Shown here: in pieces, positions 1 through 64,000 of the stretch
How the letters are laid out: each line of letters opens with the position of its first letter
How positions within the stretch are numbered: position 1 is the stretch's first letter
Assembly (NCBI GenBank): GCA_002269645.1
Contig: NIVC01000293.1
Coordinates: 248,001 to 312,000 of the forward strand
Reading direction: 5' to 3'
DNA from: Macrostomum lignano
Lineage: Eukaryota
Length of the DNA: 64,000 nucleotides
Translations under genes and position numbers: made by a program
The notes under the pieces: model-generated
Seen by the model: only the letters and a program-made list of their open reading frames with translations
Database searches by the model: none
Told to the model about the DNA's origin: nothing

Positions 1-370
1 AAGTTTTTTCCTGCCAAGGTTTGCTAGCAATGCTTTTATCTTGCAGTGCATTTAGCCATGTAGCAAATCTTGATAGGCAATTTGCTCATGGGCAATATGT
101 ATTGTAGGCAAATCTTAGTAGGCAATTTTGTTTGCAGGCTATTCTCAATTTCTCATGGACCCATATTTGAAAACAAAGAGGCTCTAGCTATATAAGAATG
201 CACTTTTTGACCTAATCTTTCCTGGCTTGACTAAAATTTTCTAGATAATAAAAAAGTAAAACTTAGAAGGAAAATTCTTCATACCTTAACTAGAAATATA
301 GCAGTCTTTGTCTAGTAGTCTTGGACCTATCACACTCACATGTGCTTGGTTGATTGGCTTTGTAAGATAC

Positions 371-1714
371 TAGGGATGTCAATTCCCTAGACTTTCTACT
401 CCCTAGGGTCCCCGGGGAATTTGAACCCTTTCCCCGGGGTTTCCCTGGGGAGGGAGTTAAATAGTAATTTGTTAATATCTATTAAAAAAATGATATTTTA
501 TACCTTTCAATGTGCTTTTACAATACTTTACTTTGTTTTCATGCTCATTCACACAATCATACTGTCATAGGAGTCAGGGCCAGGGGCAAACCAACTTCAC
601 CCAAGCCTCCGGCCAAAAGATTTCAAGGTTTTGCATCTCCCTCTAGCAGATAGTGCAAAATAATAATTTTGAACACAATGAACACAATAATTAAGTATTG
701 AAAATAGTTTTTATTTTGTAAATACTAAAAATGAAAACTTTTTTTATTATTTGTTAGTACAGTTAGGGGACTATTAGTATTAGCAGCATATATGGCTGAG
801 CAGCTATATGCCTGTAAGACCTGGACATTTAACTAGGCTAGGAATCCTTTTGTTTTATGATTACTAAGATGCATAAACTGATGCTCTGATTATATATTTA
901 TTGCGTGTAGCAGGTTGTGATATACAGCTGAAATCTACATCCAAGTCCAAGGCTGCCATACACAAGGGGGCCATAGCCCAGTGGTAGAGCAGCTGCTCTG
1001 GTATGCCAGCAACCCAGGCTTAGTTACAAGTGCAGTCACATTACTTTGGGGCTGAATTGGAATCTCAACTTGGCTCTGCTTGTGCAATTAATGGCCTTGA
1101 GAGCCAACCCCCCAAGGCGCAGTGAAGTGTACATGCCTAACGATAATATAAAGTTAGGGCCGCTGTACACTCCTTTGTGAGTGTGTGCCTGCGTACGTAT
1201 CCACGCGCTTGTATGCCTGCTCAGGGGAGTCGGCGGAATGGGCAGTAATGCCTCTCGCCGGTTGTGTGCCAATGTCGCTTAAAGTGTGCCAGGGTGCACA
1301 CAACCCCCCTGCCTCTAATAAAAAAAAGGCTGCCACACGCTTATAGAAAAATACTATAAGTTGCATGCTTAAATATGAGTCTTATTTTTTAGAAATGAAA
1401 TCTACTTAGACAAAATATTAAAACATATTATTAGTTAGAACCCTAGAATAAATTGATACTGAGTGTGACTACTTACTATAAATAGTATAATATGAAGAAT
1501 TGCTCACTCTAGAGCATTATGGACAAGCATACAAACAAATAAACCTTAGAGATTTAGTATATTTGGACTATAATATATAAATACTATAATAGTACTTTTT
1601 CTTTAATTGTTTTTTTGTCCAGGGACAGGGATCCCTGGTGGACCTCCCTAGGGTGCCTTTCTAGTGATACACCCCGGGGAGGCCAAGGAGTGCTCCCTGG
1701 GGATGATATCCCTA
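371..1714. mobile_element. Non-autonomous hAT-type element (MITE)
   Basis: Termini TAGGGATGTC (371) and GATATCCCTA (1714) are inverted repeats with CCCGGGG/CCCTAGGG subterminal motifs. The 8-bp TSD is taagatac (363-370) / caagatac (1715-1722), 1 mismatch. Confidence 0.8.
966..1327 (+). mobile_element. tRNA-derived SINE inserted in the hAT MITE
   Basis: Head GGGGGCCATAGCCCAGTGGTAGAGC is tRNA-like (A box). It ends in AATAAAAAAAA, with a ~13-15 bp TSD ggctgccatacac (951-963) / ggctgccacacgc (1328-1340). Confidence 0.8.
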
Positions 1715-4700
1715 CAAGATACATGAGTTGGCTTATCAGAGGGTCAGTGTTATTTATGAACAGATTAAAGTCTTTTTAGTATATAAAATTTAATAGTGTT
1801 ATTTATTTTATTATTTTATACTTTTTAATATGACTAGGCTTTTCTTATAGAATAATGAATGGGAATTAATTTATATAAAAATGAGAATATAGTTGCCAAA
1901 CCTGTTAGGCCCATAAAATTCTATGCTGTTATAAAAGAAACAGATCCTTGGCCAATTTTTTTGTTTTGCTACAACTGCAATCTTCAATTTTGTGCTAAAT
2001 GTAAAGAACTGACATATGGCCAGTTTCTCCCACACATTTTTTAGAGTGGAATTAAGTTTTTCTATTAAAATGTCAATAGTGTCAACAACTGTATTCTAGA
2101 TAATTAGCAACAAACTATGTTTTTAAGTAAAAATTTTTATACTGGGAGAGCAGTTTTCCTCAAACACCAACTTTATTCCAACTTTCTTAATATTTTAACA
2201 TAAGGTACCTTGTTTTCCGCAGAGATTTATCCACATAGGCCACAAATAAAATGCTGTAAATATGAAGCTTGGTTAAAAACACATGGACAATTTTGCTTAT
2301 TAGTGAGCATGGAAATGAGTATTATCTAGTTAACTCTAATTGAAAGATTTTATTTGGTTCTTTATTTAGGCCTAGCCATGCTAGAAAAAGAATGGCTTAA
2401 AGTAAAAGAATATGATCAATATGAATTTATGACACTACAAATTAGAGTCCAATTTGAATAGTAAGATTTGCGACGCCAGTTGGAGGCTATAGAAGAGTGC
2501 TCATCATTGGGGCACATAAGACTCGCAGTGAACGCCTTTCAGGTCTATAGTCACAAAACCAAGTGTCAGGTTAGTGGTCAAGTTTAGCATTTAAATGATG
2601 CTGGATCTGCCTTTATTTGCATCTTAATAATAATTACATAATAATTTATAACTAAATGTGTTGTTTCTGTGCCTGTCTATACAAAATTATAAATTCTAAT
2701 ATGCAAGCATAAATAAAAGCATAAAAGGTATAAACATGTTTTATGCAAATATATAAGAGCCTCATCTTCAAGTGACACTTGACACCAACAAGATTCTACA
2801 AACCAGTCAGATGGTTGTTCTCAAGGGTGCAGTATCCCCGAAGGCTAGGGGAATCCTTCTAAGTTTTGTGACTGGGTCAGACCACGTTTTTAGTAATAAA
2901 AATTCATCACTCTCTAGGCCCTACACATGATGCGTGACAATTTCATAGCAGGTAGTTGAAATTGTGGTGATAGGTAACTTTGAAGTGAAGTTTTAATAAT
3001 TGGGTTGATTGTGTAGCCTTTATATTTAATTTATAAGCTCAAGAGATGTAAGTTTTTATGAAAGAACCTTTACATACGAGTACATTTAAATTAAAGGTTT
3101 CTTTTTTGAATGCTCAAAAATCAATAAATATTCTTTGCTCTTTAAGCTTTACAATTCTGTGCAAGTTGTCAATGGATACAGCCTAATTGACAGTGAACAT
3201 TGCGAACGCGTCAATGCTTTGCTTCATCCATATGGCCCACAACTGAAGGAGATGCGTTTGGACAGGCACACTTTTTTCTAGCCTATATTATTAGGCATCT
3301 AAATGTGTCCCATTTCCTTAAATCTGGTAAGCATGTGTGGCAGTCGAGTGCCACTGATGAAAACTTAATGAAACAATTACGCTAAGTTGCATGTGTTGCA
3401 TTTGGGGCTGCCACTAATGAACTTTAATATTTTAGTTTCTAAATTTAATATTATTTTACGTGACTTATTGGGTGCGTTCGAGTGACTTAAAATGACTTAA
3501 ACTGCCATTTTAACGTCCTTAGTAAAACAAATGTTAAGCAGACTAAATGTAAAAATAATCTAGGTAAATGATAGTCAAATTACAATTAAGAATTAATTCA
3601 ATTTCTAAAACCGGTCTAAGATTAAAAAACCACACCTATACTTCTTCCAACTCAACCTGAACGCCTAGGCACCGTTTTAACTTCGCTCGCAATTACCACA
3701 TTTGGGTCGTTCTCAAATTCTGGGAGGAGCGAAAATTTTAACAATTTTCCGAACATTTACTATTGTTACTGCCGTATTGAAAATAATAGGACACTTTCAT
3801 CTGTGAATAAAGATAATTTTTGGGTTGAAATTTATGTTGCAAAAGTGTTTTAAGTTGTCTTGCGGTATTAGGCGATATTAGGTGATGAAAAAATTCAAAT
3901 TCAATCACTTCACCGATGTCCTAATTTTTGACACTATGATGTCTGTAGCTAAAAAAAGTTGTTCTTGTGTTGAAAATTTCTACATGACATTAAAAACGAA
4001 AGCTTATATAAAATTAATTCTATAAATTTTTCAGACATGTAAACTGCACTATAAACGATTTTATAGACGCCTAACTGTACGCCTAGCCTTCCCGGTTGTA
4101 AAGCCACTTTGTGTCACACGTAATGTATTTTTTTGGCTTATGCCTAGAATGAGTGCTTAAAATGATACATCTTGATACAGATAATTAGAAAAGCATGTCT
4201 CATTATCTTTTAAAAAAATTCGTGAAGTAGAGCACTAATTGTTGACAAAAATATTTAAAAGCAACCATACATCATATAAAACCCTATTTTGAAGCACAAG
4301 ATAAATTTCTTGTAACCACTCTAGCGTTCTGCATGGAGCACTTTCTGAGCTGAAATTTTACACAGATATCTAGTGGAGCGAAATGAGCAAATGATTTTTT
4401 TTTGTTTTTGAAAATATTTCAATTTGGCTATGTATCAGTAGTTTATTTGACAAATTTATTATATTTTTATTAAAAATCCTTGTAACCAAGCTACAGAGGA
4501 ACATGTTCAAAACTGGACCGTGAAATTTGACCTGAATGATCAGCAAACGTGTATCTCGAAATGATTTTTTTGTTTACAACAAAGACATATTTTTTTAACA
4601 TTTTATGGCCAAGTATTAAAAACAATAACAGAAAATAAACGTAACATTTCTTGGAACCAAAACAGAAACACATATATTTAAAATTTCAACTTGGAAAATA

Positions 4701-5374
4701 TATTTTAGATACTTTATACTGATAGCAAAAATGTTTTTTTTGTTTTTTTCTGAAAACTACAGATTTTTATAACACTTTATATGATACAATATCATAAAAG
4801 CATATGTTTTCCTGAAACCAATAATGGCATAAAAATATTTAAATTATGAAGCCTAAAATTTACTCCAAGTTAGTTATAAAATCTAGTAGAAAACGTACTT
4901 TTTCTTTTAGTCGTTATATTTTGTTTTTTTACCTTTAATTAATACCATATCACGATTTTACCTATTCATTTTTCTATAAAATAGACAATTGACTCCATGA
5001 AATAATTATTTGGAATCAAATTCTATTTAGAATGTAATGTAACGATATATACCGATTTTTTTCGGTATATCCGAAGATCGATTTCGGAAAAAATCGGTAC
5101 ATGTCATTATTGTACCCTTTTGACTTCCCTTGTCTATGGCCCAGACATAGTGCGGATGCTGAGTATGAAATGCGATTGTTGCCGGAATGCGCTTTGAAAG
5201 GGTTGTAGAGATAATCAATCGTCTATGGCAAATTTAGTTGCTCTCTAAATGAAAGGGTTGTAGAGATAATTAATCGTTTATGGCAAATTTAAAGGACAGT
5301 GAAGACAGCTAGCCTGGCTGCCATGAGTTAATTCTCAAGTTGATTTTGAGCTTGAATTAATTCTCCTATTCGGA

Positions 5375-5851
5375 GTGCAAATAGGAAAAGTAGCTATGAT
5401 TCGCTACGCAAACATTCCTGGCGGAGAAATATGTGGACTCTCCACGGACGAGTTGGCTTTTGTCACCCGAGAGTCGAGCACGCGCTACGTTCTGGAGATG
5501 GACAACCTGGATGCGTCGTCCAGTTCCAACGGGCTGCCTGAGCTAGGTAGCGAAGATCTGGAAATGTTGGACCGACTTGAGAGTGACTCAGTGCCGAAAT
5601 CGACCGAGACGCAACGGAAGCTTCACGTGGCAAGGTTCCGACAGTTCCTCAACGAGAAGGGGCTCTGCCAGGAGTTTGAGCGTGTTCCGGATCGATTTTT
5701 GAACGATTATCTGAGGCTTTTCTATTCATCCCTTCGAAAGCAGGATGGAACTTACTATGCGCCAAAGTCTCTCATCTGTTTTCGTGCGGCTATTCAACGC
5801 CACATTCGTCTGAAATCCGGCAACAATCGAAAAAAGCCGACAAACAATTAA
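5375..5851 (+). pseudogene. Truncated Crypton/tyrosine-recombinase-like (DUF3504/KCTD1-QRICH1-type N-terminal) fragment
   Basis: Translation ...SVPKSTETQRKLHVARFRQFL...LNDYLRLFYSSLRKQDGTYYAPKSLICFRAAIQRHI resembles the Crypton core-binding domain. It stops before the catalytic region. Confidence 0.65.
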
Positions 5852-6055
5852 ATTGTTACCGCAAGTATGAATGCCGGAAACCATAGACAAAAGGGAACAA
5901 TATGACATTAATCCACATATTTCTGTTACCAAAATAAAAAGGTTACCAACAAGTAAAAGTTCACGAACATGAAAAGGATAGGAGAAATCTTAATCATTGG
6001 GTATTTGGGTGAAAACCCTAGCTATAAAAAGTAAAAACATAGTACCATAACCATA

Positions 6056-8155
6056 ATGCACTTTCAGGCTCCCTTTGCTCCAAGCAAACGACAGAAGCGG
6101 CGAGAGAAGAAAGAGAGACACATTATTAAAAAATTCGGTGACCACGAGAAGTATCTTGAGCAGCAGCGCCAACAACATAATGAGAGGTATCAGAAAAGGA
6201 AGGCAGCAGAGAAAATTGAAGGTCAAGTGGGACCAGCTGTTTCAGTTGTGAGGTCAGCAGCTGCTTACAAGCGCGAAAACAACAAGTTGAAGCAAAAGAA
6301 CGCAGCTCTCACCAATCAGTTACAGTCGAGCAATAAAAGAAACGAAGCCGCAAACAGACGCAATGACACTTTGCGCAAGCAACTAAGTCGAGTAAAAAAG
6401 GAAACAGAAAAACAGAAGGTTGAACGTCGTGTTGAATCGAGTGCTGCTAGCTATCTCACTCGAAAATTTGCTGCGCTTCGGCGCTTCAAAAGCACTCGAG
6501 AGATAATTAAGTCAATTGTGCAAGATGCTGACCCCTCTGATCAGAGGGCAGTGATGAAACTAGTCGCATCTTCGCCAAAAGTATTGAGGCAGCCAAAAGC
6601 AAAACCGGCAAATAAAGTCAAAGATTCTGTTCAGAAGTTCTTCTGCCTGGATGAGAACTCCCGATTAACCTCATCAACGAAGGATTTCATTAAGAAAAGG
6701 GTTCGCACCGACGCTAAGACTGTAATTCTGCTGCAGGCGCAGAAGCGTTACCTGATGTGGCCCGTGAATGTAATATACGATAAGTTCCGCGAAGAGAACC
6801 CGGATATTAAGACACCAAGTCGGGCTACGTTTAACCGATGGAAGCCTTGGTTTGTCAAGAGACCTCGACTGAGTGACCGCGATCTCTGCATGTGCATGAC
6901 ATGCAACAACGTGGACGGGCTAGTTGCTGGCATGCACACTGCGGGTTTAGTACGCAGCCATCAAGTGAAAGACCTGCTGCAAGAGATTGTCTGCTCCGAA
7001 AATTCGCCTGCCTGCCTTACACGTCAGTGTGACTCCTGTCGAGAGCTATCACCATTGACAGACGTAGTCCATGAGAAGCCACATGTTTCTTATCGTGTTT
7101 GGCGGCCACGGTCCGATGGTAGAAGTGGTGTCGATCATCTCAGAGAGACAGCGTCATGCGAGATGGCTGTGAGTATGCTCCAACGGCAATTGAATGATTA
7201 CGCAACCCACTACATGCGCTTGTGTCATCAATTTAAGGCCATCCGCATTTTGAAGGAATCGCTGCAGCCTGGACACCTCATACTGCATATAGACTTTTCC
7301 GAGAATTTTAATGCGAAATATCACACTGAGGTGCAGGCAGCACATTTTGGTGACCAAGAGCAGGTTATCATCCATCAAGGAGTTGGCCACCTGAAAGGTT
7401 TCGACCCGTGTTCCTTTGTTACAGTCTCGGCAGAGAAGCGTAAGACGGCCGAAGCCATTGCTGCCCATCTGAAACCAGTTCTGAAGCATTTTAAGCAGGT
7501 GTATGATGCTTCAATGGGTTCTGACTGCTTTGAGGAGTTGCACCATGTAACTGTCATCTCCGACTCTCCTTCAAGTCAGTATAGGAATCGGAAAATGCTT
7601 TTCCTTTTCGACCGACTGATGAAGAGCTTCAATGTCGAGAGTTGGCGATGGCTCTACACAGAAGCCGGACACGGAAAGGGATCTGCAGACGGGGTTGGCG
7701 CCTGTGTTAAAAGCCGTTGCAACGATGTGGTGGCCGCCCGAAGAGACATCATTACTCCACAGGATGTTCTGGTTGCTGTAAGAGCCAGCCCTCCATTGCG
7801 CGTACTTAGCTGGTTAGTGGAGGAAAGCGATTTTACGGAGTTCATTGATCTTGTCAACTTTATTGGCAATGACCTCTGCGAGATGCCGGGACTAATGAAG
7901 ACGCACGATGTCTCAAGAGAGGAAGGAGGCCCAATTATCTATCGTCAGCTGTCTTGCATTTGCGAAGGTGCGACAGCAGCTTGCAAGTGCAACAATGCAA
8001 AGACGTGGATTCCATTGGTCCTTCCATCGATCGAAGATACAGCAGTAGGCCGTGGTCGTAGTCGAGGGTATAGACGAGGCCGGGCACGTGGACGAGGAAG
8101 AGGATTTGGTCGAGGATGTGGACGGCAGCCGCAGCAAGATGATCGGGAATTATAG
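6056..8155 (+). CDS. Sola2-like DDE/D transposase (699 aa, uninterrupted)
   Basis: Motifs HIDFSENF, VISDSPSSQYRN and TEAGHGKGSADGVG are present, plus a Cys-rich segment. The ORF lies between the Sola TIRs. Confidence 0.8.
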   Translation: MHFQAPFAPSKRQKRREKKERHIIKKFGDHEKYLEQQRQQHNERYQKRKAAEKIEGQVGPAVSVVRSAAAYKRENNKLKQKNAALTNQLQSSNKRNEAANRRNDTLRKQLSRVKKETEKQKVERRVESSAASYLTRKFAALRRFKSTREIIKSIVQDADPSDQRAVMKLVASSPKVLRQPKAKPANKVKDSVQKFFCLDENSRLTSSTKDFIKKRVRTDAKTVILLQAQKRYLMWPVNVIYDKFREENPDIKTPSRATFNRWKPWFVKRPRLSDRDLCMCMTCNNVDGLVAGMHTAGLVRSHQVKDLLQEIVCSENSPACLTRQCDSCRELSPLTDVVHEKPHVSYRVWRPRSDGRSGVDHLRETASCEMAVSMLQRQLNDYATHYMRLCHQFKAIRILKESLQPGHLILHIDFSENFNAKYHTEVQAAHFGDQEQVIIHQGVGHLKGFDPCSFVTVSAEKRKTAEAIAAHLKPVLKHFKQVYDASMGSDCFEELHHVTVISDSPSSQYRNRKMLFLFDRLMKSFNVESWRWLYTEAGHGKGSADGVGACVKSRCNDVVAARRDIITPQDVLVAVRASPPLRVLSWLVEESDFTEFIDLVNFIGNDLCEMPGLMKTHDVSREEGGPIIYRQLSCICEGATAACKCNNAKTWIPLVLPSIEDTAVGRGRSRGYRRGRARGRGRGFGRGCGRQPQQDDREL

Positions 8156-9149
8156 TTAAAAGTAAATAAGTAAATTTACGACTCCATTTATTATTTATTC
8201 AACTGAGATCTACCATCAGAAGAAAACACTATATGTAAGATGTATATGACCTTTTATGATAAGAACACAGCTGTACATGTAGTATATTTTGTGCCAACTT
8301 TCTTACAAACAAAATAATTTCACTTTAAATCGATGATTGTAAGAAGATGGGAAGCCTTGTAGAAGTATGTTCAGACTTGTTGTAGTCGAGTTCCTATCTC
8401 TCTAGCTCAATGGAAGATCCTGATAAAACAAGCTGAATAGTAGAAGTGTAGGACATTGTACGATCTGATATTATCAGTGTTGTATCCGCCCTTTCTTCGG
8501 CCTGTATCGGCTGATGCACTGCTTGGTTGATGTCGCAAATGGCGAAGCTAAAACAGTCATCTCAGTTAGACGGATGAATTGACCGGATACGGTCCTCTCG
8601 GCTGGAGGGTCCCTTGGGGAGCTATGTTTAATCCGGAATGGCATAACTTTCCGCTAGAAAGTTAGAATCAGAAGAAAGACTTGTGAGGATTTTTGGGCAA
8701 AATATTCCTCGTTTTTATAGCCGTCTACGAACTTTTGACTCTCTCTCTCTGATAGGCCTCCAGGAATCTGATGTCACGCATCTGTTCTAAAAATAGACAT
8801 GACCCAGGGAAAAAAATGAGGATTTGGAGGGGTGGGGTGTTCAGGTAGAGTGCAGAGTGACATCACTGTAGATAGACAGGGAGCACTGGCAGGGGAGTGA
8901 TGGGGCGAGAGAGAGGCCGAGAGGTAAGGAGCTGCGCTCTGGCCTGTCGGCGCCCAGACTGTAGTTACATCATCAGTAGTGAAAAAAGGTAGTGAAAAAG
9001 TATAATCCAGAAAAAAACGTTTTCGATATTCATAGCAATGTTTTTAAATCATTTTCTGATTGTGTAAAGATACCTAAAAGCTGTCTATAGAATGAATTCA
9101 TTATTTATTTGGATCATTTACCTATAAATGGCATCAAAACTTAAGCACA

Positions 9150-9283
9150 AAATATAACAAACATATTACATTTAGAAAAAAAGTTTGAGGAAAATCGGTC
9201 CAGCCAATTTTGCTAAAATCGATCACACACACATACACACAGACATGCAAACATATACCAACAGACCATTTTTAGTATTGGGA
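9150..9283 (-). mobile_element. 5' end of a non-autonomous Helitron-like element
   Basis: The minus strand reads A|TCCCAATACTAAAA...(gt)n...GGACCGATTTT, the same layout as the Helitron 5' end at 49473. No 3' end was found. Confidence 0.4.
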
Positions 9284-9295
9284 TAAGTTTTTTTT

Positions 9296-9700
9296 TTAAT
9301 TTTGAATACTAATTTACCATGCAATATAAATTATTTCTGAGTTCAGATTGCTAATCATGAAATGAAATATTTTGTTCATAACAAATTTGCTTATATGCAA
9401 CTGTATGCTTATATGGTTTTTTGTTTATTTGCCTTTTTTCTTCTTTCTTTTTGGTCTATTTAACCTTTAATACATATTAAAATGGCATTGGAAAGAAAAT
9501 GGCAAATGGCAAGAAAAAATGAGTTTATTAAATTTTGAATAGTAGTGCAACATGCAATATAATTTATTTCTGAGTTCAGATTGCCAATCATGAAATGAAA
9601 TATTCTGTTCATAACAAATTCACTTCTGTGCAACTGTAATGCTTATATGGTTTTTTGTTTCTTTGCCTTTCTTCTTTCTTTTTTGTCTATTTAACCTTTT
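9296..9700 (+). repeat. Imperfect ~175-bp direct duplication
   Basis: catgcaatataa...tctgagttcagattg...tatatggttttttg occurs at about 9296-9470 and 9532-9697. Confidence 0.75.
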
Positions 9701-11267
9701 TTGCATTTTGCTTTCCTGAAATAGGCTTTTAGAGTGTAATGATGGCATTATAATTACTTATGACTAGATACAAGCGTATACATCTTAAAGTCATACATAT
9801 ATAATAATAATAAAAATTGTAATTGAGGATGTCAGAACTAAAGGCATGATGCATGAAAAGATGTGTTGATGATCAATGACGATCATTGACTAAATAAGTT
9901 ATTTTGACATGAATTTGACTGCAAAATCATGAAAGAAACCAATTTCTGTCTGATAATTTCTAAATAAATGAAAATAGTAATAATCTACAATTTTTGAATA
10001 GATTTTTTTTAAATAAAAGAGAAACTACTTCTGGCGAAGAATAGAGAAAGTTATTTTTAGTATAATTAATAGAGATTTAGTATCTAGGGTAGAAATAAAT
10101 TTCATTTACATTTCGTTTATACAAAATAGAAAACTATACGATGCCTTAAGTACATCGAATCGTATCGTAAGTCCATGCCATGTGAGAACTGATCGTTATA
10201 CCCGTTTCAGTCATTACCACATGGTTGGCCTTAGACAAGCGTAGCTATGTTGAAAAAAACTGTACCATGTGTTTGAAGACGAAAGCGTGCGCTGTAAACA
10301 ATTTAATAGGAAAAACAAAACTTTTGAATTTAAAATACATAACTGCATAACATATTTTCATTTTACAACATTTAATTCAGTATTTAGTAGTTTTCTGTTA
10401 ATTTTGCACAATTTTTTTCTGTTTAGGTCTGATGTTTTTAATCGTCAACATAGCCGGTGATACAAAAAAACAAACACGGATATGAGACACCCAGAAACAT
10501 TTCTTGTGGTTCTCAACCTATTTTAGCAATCTAAATTTAAAGTGTAATAATAATTAGTAATTTAGTATTCCAACAAATAAGCTTTTTTAAATATCACTTT
10601 TTGTAGTCTTAAATTTGAGAATGACCCATTTAATCGTAATTGAATATTTTGTATTCTTCACCTTTGTTCTATCATTTGCTTTCACGTCCTTTTGCTCAGT
10701 TCGCTGCCCGTCATTATAGTCCTTGAATAATTGCTTAGTACTAATATTGTTTATTTATTAATTGTTATTACATAGTAGTTTATTTGGACTTGGAATATAG
10801 TCACTATTATTGTTGCTACTGTTATTATTTTTCTATTGGAGTTTTGTACTTTTTCAGCTTGGTTCTTATTCTTCAATATAGTATCTGAGTGAACTTCATG
10901 TTATAGTTTTGTCTTTCTATTTATTCCGTAGCTATTGTAATACCAAGGAATTATTCACTTCGGTTAAATCATATTATTTTATTGCTATCTGGCCTATTTT
11001 TTTCTTAATGAATAGTTGACTGACTTACCTTGTTTTTTATTCTTTTGCTTGTTTGAATATAGTAATTAGCTCCTTATTTATTATCTTTATTGATCACAGT
11101 CAACTTATATAAACAAAAAAAAATATTTCTTTCAAATATACCTCTGCATCAATAAGTTTCATATATTTTTTGTATTTTGTGCCAATCTCTGTAAATTTGT
11201 TTACAGTTTCTCTTGTTGCATATACTCATTTTTTGCAAGTAGTGTTAATCTGCACCGCTGGATAACA

Positions 11268-13151
11268 ATGCCTGTATTTGATGTTTTCATAGAAAATGGT
11301 GGACAATTGTGTAGGCTTCTTGTGGAGTCGACTAATTACGACACCGCCGTGCAGTATTTGGTCGGAGGTAGGCAACTTTTTGTTTCTGAAATGACTACTA
11401 TATAGATTATCTGAGTAGATGCTGCTATATAGATGCTGCCCCTTCGTACATGTAGTTGAATATATCCTGCTTGCATACACCCAGCAACTGCAACGCAAGA
11501 TAATGGATTGCTGAGGCTAACACTGAAAGATGTTGAGACAACAACTCGAATTGTCGATGTTTTTGATAACATCGATGACTCTCGCATTCCATTTGCGACT
11601 AATGAGTTTCAACGTCAAGGTACTGTTCGACTCACATCGGTTCATGTGATGTTCAGTTCATAGCATTCGCGTTACCATTTGCCAGTTTCAAATGGCAGCA
11701 TGAATTAAATGATTTCTCGTTGATCTTCTGTTTCAACTGTTTAAATATGAAATACTTGTTCTGCTCTACATATATAGCCTTATGCAAAAGAGCTACTGCG
11801 TATGTGTGCTTTGTGGACATATTGGATTGCAATCAGTGTACTTTTTTAGCATCAGTCTATCAACTAATTCAACCTTATTTTCTCAGCGCAGTGCCGAGGT
11901 CACGAAGAGCATCCGGTTTGGTCACAGTGCCATGCTCGAGAAGAGCAACCGGCCAAGTCACAAGGCAGGACGAGGAATTAATTCCGACAAAGTTGCATCA
12001 AACATGGGGACTTGCAGAGAGGGAGGCCTTTCTGAAGCTTGCCATTGAGCACAATCTAAAGCAATTGGATGGTGTTCGTCCGGCCGAAAAGTATGACACC
12101 ATAGCCCGCGAGATGCGTGAAATGGGCTTCTATCGTGAAGTCTCGCAGTTGAAGGCTCAATGGTACAATGAGAGGAACAGATTCTGGTACGCACGATCGA
12201 ATGGGGCTGCAGTTGCAGATGTAATTTAAAAAAATTGTTGCTGATAAAGTTTACTCAACTTTTGTGTTGCATTTCAATGAATAATTTCAATAGGCAGTTC
12301 AAGCATCCTCCAACTGGTCTCTCTAGAGGAGAGTGTGACTATCCATTTGCGACTATGATGGACGAATACATGGGAGATAGCCCATTGATTCGTCCGCGCG
12401 TGCTAATAGCTTCGACCTCGACATCCCTCGGCAGCACAGCCCAGAGTCAGTCATCGGAACGAGTTAACCGGTCTCCAGCTACAAAGAAAAGTGCCGGTAA
12501 GATTATTTTATCTTTGACATGAGGTTATGTGATCTATCGCTGTTTGGTCATTATTTCTGTGGGTTACATACAGATACGCAAGCAAAAATTTTTGCATTTA
12601 TAGATCCTCGCATTAGTGCATGTCGACAGTGGCAAGCTTTGCTGTCGGACGAGGAGAGAGATCACGCAAGTACAGCTCGTGTGGAACAAGGTGGTCCAAC
12701 AGCAACAGCTCCTACAGGTATACATGTAAGTTCTTGGTCAAATATTTTAATACCCTTGAAATATGGATCATGTTCATGTACACGAGAGTGCGCATTCTAT
12801 TCTAATTCGAATTTTCAGACATCTAGGAAAAGAAGGAGTGGTGCATCCGAATTGGTGCAAACCATTCGGGGGTTTCAAGATTCTACGACCACGGCGATCT
12901 TGCGTGTAACCTCTCGCGCCACAGAAGTCGAAATGTCTAACAAGGAGTTGATGTCTGGTCTACTTGACCGCATTACTCGTGTAGAGGAAACCCAGCTAGA
13001 AATTCAGCGTGAGAGAATCGCTGTAGAACGACAGCGTTTGGAAAATGAACGACACGCTTTGGAAGTGAGAGAGAAAGAGGTGGAACTGATGAATAGGCAC
13101 GGACTACTTAATTGTCGTTTATATAGGACGCGACACGCACGATTCGTGTAA
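11268..13151 (+). CDS. Harbinger accessory Myb/SANT (trihelix) DNA-binding protein with coiled-coil tail, spliced
   Basis: Exon TWGLAEREAFLKL...KYDTIAREMREMGFYREVSQLKAQWYNER. GT-AG introns occur near 12220, 12498 and 12717. The C-terminus is RKRR plus an E/R-rich coil. The 5' exons are inferred. Confidence 0.75.
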
Positions 13152-14410
13152 TTTTTTTTGGAGGCTGAATTTCTCATTAGCGTATACTGCAGCATACATT
13201 GAAATATTCTTATCATTGAATGCAGATCATTTTTCAGAGTGTTTTCGTATTTTTTCCAATTTTTTACCACTATATAATGTTGGTCTAGCTTAGTATTGTT
13301 TAACAATGTCTGGAGACTTCGTTTATATATCTATTATGTATAGCTGGTAGGCCTAAGCTAGGCCTGGTATGAAGACCTATAGCTATACTATGCAAGATAT
13401 ACCTACATTGTCTAGTTATAGGCCCTAGCTAGCTACTGTTTAGTTTAGCATTACCATTGGCATTAGTTAGTAAGTCTATAGGCTATATTGCTTGCTCTTT
13501 GTTTTATGGATTATAGATTATAGATTATGGACTAGGCCCCTATGGATTATAGATAGGATAGGCTAGAATAATAATTTTATAGTCATATATAGGTTGATTA
13601 ATTACATACTGATCTTAATAATGAGATTAATAAATAGCATGTAGGCCTATATATGTAGCATAAATTATAAGCTATAATTATCAACATAGGCCTATAAATT
13701 TATTGGCTCTAGGCCTACTAATATTTATTTTAGCATATATTAACTATATATTAATATATTTTTTGCTAACTTACATTATACTTATAGCTTATATTATAAA
13801 ATAAATGTAAATATAACTCTGAATAGGAATTTAGAATTATTAATACATTTTATGTATCCAGTTTTCTAATTTTTAGTCTTTTAGATTAGATTCTACATTT
13901 TGCCAATTGTAGACTCAAGACTCTACTTATTTTATATCTATAATAGTCTAAAAAGCTATCAAATTATATGATTAAGCCTAAACAAAACTTTACTAGGGCC
14001 TAATGATAGGTTTTGTTATATCATAACTTTAATAGGGGCTTATCATGAAATCTATCCAGAGTTTGGTTCTAAAATTGTTGATTGGCTTATATTTAATAAT
14101 AGATTAAAAGCTTTATTAAACTCTATGATTAACTCTACTCTACATTATAGTCATTTTCTTTCTTTTTTAGAATTGTCTTGCTTAAGCAATTAAACAAAGA
14201 TATATATATTTGTATGATTTGATATAGGCCTACTTATATATGTTATGTTTATTGAATCTATAATGCATTAATATTTTTGCTATTTAACTTATATACATTC
14301 AAAATTATAATATTACATTTTATATTCTTTCAGAGGCATGTAGGGCCTACCCTGTTTTTGTCAATGTTTCTATTAAGTTAATATATAGAATTTGGTATCA
14401 ATTTTTTGTT

Positions 14411-17273
14411 ATGCCACGGAAGTGTTGTATACCACTTTGCAAGTCCAACTATGATGCTGGTCCTAAAGCTGTAGTATATAGATTTCCATCAGACAAAGAT
14501 GAGTTTAGACGTTGGTTAGGTGCACTTCCATCACAAGTCAAGGTAAGAAAATAGTTTGTTATAATTTTTATATTATATAGGCTATATGCCAAAAGGAAAT
14601 CTATCAATATTTTCCTTTTATTCATGTAGAATGTTACAAGGCACATGGGAATTTGTGACAAACATTGGCCTCATGATGCTCCACGTATAAAGATTAAGCG
14701 TTTCTTTCGACCAGTAGGACCACCTTCAATATTCTCTTTGCCTACAAGTTCTATTCGCCAGACATTTCCAGGTAATAGGCTTTAAATTTGCATAAGTCTA
14801 TTTAGGTATAATGTCTCAATTAGTCAATTATTTAATATATTTCTTTCTTTACTTTAATAGTCACTTCTAGACAATCTGCACATCGTGGCATTCTGTGTGG
14901 TCAACGCAATAAGCTTGCTGATGAAATAGATGCCTTCAATGCCAAGGACAGAATTCAGAATTGGGAGACATTTATTAGCCATATAATGCAGAATCTATTA
15001 CCTACAATGCCTGGCTGGCTATTGCAAAGAGAAGAAAGTTATGTACAATTGCTTTCTATTTGTCAACGCAATGTTGAATTTTCTGTTACTGTGGATTCCA
15101 ACTTTAAAATAGCAGCTTTTCGAAGAAACACTGAAGTCAAGACATCAGACCTCCTTGGTTTCCAAAACCATTTAGAACGCTTTTCCCAGCTTGAAGCTAT
15201 CATCAATAGAGTGAAGCAGACTGATCTGTCAATCAAAGATGAAATCTCAGCCCATGTCAAGGACTTGCAGTCAGTTTGCAGTGATGCTGGGGCTACCAAG
15301 CAGCAATTCCTTCTTAGACAGCTACAACTTAGTACATATGAGTCATCTTCAATGCGGTACACATTTGAGGACATCCTGTTGTCTGCTCGCATGTTTTTCT
15401 CTGGACGAGCTGGCTATTGTGCAGCAAGAGGTATTTTGACATTGCCACACCCAGTTACTCTAAAGCGCTATTTTGGTGGACTGGGCACAGTTGGGACTGA
15501 TGCTGATTGCCAGAAGCTAGTTGAAGCACAGTTATCTGCAGCCACACAATCTCAAAAGTGTTGCTCCATTATATTTGATGAAGTGTATGTCCCGCCCTCG
15601 CTACGACTTCGTGGAGGTCACATCATTGGCTATTCAGAGGATGACCCAGCAAAGTTGGCTCGCACAGTTTTGGCCATAATGGTAAAACCTTTAATGGGTG
15701 CCATACCTTATGTTGCTCGACTTGTGCCTATCTACAGTCTTAAGCCACACTTTTTGTACGAACAAATCGCACGACTCATTTCTATTATTCATAATTGTGG
15801 TGGAGTAGTCATCAGTTTGATCTGTGACAACCATTTCACGAATCGTAACTGCTTTGAATTGTTCAGTCCTGATCCTGCAACACCATGGAAGGCTGCTAAT
15901 CCAGCAGATCCTACACAGCCACTATTTCTGCTGTATGACACAGTTCACTTGATTAAAAACATTCGCAATAATTGGCTCACCCAGTCACATGGTGAAATTG
16001 ACTTCCAACTACCAGGTGAACATGGAAGTTCTCGTGCTAAATGGAGCCACATTGTTGACATTGAAGTTCGCAGTCGATCGCACATCATCCGTCCAACTAC
16101 ATTGACTTCTGTTTCGTGTTGTCCCACGCCACTTGAGCGGCAAAAAGTCAGTCTTGTCCTTGATGTGTTTAGTGAGAAGACTGTAGCTGCATTGCAAGTC
16201 GTAAGACATGTGGATACTGCCAATTTCGTTGCCAAAGTGGTAGATTTTTGGAAGATCGTAAATGTCAAAACACCGGATGCGCATGTATTGCTCAATGATA
16301 TTAGAAGAACACCAATATCCTCACCAGATGCTGCTAATTTACATGTTCTACTCAACTTTGCTTCCATAATTGGTCGAATGGCAGGTGGACGTGGTCCCTG
16401 CCGCCCGCGTTCCTTGACTACAGAGACCCAGAAAGCTGTTGTCCAAACATCGAGGGGTCTCGTTGAGATGTCACAGTATCTACTATCTCACTTCCAATTT
16501 AAATATGTCATGCTAGGTATGAATAGTATTAGGCATTAACTTGCTTAATCTAGGTAATGTATCTCTTAATGTTTATGCTATTAGCTATTTTTCTTATCCT
16601 TTTTTCAGGTGACTTTCAATCGGATCGGCTGGAGAAGGAATTCTCTATCTATAGGCAAGGCCATGGAGGTTGCTATTTCGTATCCGTGGAACAAATACTT
16701 ATGAGTGCTCGACTTCGTCGCATGCAAGTGTACGCACGTCTTAAGGAGGATTCTCCAGAACATGAGCGATCTGACTGTTGCGACAATGAAGCGTCTGAGG
16801 CTGAACTGTTACAACTGGATGGCCTATGTGCCAATATGGAATGTATTTCGGAGGAAGAGAAAGTAACGTTGTACTACATTTGCGGATACGTGGCGCGCAA
16901 AGAAGTCATCGTTGATGACCTGGATTGTGAGGTTTCCGATGAATGCGCAATTGGCGACAGCGAGTTCACGAATCTGCTCTCGCGCGGTAAGCTCCGGCAC
17001 CCCCCTAAATGGCTTCTAGTATTTGCGTCTTTGTGCTATGCTCTCTTTATAAAGGCAAATCTGACTTGTGTCAATCGTGCACGAAAGTTTTTTTCCCTTG
17101 TCTTCGATTCATATATGGATGTTGCCAAATGTGCTGACGTTAGTGTAGGTCGAATTTCAAAACGCTTTGCGAATGTCTTTTTTAAAGGACTTGTGCGTCG
17201 CGAATCAGTTGCATCCCGTGTAACCCCAAATGCCGATGCGCGCAGACTTCGCAAACTCTCCAATCCTATGTAA
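14411..17273 (+). CDS. THAP-domain P-element-type transposase, 4 exons, apparently intact
   Basis: MPRKCCIPLC...YRFP...W...CDKHW is a THAP finger. Core motifs are IIFDEVYV, ICDN, YDTVHLIKNIRNNW and GDFQSDRLEKEFSIYRQ. Canonical introns lie at ~14543-14630, ~14772-14860 and ~16518-16608. Confidence 0.88.
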
Positions 17274-17295
17274 TATTAATAAAAATTGACATTCA

Positions 17296-17452
17296 CTTTT
17301 TTTACCAGATGCCACCTGTCTATAAAGCGTGCCGATGTTCTTTGCCATTGTACTCTTTTTGCAGACGCCACCTGTCTATAAAGCGTGCCGATGTTCTTTG
17401 CCATTGTACTCTTTTTGCAGATGCCACCTGTCTATAAAGCGTGCCGGTGTTC
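17296..17452 (+). repeat. ~56-bp tandem repeat, about 3 copies
   Basis: cagatgccacctgtctataaagcgtgccgatgttctttgccattgtactctttttg is repeated. Confidence 0.85.
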
Positions 17453-18658
17453 CTAACTGTGTCCAGTTTCAGACAGTAATTTCATTGTTTTTTCGGTTGT
17501 TGGTTAGTCACTCTTAAGAAAACACCCTTAATCTTAAAAATTAAAACACAAATGATCCTGTAGACTGTTGTCACTTGATAAGGGCTGAAAACGTCCTATC
17601 ACCTGTTTTGCCTTATACACCCTAGCTCAATTTCAACAGAAGTGCATTTGTTGTTTTATGCAATATAAGCAAGTTGTCTTTATACAGTAGTTCAGTACAG
17701 TAGTAAAAATTTTTTGATGTACGTTTTTGTTTATATTTTTGAAAGTGTTTCGCATTTGCTTTATACAAGAAACCTGTTATACCAATTTAGTCTATACCCT
17801 TTGCATACATTTCGATAAAAGCCTATAATATTAAAATGATATAAAAAAACATAATTGAATACTTTGACTTAAAATTATTATTCTCTAAATCTTTGTCTTA
17901 TTTCGTCTTTTGACTCTTTTTATCCGATGCGATGGGCACAGAACCAGTGGTATCTATACCTGTACGTCTGCGATATGTTTTTCGTATGCCCAGGTTAAAG
18001 GTTCGCTCCACAGAGACAATCAACGGGGTAATACTGAAGCATCGTTTAAAGTAGGTGCTATATTAAAGTAAACAGCCATATTTTATGCCATAGTGTCGCA
18101 CTTCGAAACTCACCAGACAAAAGCTAGTTCTCGTCGCTTGAAACCAATTTTTTAAGTTTCTACATCGTTTTAATCATACATTACATATCTCACACCAACA
18201 AGGACTAAGTTATGCGCATCCTGTGAAAAAACTACACTTCGGCGAGTTTCTGGAGTCGGGCTGCATAAAATTGAATATTCAGCCTCCAATAAAATTTGCA
18301 CGTTTTGCGCGTGTCGCGTCCTTCTACTTAAGTAGTCCGTGTGAATAGGATGCTTGAGTTTTGTAACAGAAATGGGCAAAAATGAAACAGAATCGGAATT
18401 GAATCCGACTAAAGTAACGACTTTAGTAAAGCAATGTAAATGTTTACAAGTTTGCTATTTGAAATCATCAATGAAGCATTGTTTCAATGTTCAGACAAAC
18501 AGTTATGTTGTATGTTTTATGTTATAAATGACTATGTTGTAGTTATGTTGCAACGTAAGCGTTTTGAACTATCAAAATTATATCAAGATGCTTCTATCAA
18601 GCATCAACCAAACAAGTTAGAAAGATTAGTAAGAATTAAAACGGATTAACAATTAACG

Positions 18659-19810
18659 TTAATTGTACTTCAGAGAGAAATTGTGCAGGCAGCATATTGA
18701 TTCAATTAGCTTGCAGGTGGACTCCATGCTGTCCGAATTTATGTAATTGATTCGTTGCCATCGACTTGATAAAATTCCAAAAGTTCTCTCGACACACTGA
18801 CGCAGTTTACTAAGCTTCTTATTGAACTGTTTTTTCCCCGGAGAAAGATTGCGTCCCTTATATGGTGTTAGCAAGTAGTCGGAACATGGATATGCCGAAT
18901 CACCAATCAGAAGAAATCCCCACTGGACGTGTAAATGCTGTATTTCTTGTCGAGCAGAAGAATATTGAAAAGCTCTTGCATCGTTCGAACTACCGGGCCA
19001 GCCAATGAAGTAGTCAATGATGTAGGTCGAACTGGTGCTAATTACCTGTAACTTGACGGAATGAAATTGCTTCCTGTTGTAATATGACTCGCCATTGTCA
19101 GACGGACATCTTATTTTGACTTCCTTTACGTCAATGGCACCAATAATACTTGCTGTAAAGAAATTTCTAGATCGCTGACTGAATAACTGAGCATGCTTGT
19201 GGCACTCTTCATAGGATGGAAATCGAACCAGATCTCTGCAAAATCCACTCTCGGACATTGCACTTAGAACCCTTCGGATTATAAGATAAACCGTGCTCTT
19301 AGATAAGTCAAAAACTGTTCCAATAGATTCGTAGGACTCCTGGGTTGCTAAATAGCGAAGAAAAACCAAGACCATTGAAATAGCGGTCGTTCCTTTTGGC
19401 GAATGCAGAGTTAGGAACGTTGCTAGTTGCAGAACTAACGACTGGACAGCAGTTCGAGGCAATCTAAAATAATCTCGGAACTGGTAGTCGTTGAAGTGGT
19501 AAACAGTAGTCTCAACGAACTCGGCTACTTTTGCTCTAGGTTCCTTAATGGACCTGGCTACAATAGCTTGAACTTCACTTACAGAGTCACATTGTTGCTG
19601 TACAAAGTCACGAACTTCACCAGTAAAAGAATTTGCTGGTTCGATTGCAAAATTTAAATAATAGAGGACAGCAATATACAATCTATAGACAATATGATTT
19701 GGTATACTTCGTATATAAGTTGACTGTGATGAATAAAAAATAGTGACAATTAATTTCAACCAATCAAGAAACAAGTCAACAGAAGCAAAAAAATATGACA
19801 AATTAAGCAC
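18659..19810 (-). CDS. Harbinger (DDE_Tnp_4-like) transposase; true start uncertain
   Basis: Motifs IGAIDVKEV, FIGWPGSSNDARAF, LIGDSAYP, LLTPY and RQCVERTFGIL give an intact D-D-E triad. Confidence 0.92.
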   Translation of the reverse strand: MLNLSYFFASVDLFLDWLKLIVTIFYSSQSTYIRSIPNHIVYRLYIAVLYYLNFAIEPANSFTGEVRDFVQQQCDSVSEVQAIVARSIKEPRAKVAEFVETTVYHFNDYQFRDYFRLPRTAVQSLVLQLATFLTLHSPKGTTAISMVLVFLRYLATQESYESIGTVFDLSKSTVYLIIRRVLSAMSESGFCRDLVRFPSYEECHKHAQLFSQRSRNFFTASIIGAIDVKEVKIRCPSDNGESYYNRKQFHSVKLQVISTSSTYIIDYFIGWPGSSNDARAFQYSSARQEIQHLHVQWGFLLIGDSAYPCSDYLLTPYKGRNLSPGKKQFNKKLSKLRQCVERTFGILSSRWQRINYINSDSMESTCKLIESICCLHNFSLKYN

Positions 19811-20542
19811 AATATATAAATTAATAACTAGTAATGTCCAATGACAATGAATGAGAGCTAATTACTATATTCAAACAAGCAAAAGAATAAAAAACAAGGC
19901 AAGTCAGTCAACAATACATTGAGAAAAAAATAGGCCAGTTAGCAATAAAATAATATGATTCAACCAAAGTGAATAATTCCTTTGTATGATAGAAAGACAA
20001 TACTATAGAAAACTATAGATACTATATTATAGAATACAATATACAATACTATACTATAGAATAAATAGAAAGACAAAACTATAACATGAAGTTCACTCAG
20101 ATACTATATTGAAGAATAAGAACCAAGCTGAAATAGTGACTATATTCCAAGTCCAAATAAACTACTACGTAATAACAATTAATAAATAAACAATATTAGT
20201 ACTAAGCAATTATTCAAAGACTATTATGACGGGCAGCGAACTGAGCAAAAAGACGTGAAAGCAAATGATAGAACAAAGGTGAAGAATACAAAATATACAA
20301 TTACGATAAATGTGGTAATTGCGAGCGAAGTTAAAACGGTGCCTAGGCGTTCAGGTTGAGTTGGAAGAAGTATAGGCGACGTTTTTTTAATCTTAGACCG
20401 GTTTTAGAAATTGAATTAATTCTTAATTGTAATTTGACTATCATTTACCTAGATTATTTTTACATTTAGTCTGCTTAACATTTGTTTTACTAAGGACGTT
20501 AAAATGGCAGTTTAAGTCATTTTAAGTCACTCGAACGCACCC
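19712..20542 (-). repeat. Right long TIR of the Harbinger (~830 bp)
   Basis: Inverted match to 3470-3703 + 10632-11111. Confidence 0.85.
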
Positions 20543-20544
20543 AT

Positions 20545-21563
20545 TGTGGTAGGGCGCACTACCACGTTTGGTACAGGTGACCTCACCGCAATGACTCTCG
20601 CGTTCTGTGTCACCCGTTGCGCCGTCCCATGTCCCATCCCTCGCCCCATCTTTTGCCGTCGCGCGTAATTTTTTGTTATTCTCATTCCCGGCTTTGATGT
20701 CGTCCGATGCCCATCCTTCGCCCCATCTCCTGCCCCATCCTTCGCCTTCCTGCCCCATCTGCTGCTCCATCCCCGTCCGGATGACATCGCCCCACTATTT
20801 ATTAAGGCCATTTAGGGCCGCAAGTTTTCATCCTTCCTTTCCCCTGCCTCCTACTTGTTCGTTTTCCGTTCCGTTCCGCTTCGTGTACCCTCGTGTACTC
20901 GTCTGTTTAGTGTTTAATTTCCTGTTGTGCTCGAAGTTAAATTAGTACTTATTTAGTCTCGATCTACTAGTTTGTTCAGTTAGTCGTCCCACCCGGCACC
21001 GGCCGAGGATCAATCGTCTGAATTCAACTTTATTTTGCCAATTTACGCCTGCTAGTACAACATGAATAAATAATATTAATTAACTAATAATTAAGTCTAT
21101 CTCGTTAACGAAGCCCATAATAGTTATCTTGAGTCATTTGCCCGTGGGGCGTTAAACAACCGAATCGATCTCAACTCTAAGCGAGCTCTGAGATCCCAAC
21201 GTTCCGTAATACGGATCAAATTACGGTGGTGGCAGCGCTACTCTACGGACAGTAATCAGTACGACAATTCAAAAGCAGATTTACGGTGTCAAGACCAATT
21301 GAGTCTACGGATCTGAACGACCGGGCCGCTATACGACCGCTCCGCTACGATTACAACTACCCTCCCCCCGGACTTGAGAACCCGGCTGTCGGAGTAAAAC
21401 AGGAGAAGAAATTTCGTTGTGATTCGTCTGCGCGTTTTTCCGGTTTTTATTCGTGCGAACTCAACGCCGGCGGCAATTCAAACGAGGAATCCGCCCCACC
21501 TCACTGGTGTCAGCAAATTCAAAAACAACCGTTCTAAGAAAGTTCTTCTCCACCCCCACCTCA
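20545..21563 (+). mobile_element. Solo LTR 'A', inserted in LTR B
   Basis: TGTGGTAGGGCG...CGCCCCACCTCA form an imperfect terminal IR. TSD is TTAT (3465-3468 / 21564-21567, across the Harbinger). It has a TATA-like box near 20797, AATAAA, and an internal CA+PBS at 21503-21513. Confidence 0.9.
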
Positions 21564-23372
21564 TTATTAAACCACCTTTTGACCCATTCCCGCTGTCCCC
21601 AGTTTTGGTCCTCTGTGTCCACCCGTTGCCCCAGTTGTTGGTTTATTTCGTCATTTTTCCCCGTTCTTGCGATGGTTTTCCCACTCCTTTTTCTGGTCTT
21701 TTGCGTCCCTCCTTTGGAAACTTTGTTTATCGCCCTATCTTTCCGTGTTAATTTTGTCTGTTCGTTGCTTGGACCCCGTGACCACCTTTTGCCACCAATG
21801 TTTGACCCCATTTGTCCATCTTTTGCGTTTTCAATCTCTATATAATGGTGCCCCTAGAGCTGCCCAAATTTTTGGACCTTACTTTGATTTTAATCTTTCT
21901 TTAAGGTTCTTTGCGTTTTCTTTCTCCTTGCCCACCCTCGCTCTCTCTCCCCATTCGATTTAACGACTAATATTTAATTCTCACAACTTATTCACAACTA
22001 GCGTTAAGCCGTTTGTTTTATCCAGTCGTGCACCGCGGCACCAGCTAATCATCCGCCGGAGTAAGGTTCGGTCCCTTCTACTATTTACTACTTGAACTCT
22101 TACGAGCTAATAAAACAGTTGATCTGACGCTAATTTTCATTAATAACCCGAAGCCTAGTTTATTTGGAGTCATTTGCCCGTGGGGCGTAAAACAACCCAG
22201 TCTCATCTCGAAGCAAGCTCTGAGACCCCAACGTTCCGTAATAAGCGAATTACGGTGGTGGCAGCGCTACTCTACTGTTAGTAACAAGTTACGTCAAACA
22301 TACGAGATACGATCAATTCGGTGTCTGAGGATCCGCTCTGAACGCTCGCGTCAACGAAGACCGCTCGACTACGACTAAACTACCCTCCCCCCGGGATTGA
22401 GGACCCCGGCAGTCGGAGTAACTAAGGAGAAGATTCGTTGTGATTCGTCTGCGCGATTTTTCCGGATTCAATTCGTGCGAATTCAACGCCTTTCGGTTTC
22501 GCAGAAACCCAAACTTTTTTTCAAAACTACCAACTTTCAATTTTTTTTAAATCTTTCTCCGCCCCACCTCACATGCACAAGAAACATTAATTTTTGACTT
22601 TTCGTATCCATCCAGTGAATATTGGCGCATCATTTTCCGTCAAGTGGCCGCCCAGCCACTGTTTTTAGTTTTCCACTTGTTGCTAAAACGCGCTCCCTTG
22701 CGATGGATTTTTGTTAAAGTTTTCTTCTTTTTCTTTGCGGCAAGCCGTCCACTTAAAGTTTCCACGCATTGAAACTTTGCTCCATCGGCCTGTCCAGTTT
22801 ATCTTCCAAACGATGTGCATGTAATTCGCTCTTTATTTATAATCTGCGCACGATGAGTTGTTTTCTAACTCTTTTGGCCTTCAACCCCCCCCCCCCCTGT
22901 TTCCTTGATCTACCTTTTGGTTCACTAAATCTAATTTTCGTTATTTTCTAAGTTTATTTAGCGCACCGGCGCCCGTCAACATCTCCGTCGTCTGAAATAT
23001 TAAAGTTACTAATCATAAGCCTGCATTATTATTAATAAACCAAGCCTATAAACCTTTATTCCGAGTCATATTTAATCTGTTGACATAAGCCATAGCATTT
23101 TTTGAGTCATTTGCCCGTGGGCGTAAAATAAACAAGTTCTCGTCTCAAAGAAAGCTCTGAGACTTATCCGTTCCGTAATACGTAAATTACGGTGGTGGCA
23201 GCAACTGAAATTAACCAGTTCAACACATCGGCGCATTAATTTACGGAGCCAGAATCTTCGGTGTCTACACTGAACGACCGTGCCGCTCTACGACCGCTCC
23301 GCTGCGATTACGACTACCCTCCCCCCGGACTTGAGAACCCGGCAGTCGGAGTAAAAGGAGAGAATTTTCCTG

Positions 23373-24512
23373 TGTAGTGAGTCGCTAGTTTAGTTAGGCG
23401 CCGCACTAGTCAGCTGTTGCCCTCGCCTTCTCCTCAGGTTTCTGTCTGCCGCTGGGCAGTTGCCTGTCCCTCCCGCCTGTCCCCTGGCCTGTCCTCTGCC
23501 CGTTTGTCTGTCTGTCTGTTTGTCCTCGTTTGCCCCCTTTTGTCTCGTTTTCCCTTTTTGCAGTGCCCAGACAGCTTGGTCTGGCCTGCCTCTGTTTCGT
23601 TCTCTGTCAAGCATCTCCAAATTTGGAGTGCCTTTCTGTTTTCCGGTCCCACGGTCACGAGTGCCTTCACTTGTGGGCCGTTTCCCCTTGTCATGTGAGT
23701 CAGTCACATGACAAGGCCCTCTTCCTTCTTTAGTCCAAAGTGCAATGATTTCATCATTGTACGCTGGGCTCGTGTTTATGGGGAGATCACGTGCGCCCGG
23801 ACCCCCCCCCCCTTGCCTCCTCTGAGGCAGGGCCCGCTTGTTTGTTGCTAAAAATAGCAACAGAGTCACTTATGACGCTCAGCGGGGGCCTTTCGTAATG
23901 TGGTGCAATCGATCCTCCCTATAAATGCAGCCCCTCTCCTGGCTTGGCTCAGACAAGCCTTCCTTTCCTTCCGTTAACCGTTCCTTCCGTTTCAAGCGTT
24001 TCTACGTTTTCCGCGTTCCGTTTTCGTTTCTAGCGAACACTAAGTTGTGTGCCAAGTTGGCGCTTAAGTTGAACTCCAAGGCTCCCGACTTTGTGCGTGA
24101 CTGCCTCTGATTGTTCCTGCTATCAATTAGCAGGCCAGCTCAGATCGCCCGAAGCTAGCACTTTCGCTCTCACCCCGCACTAGCCCGGCAGGGACTGCTG
24201 ACGGTGGGCACCTCTGCGCGAGAACTGCTAAATCTGCACGAAGTGCGAGTCTCTTTCTCTCGTCTTAGTTATTTGCTTCTACGAGCTCAGCACCTCACCG
24301 AAGGCTGCGACTCTGCGAATCTGGTGGCAGCACTACCGACGCTACTAGATCAACCCGGAGACTTCCCAGAGGAGCTCCAGGGAGGCAGCTCACGTGACTG
24401 ACAGGGAAGTAACTGGAACCAAATACTTCATTGGTGGCAGCGGTGGGATCTGCACTAAGACCTGCCAGGCCACCTCTAGACGCTATCGAGGAAAGTACAA
24501 GCAAGTACTTCA
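23373..24512 (+). mobile_element. Solo LTR 'F' of a second Gypsy-like family, inserted in the U5 of LTR C
   Basis: TGTAGT...ACTTCA with TSD CCTG (23369-23372 / 24513-24516). TATAAA lies near 23920. An 18-nt PBS TGGTGGCAGCGGTGGGAT is at 24432-24449. Confidence 0.88.
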
Positions 24513-24669
24513 CCTGTTGAGTTTCGTCTGCGCGATTTTCCGGTTTTACACGTGCGAACTCAACGTCGGCGGCAATTCAAACGTGGAATCCGCCCCACCT
24601 CACTGGTGTCAGCAAAATTTCAAAACCGAGAACTACCAAAAAAATTCTTCTCCACCCCCACCTCACATG

Positions 24670-26308
24670 CACATGGCGAAATCCAAAAACGTGGGATAAA
24701 ACGGTAAAACAAATCTGCGGACATTCGATGGAAAGTAATGTATCTAAAAAAGGTTTTTGAAAGATAGATAGGTCTTTAAAAAATAGTTCCGGATAAAAAC
24801 TATTGTTTTCATGCTTTATATTGTTGAATAAATAGGAAAAAAACACAAAAAATCATTTTGAAAGTCTGAGTTGACCGATTTGCAATTTTTTGTTTCACTT
24901 TTTTCATTATTAAACAATTAATTTTAAGACTTGTAGGCCTTAGAGAAGGCTAATTTTTTTACTACTTACAAAACAGAAAGTAATCTGTGTTTTACTTTTT
25001 ATTCAATTCAAAAAGATGAAGTATTTCTAAGGATTTCAAAGTTTTTCTAAAACCATATAAACTCGCGAAAATTCATACTAATATTAAGTGCAAAGTTTGC
25101 CAGCAAACATCTTTCTCTAAAAGTAATATATCGCTAATTCCTTGTTGCAAAATAATCTTTAAGTTGTTTTCTTTCATTTAAATATTAACTTGCATAGTAT
25201 TAGCATTTGTAATATGCCTATATTTAGACTTAAAAATTTTGGGTAAAAATGGTACCACAAAATGTGAACCCGGCATCCAAATCAGATGCTTACTGTATGC
25301 TCATTAAGCGACGAAGAACAATGAAATTACACTAAAACATGTATCATCGCGGCGTGTATGCAGGAAAAAAAGAATTTTCCAAATCGCTTTAGTAGAAGCT
25401 GAGTAAAATGCAATTTTCCAATCCTTATGGGAATTCCAATGTGTTACCCGGCTTCCAAATCAGATGCTTACTGTATGCTTATTAAGCGACGAAGAACAAT
25501 GAAATTACACTAAAACATGTATCATCGCGGCGTGTATGCAGGAAAAAGAAAATTTTCCAAATCGCTTTAGTAGAAGCTGAGTAAAATGCAATTTTCCAAT
25601 CCTTATGGGAATTCCAATGTGTTACCTGGCTTCCAAATCAGATGTATTCAAAAAGAAAATTTTCCAAATCGCTTTAGTAGAAGCTGAGTAAAATGCAATT
25701 TTCCAATCCTTATGGGAATTCCAATGTGTTACCTGGCTTCCAAATCAGATGCTTACTGTATGCTCATTAAGCGACGAAGAACAATGAAATTACACTAAAA
25801 CATGTATCATCGCGGCGTGTATGCAGGAAAAAAAGAATTTTCCAAATCGCTTTAGTAGAAGCTGAGTAAAATGCAATTTTCCGATCCTTACGGGAATTTG
25901 TATGTTTAAATAATAAACTTACGTTGAATACAATTTATTGCAAACGAACTCTACAAAATACACGTTGTCAAGAGTAACGAAAGTGATAAACAAATAAACC
26001 CTTGAAAATAATGTTAAATATGTTGTAGAATTATAGAGTGTAACATTATAAGATAGTTAAAGTTATTAAAATACATTATTATAGCTTTTCTATCATTTTC
26101 ATTACTCATTTTAGGTCGTAATTAAACTTACCGTTTTAACAAATCATTTTATTAAAAATAAAGCTATACAAAAATAATTTGTGCTTTAATAGACTTTTTT
26201 ACCTTTTAAAAACTTGAATAAATTTATTTTATAGCTTTAATGCTTTCAAATTGCCAAAAACGAATTTTCATAAAACTTGCCGTCGATTTTTGGATTTCAC
26301 CAGATGTA
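24670..26308. mobile_element. Possible degenerate TIR element carrying the 178-bp tandem repeat
   Basis: catggcgaaatccaaaaa (left) versus tttttggatttcaccagatg (right). No clear TSD. Confidence 0.35.
25260..25900 (+). repeat. 178-bp tandem repeat, ~3.6 copies, one internally deleted
   Basis: ccaaatcagatg recurs near 25281, 25459, 25637 and 25744, with near-identical units. Confidence 0.92.
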
Positions 26309-26531
26309 TACTGTATGAGCTGATTAAATATTCAAGTATACATAGGCCTATTTGAGTACACATAATAAGAAAGTATTTTTTGTGCAATTTTACCAAACCC
26401 TTTTCAAGTTGAAAATGATGGCTAATATTGGGTGTTAATTAACTAATAGACTAAAGGCCTGATTAACGCAATTTTAAGTAAATAAACTTTGCTTGATGTT
26501 GCTTTACGTTACTTTACTTTATGGATGGTAA

Positions 26532-27561
26532 TGTGGTAGGGCGCACTACCAAGTTTGGAACAGGTGACCTCACCGTAATGACTCTCGCGTTCTGTGTCAC
26601 CCGATGCGCCGTCCCATGTCCCATCCCTCGCCCCATCTTTTGCCGTCGCGCGTAATTTTTTGTTATTCTCTTTCCCGGCTTTGTTGTCGTCCGATGCCCC
26701 ATCCTTCGTCCCATCTCCTGCCCCATCCTTCGCCTTCCTGCCCCATCTGCTGCCCCATCCCCGTCCGGACGACATCGCCCCACTATTTATTAAGGCCATT
26801 TCGGGTCCGCAAGTTTTCATTCTTCCCCCTTTCCCTGCCTCCTACTTGTTCGTTTGTCCGTTTTCCGTTTCCGTTCCGCTTCGTGTACCCTCGTGTACTC
26901 GTCTGTTTAGTGTTGAGTTTCTTTTGTGCTCAAAGTTAAATTAGTACTTATTTAGTCTCGATCTACTAGTTTGTTTAGTTAGTCGTTCGCACCCGGCACC
27001 GGCCGAGGATCAATCGTCTGAATTCAACTTTATTTTGCCAATTTACGCCTGCTAATACAGCATCAATAAATAATATTAATTAACTAATAATTAAGTCTGT
27101 CCCGTTAACGAAGCGCATAATAGTTTATCTTGAGTTATTTGCCCGTGGGGCGTTAAACAACCGAATCGATCTCAACTCTAAGCGAGCTCTGAGATCCCAA
27201 CGTTCCGTAATACGAATTAAATTACGGTGGTGGCAGCGCTAATCTACGGACAGTAATCAGTACGACAATTCAAAAGCAGATTTACGGTGTCTAGACCAAT
27301 TGAGTCTACGGATCTGAACGACCGGGCCGCTATACGACCGCTCCGCACGATTACAACTACCCTCCCCCGGACTTGAGGACCCGGCAGTCGGAGTATTTGG
27401 AGAAAGCTTCGTTGAGTTTCGTCTGCGCGACATTTCCGGATTTAACTCGTGCGAACTCAACATCGGCGGAAATTCAAACGCGGAATCCGCCCAACTCATT
27501 GGTGACAGCGAATCAAGTTCAAACCGAGTAAGCAACCAAATTACTTTCTCCCCCCACCTCA
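26532..27561 (+). mobile_element. Solo LTR 'A2' (same subfamily as A)
   Basis: TGTGGTAGG...CCCCACCTCA with TSD GTAA (26528-26531 / 27562-27565). The internal PBS variant is TGGTGACAGCG at 27500. Confidence 0.9.
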
Positions 27562-27784
27562 GTAAATTTATGTTAATTTACGGGTTTGTTAACTGAGTTT
27601 GTTAACAAAGTCGCTGTGATTAATTAACGTAAATTTGCTTTTTTGAAAGTTAAACTGCGGTGAATTAACTAAATAAAAAGTATATTTCATTTATTTACTT
27701 TCAAGATTAACCCTCATTTTCAATGGGTTGCTAGAAAGAGAAGAAAAAAGTCTGTGGATGGGCCAATTTCTTATATTAAGAATT

Positions 27785-28778
27785 TGTGGCAGTTGGGTTG
27801 CCACCGTTTAATAATTATATTTTTAAATGCGTGCCATTAATTTTTCGTGAATACTAACCCGTGCGGCCAATCGTTGTAATATGACCTCACCCCTCCTTTT
27901 GTTGGCCCCATGTGTGGACCCACTGTTGCTATTCGTTTTCCCATTGATGGTTAACAGTCTTTTCACTGATTGAAATTTAAGCGATTTTGTATATATTTCG
28001 GTTATAATTTTTCATTAACCATTGCATGGCCCCCTTGTTGGTTAATTTTGCCCCCATGCATTGGTTGTTACCTTACTATTTGCTTATATAACTACTCATG
28101 CTCAGTTGTCTCTCTCTAGTTTTTGGGGAAATCTCTCGCTCTCTCTACTGCTACAGCTACCCTCGCGCTATCTCGTTTGATCTTATTAGTTTATTAGCGC
28201 ACCGGCGCCAGTGAAGTTATCCGTCAATAAATTTTACTTTAATCCATAAATAACCTGCGAAAACTAATAATAATAATTGCTTTAATAAATAACGACAATT
28301 TAACATTTAATATTTATTCCGTTGACTTAAGCCATAGCCTATATTGAATCCTTTGCCCGTGGGGCGTAAAACAACCGAAGTCTCATCTCAAGGAAAGCTC
28401 TGAGACCATTAAACGTTCCGTAATACGTAAATTACGGTGGTGGCAGCAACTACCCTACTGACAGTAACAAGCTCAGCAAACCGACAAAAGATTACTACGG
28501 TGTCAAATCTACCCCGGTGTTTCTACAACTGAACGACCGTGCCGCTCTAGGACCGCTCCGCTACGATTACAACTACCCTCCCCCAGGAACTTGAGGACCC
28601 CGGCTGTCGGAGTAAAAGGAGAAGATTTTCGTTGTGATTCGTCTGCGCGATTTTACGGCTTCATTCGTGTTTCATCAACGCCGGTGGCAATTCAAACGAG
28701 GAATCCGCGCAACCTCTGGTGTCAGCAAATTTTCAAAACCCAAGAATTCCAAGAAGAGTCTTCTCCACCCCCACCTCA
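27785..28778 (+). mobile_element. Solo LTR 'D'
   Basis: TGTGGCAG...CCCCACCTCA with TSD AATT (27781-27784 / 28779-28782). An internal TGGTGTCAGC is at 28717. Confidence 0.9.
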
Positions 28779-29829
28779 AATTCATTTTGTTGAACCTTTC
28801 TCAAATACTAACGACAATCCTACTATATAAGCTGCATCTGCATTCATGCTCTCTTTACAAAATTTGCTGCGAGATTGGGCCATGTTTCCAAAGGCATTTT
28901 GATTTGTTTCATATTCTTCACACCATAATGTTTGGAACAATTTTTGCCTATGCGTTTGCATAGCTATAAGCCAAGGGACACTATTATACTCGTATGTATT
29001 CATAGCATATACCTATAATTCTATATATATAGTGGCTTAGCTTGTACATATGTTTTACTTATACCTGGCATTCCACTTCTTTTAAAAATTGACTTTGATC
29101 ATCTATCTTCTAAATAGGTGAACACCATGGATTTTCTGCCCTAATTCCAGCATCTGATAGCGCCGTTTTGCTTAAAATGGGCAAGCAGTATCTTTCCTAG
29201 GATTTCTTGACCTCGGTTGGACCTAGCTCTACTATTGAGCATTTGTGATCTTATGCAACAGAATGGCTGTTCTGGATTCGCAGTTGCGAGCTGCCTATGG
29301 CCAATGGGACTGTCAACTCCTAGCTCAAAGGCTAGAAAGAATTCGCGCTAAAATGCAAAAGACTATTGGCCACCTTCCAGCTGCAGACAGACGCAACCTA
29401 AAAGACTTCCTTGATCTGAAAAGGGGAGATTTTTTCTACATTGCCGTAATCAAAGCAAAACTGACTGCCTGTTGCGAAGGAGAATCATTGACGCCAGTAC
29501 TTGTTTGGACCATCTGAATGAGGAAGCTGACATGCTGCGACAAGAAGTGAGAAACTTGTACAAGCACCTAACTGAAGCACAGTCACAAATGCTAGCATTG
29601 CAAGTTTTTGATGCACAGTTCAGCACTCTACTCTGCAAGTTAAAAGCGGTGCAGCATACGTACATTCAATGCATTGTTGGACGAAACCACTATTAGCGAT
29701 GAATCTGAGCCTGAGGATCAGACTTTGTCAATGCGCAGCTTAGAAAGCTTGCCAAACAGCTCATCTGAGTAGAACTAAATTTACCAAATATTTGGAAGCG
29801 CGAATTTACTCAGGTTTACTGTATATTTA

Positions 29830-30100
29830 GTGGGGGCTAATAGGACTAGGTTAATGAATAGGGGGTAGGGGCTGGTAGGACTGGGTTAATGAATAGGGGG
29901 TGGGGGCTAGTAGGACCAGTTCTACTGAATATTAGAATGAGGGGCTAGTAGGACCAGGTCCATTGAATATTAGATGGGACGCTGTAAGACCAGGTCTACT
30001 GAATATTAGGGGGTAGGAGGCTGCAGGCTGGTAGGATCAGGTATACCAAATATTAAGGGGTCGGGGATAGTAAGACCAGGTCTACTGAATTTCAATATGG
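29830..30100 (+). repeat. ~35-38 bp minisatellite (ggggctagtaggaccaggtctactgaatatta)
   Basis: About 7 degenerate copies, with another partial copy near 30990-31045. Confidence 0.75.
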
Positions 30101-30109
30101 ACAATGGCC

Positions 30110-30953
30110 AGCTTACCTCCGCAGCAAGTGAAGACAATGTTACTGCCATTTGGACCATGATTGAGGATAATGCTAGGGTATCTATGACCCAGATAGAGGC
30201 AGAAGTGGGTAGCTTATTAGGAACCATCCACACAATCCTATACTTAAGGCTCAACTGAGCAAGGTTTTTGTATGTTAGGTGCCTCATGACCTGATAAAAG
30301 AACAAAGAAGGCTTGGTGCCATGCCATGCTTGACAAATCAAACTTAGTCTAGGATATTGTCAGTGGTGACAAACCCTAGATCTATACAAAAGTACATAGT
30401 TTTGACCCAGAGACCAAGCAGCAGTTGGCAGCAGTGCAGCATAGCAAAGCAAAAAGTGGTTATTTTTATGAAAAAAGCTAGTTAGCTAGTGACTGTGCCC
30501 CAACTGCTGCCTGCTAGAAGTGCTGAGTTGTCTCTTTAGTTGCCACTCAAGGAATCAGGCTTGGGGTATGCTTCTTTATCACAACAATGTCCCCACCCAA
30601 AAATCCAGGCAAGTGGTCAAATTTCTGGCTAGAACTCATTGAAGAGCTTGGCCATCCACTCTACAGCCCAGACCTAATCCCATGCAACTTCTTTATGTTT
30701 CTGCAAATCAAGCAGAAAATATGTGGCAGTTGCAATTCAATTCATTGCTGGAAGCTGCAGTTGAGACCTTCATCAAGCATGTCAAGGGATGCCAAGTTCA
30801 AAGTGGTCCAATTGATTTAATAAATGGTTTGAAGGCATGCAGCAGTGCAAAGACTTTTTTAGAGAGACCCTAAAAGAATACGTTTGTCAGCTGCTCAGCT
30901 GCAGCTGCTGAATTCAGTCCTTTCACATCTAGAAACTTATCGCATACCCCTTG
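30110..30953 (+). pseudogene. Decayed mariner transposase with right TIR
   Basis: Remnants SEDNVTAIWTMIEDNARVS, DIVSGD, FDPETKQQ and HPLYSPDLIPCNFFMF. The terminal AACTTATCGCATACCCCTTG is followed by TA. Confidence 0.8.
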
Positions 30954-31789
30954 TATTGGAGTTAGATAAGATCAGATTTATTAAATATCAGGGTGCTAAT
31001 AGGACTATGTCTACTGAATTTTTGATGGGGGAGGGGGCTGGTAAGTAGAGGTGGGATGGGATCCCGATTCCAATCCAAAAATCTCGGGATTCCAAGGAAA
31101 ATTGGATTCCCATGGGACCAGAATCCCAGCCCTAAAAAACCCAAGAATGGGCAACAGGTCTTTTGATTAAAAATTTATAGAATTAATGATTATTTTAATG
31201 TATTTTGTTTTAACTTGAACTCATTACATGATTATTATTTTGTTAGTAAAACTATGACTAATATAAGAGTCTAAGAGATATAAATTGTCTAGGTCTATAG
31301 GCCTACAAAGAGTAAAACTAGTGTTTTAAAAAGATTATTGACAAAAAGATATAAAAAGGTTATATATTATTTAGGCATATGCCAAAACAATATTTTTAAG
31401 TATTTTACTAATTAAAAATAGGCCTAGGTAATTATAAAACATTCCATATAAGCAAGCATCTTTCTACACTAGGAATAGTAGCAATTCTAGGCTAGATATT
31501 ATCAGGAAATAGTCTAATAGAAGAGGCTAAGTAAATATACCATGTTTCATTGACAATGAGTCAATAAAGCACGCCATAGGGTCTATCTAAAAAGATCTAT
31601 AGTATTAAGTATAAGGGACATAAAAAACTGTCAAAGGAGTGCAAAAACTGTCCAAGGGGACATGAAAATGATCTAGGGTTGCTAAATGTGAATGTTAAAG
31701 GGTGTCAACTGCCAACTGGCAAGGAGTTGCTATATAAACAGTTAGAGTGATGCTATTACCCACTATTTTTTACGACTGGCCGTAGAAAT

Positions 31790-32808
31790 TGTGGCAGTGG
31801 GGTTGCCACCATTTAATAATATTTTAATAATTTTTCTATTTTTAATTGCGTGCCATCTTTTAGTAAGTTTCCAACTCTTGCGGCCAACGGCAGACGGTGA
31901 CCTCACCCTTTTCCCCCCGGTTGGCCCCGTGTTTGGACCATTGGTTGTTATAGATATTTTCCTTAGTTGGTCAATATAAATTTTCATCGGTTGAGTTTTA
32001 ATAATTTTATGTGTATTTTTGCGGCTTTTGTTTTATAACCTGAGTGTGGACCCGTGTGTGGCCCCGGTGTTGATAAGTCCTGGCCCCACACCTGGGAGTT
32101 TAATAATTTCATTGTATAAATAAGTGTGTTTTCGGTTGAATTTCTTCACTCTCTCTTTTTCTTCCCCCCGTTTTTTGTTTTCCGTTTTCGTTTCCGTTGT
32201 TCTCGCCCGCGCTTGTGTTTTCGTGTTTTTCAGTTCCAGTTTAATTCATCCTTAGTTTATTAGCGCACCGGCGCCCACGAACTCATTTTCGTCTGTAGCT
32301 TAATTTTCTTAACAATAATAACCTGCTTGAATTAGTAACTTTCTTTGCGTTAATAATAAACAGACAATCAATTAATCAGTTAATACTTATCCAGTTAATA
32401 TAAGCCATAGCCTATCTTGAATCCTTTGCCCGTGGGGCGTAAAATAACCAATCAGTCTCAACTCAAAGAAAGCTCTGAGACCATTAAACGTTCCGTAATA
32501 CGTAAATTACGGTGGTGGCAGCAACTACCCTACCAAAAGTAACGAGTTCAACACTTCGACGCATTATTTTACGGAGGCAGAAACTCCGGAGTTCCTACAA
32601 CTGAACGACCGTGCCGCTCTACGACCGCTCCGCTACGATTACAACTACCCTCCCCCCGGACTTGAGAACCCGGCAGTCGGAGTAAAAGGAGAAAAATTTC
32701 GTTGTGATTCGTCTGCGCAATTTTCCGGTTTTAACGCTACCGGTTTCGAAGAAATTACCGGCCGACCTCCAATATCAAATTTTGTTTTATCCTCTCCACC
32801 CCACCTCA
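31790..32808 (+). mobile_element. Solo LTR 'D2'
   Basis: TGTGGCAG...CCCCACCTCA with TSD AAAT (31786-31789 / 32809-32812). It lacks the internal CA+PBS block. Confidence 0.9.
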
Positions 32809-32865
32809 AAATGTCAAAAGTTGGTGGGTGTGTATAAAATTTGGCAACGGACACTGGCATACTGG

Positions 32866-35015
32866 TGTGGCAGTTGGGGCTGCTGTGGCAGGTGGCTGCT
32901 CCTGGTTTTTAAAAATATTTATTTATTAGCAGTTTATTAACTTTTGAAATTGATGTTTCACGTCAAGTGTACGTTTCCCAAGCCGTTATTTCGTTTCCCC
33001 TTGAAGGGATAGTTTTCCGTAATTTTGTCACGCACCCCATCCCGCTATGGGATTTCTTTGATCTCCACCCCGTGTAAATTGTTTTCCCTCCGTTTGCCTC
33101 CTTGCTTATCCCGTTTAATTTTATGCTTTTTCATTACTTCGCCGCCGCTGGACCAGACGCGTTAATGTAAATCTCCTTATTCTGGTCCAGAAGCGATTTT
33201 TTGCTCACTTTTGCTTATATATGTGTGTTTTTATGTTTTGTGTTTTTGCTCGCGCTCTCGCTCTTTCTCTCTCTCTCCCGTTGTGTTTGTTTGTTTTTAG
33301 TTTTGTTTAGTTCACCTTTGTCTTGCCTATCTTTAGTTTGGTTAAGTTTTGTCAATTTTTCACTTGTCTAGTTAAATAGTCGTCGCACCGCGGCACGCCG
33401 AATTCATCGTCGTCAATAAGTAATTTATCAATTTATCCTGCTCAAGCTAATAAATAAAGAATAATATCCCGCCAATTTATTAATATTTTATTCGTTGACA
33501 TTAAGCCATAGCCTATCTTGAGTCTTTTGCCCGTGGGGCGTTAAATAACCAAGTTTTCTCAGCTCAAGAAAGCTCAGAGACTTATTCGTTCCGTAATACG
33601 TAAATTACGGTAGTGGCAGCTCTACCCTACTGAAAGTAACCAGCTCAGCAACTCTACACATTGATTTAACGGTGTCTAAATCCCCGGTGTTTCATCACTT
33701 TGAACGACCGCGCCGTTACACGACCGCTCCGCTACGATTGCGACTACCCTCCCCCCGGACTTGAGAACCCGGCTGTCGGAGTAAAATGAGAAAGATCACG
33801 TTGTGATTCGTCTGCGCGAATTTTCCGGCTTCACTCGTGCGAACTCAACGTCGGCGGCAATTCAAACGTGGAATCCGCCCCACCACATTGGTGTCAGCAA
33901 ATTTCAAACCAAACCCAAGCGAAGAAAAAATTCTTTCTCCACCCCCACCTCACTGCCACTAACAGTTAATGAAACGTTTTCTCTAAATTTTGAAATTTAA
34001 AATTTTTTTCGACGCTCATTAAACCACCCCGTGACCATTCTTCGCTGTCCCCAGTTTTTGGCCCTGTGTGTCCACCCTGTGTTCCCAGTTGTTGGTATAT
34101 TTCGTCATTTTTCCCCGTTCTTGTGATGGTTGTCCCACACCTTTCTCCGGCCTTTTGCGTCCCTCTTTTGGTAACTTTGTTTAATTCCCTATGTTTTCCA
34201 TGTTAAGTTTTCTGTTCTTTGCTTGGTCCCCGTGACCACCTTTTGCCTCCAGTGTTTGACCCCAATAGTCCATTCGTTGCGTTTTTAATCCCTATTTAAT
34301 GGTGCCCCTGGAGCTGCGCATTTTTCATGCCGTTTTTTCCTCCCGATTTCATCCCTTTTCCTTTTCCTTTGCCGGCCCTTAGTCTTTGCCTTGCCTTGCC
34401 CATTCAATTCAACTATTAATATTTAATTCCGCCCAATTTATTACGACGAGTGTTTAGTTCGTTAGTTCGTTTAGCTATCCAGTAGTGCACCGCGGCACCA
34501 GCCGAATCAATCCGCCGGAGTAGGCTCGGTCGACATCTATTATTATTATACTCTTAGCTAATTTCGCACGCTCGCCAATCTATTCTGCTGACTGAGCAAA
34601 TTATTATCTTACCGCTCATAAGCTCTAATAAAACAGTTGATCCGCCATTAATTTCGTTAAATAAACTGAAGCCTAGCATATTTTGAGTCATTTGCCCGTG
34701 GGGCGTAAAATAACCCAGTCTCATCTCGAAGCAAGCTTTGAGACTTCAACGTTCCGTAATACGTAAATTACGGTGGTGGCAGCGCTACTCTACTGTTAGT
34801 AAAAAGTCAAACATACGAGGTACATTAAGTTTCGGTGTCTGAGGACCCGCTCTGAACGCTCGCGCCTAACGAAGACCGCTTGCCTACGACTGAGACTACC
34901 CTCCCCCCGGAATTGAGGACCCCGGCAGACGGAGTATCTACGAGACTTCTAAATTGGGATTCGTCCACGCAATTTCCGGATTTAATCTGTGCGAATGAAC
35001 GACGGCGCCGATTCG
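32866..35015 (+). mobile_element. LTR 'B2' (32866-32883 + 33957-~35015), 3'-truncated
   Basis: Starts TGTGGCAGTTGGGGCTGC. U3 aligns with LTR B and the family core is at 34685. Similarity ends where the MULE remnant begins. Confidence 0.82.
32884..33952 (+). mobile_element. Solo LTR 'E', inserted 18 bp inside B2
   Basis: TGTGGCAGG...CCCCACCTCA with TSD CTGC (32880-32883 / 33953-33956). An internal CCACCACA-t-TGGTGTCAGC is at 33880-33898. Confidence 0.9.
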
Positions 35016-35029
35016 AAGGCCTGAGCCGC

Positions 35030-36131
35030 TTATACTCGACATTAAATCAAGCGAACACCGGACGATCCCACCCACAACCAAGAACTCTATCAGTAGGATC
35101 TTCCCATCGTCCGTCCAGCTTTTCGATTGGAACCATCTCGTGCAGAATTTGAAAAGGTGGTTAAGCGATAAGCACTATTCTGCTGACGACAGCACGAACT
35201 ATGTCGACGACCTTTATCACTTTCTGCGTGCACCATCGGTTGAGAATTTAAACTCCAACCTCGAAAGAATCGAAGAAACATGGGACTTTCAAGCTCACAA
35301 ATATTTGAAGGACAATATGCTGTCCGATATCCGTGATCACGCCGCCGCTTTTGTGTTATCGGATTTTGGTTTTCAAATCCCGACTCAGGCTGCTACACAA
35401 ATGCAGCGGAGTCTTATAATGCGACTCTAAAGAGATCTGCAGACTGGAACTTGTTGCCACTTGAAGATCTGGTTCTGCTTCTCACTCGCTTGCAGTGCCT
35501 AAGTCTATCCGAGATGCGCCGATATCAATCCGGCACTGGAGAATGGAAGACGTGCGTCAATTCGTGGATGCTTGAGTTGATCGTCCCAAAGCCACCGTGG
35601 ACCTCCAATAATCTTTCTGCGGTCAAGACTGCATGCAGTTCAGACACGCACTCAAAAAACCAGGCCTCTACAACTTACAATGTCTGCACTCAGCTTGCGC
35701 GTGACATCCTTGAAAATAACGGAGTCACTCATGTTCCCAGCAAAAAGGTTTTTGTTGTCGAAGGATCCAAGGAAAAGAAGCATTTAGTTGCCCTCTATCC
35801 TACTGAAACATGTGACTGTAAAAGTTCGCCAAAGTGCTGTCACATCCTTGCGGCAAAACTCTCAATTGGCGACACCTCGACAGTCACATCTAAGAAAACG
35901 CCGACAGTGACAAAGCTGCAGCGCAGCAGTAGACAACCATCCGGTCAGAAGCGCCCAAGAAATTGTGATTCTGACTTGGACCCTCAGTCGAAAAGAACTG
36001 AAAAAAATCGTACCGACAAGGCAAGCGCCTGCGACAATTATACCACCGATGACAATGACATAAATCAAGAGAAAGTACCCCGCTTGACAATTTCACATAA
36101 TTTTTACGTAATAAACTCGCAACTCTCGTAA
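35030..36131 (+). pseudogene. MULE (Mutator) transposase C-terminal remnant with SWIM finger, frameshifted
   Basis: IFPSSVQLFDWNHLVQNLKRW, TNAAESYNATLK (after a frameshift) and CDCKSSPKCCH are present. Confidence 0.75.
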
Positions 36132-37452
36132 CTAAAATACGAGCTGAAGAAAATGTGGGTTTTTGACATTTATACGTGTTTTTTACACTGTTTTCTGTTT
36201 ATCAAGTAAAAAAACAACAATTTTACACGGCAGAATGAAGACTTTAGAAAGATTTTAGATCCATCATTTTAGTAAATATTTCACGAGATAATAGCGAGAA
36301 AATTGCGTGCAGTAAAATTAAATTAAAAAATTTCTAATTAAAAAATAAAGTAATATGAAAAAATGTCTGACTTTAATGAAATTGTTTTATTGAATATTAA
36401 AAGATGCTGTAATGACTTTTTGCATTGGAACCAGAAAATATGCAGAAATATTTGTTTTTTTGTACAAATAATAAAATGGGCAATTAGATTCCTTTGGCGG
36501 TGAGTATGAATGCAAACACTTTATGGCCCGGCGCTCCAAGTCTAGATATTATAGTGGCAGCCTACTACATTCAGATTCTTACTAAAATATCTTTGCAAAA
36601 TAGGACAATCTTAACACTTTTGAAAAAATCGCTTTTGAAAATATCTGAGAAGTTTTTGAAAAGTTTTCATTTAGTAATTGAATCGACAATCGATTGAAGA
36701 TTGAAGATTGCTTTTCGATATAAAATGCTTTTTTCTTTGTCATTTTGCCTATTTGGACTATGCTATGAAAGTAAAGTTGATTGATATGATCTCTCCTATG
36801 ACCTGTGTCAATGCTTCATAAATTTGCATTGTATAGGCCTAGCACTTGTGATATTACTTACTTATGCAGCCAACAATATTTTTCCCTTGCAAATTGTTTG
36901 AATATAATTGTAAAGGCCTATTTACCCTATTGTATTATGTTGTGTGTCCGTGCCTAGTATATTTTGGCCTAGTAGATATTATACCATTATTTCTAAGGGC
37001 AAACTCCTTAATTAGACTAGGTATATTTGTTTGATGCATCTATAAATTAATTTCCTTATTTTCAAAGCTTAGCCCTGGCTTGGGTCTATACTGTATGTTT
37101 ATATTATTATTTTTGGCTTTGAAAATACTTAATATAGTAGGCCTAGCCTTAATAGCCTCAATATACCAGCCTCCTACTATATATAGTCTCAATATATTAG
37201 ACCTATTTCTAGACTCTAAGCCTAAGTAGGTTTATAAATCATATAAAATATACGTTTTTAAATTAAATAGGTCTATGCTACAATTTTGTATTATTTTTTA
37301 GCTAATGTCAATAACATACGGAGTTTTTATTTTTATATAGACTATGCATAAAGATGGCTCATTTTATTGTAAGCTATGATATTTATTTTTATATCCATAA
37401 TACTAAAAATCAAACTTATTTTATCTATATATAAAAATATATAATTTTTCAG

Positions 37453-38609
37453 GCTTATCTACTAGTCCAATTCTCTTCTGAAGAAGTAGATACAATTTGT
37501 GAATCTTGGATAGAGACGCATGACTCTAGTAATGAGAGAACATCTGTTGACTCTTCAGTTAAGGTTGCTTTTCCTCTAAAAAAAGACTACCATCATATCC
37601 GAAGCTTTCTTGCCAATAAAGTGCCTCCAAAGTCATATTGGCAATCTTTTATTGTAACTTTTTAGCTAAAAATGATAGTCTTCAACTTCTTAGAGCTAAG
37701 GCAGCCAAGTTTGAAGCTAGAGGCTCATTAACAACTGATGATGAAAGTGTCCCTCGCCGAAGAATCCAAAACCATAGATTTGGTATTGATGATGAAATTG
37801 AAAATAGCCCTTTGGCAAAGACTAATCAATCTAAGCAACCTAAGCAAAAAAATGAGCAAAGAAAGGAAGTGTTTGATCCACGACCAAGATTGTCTAGTCC
37901 AGTCACTATTCTGGCAGATCATGAAGAGTCTAATGAAGAACCATTTACACTAGCTAAATCTACAACAAATGAGCAGGTCTATGAACAATTTCCTAGTCCT
38001 ACAAGCAATGCAACTAAGAGTGCTGATGGTCAGCAAGCTACATTAACTACCCAATCTACTCCTAGTGTTGCTAAATAAGGAGTCTTATTAACCGAGCATC
38101 AATTGTCAGAGCTGTTCATTTCACTGTCTAGAATTGAGTCTAATCAACAGAAAATTCTAGAGCTACTTTCTAAGCAAGCAAGTATCAATCCTGAGTTGTC
38201 AGAACAAGACCATGAGACAATACTAAAACTGCCTGTGACATCTGATAAAGATCTTCATGCCTTGCTAGTAGACTCAACTATTCCTACAAAAAGGCTAGTA
38301 AACCATCTGGCCTTTTATTCAAGAGTTTCTAAGGATAATAGCATATCAGCTGAAGATGTTTTTCATGTCCTGAAAAGCATTGCCACTTCTAGTGTTTGGT
38401 CTAACTATAATAAACTTGGACAGCGTGGCAAAAAAAGTGCACTGTCTGCATTTCCTATGCTAACAAAGATTATCCTTGATGCACTTGCTCAGGCCAAAGG
38501 CAGGACATTTGACAAGCCAAAGTACTTTGAAGCTGTAAATGATACTCTTGGTGATGCACTAAAGCGAATGCCTGCTGCAAGCCAACTACATTCTAAGCGT
38601 GCTGAGTGA
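37453..38609 (+). pseudogene. CACTA/EnSpm accessory gene (DUF4806-like), disrupted
   Basis: ILFEEVDTICESW...KVPPKSYW...AKFEARGSLTTDDES is followed by a helical domain with WSNYNKLGQRGKKS. It lies directly upstream of a CACTA transposase. Confidence 0.55.
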
Positions 38610-39411
38610 CAAATGACTGGAGCAACTACACGTGCAAAAGGGCAAGCTAGTGTTGCAGCTGATGCTTTTGATGAATCAAATTAAGGCTTGACTTTAGAAG
38701 TTTGTGCCATTTTAAGTGACAGCTAGTGTTTTCATTTAAATTCTTATTTTTGCACTATTTTTGCTTTTATCATTTTATTCACTAAACAATTTTACTAAAT
38801 GCTACTTTGTTTAAATATAGGCATTAATATTTTATTCTTTTTTATTTGTAGCTGATAGAGTTATACTATAGTAATATAAATATCTTATTAAAGAATATTA
38901 TACTATACATGCATATAGTATAGTTATATGTTATGTATCATGTGACCAATATTTAAAATAGAATTTTTGAGTCCTGTGCTAGCCTAACGAGTAAAATTAC
39001 TATAGTATAACTCATAATTAAAATAAAATTAGTATAACTTTGAGTTCTGTCTTGAATAATTTCCTTTTACCCTGGCATTTTTTGTTGTCCAATGCTTAAT
39101 ATATTCACCAAAGTTAAACTTAAATTATTTTTTTGCAAAATTCTGCAATATAAAGTAATTTAGCTTGCATAAAAATGTTGTTTAAATGTTAAACATGGAT
39201 AGGGGTATATCTGAGTAATAATTTACAATCCAATACAATATGTAAGAACCATTTATATCGGCTTTCAAATTGATTCGAATTTTAGCTCTCAATCAACTTT
39301 AGTTACATTGATTGTCTGTTTGTTTTAGGTGTAATGTACTTCAGATTTAAGTTAGATAAAGAAAAATTTTATTATACTTTAGTTTTTTAAGCAAGTCATC
39401 ATTTCACCGAA

Positions 39412-40584
39412 TTGTTAAATGAATTCGCTTCAAATTACAATTTCAGCCAATCAGCCTTATCGACTGCAATGTCTACTCGTAAAAAGCGGCGCAAAGTTTT
39501 GTCATCTACCAAGTCCATCCTCGCCACAAAATCAGAATCAGATTTGTCCGATTCTAGCATCGAGGAAGTTGTCAACGTTGGTTATTTGGGTGCCTCATCA
39601 AGCTCAAGCGCTAGGCAACAACCATATGTGCAACATAATTATATGTATTTTGATGAGCCGAATGTACAGCATGAAGACCAAGAAGACATTGAGTCTGTTT
39701 CTACTAGCTCGCGCTCATCCTTTTGTGAGAGTAGTGGTACTTCAAGCAACCACAGTGAAACATTCAGCGATTATGGTCCAAGTTCTCTCCGTCAAGATGT
39801 GCTCGACTACTGCTTGGAGACAAACCAGACGAGAGAAAGTGGAGACAAGTTGCTTGCATTTCTTCGGAAGTATCATCCCGAGTTGGCAAAAGACTACAGG
39901 ACACTTACAAGTGTCATAACATCATCAAATAATTATGATGAAGTCAATACAGAAACGTTCCATCATTTCGGTTTGGCATCTGGACTTCGAAGTTTATTAC
40001 AATCCAATCAGTCTTTTCTAGCTAAGAAGCAGGACAATCATGACTGGGAGTTTATCCTTGAGATAAGTATTAATGTTGACGGACTACCACTTACATCATC
40101 TGGACATTCGGCCTTTTGGGTTGTCTCTGCTAATGTAAAGGAAATAAAAAACTCAGATTTTGTTGTCTCCGCGCATTTTGGAACTTATAAGCCAGAGGAT
40201 GTAAGCTTACTTCTGTCGCCTCTCATCAACGAGTTGGATAATCTTCTCCGCGATGGATTTCATGTTAGTGAAAGTGAAGTCTACCCAGTCAAGCTGCGGT
40301 GTGTTTCGTGCGATACTCCAGCACGCGCATATGTTAAAGGAATAAAGTCGCACAACAGCTATTATGCATGTGATCGATGTTGTATTCAAGGAAATCGGGA
40401 TCAAGGAACAATGACATTTTGCCAAATTACGGGCTCAATTCCTCGAACCAATTCCTCGATTTCTGGTACGAGATTCAGTTATAGAATTTCATGCATAGGG
40501 TTTGAATCTGTGAAATGCAAAATGGTTTGCTTTCCAAAAGGTTCAACTTTTGTTTTCATTAGTATTATGAGTACTCATAAATGA
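39412..40584 (+). pseudogene. Animal CACTA/EnSpm (CMC) transposase, 3'-truncated near 40430
   Basis: SINVDGLPL, FW, G..KP and CDTPARAYVKGIKSHNSYYACDRC are present. Confidence 0.85.
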
Positions 40585-41994
40585 ACATGCTAAGCCGTAG
40601 GCTCTTTAGGATCTAACCTGCTGGCTCTTTCTGTTTTTTTACATTTCTGATGTGGCGTGTATACTCAGCAACATTAAAAAGTTGCCACCGTATGTCCCAC
40701 TGAGCCGTCTTTCGACCATGATCGTTTATCACCTGGCCAACCATTTTGATATTAAAAGTGCTTGAAAAAACAATGGAAACTGGGCGGAAGCTTCAAACCA
40801 TCCAATCTTCACCCTCCACTCTTCCCAATTCATTCTCACCCAGCGTTGCGTAAGTTGCGTCACCCAGAACTCAATACTGAGTTACAGTTTACTGCCCACT
40901 CTCAAAGGTGGCAACTTATAAATTTTGTTGAGTAAAATAATATTTATTTTATATTTCACCAGTTCCTAGCAACTACGCATTTTAAATTCATTTTCTTTTA
41001 GCATAAGATGCAGGACATTTTGGATTCCAAATTGTACGTATTAACTAAATACGCTGGATAGCTAAAGTATTACCTGTAAGCGCTTTTTATGCCATTTGGT
41101 ATAGTTTCATTAAAATTTACTTTGTGTTTTTTTAATTCTAGTGTATTTTAGTTAAACAAAATTGTAAATTATCAGTGTTAAGCAGCTTGGCACTAGTAAT
41201 AACTTTTCTGTTTGAGCATCACAAATCATGCTGTCACTCCTGAGCTAAAACCTTATATTTTATTTTGCAAGCATGATTTTTTTAAAGTTTCTGTTTCTGT
41301 ATTTCTGTATTTTTACAACTTCGTGTGTAAACCTGCTTAATTTTATTAATTTGCATGTTAATACAACATGAACATTTCTTTCAAATGCATGCATGGAGCT
41401 TTTCATTTCAGCACTCTGCTCCATGCATTAATTGAAATTTAGTTAAATATTCAGGTTTAGTTATGTAGATTACTCTTTCCATGATGAAATCCTCTCATTG
41501 CGCTCAGCTGTATCAATATATGCTACTGTATATATTTAGTGTACAATATCAAAAAATTATACATCAGTTTCACTTATTTTAGTTTCAATAATCTTTATTA
41601 AAAGTTGCTTCAACGTAAGTGTATAAATTTGTTTGTGGTCTTTTACTGCTTTGCTATTAATTATTTTATTTTTTAATGAATAAAGGGGGTTGCTGGGTCT
41701 TTGTTACCTTTTCTCGGCAGAATAGTCTATAAGATTGTTAGCTAAACAGGTATTACTGAGCTGATAGCTAGTAGATGTATATTTTATGTTGAAATTTCTT
41801 TGTCAGCTTCTAGTCCTGCTGCACGTTTATTTCGATTAGTAGTATACATTAATTGTAAGCACAGCTGGGTTTAAGGCAGTGAGTAGAATGTATGGTAATA
41901 TGAAAACAACCAGCATAATCAAACGTACATGGACTAGATATACTGTATCAAGTACGAGCAACGCGAAGGAAGCATCCTATTTAATGCATTACGA

Positions 41995-42112
41995 CTTTTC
42001 ACGAGTAAATCACGTAACAAACTCGTAAACACATCGGACACTTTTTCACGTGTTTTTCACGAGTTTTTTCACGAGTAAATCACGTAATTTTCACGTGAAA
42101 TCACGTAATTTT
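41995..42112 (+). repeat. Clustered TTTCACGAGTAAATCACGTAA repeats
   Basis: Three or more full or partial copies lie just upstream of the USP-like ORF. Confidence 0.7.
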
Positions 42113-42124
42113 GTCAAGCGGGTA

Positions 42125-43109
42125 CAGATTTGGCATCCAACAGGCATACCAAACTTCGGCGAATCCTGTTGGTTTAATGCAGGAATTCAAGCTATTGTCG
42201 CCGCTTTGAGGGCATCAGGTGTGAACGCCTGTGAACTTGTACTGAACCGGAAATGCAGCTGATCAAGACGTTGCTAACTGATCCAAGTTTGCAAGGCAAT
42301 TTTGCTGCCCAGACAATTCGAAAGCAAGCTCTGGCAGCCTTTCAAAAATATAATAACGAAGACGACATAGACAGTGCGGCTCAACAGAAATGCGCTATTG
42401 AAATGGTCGAAAATGTTATCCAACTGCCGCAAATTCAGACGTCTTTTTCATTTGAGGTAAAAATGATATTTTATATTTAATTTGTTATATACCGGCCGGG
42501 TTAGCGTTTTTCTCTGAGCCATGTATACTTTTAATAAAGGTACAACTTCCCCCAACCAAAACTTTATACTTCTAGAAAACCACGTACACAATGTGCATCG
42601 AATGCAACTGCGTGTCGTCTTATTGCTCCGCAACCAAGCACAGTCTGGCTTTGATTCCGCGCGCAAAACAATGCGGAGCAGGAGAATCTTGTCGATATCA
42701 TTCAGAATGATTTTCGGAGTTTTAAATAATCGACGATCAATCAGCGAATATTTGCTTAAACTGTGGCAGTTCGAAGTCCGTACAGGTATCGGATGCGTTC
42801 AGCACCCCTAGAATTTTATGCGCTGCTATCTATCGGGCCCAAACCAGTAGTGGCGGCAAGATTTCAAAAAACCGAGTGCCAGTTCCGATTTGCCAATCGT
42901 TTCGACTGAATGATGCGCAGATGTATCATCTAAAGGCAGTAATAGTTCACAAGGGGACTGCAGTTGCTCGAGGCCATTATGTCTGCCACGTTTTCACGTC
43001 CGATGGAGATGTTTACTTGGTAGACGATTTAAGCGTTCGCCCAGCTACAGCGGCGTTTTCGCTAGACAGCATCAGTCGGGACTCTGCCATTCTAATGTAC
43101 TCAAAATAG
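42125..43109 (+). pseudogene. Ubiquitin-specific protease (peptidase C19-like), spliced and frameshifted
   Basis: The Cys box is GIPNFGESCWFNAGIQ and the His box is YHLKAVIVHKG...GHY...YLVDD. A QQ..AIE motif and a CIEC knuckle are also present. Confidence 0.78.
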
Positions 43110-44197
43110 TCAAAATTCCTTTGAGTTTATCTTATTATATAGTCTAGATGCAAAAATTCCATAAAGAAAGACTGCTGAATTTTCGCGAATTTTCTGGTAT
43201 TGAGTGTAATGATGTACTTAGTTAATTAATTTTTTGTGGTATTTCAACATATTGAAACCATGCTGAATGCAGTGCGCGAACTTTACATCGAAAAGGAAGA
43301 CTGATTTCACTTTGAATTTATGGTACTTAAAATGATTGATAAAACACCCAAATAATTTTTAATTATTTTGTGAAGCAAAAAATAATTATAATAAATGAAC
43401 ACTCTAAATATAAATTGAAAAAGCCTTTTACAGTTACAATATAAATGCTAGTGTAGCAATTGTTATAACTAATAAAACACATTTGAGCAATCTATGCGTT
43501 CGCTTTTAAAAGACTCTCTCTACTGTAGTGTACAGGTTCCTTCAAGGTTGCATTGCGTCTATCTGCTGGCTTGCTTGACTTACCAAACAAATACTAATAA
43601 ATAAATTTACTCTTGTTTTGCCTGTGAATTCTAGGCCAATACGAAAAGCGTAATTTGTCTAATTTATATATTTTGTAGGCCCTAGGCCTAGTCGATTATG
43701 CTTGCTTTATCCTAGTTACTTTTTGAATGTAAAAATTAAAGATTTGGCCTAGGCCCTAATGGATTAGGACCTGGCCTCTAATTAATTACTTTTACTGAAT
43801 TTTATCATATTGATAAGACTTTGTTCTTACTTTTACATTAATAATGTAGGTCTGCTTATAATATGCTCTATAAATAATGTTTGTTTTTCAACTCTAATTA
43901 ATTATACTTAGGCCCTACTTAAGAGTTATAAGGTCAAGGAATCTACTGCAAGTCTAAGAAAGTCTAATTTTATCTCTTGACTCTCTTGGTCTAAAAAATG
44001 TTCATCTTCTCCAATCTTTGCAAAAAAAATAATTAAGTGGTCCTAGCCTAAGCCAAAAAACATTCACATAAAGTTAGACTTTTTTGTATTTTATTGTAAA
44101 CTTAATGTTTAAGTGTGTTTAGTAAATTAAAAATTTATAACTAATCTGTTTTGTATTATTTTTATTTCTTTTATCATTGTCTTAGATTTCATTAGAA

Positions 44198-45073
44198 ATG
44201 GAAAAGCGAAATCAAAATCGTAAAGTCCAAGAACAATTGATTCAAGATCTAACTGGGTTTTTTCTGGAGATCAACAAGCTTCTTCATTTAATCCTAATTC
44301 TAGGCCTTCTATTGAGCCTATTGCTATTAATGAAACTTTGACCTTGACTAGGCCTAGTGAAGTATCAGCTTCAATTTTGTTAGAAAGTGATAAGCAGTCA
44401 AGTATATATAAAGGAATTAATCATTCAAACAACTGTACAATTTACCAAGATTTTCAAGATGTGATTGATATCATTATCAAAGATGATATTCAAAAGGAAG
44501 AACAAGAACAAGATTCTACTGTTGAATTTGATGATCTAGTTAGTGATAGCTTACCAAGTCACAATGATTTAACAACTGAGGAAAAAGCCAATCTGGCCAT
44601 TGATCTTTTGCAATTCTACCTGATCTTCAATATCCCTGAAAAGGCTATGCTACATCTTCTTAAGCTTTTGACTAAGCATAACATTGAAGGATGTCCTACT
44701 TCAATGTACCATCTTAAAAAACCTTTGACAAAGAATTTCCAGTTTGGTAAAGTTGCTTCAGTGAAACTGTCAGCCAATAGTGGATATTCTTATTTATCTA
44801 TTGCAAGGCAATTTAAAATTTGTCATTGATGCAATCCAATCTAAAAAGTTGAGACCTATTATTCATTTTGACAATTTACAACTTCATTTTAATATTGATG
44901 GACTTCCTCCTTTTCGCTCATTTTTTGTTGGTCTCTGGACAATTTTAATGAGCATTCTAGGTGTTATTTATCCAATACCAATTGCTATTTATTGTGGACT
45001 TGGAAAGCCTAATTTGCAAGAATTTACTAGAAAATTTGTTAGTGAGCTTAAAGAACTACACTGCCGTGAGTAG
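44198..45073 (+). pseudogene. Second CACTA/EnSpm transposase fragment
   Basis: HFNIDGLPPFRS...LWTIL...IYCGLGKP...FVSELKEL is present, with frameshifts and truncation at about 45070. Confidence 0.8.
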
Positions 45074-45299
45074 AGTTCGTGCCTTGTCTGATCTGTTTGT
45101 TACCTGTTGCGATTTCGTTAGATTTCAGCGCCTATTTTCTACAGGTGGTATTCTGGCACAGGTAAATGAGCAGAAGCGTTTATTAGCTTTGTGCGAGAAA
45201 TGAGCCAGCAGCAATTGGCGTTGATGATATAATAGTAATGTAGTTATCAGTCACTCGGTATTGAGTGGGTGTTACGCGCAGCGAAAATCTAGCTTTGAC

Positions 45300-46330
45300 G
45301 TTCTACACAGCAGACATGGCAATATTGCGTTTATTTACATCACTACTAGAAAGTAGTCGCCTACCATGCAAGGTTAGATTTTTCTGTGCATAATCTTATG
45401 CCTATTGTCAACGCTAGTGCATGGTGGGCCAGGATTTTAGAAATTTATATAAGTCGTTGATAATGGAATTCCATTCCAGTGCCTAGCCTCATTAATTATG
45501 AGTGTCAAGGCGGTCTACTGTGCATGTGGTTGCTCTTGTTTAGCACAAATTCTCTTGCATTCTGCAGGCTGTGATAATTTCAGCATTATTCAGCAAACAG
45601 AATAGTGTGTTAAGCATTCGCGCCTTAGAAGGTGGGCAATCGTGAGGTAAAAATCTTTACTAGCTGTGATAATATACTGTTCGGATAGATAGGTTTATGC
45701 ACAGTAGGCAATGCAGTACTGCGGTATATAGCTTAGGAAAGATGAAATGTGTGCCAAATGATTAAATAATTGCCTCTGCTCATTAAGTATGGGCAGTATG
45801 GCGGTCTACTGTGCACTTTGTTCGCCCTTGTGTGACACACCACTATTGCGTTTTGCCTACTGATAATGTGACAGACACTATTCAAACGTTATCCAGTTAA
45901 CAAGATGCGTGTCACTCATGCGCCTTAGAAGGTGGGCGTTCGAATTTCATAATAGAATTCCCGACGATAGTGCACAGTAGGCAATGCAGTACTGCGGTGA
46001 TACGACTCTCGACTCTTTGCCTAGACTCATTAGGTTTGAGTACTATGGCGGCTTGCTATGCACGTGGTTGCCTTCAGGTGGGCAATCGATTTTATGGTTT
46101 AAATACCAGAACTTTAATGTCGGCCTTAGTTTGTGCATAGCAGGCACTGCAATATTGCGACGGCCTATGGCCTAGGTAGGAAACAAATTGCCGTGGCTCA
46201 TTAGAATGAGTTCATTGGCGGTCTGCTGTGTAGGTGGTTGCACTTGGGCAGCAGCACAGTATACTGTTGTATTCAGCATGCAGAAAAGTGTGCTGCCCAT
46301 TCGCCTTAAGCGTGCAATCGTTATTAATCT
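45300..46330 (+). repeat. Array of 4-5 diverged ~275-bp units with conserved base-pairing potential
   Basis: Arms TGCAYRGYRGGC / GTCTRCTGTGCA recur at 45418/45513, 45698/45804, 45971/46051 and 46134/46221, with compensatory and G-U changes. Confidence 0.75.
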
Positions 46331-46859
46331 ATTGGTGAATTGGCTGCGCGTAACATCGCCCGCAAAATGTGCAGTAAAGGTCCGTCAAAGTGTGAGCGGC
46401 ATCGTTTGGCATTGCTTTGATATTGCTTAAAGAAATAATAGTTTGCCTACCAAACAAAAAGGCTATTTTACTTTTGGAATATTTATGATTGATAAAATAT
46501 CCTCTTCTACCGATTAGCTATTCGATGCACGACGCTTTGAGTTTTAGACACAGTCTTTTATTTGAAAAATATTTTAAACAGCTTTAGAAATGTTTAGAAT
46601 GTTTTAAAAATTCCGAAAACTTTCCCTACAATCAGATACTTGAATACTGTTCAAATTCCATTGATACGTCCAAACTGCAAATGAAATTGTGCATTTATTA
46701 AGTGTTATGCTTAGCATTTTTTTCTGTAAAAGTCTTTCTCTCACTCTCTGTTTAATACCCTATTTTCTTAACCAGTTAGCATCTTCTTATATTAGACAAC
46801 TTTTCACATTTAGTGTACACACTTGTATGTTTTTCCAGAGTGTTTGTCTAAGTCTTTCT

Positions 46860-47075
46860 GATCGTATGTTCATCTCTTTAACAGTCTGTCTGTCTCTCTG
46901 TCTCTCTGTTTGTCTGTCTGTCTGTCTGTCTGTCGGTTTGTCTGTTTGTCTGTCTTTCTGTCTGTTCATCCGTTTAACTATCTTTCTGTTCATCTGTTTA
47001 TCTGTCTGTCAGATTGTATGTTTGTCTCTTTTTCTGTCCATCTATCCATTTATGTATCTATCTATGAACCATATG
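46860..47075 (+). repeat. (CTGT)n-like microsatellite
   Basis: Direct reading of the sequence. Confidence 0.9.
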
Positions 47076-47419
47076 TACGTCTATTTAATCTATAATATCT
47101 ATAGAAGCAGTAAGAGTTAATTAAAGCTCCATTCGACAAAAACTTTATGCAGTGACCCCTACTCTCTACTTCTTTCCTTTCTCCCCTCAGTCTTCTCTCT
47201 CTTATATCTACTGCCTGTATTTGTTTTGTTCAGGGTTCAGTACCAATCGGAAAATAAATATCACCTCCCTCTGGATATGATTTTGGCCAAATGCGTATTA
47301 GCCCTATGCCAAAGGTTAAAGTCTACGCTTAACTGATGGCTGACATGACAGGCTCCTTGTCCTTTAAATCCAAGAAAGCAAAGCAAATTTAAATTCCATT
47401 CGCCACTAAAACTCTGGCT

Positions 47420-47484
47420 CCTTCCTTCTCTCTCCTCTCTCCCTCTCTCTCTCCTCTCCCTCTCTCTCTCTCTCTCCTCTCTCC

Positions 47485-47517
<33 letters not shown>

Positions 47518-47560
47518 ACTCTCTCTCTTTCTCTCTCTTTCTCTCTCTCTCTCTCTTTCA
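47420..47560 (+). repeat. (CT)n microsatellite
   Basis: Direct reading of the sequence. Confidence 0.95.
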
Positions 47561-48195
47561 GTCTTCACTAGGCCCAGTCATGAGGTCTTTTGGCCTTAGT
47601 TCTTTGTCCATATGACAAAGTTCATATGTCTGTTTTCTGTCTTATTATATATGTACTGTTTACTGTCAGTTTGTTAGTTGGCCTGTCTATGGATTACACT
47701 ATCTTCGTAAGACAGCACAAGTTCGTTGTAAAACGTTTTTAGTTGAGTAGCGTTAAAACATTAATATTTTCCAGTAGCGCAATAGCGTTAGCGCAAACGG
47801 AGTATAATTAGGATTTTTTACAAATATTAACAAAGGTTAACAAATTAGCCTAAACAGTTTTCTAAATTAACGTAAGTAAATTGCCATATTGTGACTCCTG
47901 TCTCAGAGTGTATTCTACTTATATTAGCAGCTAAGCTTTGCTACTCTCCCTTTTGAGTACTTTTTTATTCCGTTTCTTAAAAAATACAATTTTCATTTTA
48001 ATATAATTTTATAAAATTTTGAATTCGTTCCATTTAATTTATAAAAGTTGATAAGGTAGTCAAATACCAACTCAAAGTAATGTTCGTGATTAGCCTATTG
48101 AGAATTTATACGAGCAGTGCAGTCTATGTACAGACGACACATTACAGACAGACAGTCACACAGCTAATATTAGTTGCACAACTTTCTTCTTTCAG

Positions 48196-48674
48196 ATGAT
48201 CGTCAAACTCTATTTTAATGAACAGGGAGGCGGGCGAGGCGAAGACGGGCGAGGCGGTGGCGGGCGAGGCGGAGGCGGGCGAGGCAGAGGCGGAGGCGGG
48301 CGAGGCGGAGGCGCAGGCGGAAGCGGAGGCGGAAGCGGAGGCGGAGGCGGGCAAGGCGGAGGAGGAGATGGCGGCGGAGGAGGAGATGGCGGAGGAGGAG
48401 GAGATGGTGGAGGAAGAGGAGGCGGGAAGGGTTCAGTGCAAAGTAAGTCTGAATTAGTATAAATGTGTATATACATACACGTATGTATATAAATAGCAAA
48501 AACGCTTACAATCATTTCTATATTGTAGAGAGATGCTTCGTCTGTAAGAAAATAGGGCACATTGCCCGTAACTGCTGGAATAAAAAGAAGCAGCAGACAA
48601 AGCAACCATCGCAACAGGAGCAGCAGACAACGCAACAAGAGCAGCCGCAACAGCAGCAGGAGAAGCAGGGATGA
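48196..48674 (+). CDS. Spliced Gly/RGG-rich plus CCHC zinc-knuckle plus Q-rich ORF; 5' end unknown
   Basis: Removing intron 48443-48528 (GTAAGT...TAG) joins GGRGG repeats in frame to KRCFVCKKIGHIARNCW. Confidence 0.55.
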
Positions 48675-48729
48675 CAGTTTGCGTTGTGCATTTTGACTGC
48701 ATTTGGACTGCGTATGTTAGTTTTGTGTT

Positions 48730-49275
48730 TTACTAATGGCTAAATGAAAGGGAATAGAGAAAAGAGAAAAGGAAAGAGTAGATAAAATATTAGATGAAAG
48801 AGAACATGAAAAGAGAGAATTAAAATGGATAGATTAGAGAAAAGAAAAAAGAGAATAAAGGCGAGAGAAGAGATGAGGGAATTGAGAGGAGAGAGGAGAG
48901 GGGGTAAGAGAGGTGAAAGAGGAGACAGGAGGGAGTAGAGCCGAAAAGACGAGAGAGAAGAGATAAATGAGTAGAGATGAGAAGAGGGAGATGAGAGAGA
49001 AGCGAGAGGAAAAGGGAGAGAGGAGAGGGTAGAAAGTAGAGAGATGACAGAGCAGAGAGGAGATAAAGGAGAGGAGAGAAGAGATAAAAGAGAAGAGAGG
49101 AAAAAGTAGTGAGGAGAAAGAAGAGAGTAGATATGAGAGCGCAGACAGGAGAGATAAGAGAGTAGATATGAGAGCGCAGAAAGGAGAGATAAGAGAGTAG
49201 AGATTTGAGATTTGAGATGAGATGAGAAATGATAGATAAACGAGCAGATGAGAGCAGAGAGGAGATAGGAGAGAT
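48730..49275 (+). repeat. GA-rich low-complexity tract
   Basis: Direct reading of the sequence. Confidence 0.9.
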
Positions 49276-51419
49276 AGTGTTATTAAGTAGTGTAAAAAAC
49301 TGCATTTATTTAATTATTTATGCTCTCCTGTCACTAATCCAACTCTTAGTGTCTGCACAACTCTATGCGCTATACAGCTGTAAAATAATAAAATTTATAA
49401 GCATAAAAATATAAAACAATAAGTTCGAAGGTTATACCAATAATTTTTGGCATCCAATGTTTATTTCGTAAATCTAATATATCTAAAGTAGCAACCCCCC
49501 CTCCACCGGCCCTGTCTGTCTGTGGGTATGTAACAGGTTATCTCCCAAAAGGCTCAACCGATTTTCTCCGTTTCTTCGCCAAAAGATGTCAAATGTGCCC
49601 GGGACGGTACATGTAATTTTATTAAGCTCTAGCTCAATGCTAAGGGGATTAAATATTCGAAAAACTGTTTTAAATGGCCTTTTTTGTGTATTTTTTTATC
49701 AGCCTGCGCGCAGCGAGAAACTTCACAGCCAATTTTAATGATTGCGCCAGAGCCAACTGATAAGAAAATTCACTTTGCCCCACTGCCCAGATAATTACTC
49801 TATTTAACTTGCGTAACCAATTAAGGGGGGGGGTATAATAAAAATTCTGGATGCTTCCAATATACTAAAAATCAAAACTATGTACCTATAGGAACCTTCG
49901 TTTAACTTGTCTGTGGGTATGTAACAGGTAATCTCGATAATGGCTAGATGAATTTTTTTCGGGTTTGAACCATCTGAAAGAAGAACATCTCAGGATCATT
50001 CGTGAGTTTGAAAATTGGAGAAATTCGATCGGGAAGTGGGTTAGTCTTTTGTTCAAAGACTGTACCCCCTGAGTTTAGCCATTTTCTGAACATTTTGGAC
50101 ACTTCTAGGCAATCTGCTGAATGCCTAGGTTAATATTTTGCCGCACATTTTATATCACTGGAAAGCTTGTCAGAAAAGGAATTCAATGGTACAAGTTTTA
50201 AAATTAGAACTTTTTGAATAAAATAATTATTGAAGTGTTAAGGCATTTTTTTCGCAAAAATTAATTTACTTTGCACATTGGCCGTGTGTACCTACTGTAC
50301 AATTCACTCGCTGTTAGGCGAGTGATTGCATAACACATGCAGCGGCGCCGCCGATAGGGTGGGGTCTGAGAGAACAGGGTAGAGAGAAAGGGGACGAGTG
50401 TACTGAATATTTGTATCTCCGCATGCACATTGACCCCCGCCAGAGTTGTTGAGAGAAAGGGGACGAGTGTACTTAGTTTTTGCATCTCCGCATGCACATT
50501 GACCAACCGCCAGAGCTGTTGACAACTGCAGTTAGTGAGAAGGCAGGGCTTCACTCTCTTTGCCCAGAGCTTTGGCTGGACACTTCATATGGCCGAACTG
50601 CAAGTTCTCACTCAATTTTCAAATTGTCTCTGCACTATTCTTTGTGATTCTTTGAAGTCTTGGAGCTAATAAGTTGAATGATAATAATATATACTAAAAT
50701 TCTATTGAATACTGAAAATGGCTAAACGCAAGGGTTCAAGCGCTGAAAAGAAAAACCGCAACGCAAAGCAGCGTCGCAATGAGGAAACGCCCGATGAGCG
50801 TGAGTCTAGACTGCACAAGCTACGGGAGCATACAAGAGAACAACGGGCGGAGGAATCAGTGAATGAACGAGAAGTTCGCCTCGGCCGGAAGAAAGCCCAA
50901 ATGAGGGAGCGCCGAGCTGCTGAGTCGGACGCTCAGCGTAGCCATCGCCAAGAGCGAGATCGTGAACAGCACAGAAGGCGGCGGACAGAGCGGACAGAGA
51001 CCACGGAACGGATTCCGGATTCAAGGTAAGCTATATTCACTTTACTTATTAATGTTCATGTAATCGTAATAATAATTCAAATAGTTTATAGTTACTTTTT
51101 TCTGAGCCTTGGCTGTGAGAGAGATGGAAAGTATTGAGGACGAAGACAGAGTGATTAATTAAAGCTTTCCACTGATAGACAGACAGAGAAATATAAAAGA
51201 TGATGCATTAGAAAAGTGGAGAGACAGAAATACAAAAACAAATATAGACGAGCTGAGCTGGTGATAAATGAGATGGTGAGAAGAGGGCCGCTAAGAAAAG
51301 CGTATATAGGGGAGTGGCAACGTTAACGGAAGACAGAACTGTGAAATATTTATAGAGGCTATAAGACAGGGCGGATACTGGGGGGGGGGCAAGGGGCTCA
51401 GTGGCCCTCCCTCAGGCCC

Positions 51420-51790
51420 TCCCTCAGTTGCGAAATTCTAGGAGAGCGAGAGAGAGAGAACGAGAGAGAGAGCGAGAGAGAGCGAGAGAGAGGAAGGGCG
51501 AGAGAGAGGGAGAGCGAGAGAGAGAGGGAGAGCGAGAGAGAGAGGGAGAGCGAGAGAGGGAGAGATAGCGAGAGAGAGCGAGAGAGAGGAAGGGCGAGAG
51601 AGAGAGAGGGAGAGCGAGAGAGAGAGGGAGAGCGAGAGAGCGAGAGAGACAGGGGGACAGAGCGAGAGAGGGGGAGAGAGCGAGAGAGAGAGAGCGAGAG
51701 AGAGAGCGATAGAGAGCGAGAGAGAGGGGGGAGAGAGCGAGAGAGAGAGAGGGAGAGTGAGAGAGAGGGAGAGAACGGGAGAGAGCATAA
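51420..51790 (+). repeat. (GA/GAGC)n compound microsatellite in a Helitron intron
   Basis: Direct reading of the sequence. Confidence 0.95.
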
Positions 51791-52059
51791 AAGTTTTTAG
51801 CATTCATTTATAATGAGTTGCATTCAAATTGCTGTATCGACTGTGTAGTATAATTAGACGAGTGGGTCATGGTGCGAGTGGGTCTCGTACGAGGCTCATG
51901 CATTAGTCTTCATTGATTGATTGATATCGTCAAATGCAACAATTAAATCATTCTTTTATACACATGTTCGGTTGAACATACATTTCCTTTCACAGGACCG
52001 ATTCGACACTGTCCGCTGCCTCCGATGCTTCACCTTTTAATTCCCTGCAAGCTGTTCGT

Positions 52060-52602
52060 ATGCCGGGTGATGGGAATTGCTTTTTCCACTCTGTGTGTGA
52101 TCAGTTGCGGGGTACTGACTTAGAGACGGACATATTCTCGCTCCGCGCTGATTTTACCGCCCGCGCTGTCCCCTTTCTGCGTGAGTTACTGGAGCAGGGC
52201 GTTTTTGAGGCACCTGACTTTGACCGCATTTTGCGTGAGTGTTCCAGTCACGGAACTGACATTCCAGATGAAATGGTACCTCTTTTTAGCCGTTGCTATC
52301 CTGTTGACCTTATCGTGTACCAGACGGACGGTGGTCTGTATGTCAATCACCACCAATCTGATGTGCAGCCACCTATTGCAGTTGTGAGAGTGATGCTGTC
52401 GAATGAGCACTACAATTCTCTACGAGTGCCTGATTTTCAGCCGGCCGCGCAGACCACGCCCACAGGTGCTGCATCTGATGGCAGGCGCCCCTCGTACTCT
52501 CAGGTTCCTCCGGGCGCCAGGAATCGTTCTGCTGAGCCAGACCAGACTGCTGCTGCAGATCCTGTGAACACGGCAGCTGATTCGATGGACAATTCTGTGT
52601 GA
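52060..52602 (+). CDS. OTU cysteine-protease exon of the Helitron RepHel gene
   Basis: The catalytic motifs PGDGNCFFHSV and EHYNSL are present. Confidence 0.88.
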   Translation: MPGDGNCFFHSVCDQLRGTDLETDIFSLRADFTARAVPFLRELLEQGVFEAPDFDRILRECSSHGTDIPDEMVPLFSRCYPVDLIVYQTDGGLYVNHHQSDVQPPIAVVRVMLSNEHYNSLRVPDFQPAAQTTPTGAASDGRRPSYSQVPPGARNRSAEPDQTAAADPVNTAADSMDNSV

Positions 52603-55600
52603 GTACTCTACTGTCATTCATATTTTTATGTCTAGCTATAATGCATGATGCTATGCTAACCGGAAATGCGTCCAGAAAAACTGAATATAATTGAATATAA
52701 CTAATATAGAGTAGCTCTCGGTTCTTACTTTCGCAGACCGGAAGTCACCAAGGCCCACTTTGCTGGACGAATGGCGCTGCCCTGTTCTCACTGCGGTGCC
52801 CTTCACTGGAAGCAGGAGGCGCCCGGGATCTGCTGCAACAATGGAAAAGTACGACTGGAGCCGCGCAACGTTCCCCGAGAACTACGTCAACTGCTGACCG
52901 GCGATCATGAGAAGAGCAGCACGTTCCTGGCGAACATGAGGAAGTATAACGCCGCCCTGCACATGACGTCATTCGGAGTGCAAGAACGGCATCTGAGGGG
53001 TGGCTCTCCTAGCGTCATCATTCAGGGGGAGCTGCATCATCGAATCGGGAGCCTGCTACCGGAGGAAAATTCAGTGCCCAAGTTTTGTCAAATATTCTTC
53101 TGCGACTCCGAGTTGGACACAAGGATGGCTTTGGTTCAAGGACTGGACCGTGGCCTGCTGGAACTGCTGCAGAATGTTCTTCACCGGGACAACTCTTACG
53201 TGCGCAGCTTCAAAGCCGCAATAGATAGACCGACCGACGATCCCGAGCTTCAGCACGCAGATCTCATCATTCGTGCCGATAGGAAGCCATCAGGAGAGCA
53301 TGCAAGGTAGGATGCAGTGCATAGTTTGGGGAGTTATACGATCGTATAATATTTAGTCAAAGAGCGTATAATAGTAATTCAACTGAAAGCCTACAATTTT
53401 GTGAAAAAAATCTGTAGTAGTTAATAAATGAATCTATCCAAGTGACTAATTCCAAGTGACTAATATATCTGACTAATTATATGACAAATATCTGGCAAAA
53501 TATCTGGCAAAAGCACACCCTAAACGTTTGATGACGTAAAACTCGGTGGGAATAAATGTTACCTTGGTTTTGTTCTCCCACGACTTAGAATGCCTTGCGT
53601 TTTTCGTTCTGTCGAGTTGCATTTGATTGTTTTTGCTATCAGTCAGCTTTGATATGTTATGTTTTACGAGTCTCTACAAGTTCTACGAGTGACAAGTGAA
53701 TATCAATACGGACGTCGTCTATTGTATTTTCTGTATGTTTCTTTTTCTCAATGTTACTTGCGTGTCTTTTCCACTTTGTGTACTTTTACTAATACGACGT
53801 ATGAAAGCAGAGCTTCTGTCTTTCTCTTCTTATTTTTGTCCCCCCATCTCTCTCTTTCTCCTTCTTTCTCTATATATATACATATCACTATTTCTCTTAC
53901 TCTTTTATTGTTTGCATTCTGATAGCTTCTGACATATTTTCTATCTCCAACTCACTGATCTCTGTTTGCACTTGCATGTGTAGGCGTACTCATTGCATCA
54001 ATCTGCCGCACCTGCACATTTTTCTCTCCTGGATCTTTTTTGTTCCTTCAATCAGACGTTTCAATCTGCCGACTGTCAGCGAGGTGGCAGTGCTGGTTCC
54101 TGATGGAGATGAAGACACCGACGGAATTTCAACGACGAAGCGAGACGTTCTCCTGCATCTGAGAGGCGGTGGCCTTCAGCGCATTGACGAGACCAACCGG
54201 TGCTACGACGCTCTAGAGTATGTCTTGTTTCATCCTCGAGGTGAGGACGGATGGCATCTGGGCATGACGATGACGAATGGTCGGAAGCTGACTCCCAAGG
54301 CCATGTATCAATACCTATTGATGGTGCGACCAGGGGTGTTCAATCCACTTCACTATGGTCGACGACTGCTGCAGCAGTACATTGTGGATCAAGCGGCCAA
54401 GATAGAGACGGAGCGACTCAACTACCAGAGAACTCATCAGGCGGATCTGCGCTCGGAGACTTACAGTGGCTTAAGAGATGCTCTGGTTGCTGTGGACGGC
54501 GATGGCAGTCAGGTTGGACAGCGAGTCATTTTGTCGTCGACATTTGTTGGAGGACCTCGCTACCTTCTTGAACGCCAGCAGGACGCTTTGGCGTATGTAC
54601 AGCATTTTGGCCGCCCAGATCTGTTTATCACAATGACTGCCAATCCCAACTGGGACGAGATTGTACAGGAGTTGCTACCAGGTCAAAATGCTTCTGATCG
54701 GCCAGACCTGACAATGAGAGTATTCGATTTGAAGCCAAGAGACCTGATTCAGCACGTCTTCCCTACATTCGAGGAATCCGACGAGCGCAACAGGCTGTTC
54801 GAGTCAAGAGCCATCCTCGCCCCGCACAACCGAACCGTCGATGAAATCAACGCTGCCTGCCTGGAGCTCTTCCCTGGCGAAGGGGTCGAGTACCGGTCGT
54901 TCGACTCCATCCCGAATGATGAAGATGCGGCTACCCAGTTTCCCGTGGAGTCTCTCAACAGCCTGGATCCTCCTGGACTGCCGCAACATCTGCTTCGACT
55001 CAAGGTGGGTATGCCGGTGATGCTGCTGCGGAATCTGCACCCGCCTCGCCTGTGCAACGGCAGCCGACTGATCGTGACCAAACTGGAGCCCAATGTACTG
55101 GTCGCGAGGATTGCAACTGGAGCGTACAAAGGTGAACAGGTGTTTTTGCCACGCATTCCATTGGAGCCAAGTACGGCTGACTTACCGATTGTATTTCGAC
55201 GGCTCCAGTTTCCTGTTCGTCCTTGTTTTGCTATCACGGTCCACAAGAGCCAAGGCCAGACTCTGGACTTTTTTGGTGTACATTTGATTCTCTCTTGCTT
55301 TCAGCATGGACAATTGTATGTTGCCTTGAGCAGAGCCCGTGATCCCAAAAACATTCGCGTATTGGCTCCTGACAACAAGACTCGGAATGTCGTTCTGAAG
55401 CCTGTTCTCTCATAGGAATTTCTTGTCGTGCTATACATTAGTTTACATTGATGCGACAAAGACATTATCGATTTTGCATTTCCTGGCATACTAACGGCTT
55501 GTATTTGTTAGGAACGCTGTTAAAAAAATTGTTTGCCTCCTTACTGCAATACTGCACTGTTATCCATACACTTATCTGTTCATCGTGTGCAATTTTATTA

Positions 55601-55831
55601 ACTTCTGCAAAGTTTCGTTCACCATCTGAATGAATGCCTTGATCACCGCATAATGAAAGCCATGCAGGAAAAACATTGCATTATACAGCGTAGCTTATTT
55701 TTGCACTAGCGAAATTGATACATACACATGTAAAAATTTGCTTCATGTAAAAAATGTAATCACCAAATTTCTAACAAAGCTAAATATATACGCTTTTCTG
55801 GTATTTGTCGTAAAATAGTATATATATAATA

Positions 55832-55857
55832 CTAGCGGTACCCCCACCCTTCGGGTG
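55832..55857 (-). terminator. Helitron 3' terminus (hairpin + CTAG|T) of a minus-strand element; duplicated at 63206
   Basis: The minus strand reads CACCC-GAA-GGGTG, 9 nt, then CTAG|T. Confidence 0.7.
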
Positions 55858-56743
55858 TTCCCATCCATCTAAATTCCATCAGGCCAAATTCACACACATT
55901 GCAACTCCTTGCCATGGACGTTGAAATCAGCAAAAAAAATTTCATTTTGCTGATGTCAATTAAATCAAGACCTACGTTGTTCAACTTTCTAGAAAGATTT
56001 ATTATCTCTATCGTTATTGTACCCAATTTTCCTATTGGTTACAATGCAGGGGATTCATCCATCCCCTCTCCTACTCATCCATCCCCTCTCCCATCCATCC
56101 ATCCATCCTCCTCCCACTCTCACCCATCCCATCTCCCTCTCTATCTCACATTTATCCCACTGTCATATGGATAATGTAAGTTTACCAAATGGTCACTTCA
56201 TTGGCGCTTTCCATATATTTTTTTCATTTTGCCATCCGTCCATGCATCGAAATTGGCATGTAAAACTGCGCACAGTTAAATTCTGTGGGAAAATTCGTCA
56301 ATGGGATGTTATATCCGTTCGCATATACTATTCCATGCACACAGAGTCATTTCATACAAATATGTCAGGAAAGAATAACAAACACGAGAAGTATTACTTA
56401 ACGCAGCAATTAAACAGCATAGCAGGCTATCCTCGCCTCGATAAAGAAGCACAACAGATCTGAGTCCGTATCCTAATACCGTAGGTGAATTTGTTTTTTT
56501 TGTCACTGTCATTGTCGTAAAAAAATAGTAGTGGTGTAATAAGTGATCCGCTGCAAGATGTATCATTGCGTGTATAACAAACTATACTATAGTATGTATT
56601 AATTAACTACAATTTTGGGAAACTTACTATGCCATCAGTCAATAAAGTAGCTTCCTCGGGATGGGATCTACCATGCACGAGACTCATACAAGTGGTTCAG
56701 TAGCATTTTTTTGCATTCTGTTTTACGCAGTGTGGCAACACCT

Positions 56744-57295
56744 CTAACTGTCCATTGAAGACCTTCCCGCAGAGCCGGACTCGTCCAGAGACATCACGGA
56801 GGTTTGGCTTGCATTCGCGATCTGTTCTTGCACCTCTGTTCCGTCCAGTGGCTCGGCTGTTGACGTCTCAGTTGATGCAGCCGGGTCCGCATCCTCGCTA
56901 TGTCGGGCTCGCTTGCGGGGAGAGGACTCATCCTCAGGGCAGCTCTCTTCAAGCTGCCGTCCAAGCACGGACTCCAGGTGGTCGCGTTCGTCACGCACGG
57001 TTGCCAGCTCCTTCCGCACAGTCGCAAGCTCGTCTCGCTCAGCTTGTACGATGGTGAGCTCGTCCCGCAGTTCAGAAACCGTTCTTCGTAGCTGCGCGAT
57101 TTCGCATTGCTGCTGTGCAACCAGCTCAGCCAGGGCAGATTTCCTGTCGGATTCTTGTTGGGCTATCGTCTCCTGATGACGGACGATGTTCGAAGCTTTC
57201 TCCATGAAGGTCTTCATGTGTTGTTCCATTCCTCGTCGTTGCTTCTCAAACATCTCGGGGTAGCTATCCGGCCTATTTGTCGGTTGCTGAGACAT
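56744..57295 (-). CDS. 183-aa coiled-coil protein of unknown function with a PRKRAR NLS-like motif
   Basis: An uninterrupted GC-rich ORF in AT-rich surroundings, with heptad-like E/Q/R repeats. Confidence 0.55.
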   Translation of the reverse strand: MSQQPTNRPDSYPEMFEKQRRGMEQHMKTFMEKASNIVRHQETIAQQESDRKSALAELVAQQQCEIAQLRRTVSELRDELTIVQAERDELATVRKELATVRDERDHLESVLGRQLEESCPEDESSPRKRARHSEDADPAASTETSTAEPLDGTEVQEQIANASQTSVMSLDESGSAGRSSMDS

Positions 57296-57687
57296 TGGGA
57301 TTGTCTTAGTCCAAATTATACGTGAAAAAAATCAAAATTAGGCGAATGACAGAGACAGTCACATTCCTGAATCCTGTGATCGTTGAGGCAGTAGCCTCTT
57401 TCCCTCACTCTAATATATAGCTAACCCTCAGACCTTCAGTCCAGAGAGACAGGAGACAATCAGAGTAGAGGTATGAAATGCCAGGACTTACGGGAAATGA
57501 GATTTTAATTGAGTATTGCGCCACACTTCTCTTCGCCTCTCTCTGTTGCTATTCTTGCTAGGGTGAGTGAATTTTGTGCGGCGTCGCTGTTGAGTGCTGA
57601 CGCAATACAATCACTGTATAGTAGTCTACTACCCCGCACAACGTAGTGGGAGAGAAGAACAGACAGTGTGAGTGACTGTCATAAAAA

Positions 57688-57718
<31 letters not shown>

Positions 57719-57734
57719 ATAATTGAATAGTCTC

Positions 57735-57941
57735 TTACCACTGTGTGCACTGCGAGCCGCCGACCTGCACCGTCGCAGCCGCAGCCGCAACCGCAACCGC
57801 AGCCGTAGTCGCAGCCACGGCAGTAGCGGTGGTTCCGTTCAGACGGATAACTACTTCGATTGTTAATGGAAAGAGAGAGACGGAGAGAGACACGGACAGA
57901 GAGAGACGGATAGAGAGAGAGAGTGAAAGAGAGAGAGAGAG

Positions 57942-57987
<46 letters not shown>

Positions 57988-58020
57988 GGAGAGAGAGAGA
58001 ATGAGAGAGAATGGGAGAAT
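57735..58020 (+). repeat. (TG)n, (GCAGCC)n and (GA)n microsatellites
   Basis: Direct reading of the sequence. Confidence 0.85.
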
Positions 58021-58526
58021 GAGAATTGAAAAATACACAAATGAGAGAATTGGAAAAATATTTTATTTCGTTCTTATTTCTTCACGCATTTTCAGCTGCG
58101 TGCTGAAATTCTAAGAGAGAAGACGCACAGAAGGACAACCGAGACAAGAAGTCGTGGAGAAAAGAGGGAGAGAAGATAATAGAGGCACTGAGAGTTGTTT
58201 TTTCCTGTTACACCTGCAATTACGGGCAACTGACGCGATGGCCAATGAAAATTGCATTGATAAGGGAGAGACGGGATGGCTGAGAGGGGGATAAGAGGGA
58301 GAGGGGATGAATGAAACGGTGGGATAAAGAGGGAGATGGGATGGGTGAGAGTGGGAGGAGGATGGATGGATGGATGGGAGAGGGGATGGATGAGTAGGAG
58401 AGGGGATGGATGAGTCCCCTGCATTGTAACCAATAGGAAAATTGGGTACAATAACGATAGAGATAATAAATCTTTCTAGAAAGTTGAACAACGTAGGTCT
58501 TGATTTAATTGACATCAGCAAAATGA

Positions 58527-61500
58527 ATCAGACGTTTCAATCTGCCGACTGTCAGCGAGGTGGCAGTGCTGGTTCCTGATGGAGATGAAGACACCGACGG
58601 AATTTCAACGACGAAGCGAGACGTTCTCCTGCATCTGAGAGGCGGTGGCCTTCAGCGCATTGACGAGACCAACCGGTGCTACGACGCTCTAGAGTATGTC
58701 TTGTTTCATCCTCGAGGTGAGGACGGATGGCATCTGGGCATGACGATGACGAATGGTCGGAAGCTGACTCCCAAGGCCATGTATCAATACCTATTGATGG
58801 TGCGACCAGGGGTGTTCAATCCACTTCACTATGGTCGACGACTGCTGCAGCAGTACATTGTGGATCAAGCGGCCAAGATAGAGACGGAGCGACTCAACTA
58901 CCAGAGAACTCATCAGGCGGATCTGCGCTCGGAGACTTACAGTGGCTTAAGAGATGCTCTGGTTGCTGTGGACGGCGATGGCAGTCAGGTTGGACAGCGA
59001 GTCATTTTGTCGTCGACATTTGTTGGAGGACCTCGCTACCTTCTTGAACGCCAGCAGGACGCTTTGGCGTATGTACAGCATTTTGGCCGCCCAGATCTGT
59101 TTATCACAATGACTGCCAATCCCAACTGGGACGAGATTGTACAGGAGTTGCTACCAGGTCAAAATGCTTCTGATCGGCCAGACCTGACAATGAGAGTATT
59201 CGATTTGAAGCGGAAAGCTCTGCTTCAGAGAATCAGGACCGTCTTTGGCCTGCAGGTGGCACATGTTTGCAGTCTGGAATATCAGAAGAGAGGTAAGTAC
59301 TCGTAATTTTTTCCCGGTATTCAGGTGGTACTATTGAAGCATATTATTTCTCGAGCTGCAACATGCTCACGACACATAAAAACCATGTTTCTTCAATTCA
59401 GGGCTTCCACACGTTCATCTGCTTCTCTGGCTGGCAACTCGGGACAGAGTGACACCTGATCGATACGACGAGATCGTCTCCGCAGAGATCCCTAGCGCCG
59501 AGACGAAGCCGGAACTACACAAGCTGGTGATCACCCACATGCTACACGGACCCTGTGGCAAGACGAACCCGTCCTGCCCGTGCATGGATAAGGGCAAGTG
59601 CACTAAAGGATTTCCAAAGGATTTCCAGATCGCCACAGTGGTAAACGATTCGGGCTACCCATACTACCGTCGACGAGCGCCTTCAATGGGTGGCCACGTG
59701 GGAAAGAAATTGTTTCGAGGGAAGGAGATGACACTGAACAATGGGTAAGTGTATTGCTCAGCCATTGTTTTTCGCTATTTTACTGAACAGCATCTCATTT
59801 TAGAACCCTATGTACTAACAGCATCTCGTTTTGGGACTTATTTTTTATCCTTATTTTCGTGCAAAGTAATCGACTTGTAACCATGTATAGGCTTCTTAAA
59901 TATAATATCCTCAGCGTCAGAAAGAAGTAATACTTCAGGACATAAATGCCTCGCAGATGTTTTTTTACTTAAATTGATATTTGTTTTTTCCTAGGATTTG
60001 TAAGCACCAAACTTATTTTAATTACTTTGGTGCTTCCTCCCCCAAACAAATTCTTGTCCTCCCTTAGATTCGTGGTCCCATACTCGCCGAAGCTGCTTGC
60101 GGAGTTCCGGTGTCATCTCAACGTGGAGGTCTGCGCCACGGTGAAAGCGATTAAGTACGTAGTTAAGTACTTAAACAAAGGATCCGACATGGCGGTTTGC
60201 CAGCTGAGCCGAGAGCTTCGGAACCGAGACGAGATCAGCGCCTACCTGCTAGCTCGCTACCTGGGACCACACGAAGGCGCGCAGATAATCTTTGGCCTGG
60301 ACGTTCACAGCCGGTCACCACCGGTTGTGCCTCTGAGTGTGCATCTGCCAGGCAAGGTCAAGGTCTACTTCACGGAGCAGACGGCAGCGCAGAGAGCAGT
60401 GCAGCCACCCCGCAGCACCTTGACGGCCTTCTTTGAACTGTGCCGGACCGACAGCTTCGCTCGGCAACTGCTATACGGAGAGCTCCCTCGCTACTTTGTA
60501 TGGCATGTGGACAAAAAGGAATGGCAGCGGGCCAAGCGAGGTGCACAAGTGGAAGGCCATCCGGACGTTCGACAGCGTGACGCCATCGGCAGAATCTACA
60601 CCGTCAGTCCGCGTGCTGGTGACGTCTTTTATCTTCGCCTGGCCCTCCTGCGCGTTCGAGGCCCAGTCGGCTACGAGGCCCTGCGCACAGTCAACGGAGT
60701 TTTGCAGCCAAGCTTCAAGGAAGCCTGCAGAGTCCTGGGCTTTCTGGAGGACGACAAACACTGGCAGTTGTGCATGGAGGAGGCGGCCGAAACTCGGATG
60801 CCGACTGCACTTCGCTGTCTGTTCTGCGTCATCCTCTTCTTCGGTGACACCAGTGATATTCCCAGCCTGTGGGATCGATTTCGTGCTGCCATGGGCGAGG
60901 ACTTCGTTCATCAAGGATTGGACGAGGAGACGGCAAGCAACCGAGTCCTGCAAGAGCTGGCGGTGCGGCTGGAAGCCATGGGCGGTGGCCGACTGCCTGA
61001 CTTCGGCCTGCCGGAACCGAGACAGCAGACAGCAGAGGATGCGCCCGAATATGACAGTCAGCAGTTGCACAACTTTGTCGAAGAACGCGAGCTGCTGCTG
61101 ACTGAGGAACAGAGGACAGTCTACAATGTTGTTCGAGAGAGTCTGCAAGGTGGGCGTGGTGGACTTCATTTCATTGATGCAGCTGGTGGCACCGGAAAAA
61201 GTTTTCTGCTCGAACTTCTCCTGGCGTGGGTGAGATCACGTGGTGAAGTAGCCAGCACCGGAATTGCGGCCACTCTTCTACCTGGAGGGCAGACTGCGCA
61301 CTCAGCATTCAAGATTCCCGTGTCACCAGTGCGCCGGGACAACGCCTTCTGTTCGATCGGCAAGCAGAGCAACCTTGCGGAGAGATTAAGAAGAACCCGA
61401 CTGATTGTGTGGGATGAGGCTGCCATGATGCACCGGAAGGACCTGGAGACCGTTGAGCGTAGCCTCAGAGACACAGTGGTAGATCAGCCTTTCGGCGGTC

Positions 61501-62789
61501 TCGTAGTTGTGTTGGCTGGGGACTTTCGCCAGCTTCTCGCCGTCATCAAAGGTGGAACTGCGGCCAATATGGTGGACGCATGCATTAATCACAGTGCATT
61601 ATGGTCAGGGTTCGTGAAGCACCGGCTGACTCGAAACCTTCGGCTTCAGGCAGAGAGCGACTCTGGGGCTGCAAATTACGCGGAATTCCTGCTGCAAGTG
61701 AGTACAGTGCTATCCCTTGCTTTAAAAGTAGCATTTTTTGGGTAATTTTTTCGCTGGCTCGTATGAGCCTAAAAGTACTGTTTCTTTATGAGCCTAAAAG
61801 TACTGTTCCTTTATGAGCCTAAAATTATGAGCCTAAAAGTACTGTTCCTTTATGAGCCTAAAAGTTTATTTTATGAGCCTAGAAATACTGTTTCTTCGTG
61901 TCTAAGTTTGCATTGGTATTCTTTATATTGTGTTCATCCTTTCATCCTGTATTTATACACGTGTAGTAACTTTTTCCTTTATTATTATTGCATATTCCAT
62001 TATCCATAATCACAATTACTCGAAAAGGTTGGCGAAGGACGACTCCCGGAGGACGACCAAGGCAACGTTGAGCTCCCAGCACAGATCTGCATGCCGGCAG
62101 GGGCGCAGACAAGAGACCTGATTCAGCACGTCTTCCCTACATTCGAGGAATCCGACGAGCGCAACAGGCTGTTCGAGTCAAGAGCCATCCTCGCCCCGCA
62201 CAACCGAACCGTCGATGAAATCAACGCTGCCTGCCTGGAGCTCTTCCCTGGCGAAGGGGTCGAGTACCGGTCGTTCGACTCCATCCCGAATGATGAAGAT
62301 GCGGCTACCCAGTTTCCCGTGGAGTCTCTCAACAGCCTGGATCCTCCTGGACTGCCGCAACATCTGCTTCGACTCAAGGTGGGTATGCCGGTGATGCTGC
62401 TGCGGAATCTGCACCCGCCTCGCCTGTGCAACGGCAGCCGACTGATCGTGACCAAACTGGAGCCCAATGTACTGGTCGCGAGGATTGCAACTGGAGCGTA
62501 CAAAGGTGAACAGGTGTTTTTGCCACGCATTCCATTGGAGCCAAGTACGGCTGACTTACCGATTGTATTTCGACGGCTCCAGTTTCCTGTTCGTCCTTGT
62601 TTTGCTATCACGGTCCACAAGAGCCAAGGCCAGACTCTGGACTTTTTTGGTGTACATTTGATTCTCTCTTGCTTTCAGCATGGACAATTGTATGTTGCCT
62701 TGAGCAGAGCCCGTGATCCCAAAAACATTCGCGTATTGGCTCCTGACAACAAGACTCGGAATGTCGTTCTGAAGCCTGTTCTCTCATAG
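58527..62789 (+). CDS. Helitron copy 2: 5'-truncated RepHel (HUH Rep + PIF1 helicase), spliced
   Basis: FITMTANPNW, EYQKRG|LPHVH and KYVVKYLNKG are Rep motifs. GGTGKS, VWDEAAM, GDFRQL and FAITVHKSQGQT are PIF1 motifs. Introns lie at about 59293, 59746 and 61698. Confidence 0.93.
61762..61885 (+). repeat. ~25-bp tandem repeat (tatgagcctaaaagtactgtt...) in a Helitron intron
   Basis: About 5-6 copies. Confidence 0.85.
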
Positions 62790-64000
62790 GAATTTCTTGT
62801 CGTGCTATACATTAGTTTACATTGATGCGACAAAGACATTATCGATTTTGCATTTCCTGGCATACTAACGGCTTGTATTTGTTAGGAACGCTGTTAAAAA
62901 AATTGTTTGCCTCCTTACTGCAATACTGCACTGTTATCCATACACTTATCTGTTCATCGTGTGCAATTTTATTAACTTCTGCAAAGTTTCGTTCACCATC
63001 TGAATGAATGCCTTGATCACCGCATAATGAAAGCCATGCAGGAAAAACATTGCATTATACAGCGTAGCTTATTTTTGCACTAGCGAAATTGATACATACA
63101 CGTAAAAATTTGCTTCATGTAAAAAATGTAATCACCAAATTTCTAACAAAGCTAAATATATACGCTTTTCTGGTATTTGTCGTAAAATAGTATATATATA
63201 TAATACTAGCGGTACCCCCACCCTTCGGGTGTTCCCATCCATCTAAATTCCATCAGGCCAAATTCACACACATTGCAACTCCTTGCCATGGACGTTGAAA
63301 TCAGCAAAAAAAATTTCATTTTGCTGATGTCAATTAAATCAAGACCTACGTTGTTCAACTTTCTAGAAAGATTTATTATCTCTATCGTTATTGTACCCAA
63401 TTTTCCTATTGGTTACAATGCAGGGGATTCATCCATCCCCTCTCCTACTCATCCATCCCCTCTCCCATCCATCCATCCATCCTCCTCCCACTCTCACCCA
63501 TCCCATCTCCCTCTATCTCACATTTATCCCACTGTCATATGGATAATGTAAGTTTACCAAATGGTCACTTCATTGGCGCTTTCCATATATTTTTTTCATT
63601 TTGCCATCCGTCCATGCATCGAAATTGGCATGTAAAACTGCGCACAGTTAAATTCTGTGGGAAAATTCGTCAATGGGATGTTATATCCGTTCGCATATAC
63701 TATTCCATGCACACAGAGTCATTTCATACAAATATGTCAGGAAAGAATAACAAACACGAGAAGTATTACTTAACGCAGCAATTAAACAGCATAGCAGGCT
63801 ATCCTCGCCTCGATAAAGAAGCACAACAGATCTGAGTCCGTATCCTAATACCGTAGGTGAATTTGTTTTTTTTGTCACTGTCATTGTCGTAAAAAAATAG
63901 TAGTGGTGTAATAAGTGATCCGCTGCAAGATGTATCATTGCGTGTATAACAAACTATACTATAGTATGTATTAATTAACTACAATTTTGGGAAACTTACT
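62110..64000 (+). repeat. Near-identical duplicate of 54736-56630
   Basis: Differs only by small indels in short repeats. Confidence 0.92.

Follow-up and report, generated by a model that had tools for sequence, protein, structure and literature searches.

The window analyzed here, a 64-kb stretch of the Macrostomum lignano genome, contains eight long terminal repeats (LTRs) of one retrotransposon family, every one of which sequence inspection places on the + strand. Solo LTR C is split: its first 58 bp, the start of U3 with its hairpin, lie at 3336..3393, and the rest is found at 22576-23372 and 24517-24665, where C ends; C is flanked on either side by the target site duplication (TSD) CATG. 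An uninterrupted sister copy, L240, aligns across the break. Solo LTR B is nested at +58 of C, with its first 75 bp at 3394..3468 and the rest at 21568-22571, and the TSD, again CATG, is present on both sides (3390-3393 and 22572-22575). Solo LTR A (20545..21563) is nested at +75 of B, with the TSD TTAT at 3465-3468 and 21564-21567, and its right flank is a B-type LTR from position 75-81 onward. The initial annotation had placed A at +75 of B; the position and the TSD bear this out, but the two LTRs do not physically adjoin, because a 17-kb PIF/Harbinger DNA transposon (3470..20542, no strand assigned; TSD ATT) lies between them at the B/A junction. The transposon has inverted repeats at 3469-3703 and 20308-20543 (98% identity), carries a DDE_Tnp_4 open reading frame (ORF) at 18659-19861 plus a Myb/SANT ORF, and is host to further transposons. 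An unrelated LTR-type element (23373-24512; TSD CCTG) splits U5 of C, and self-BLAST of the C remainder gave the split 23068-23369 / 24516-24665.

Three further solo LTRs are un-nested, specifically A2 (26532..27561; TSD GTAA), D (27785..28778; TSD AATT), which lies 223 bp past A2, and D2 (31790..32808; TSD AAAT), which ends 57 bp upstream of the left end of B2. LTR B2, the right end of which is not intact, is interrupted after its first 18 bp (32866..32883, with the rest at 33957 to about 35075) by solo LTR E (32884..33952). E sits inside the hairpin of B2 and has the TSD CTGC at 32880-32883 and 33953-33956. The claimed positions of B at +58 of C and of E at +18 of B2 were both confirmed by their 4-bp TSDs. 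The hairpin of B is mutated in the window copy. Contigs from public runs span the C/B junction (X1, 3336-3457) as well as the D2-B2-E junctions and the right junction of E (X5, X6), and these junctions are therefore not assembly errors. The C/B junction also recurs in a second copy of the window locus (G000:C1178), where a different insert lies 5 bp from the site of A and B is struck at +71, compared with +75 in the window.

The repeats are ~1-kb solo LTRs (TG..CA, 4-bp TSDs) of a young Ty3/Gypsy family that lacks env; about 750 copies of the repeat exist. Gag and pol ORFs were found between one LTR pair, and the Pfam order in pol is PR (148-241), RT (488-648), RNase H (716-849) and integrase (1184-1354). 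By RT-RNase H, the nearest named relatives are the M. lignano proteins P0007 and P0008 (58-60% identity), and the one 1617-aa pol frame scanned gave no match to the chromodomain that chromovirus-type Gypsy elements carry at the integrase C terminus. The LTRs of 10 pairs compared were 94-100% identical, 9 of them at 98.7% or more. An exact 4-bp TSD surrounds a solo LTR at 100 of 260 right ends, and 29 of the 260 are followed by TGGTG, a tRNA primer-binding motif that we take to match tRNA-Leu. The sense of gag-pol and the primer-binding site beyond the right end identify the left end as U3, and the 4-bp TSDs mark the nested events as integrase products, as the initial annotation had held on both counts. 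Helitron-like, DIRS-like and reverse-orientation readings were dropped, since full-length copies show gag-pol in the + sense. No polypurine tract was evident at 18 of 20 3'-LTR junction types, a few of which may be misassigned; these have at most 60% purine in the last 15 bp and are mostly C-rich. U3 is highly diverse, with 52-57 left-end types.

Across the genome we curated 32 distinct family-in-family insertions, counting duplicates once in a redundant assembly that holds one event in up to 6 copies. The insertions cluster at a few loci and are not fully independent. Twenty-nine of the 32 lie within the first 75 bp of the ~1,000-bp LTR, and 31 of the 32 share the orientation of the host copy, which upholds both the position and the orientation first seen in the window. 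In a position-blind subset the share at ≤75 bp is 24/25, and outside the window it is 21/22. Local sequence, modelled as a weight matrix of 78 free sites, would put 7.9% of insertions in the first 75 bp (maximum, 18%); for 21/22, p is about 6e-15 even if 18%, the figure kindest to a local-sequence effect, is taken as expected. Local base composition was rejected as an explanation. The hot spot is a zone and not one site, extending from +5 to +95 with a median of +39, and +39 was struck in two different C-type hosts, each by a different insert. The exceptions are one reversed insertion (+142) and two further in (+95 and +283). The LTR interior and right end are cold, with 0/32 insertions within the last 100 bp; among 456 right ends, adjacent same-strand pairs numbered 0 at 100-878 bp and 14 at 879-1143 bp. 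A genome-wide search for reversed right ends lying no more than about 220 bp from an intact left end gave 0 matches, and six close opposite-strand pairs that were fetched (C1205, C3811, C1950, C957, C891 and C504) are not reversed nests.

Both junctions with a 4-bp duplication were recovered for 20 events (one with a single mismatch), and 11 of the 31 same-orientation events are visible at one junction only. Neither the 5' LTR paired with the C730 event nor the far junctions at C414, C1190 and C2473 turned up when we searched for them. A composite LTR mobile as a unit was dropped for the six-copy +52 event, the flanks of which are common to the copies. By eye, no insert with a visible left end has the left-end type of its host (chance, 5%); homology guidance is therefore not needed and was dropped. 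Same-orientation neighbours trail off upstream of the left end. Distances of at most 75 bp versus 76-340 bp are divided 18 to 1 inside the LTR and 7 to 9 upstream (Fisher p 0.002), so it is the LTR body that defines the boundary. Nearest-neighbour identity proved unfit for dating: in calibration it ranked the insert as younger in only ~9/16 nested pairs, so that the order of arrival of tandem neighbours is not assignable.

The insertion zone comprises the hairpin and a spacer (+20 to +60, 66% AT), up to a pyrimidine-rich block with CRE/AP-1-like motifs that starts at +60 to +100, with C-runs from +60. The motif TGACVTCA occurs in 13/52 U3 types versus 0.3 in shuffled sequence. A universal CRE-like anchor was nevertheless rejected: the motif is missing from 39/52 types, lies within 400 bp downstream at only 7/19 nested junctions and is not enriched by free sites (2 left and 2 right of 78). 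Because TATA-like boxes are positioned from about +275 inward, the enhancer, TATA, R and U5 stay joined after nesting. The initial proposal that insertion displaces the resident promoter was thus overstated; what is cut off is the spent left attachment end. A second hot spot, with 9 independent insertions, lies at the end of a MITE without such a hairpin, and the MITE and U3 have no obvious common motif. We dropped the idea of one MITE ferrying an LTR around, as the LTRs there are 78-81% alike and the outer flanks differ.

The initial annotation attributed the pattern to an integrase guided by the left-end hairpin. Retroviral integrases show a stem-loop target preference. A weak palindrome preference is also described for plant elements (PMC6911290). 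Direct recognition of the family left end or hairpin, as an attachment-end mimic or extruded cruciform beside which the integrase inserts, would fit the conservation of the hairpin, which shows compensatory change (19 C-G and 17 T-A arm pairs among 52 types) and marks about 845 left ends genome-wide versus 88 in the control. Nine of the 31 same-orientation inserts fall at +5 to +20, in or at the hairpin, which would fit recognition but also means that the hairpin itself is hit. The right end, however, is also an attachment end and took none of the 32 insertions within its last 100 bp, the insertions reach +95, the MITE hot spot is hairpin-free, most family copies are un-nested, and a symmetric hairpin leaves a polarity of 31 to 1 unexplained. 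The hairpin may have another job, in plus-strand priming, because the 3' LTRs are mostly without a purine-rich tract. Hairpin guidance was therefore not supported, and we regard direct recognition as unlikely. Elements of other families also use this edge. The same Harbinger family struck +60 (L224) and +75 (window), MITE inserts lie at about +4 and +33, and another LTR element lies at +50. Together with the AT-rich spacer, this would suit a left edge that is open chromatin for any transposon, with the orientation bias arising from later loss of inverted copies. Non-family insertions lie at ≤75 bp in 5/19 cases, a mild enrichment (5 of 18 tested, p 0.008) that points to plain accessibility and counts against both a hairpin guide and a tether. 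The family bias is far above that of the other elements (Fisher p 3e-6). Moreover, nested pairs join different subfamilies with unrelated U3s, and arms ~80% alike and >1 kb apart would be a weak substrate for loss of inverted copies. One reversed copy survives, as do three close neighbours in opposite orientation. We consider this explanation decidedly unlikely.

An outside landmark on the U3 side, comparable to the tRNA genes used by Ty1, Ty3 and DGLT-A, could instead draw oriented insertions. Multi-hit cascades at C293, C947, C3372, C730, C414 and C262, a hand tally of the neighbours within 340 bp (16 tandem, 3 opposite) and the 8/8 same-facing copies of the window are in keeping with such a landmark. 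Against it, a search of the window found no tRNA gene, and the U3-side flanks of the 78 free sites gave no convincing common repeat, motif or compositional asymmetry. The nested and upstream distances are asymmetric, and cascades extend to 129-133 bp, measured from the outer flank, whereas 18/19 first-level inserts lie within 65 bp. When cascades were simulated, an anchor carried by the LTR fitted no differently from one outside it (p 0.023 versus 0.014-0.16). On balance an outside landmark seems improbable. Recombination between copies or assembly error could produce a nested appearance, given the redundant assembly, the single-junction events and two loci, L249 and L239, that look rearranged. 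However, host and insert belong to different subfamilies, and the TSDs and bridging contigs largely refute this reading, which we hold to be extremely improbable.

We give an even chance to our preferred interpretation, in which a tether underlies the hot spot that the family has for integrating, near-always in host orientation, into the first 75-95 bp of LTRs of its own kind already in place. A candidate host factor would bind the U3 enhancer/promoter of the resident LTR, and would hold the integration complex immediately upstream and set its orientation. On this view self-targeting would be a by-product: the LTR would carry a binding site for the factor that tethers the element in general. 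This would explain both the second hot spot at the MITE end and the location of about 90% of family copies elsewhere. A related, self-directed route, evolved by the family, in which the integration complex recognises resident family LTRs and attaches, always facing one way, immediately upstream of the enhancer, is possible but doubtful.

Known systems offer partial parallels in the portions of the sources available. The Ty3/Gypsy elements Tf1/Tf2 of Schizosaccharomyces pombe choose targets via a host DNA-binding factor with a site in their own LTRs; this factor, Sap1, guides Tf1, and targeting depends on the orientation of its site (PMC5371812). That text reports no comparably tight, polar cluster of insertions at the start (first 75 bp) of resident Tf1/Tf2 LTRs, and it describes Sap1 as a fission-yeast protein (PMC5371812), whereas the factor in the M. 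lignano family is a candidate only. The Pol III-gene-targeted elements Ty1, Ty3 and DGLT-A insert upstream of promoters to which a factor is bound, within a short interval (13-33 bp in DGLT-A; PMC5371812, PMC5633606); for the M. lignano family, with no tRNA gene in the window, the landmark appears to be the U3 of its own LTR. DIRS-1 of Dictyostelium discoideum likewise prefers its own existing copies, but it uses a tyrosine recombinase with no apparent sequence preference within the element (PMC5633606), in contrast to the rve DDE integrase, direct LTRs, 4-bp TSDs and positional zone found here. Elements of the DIRS-1 type have inverted LTRs and leave no TSD. Plant Ty3/Gypsy elements make "autoinsertions", nesting preferentially in their own family and in preferred regions, but they favour the 3' UTR and do not often target LTRs (PMC6911290), unlike the U3 start and near-strict orientation in M. 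lignano. A paper on M. lignano Ty3/Gypsy (Mdg4) families deals with heat-shock activation, and the word "nested" is absent from the main text (PMC12801592).

Our literature search found no earlier account of such U3-start self-nesting; if self-directed, it would be the first case found of a DDE-integrase retrotransposon that targets itself in a position- and strand-specific way. To our knowledge, target choice by animal Ty3/Gypsy integrases is understood mainly from a few models. A polar hot spot of <100 bp, roughly thousand-fold, gives defined DNA for finding the tethering factor, and its pattern is opposite to that in plants, where LTRs are avoided. If the self-directed route is true, old copies would serve as safe landing sites on which head-to-tail LTR cascades are built. 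Insertion ahead of an old copy's enhancer would leave host genes unharmed and keep the 5' LTR promoter working, and left-end nesting offers a route to tandem LTR cascades and chimeric U3 regions.

Self-BLAST and motif scans of the window identified eight repeats of ~1 kb, named A, B, C, D, A2, B2, D2 and E, all on the + strand between 3336 and about 35075, with the left end TGTGG, the right end CCACCTCA in seven of the eight, and 4-bp target duplications. Where two copies pair at a distance of 8-9.5 kb, gag and a PR-RT-RNase H-integrase frame with the copies' own orientation lie between them, and a primer-binding motif follows the 5' copy; this identifies the window repeats as solo LTRs belonging to a Ty3/Gypsy family, with U3 at their left end. 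No match to env or a chromodomain was seen in the frames scanned. Downstream of the integrase, full-length copies carry a third frame (about 285-316 aa; L033:3054-3911 and L035:2874-3824 in two of the retrieved family loci), for which a Pfam scan gave no match. Among named proteins, the nearest relatives in RT-RNase H come from Macrostomum lignano (58-60% identity), and 9/10 LTR pairs compared were 98.7-100% identical, indicating that the family is young. In the 764-Mb assembly scanned, where the window is G000:C293:248001-312000, hairpin-type left ends number about 845, compared with 88 for a control pattern.

The initial annotation had proposed that family members insert into the first 15-75 bp of each other's U3, and its three nested sites were recovered with duplications: counted from the left end of the host LTR, B lies at +58 in C (CATG), A at +75 in B (TTAT) and E at +18 in B2 (CTGC). 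Contigs of public runs from three studies, one possibly the assembly's own source, bridge the C/B, D2-B2-E and E/B2 junctions. At the B/A junction exactly, a 17-kb Harbinger (window 3470-20542) was inserted later; its left inverted repeat carries a 6.9-kb insertion with a 706-aa transposase-like ORF (6035-8155) that has no Pfam match, and a P-element-like ORF lies at 14836-17273. A second copy of this locus on G000:C1178 (79556-90000; L383 and L384), 97% identical, has C and B in common with the window, but its B is interrupted at +71 by a different LTR, and A and the Harbinger are absent there. Position +39 was hit in two different C-type hosts by inserts of different subfamilies, and nesting cascades reach four deep (contigs C3372 and C262). 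The window also holds an unrelated LTR-type element (23373-24512) with a 4-bp target duplication and, about 80 bp short of its end, an apparent LTR end plus PBS, tandem repeats with a unit of about 177 bp (25261-25898), and, at 52705-62789, putatively Helitron-like replication/helicase frames, with duplicated segments at 54050-56628, 58526-59228 and 62107-64000.

For a genome-wide count, family right ends were found by sequence pattern, with 100 of 167, 291, 104 and 174 matches taken for four of the patterns and tighter patterns supplying some of the rest, and tandem arrays and unlike variants were removed by eye. Among the at least 456 ends kept, at least 14 pairs of adjacent same-strand ends (9 distinct) lay 879-1143 bp apart, and no pair among the matches listed lay 100-878 bp apart, a range that uniform nesting would have filled. 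A position-blind set comprised 260 right ends with flanks (208 distinct non-PBS junctions) and 26 further loci picked in contig order once the hypothesis was fixed. With duplicated loci counted once, it yielded 25 family-in-family events, one of them (+50) spotted only through adjoining another; all 25 were in host orientation and 24 lay at +5 to +75, the remaining one at +283. Outside the window, 21/22 were at ≤75 bp, and the 26 further loci contributed four nested cases, at +28, +45 (a duplicate), +46 and +71. A weight matrix built from 78 free sites predicted 7.9% of insertions in the first 75 bp and at most 18% for any copy; even against 18%, the observed 24/25 gives p of about 4e-17, although the p-values overstate independence, the events being concentrated at about 14 loci. 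A direct scan for two left ends in succession, no more than about 75 bp apart, from which three rows of an unrelated repeat were left out, gave 15 distinct true events, compared with one (+95) at 76-350 bp. A genome pattern scan for right ends in reverse orientation, up to about 220 bp from a left end, found none, a mutated end at +142 having escaped it. Direct scans added seven events (+12, +16, +37, +39, +59, +95 and a reversed one at +142), for a curated total of 32, of which 29 lie at ≤75 bp and 31 share the host orientation (median, +39); both junctions were seen in 20 and one in 12. The left-edge position and shared orientation first noticed in the window held genome-wide, and local base composition does not account for the position.

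Nested copies made up about 22/230 sampled junctions, a share inflated by targeted fetches, 4/26 in blind batches and 0/30 in the first 30 pattern loci. With about 56 kb of target, a share of roughly 5-10% still corresponds, as a rough estimate, to an enrichment of order 1000. The family has a second hot spot in a Harbinger-type MITE of 265 bp, whose left 27-mer has 411 exact matches: the first 70 bp from its left end took nine independent family insertions (L043, L068, L100, L349, L035/L036, L239, L285, L187 and L430), of which six share one ATAT; seven face one way and two the opposite way. Several family LTRs and a MITE, in both orientations, cluster to within about 20 bp of a single site in another repeat (flanks of L047, L054, L019 and L100). 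At L060 and L255 (G000:C105, C283 and C4881), one subfamily's LTR matches the start of another's from about +281 onward, which may be a fixed chimera dating from an old nesting event.

In the 52 U3 types compared, a hairpin whose arms show compensatory changes occupies the first 20 bp; AT makes up 66% of +20 to +60, and from +60 to +80 onward comes a pyrimidine-rich block, the hot window stopping at its start. TGACVTCA occurs in 13/52 types, against 0.3 in shuffles, and the 26 types with a TATA-like box within the searched range have it at +274 or beyond. The initial annotation had also supposed that nesting would displace the resident promoter from its attachment site; since the TATA region and R-U5 remain joined, the promoter would be kept when a 5' or solo LTR is hit. 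At the 3' LTR junction, a C-rich stretch in place of a polypurine tract is found in most full-length copies (for example L008, L044 and L102), directly followed by the U3 hairpin, which may therefore have a role in plus-strand priming instead. U5 of most family LTRs (in the window, 21495-21520) contains an internal sequence closely resembling the LTR right end, with a PBS-like motif, about 60 bp short of the true end; a second PBS-like motif lies farther upstream.

The nested insertions are integrase-made and polar, fall within a window of 75-95 bp and do not need homology; the LTR interior is cold. That these observations are an artefact is very improbable. The reading we favor, with about an even chance of being correct, is that a host factor sitting on the U3 enhancer/promoter of the resident LTR would tether the integration complex and set its orientation; the complex would take the nearest open DNA upstream, and local sequence would pick the exact base. 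Direct reading of the left end or its hairpin, close to the guidance originally suggested, is unlikely: the majority of copies are unnested, the MITE is also a hot spot, nine family inserts cut the hairpin itself, none of the curated nested events hit the LTR right end from inside, and non-family elements favor the same edge, all of which count against a simple self-guide. That last excess (5/19 non-family insertions in family LTRs at ≤75 bp, several of the 19 judged from one junction; p of 0.008 on 18) is in line with plain accessibility, to which a loss of inverted copies would be added, but the family's bias is far stronger than that of non-family elements (Fisher p of 3e-6), and we consider this account slightly less likely still. 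An anchor outside the LTR predicts symmetry about the left end. By hand tally, same-orientation neighbors upstream of left ends numbered seven at ≤75 bp and nine at 76-340 bp (opposite ones, three), whereas outermost hosts had 18 inserts inside at ≤75 bp and one farther (Fisher p of 0.002); no shared landmark was found in the flanks of 78 free sites, nor a tRNA gene in the window, and such an anchor is improbable.

Plant autoinsertions favor the 3' UTR and LTRs are not commonly targeted (PMC6911290), whereas the family described here hits the U3 start of its own LTR. In the Tf1/Sap1 system, the Tf LTR has a Sap1 site (PMC5371812); PMC5633606 treats self-insertion of DIRS-1 and also DGLT-A, and PMC5932611 treats tandems arising by double insertion, while passages of PMC10085805 held nothing that bears on the pattern. 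Full-text searches of main texts, mostly outside subscription journals and judged mainly from the listed records, turned up no description of polar insertion of a family into its own U3 starts, and the family may be named in the supplements of PMC12801592. The pattern is real and strong and apparently undescribed so far; it is a case of retrotransposon target selection for which a tethering mechanism is proposed.

What the first reader, a model, noticed from the sequence alone, without database searches (positions are those of the whole stretch)
45300..46330. Unexplained array of covarying multi-stem RNA-like units
Each unit has a 12-bp closing stem whose two arms change together: tgcacagtaggc/gtctactgtgca, tgcatggtgggc/gtctactgtgca and tgcatagcaggc/gtctgctgtgta. 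Inside are a palindrome (GCAGTACTGC or GCAATATTGC) and a hairpin TTGCC..CTCA-TTAnnnn-TGRG..GGCGG. A CGCCTTAGAAGGTGGGCAATCG tail follows. Mismatches are mostly G-U on the + strand, which points to RNA-level selection on +. The first arm (45304-45315) is also the perfect complement of the last (46221-46232). Spacers diverge while stems persist, unlike a simple satellite, and I cannot match it to a known ncRNA.
Basis: partly seen in the sequence, partly recalled or inferred. Interest (0 to 1): 0.72.

Follow-up and report, generated by a model that had tools for sequence, protein, structure and literature searches.

The report
Five-module self-folding repeat beside transposon
About 1.1 kb of non-coding animal-like DNA, next to a broken transposon gene, is built from five diverged repeats whose 12-base stems have stayed complementary through matched mutations; this points to a folded single-stranded molecule, probably an RNA, that matches no known family and whose function is unknown.

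Summary
Arms paired within a unit show no more covariation than shuffles do (387/500). Pairing each 3'-type arm with the next unit's 5'-type arm, and the first arm with the last, uses all ten arms once in a nested pattern. That gives 56 Watson-Crick and 4 G.U pairs out of 60, five positions changed on both sides, and 0/500 shuffles reaching the score. The region is therefore one closed fold (45265-46363), not a string of independent units. A strand-symmetric test still favours the + strand (7 vs 0 interior G.U-type against A.C-type mismatches, 27 vs 5 at helix ends). I found no Rfam family, tRNA, hammerhead core, second copy in the window, or relative in the viral, metagenome or prokaryote collections or in four loci of related transposons. 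The flanking ORF is a 3'-truncated transposon gene. Best reading (about 0.4): a transposon-linked structured RNA of a new family. Single-stranded DNA or transposon-end explanations remain open. No test of transcription was possible.

The parts
45265..45285 (+). Outer stem I, 5' strand (GTGGG TGTTACGCGCAGCGAA)
   Evidence: Its core 45270-45285 pairs with 46340-46355: 16 nt, 94% complementary (I4). The MFE extends it to about 21 bp with a bulge, reaching 46363.
45304..45315 (+). Arm a0 (TACACAGCAGAC), 5' strand of helix HE, which closes the ring
   Evidence: Pairs 12/12 Watson-Crick with 46221-46232 and with no other 3'-type arm (I6, 48, 52).
45319..45328 (+). Palindrome P2_0 (GCAATATTGC)
   Evidence: D2. 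Same variant as P2_4. The full-length MFE pairs the two.
45342..45357 (+). Small hairpin ACTACT-AGAA-AGTAGT
   Evidence: MFE.
45359..45429 (+). Helix HA (GCCTACCATGCA 45359-45370 with TGCATGGTGGGC 45418-45429) around a 47-nt insert; a degenerate module without D2
   Evidence: 11 WC + 1 G.U. Two positions are changed on both sides relative to HB. Chosen by the MFE.
45463..45474 (+). Palindrome ATGGAATTCCAT (the unit-1 counterpart of P2)
45480..45512 (+). Hairpin P3_1 (TGCC..CTCATTA..TGAG..GGCG)
   Evidence: (D1).
45513..45709 (+). Module B: helix HB (45513-45524 with 45698-45709) enclosing D2_1 (closing stem 45527-45535/45634-45642, long variable hairpin about 45537-45617, small hairpin GCCTTAGAAGGT) and a spacer hairpin
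   Evidence: HB has 11 WC + 1 G.U. D2 fold. Global MFE.
45713..45803 (+). Ring segment 2: P2_2 (GCAGTACTGC, 45713-45722), a middle hairpin and P3_2 (45771-45803)
45804..45982 (+). Module C: helix HC (45804-45815 with 45971-45982) enclosing D2_2 (closing stem about 45818-45827/45934-45942, variable hairpin, small hairpin) and a spacer hairpin
   Evidence: (I3). D2_2 has z -3.81 on + and -1.13 on -.
45986..46050 (+). Ring segment 3: P2_3 (45986-45995) and P3_3 (46018-46050)
46051..46145 (+). Module D: helix HD (GCTTGCTATGCA 46051-46062 with TGCATAGCAGGC 46134-46145) enclosing the minimal D2_3 hairpin (46065-46088) and a spacer hairpin
   Evidence: 11 WC + 1 G.U. Two positions are changed on both sides relative to HB (I7, 48, 52). 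D2_3.
46149..46220 (+). Ring segment 4: P2_4 (GCAATATTGC, 46149-46158), the GGCCTATGGCC hairpin and P3_4 (46189-46220)
46221..46232 (+). Arm a'4 (GTCTGCTGTGTA), 3' strand of the ring-closing helix HE
   Evidence: Perfect complement of 45304-45315.
46235..46320 (+). D2_4: closing stem TGGTTGCAC/GTGCAATCG, with a variable hairpin (46246-46303) and a small hairpin
   Evidence: The hairpin gives a weak miRNA-like Rfam hit only (E 0.52).
46340..46363 (+). Outer stem I, 3' strand
   Evidence: (I4).
44500..45058 (+). Context: 3'-truncated, frameshifted fragment of a transposon protein gene (residues about 37-262 of a 610-670-aa family)
   Evidence: 724 homologs, best 47% identity. tblastn finds the rest of the gene nowhere in the window. 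A relative has a weak DUF4218 hit.

Best explanation
The region 45265-46363 is one closed, pseudo-five-fold fold of a single-stranded + strand molecule, most likely a non-coding RNA carried by or derived from a mobile element.

Shown:
- Ten 12-nt arms form five helices (HA-HE), each arm with one specific partner.
- Three of the five helices differ from the common sequence by matched changes on both strands.
- Three inner helices (HB-HD) each close a three-way junction made of the helix, a D2 domain and a small hairpin. HA encloses only a small hairpin and has no D2.
- HE joins the first and last arms. Together with D2_4 and the outer stem it forms the same kind of junction.
- Between the helices lie nearly invariant elements (the P2 palindrome, the P3 hairpin with its CUCAUUA loop, GGCGG, AGGUGGGCAAUCG) separated by free-drifting spacers.

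Inferred: pairing was kept by selection on a transcript. The helices act as a scaffold that displays several copies of the conserved loops to a protein or nucleic-acid partner, in the manner of lncRNAs built from repeated modules. Whether it is transcribed, processed or circularised is unknown.
For: Specific, compensated pairing:
- In the nested register, 60/60 cells pair (56 WC, 4 G.U).
- 5 of 12 positions changed on both sides, and 0/500 shuffles reach the covariation score.
- The intra-unit register is no better than shuffles.
- A neutral transitions-only simulation gives P about 5e-4 that all pairs stay standard, and about 2e-7 that each helix also keeps at least 11 WC pairs.

The unconstrained full-length MFE picks the same helices.

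The 941-nt core has z -7.97 against dinucleotide shuffles.

The D2 closing stem has two compensated positions (29/500 shuffles). Three long hairpins of different sequence occupy the same place in D2.

Strand evidence:
- Among helices shared by both strands' folds, there are 7 interior G.U-type mismatches against 0 A.C-type, and 27 against 5 at helix ends.
- D2 closing stems have 8-9 bp on + and 4-5 bp on -.

No ORF longer than 80 aa lies in the region, and its translations have no homologs.
Against: - There is only one locus. All covariation is between paralogous modules, not between species.
- No homolog was found anywhere, and there are no expression data.
- z-scores are the same on both strands with RNA parameters and with DNA parameters, so the fold itself does not identify the strand or the chemistry.
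- Several of the G.U positions are shared by descent among modules, leaving about five independent interior events.
- Internal T runs of 4-5 nt argue against a single Pol III transcript. No convincing promoter or terminator was found.
- It lies in a transposon graveyard next to a truncated transposon gene.
Confidence: 0.4

Rival explanations
1. The selected structure is single-stranded DNA, not RNA. It could be a structural module of a mobile element that moves or replicates through a single strand (rolling-circle or hairpin-dependent). It could also be an integrated copy of a roughly 1.1-kb circular replicon that was opened in a hairpin loop.
For: - With DNA parameters the same helices form, with z -5.7.
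- In the correct register the arm helices are almost pure Watson-Crick, so they do not need RNA wobble pairs.
- The closing module (HE + D2_4 + outer stem) has the same junction as the inner modules, but its small hairpin opens into the flanks. A circle linearised in a hairpin loop would look like this (inference).
- Helitron-type genes lie 6-16 kb downstream in the same orientation.
Against: - The array ends have no Rep-type gene, nick-site motif or Helitron termini (TC...CTRR, A|T insertion).
- The D2 closing stems rely on conserved G.U/G.T wobbles, which are weak in DNA.
- There is no second copy in the window.
Confidence: 0.2
2. It is a non-autonomous DNA transposon, or the internal or subterminal repeat region of a deletion derivative of the adjacent element. 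The outer inverted repeat is the TIR. The 12-nt motif in both orientations is a set of transposase binding sites. The folding is a by-product.
For: - It lies directly 3' of a truncated transposon gene.
- A 12-nt motif recurs ten times in both orientations within 1 kb.
- The terminal inverted repeat is 16 nt at 94% (I4).
- Tandem-repeat-bearing MITEs and CACTA subterminal repeat regions are known kinds (own knowledge; the papers listed were not read).
- The arms share TCTACTGT with a CACTA-like terminus at 43516-43530.
Against: - Binding sites should conserve sequence, yet the arms change and are compensated in specific pairs.
- No target-site duplication is visible and there is no CACTA at the array ends.
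- No other copy was found in 64 kb of transposon-rich DNA, nor near four related transposon genes.
- Hairpins of unrelated sequence sit at the same position in D2.
Confidence: 0.2
3. It is a decaying minisatellite of a palindrome-containing unit with no function. Complementarity would be restored by DNA-level processes such as template switching or repair within hairpins.
For: - It is a single locus in repeat-rich DNA.
- All substitutions in the arms are transitions.
- Both strands are equally over-structured.
Against: - Six fully compensated pairs with no disruptive change.
- One helix spans 905 nt (I6), too far for hairpin-templated correction of 12-nt arms.
- + strand bias in wobble pairs.
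- Loops and junctions are conserved while spacers drift.
Confidence: 0.12
4. It is a known small-RNA or ribozyme system: a retrozyme-like tandem repeat with self-cleaving ribozymes, or a polycistronic miRNA or snoRNA precursor.
For: - The variable D2 hairpins are 58-90 nt long.
- One of them gives a weak miRNA-like hit (mir-96, E 0.52, 20 bits against a gathering score of 65).
- Tandem structured units are typical of animal retrozymes (own knowledge).
Against: - No Rfam family reaches threshold, and only two weak hits appear up to E 10.
- The array has no hammerhead core CUGANGA..GAAA.
- Units are only 56-67% alike in mean column identity rather than near-identical.
- The covarying helices link neighbouring units rather than defining separate units.
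Confidence: 0.05

Closest known systems
lncRNAs built from tandem structured modules (Xist A-repeat, NORAD repeat units)
   Same: Several diverged copies of a module carry conserved short motifs and stems, separated by drifting spacers. Duplexes can form between repeats rather than within them, as proposed for the Xist A-repeat (own knowledge).
   Different: No sequence similarity and no evidence of transcription. Here the inter-module helices are 12 bp, individually compensated, and close into one ring. The host is an unidentified invertebrate-like genome.
Subterminal repetitive regions of En/Spm (CACTA) transposons
   Same: A roughly 12-nt motif is repeated in direct and inverted orientation over several hundred bp, next to a gene of a transposon protein family with weak Transposase_21/DUF4218 signals.
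   Different: There are no CACTA termini or 3-bp duplication at the array ends. The motif sequence is not conserved but co-varies with one specific partner. The array also carries extra conserved hairpins and three-way junctions.
Tandem-repeat-containing MITEs / non-autonomous Helentrons of bivalves and Drosophila (pearl, DTC84, DINE-1 type)
   Same: A short non-coding element with flanking inverted sequences, a core of one to five roughly 160-290-bp repeats in fixed order, and microsatellites nearby ((GTCT)n at 46884). Helitron-type genes are in the window.
   Different: The microsatellite lies about 520 bp away rather than adjoining the array. There are no Helentron termini, no target duplication and no further copies in the window. 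Compensated helices are not a described feature of those elements (own knowledge; the papers listed were not read in full).
Branched viroid-like circular RNAs / retrozymes
   Same: A few hundred to about 1000 nt, non-coding and highly self-paired. The ends emerge from a helix as if a circle had been opened.
   Different: No ribozyme motif. The modules are diverged rather than monomer multimers. There is no evidence for a circular form.
Integron attC sites (analogy only)
   Same: Imperfect inverted repeats in which structure rather than sequence is conserved, used as one folded single strand.
   Different: attC sites are bacterial, one per gene cassette, and recognised by an integrase. This window is eukaryote-like and has no cassettes.

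Membership tests
Any Rfam 15 RNA family | Covariance-model score at or above the family's gathering score | tested here: not met
   0 hits in the whole window. Up to E 10 in 45000-46700 there are only mir-96 (20 bits against 65) and mir-15 (14 bits against 57).
Hammerhead ribozyme / retrozyme repeats | Catalytic core CUGANGA ... GAAA flanked by three helices in each monomer | tested here: not met
   The pattern has 4 matches in the window, none within 45260-46365. Rfam has no hammerhead hit.
Hammerhead ribozyme / retrozyme repeats | Head-to-tail near-identical monomers | tested here: not met
   TRF finds no array. Mean column identity among units is 67% and 56% in the two domains.
tRNA / tRNA-derived SINE | Cloverleaf recognised by ARAGORN | tested here: not met
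   0 genes on either strand.
CACTA (En/Spm) subterminal repeat region | Short motif repeated in direct and inverted orientation beside a TNP2-type transposase gene | tested here: inconclusive
   The motif occurs ten times in both orientations. The adjacent gene fragment belongs to a 724-member family with only weak DUF4218/Transposase_21 signals. The gene is truncated, so linkage to the array is unproven.
CACTA (En/Spm) subterminal repeat region | CACTA... terminal inverted repeats and 3-bp target duplication bounding the element | tested here: not met
   The array ends are GTGGGTGTTACGCG.../...CGCGTAACATCGCCCGC with no duplication. The only CACTA-like terminus (43516-43530) has no partner.
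CACTA (En/Spm) subterminal repeat region | Motif sequence conserved as a protein binding site | tested here: not met
   Arms differ at up to 3 of 12 positions, and the differences are compensated in one specific partner.
MITE / TIR transposon | Terminal inverted repeats | tested here: met
   45270-45285 with 46340-46355, 16 nt, 94% (I4).
MITE / TIR transposon | Target-site duplication flanking the TIRs | tested here: not met
   The flanks ...GGTATTGA and AAAATGTG... share nothing.
MITE / TIR transposon | Multiple dispersed copies in the genome | not testable with these tools
   No other copy in the 64-kb window.
Helitron / Helentron non-autonomous element | 5' TC, 3' hairpin followed by CTRR, insertion between A and T (or Helentron subterminal inverted repeats) | tested here: not met
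   Not present at the array or module boundaries on reading the sequence.
pre-miRNA cluster | Simple roughly 60-80-nt hairpins with about 22-nt duplex arms, matching known families or small-RNA reads | tested here: inconclusive
   Three D2 hairpins are of suitable length, but there are only sub-threshold Rfam hits and no small-RNA data.
Structured RNA under selection (generic) | Statistically supported compensatory base-pair changes | tested here: met
   Met among paralogous modules only: 0/500 shuffles, 29/500 for D2, simulation P 5e-4 to 2e-7. Covariation between species could not be tested.
Structured RNA under selection (generic) | Transcription of the modelled strand | not testable with these tools
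   No expression data are available. The promoter/terminator scan is uninformative.

The most novel reading that the evidence does not exclude
A previously undescribed class of roughly 1.1-kb, pseudo-five-fold, ring-closed structured RNA (or single-stranded replicative intermediate) in an animal genome. It would be built from modules whose helices are kept by compensatory evolution, and possibly descended from a circular replicon opened in a hairpin loop. It would act as a multivalent scaffold for a transposon or host factor.
Probability: 0.15. Interest if true: 0.75.

Novelty: new member of a known kind. Interest (0 to 1): 0.5.

Why it matters
Large RNA folds backed by covariation are rare in animal genomes outside the classical RNAs. 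If this one is transcribed, it would be a compact and unusually clear example. It has five helices of one family, each with its own compensated changes, so the structure can be read from a single locus. It would also provide a handle on how a transposon-linked RNA, or a single-stranded DNA intermediate, uses repeated three-way junctions. If it proves instead to be a repeat-bearing transposon, the compensated arms would still suggest that its ends act as folded single strands. The methodological lesson is general. In tandem repeats with inverted arms the pairing register is ambiguous, and the wrong register produces a spurious G-U signal.

Tried and rejected
- **Rfam:** gathering thresholds over the window and E up to 10 over the region gave nothing usable.
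- **Specific motifs:** ARAGORN found no tRNA, and the hammerhead core pattern does not occur in the array.
- **Promoters and terminators:** the bacterial-type scan was uninformative.
- **Public collections:** exact and degenerate motif scans of viral, metagenome and prokaryote contigs returned 0 hits.
- **Protein-level route to homologous loci:** I concatenated all stop-to-stop translations of the array, hoping to catch spurious ORFs called on similar DNA elsewhere. This found nothing.
- **Source genome:** five exact-protein look-ups of window ORFs, meant to locate the genome or more copies, found nothing on record.
- **Flanking ORF:** the first word-indexed homolog search found nothing. A full HMMER search then found 724 relatives.
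- **Related transposon loci:** four were fetched (L001-L004; a fifth look-up failed). The covariance model, nhmmer profiles and blastn found no array-like sequence in them.
- **Intron hypothesis:** the flanking ORF stops at a GTGAGT at 45069, which suggested that the array lies in an intron. I rejected this because the remaining roughly 380 codons of the gene are nowhere in the window.
- **CACTA lead:** the terminus at 43516-43530 shares 8 nt with the arms, but no partner was found and the match is not significant.
- **P2-to-P2 long-range pairing:** this cannot be separated from shared descent because the palindromes are self-complementary.
- **Literature:** two searches turned up no described equivalent.

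Full report
**Setting.** The window looks like transposon-rich eukaryotic, invertebrate-like DNA. It has long microsatellites. It carries ORFs of Helitron/Pif1 type, an OTU-like protease, a UCH domain, Harbinger- and THAP9-like proteins, and two copies of a transposon protein family with weak Transposase_21 signal. I could not identify the source genome: five exact-protein look-ups of window ORFs found nothing on record.

- All the quoted motifs are at the stated coordinates.
- The 16-mer GGCGGTCTACTGTGCA occurs 3 times within 3 mismatches, against 0.23 expected.
- The 22-nt tail occurs twice against 0 expected.
- The 12-nt arm motif occurs 10 times against 3.3 expected, with 7 of the 10 inside the array.
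- The repeat finder recovers the repeat families and the inverted pairs.
- Tandem Repeats Finder reports nothing between 45032 and 46583, because units differ in length (170-291 bp spacing). Mean column identity is 67% in domain 1 and 56% in domain 2.
One is an inverted copy of the arm at 45359-45370. The other is an outer inverted repeat, 45270-45285 with 46340-46355 (16 nt, 94%), which the fold extends to 45265/46363.

**The pairing register.** I scored every 5'-type arm against every 3'-type arm.
- a0 (45304) pairs 12/12 Watson-Crick with a'4 (46221) only.
- a4 (46134) pairs 11 WC + 1 G.U with a'3 (46051).
- a2 and a3 pair 11 WC + 1 G.U with a'1 and a'2.
- a1 (45418) pairs 11 WC + 1 G.U with the inverted copy at 45359. 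That column was mis-indexed by one base and was re-done from the sequence.

These five helices (HA-HE) use all ten arms once and are nested without crossing.
- In this register 100% of cells pair. 5 of 12 positions carry changes on both sides (7 cells), and 0 of 500 shuffles reach the covariation score. Sliding the partner by one to three columns cuts pairing to between 15% and 44%.
The tally there is 37 WC, 10 G.U and 1 A.C, against 56 WC and 4 G.U in the nested register.
- I ran a neutral model that drops the observed numbers of transitions (6, 6, 5) at random on the common helix. It keeps all pairs standard in the three diverged helices with P about 5e-4. It also keeps at least 11 WC pairs in each with P about 2e-7. 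Allowing for the choice among 120 possible partner assignments, this remains very unlikely.
- The unconstrained full-length MFE chooses the same helices.

**Resulting anatomy.**
- Helices HB, HC and HD each enclose a D2 domain plus an AT-rich spacer with a small hairpin, which makes a three-way junction.
- D2 has a closing stem UGGUUGCNC/GNGCAAUCG of 8-9 bp (weaker in D2_2, which has two U.U mismatches). It also has an optional long hairpin of 58-90 nt whose sequence differs between modules, and a small GCCUUAGAAGGU hairpin. D2_3 is a minimal 24-nt hairpin.
- HA is a degenerate module without D2.
- Between helices, in a large multiloop, lie the P2 palindrome, a variable spacer and the P3 hairpin. 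P3 abuts the next helix.
- HE joins the first and last arms. With D2_4 and the outer stem it forms the same junction as the inner modules, except that the small hairpin is replaced by the outer stem that leads into the flanks.
- The region is therefore one closed, pseudo-five-fold fold of about 1.1 kb, not a row of separate 110-280-nt units.
- The resemblance to a circle opened in a hairpin loop is my inference, not a result.

**How strong is the structure, and on which strand?**
- The 941-nt core folds at -341.6 kcal/mol against -275.8 +/- 8.3 for shuffles (z -7.97) on the + strand. On the - strand it folds at -273.6 against -225.2 +/- 6.4 (z -7.62).
- DNA parameters give z -5.74 and -5.71.
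- Both strands are therefore equally over-structured for their composition. The + strand's absolute advantage (-410 against -331 for 1106 nt) largely reflects 55% G+T.
- For a strand test that does not depend on which strand is folded, I took the 222 Watson-Crick pairs common to both strands' MFE structures. I then classified the transition mismatches inside or next to those helices. There were 7 interior G.U-on-plus against 0 A.C, and 27 against 5 at helix ends. From base composition I estimate an expected ratio of about 1.5 to 1.
- Three of the seven interior cases are the same D2 position in three modules, so about five are independent.
- D2 closing stems have 8-9 bp on + but 4-5 bp on -. 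D2_2 has z -3.81 on + and -1.13 on -.

**Other covariation.** The D2 closing stem has two compensated positions (UA to CG, CG to AU) and reaches its score in 29/500 shuffles. P2 and P3 are almost invariant, so they carry no information either way. The two P2 variants (GCAGTACTGC and GCAATATTGC) differ at two mirror positions. Because they are self-complementary and shared by descent, I cannot separate pairing between modules from ancestry.

**What it is not.**
- No Rfam family, no tRNA, and no hammerhead core in the array.
- No ORF over 80 aa.
- No protein-level homolog of any reading frame across it.
- No other copy in the window by nhmmer, blastn or a covariance model with filters off.
- No match to conserved-motif patterns in viral, metagenome or prokaryote collections.

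**Context.**
- The ORF fragment at 44500-45058 matches residues about 37-262 of a 610-670-aa protein family. That family has 724 members at E <= 0.001, with a best identity of 47%.
- A relative has a weak DUF4218 hit. The neighbouring family member at 39412-40584 has a weak Transposase_21 hit.
- The match stops at the ORF's end. The remaining roughly 380 residues are encoded nowhere in the window. The gene is truncated, so the array is not an intron of an intact gene, despite the GTGAGT at 45069.
- Four loci carrying related genes (26-41% identity to the fragment across all the hits) show no array-like sequence. The array is therefore not a conserved component of that transposon superfamily, at least at this distance.

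**Interpretation.** Pairing of specific arm pairs has been maintained through at least six double substitutions with no disruptive change. This includes a helix whose strands lie 905 nt apart. That argues against neutral decay of a palindromic minisatellite and against simple sequence-specific protein binding sites. It argues for selection on a folded single strand.

The wobble bias and the D2 stems point to the + strand. RNA is the most economical reading (about 0.4). It would be a transposon-borne or transposon-derived non-coding RNA whose helices display repeated conserved loops, working like repeat-built lncRNA scaffolds.

Three rivals remain open:
- A single-stranded DNA role in a mobile element, or an integrated circular replicon (about 0.2).
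- A repeat-bearing non-autonomous transposon whose outer repeat is a TIR (about 0.2). This has no target duplication and no other copies in view.
- Neutral decay with DNA-level correction (about 0.12).
- A known ribozyme, miRNA or snoRNA system is unlikely (about 0.05).

**Novelty and limits.** Everything rests on one locus and on paralogous modules. There are no expression data, and no orthologs could be reached. I rate it a new member of a known broad kind (repeat-built structured non-coding element linked to transposons), with moderate interest. The decisive work is a copy survey in the source genome and its relatives with covariation testing, strand-specific and circular RNA-seq, and chemical probing of the nested against the intra-unit register.

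Noticed in passing
window 2367, 13348-14232, 26343, 31298-31426, 36834-37145, 43683, 44349: The palindromic octamer TAGGCCTA occurs 13 times against 0.66 expected. The related GGCCTAGG occurs 5 times against 0.6 expected. Most copies lie in AT-rich non-coding stretches, and one GGCCTAGG is inside the array (46169).
   Followed up: partly
window 43516-43530: A CACTA-type terminus (...CTCTCTACTGTAGTG, minus strand CACTACAGTAGAGAG) lies downstream of the first transposase/UCH element. It shares TCTACTGT with the array's 3'-type arms. No partner terminus was found.
   Followed up: partly
window 53976-55415, 58560-59306, 62091-62789; 56055-56141 and 63429-63511: A Helitron/Pif1-helicase-like region is duplicated. 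Identical ORF segments and identical tandem-repeat blocks lie about 7.4 kb apart.
   Followed up: no
window 52060-52602, 42876-43109, 48465-48674: There is an OTU-like cysteine protease ORF (PGDGNCFFHS) upstream of the Helitron-like ORFs, a UCH domain ORF (PF00443, E 1.4e-9) inside the first transposon, and a CCHC zinc-knuckle (gag-like) ORF fragment.
   Followed up: no
window 25261-25898, 17306-17452, 29811-30009, 61762-61863: There are young tandem repeats: 178/285-bp units at 96% identity, 56-bp x2.6 at 96%, 35-38-bp x5.5, and 25/39-bp units at 97-100%.
   Followed up: no
window 46884-46965, 47427-47556, 51442-51785, 57872-58010: There are very long microsatellites: (GTCT)20, (TC)66, (GA)172 and (AG)69. 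(TC)n and (GA)n form long inverted pairs about 4 kb apart.
   Followed up: no
window 44780-45073 and L001 6215-6946: The window's transposon gene fragment and one distant relative (P0002) both end their ORF right after the conserved EL..L motif. In L001 a frameshifted continuation follows. In the window nothing follows.
   Followed up: partly
window 21317-21347 and 33704-33735; 20710-20746 and 26696-26734: The same short tandem motifs (ACGACCGCGCCGCTAY; CCCATCCTTCGC) recur at sites several kb apart. This suggests several copies of one repeat family at about 20-35 kb.
   Followed up: no
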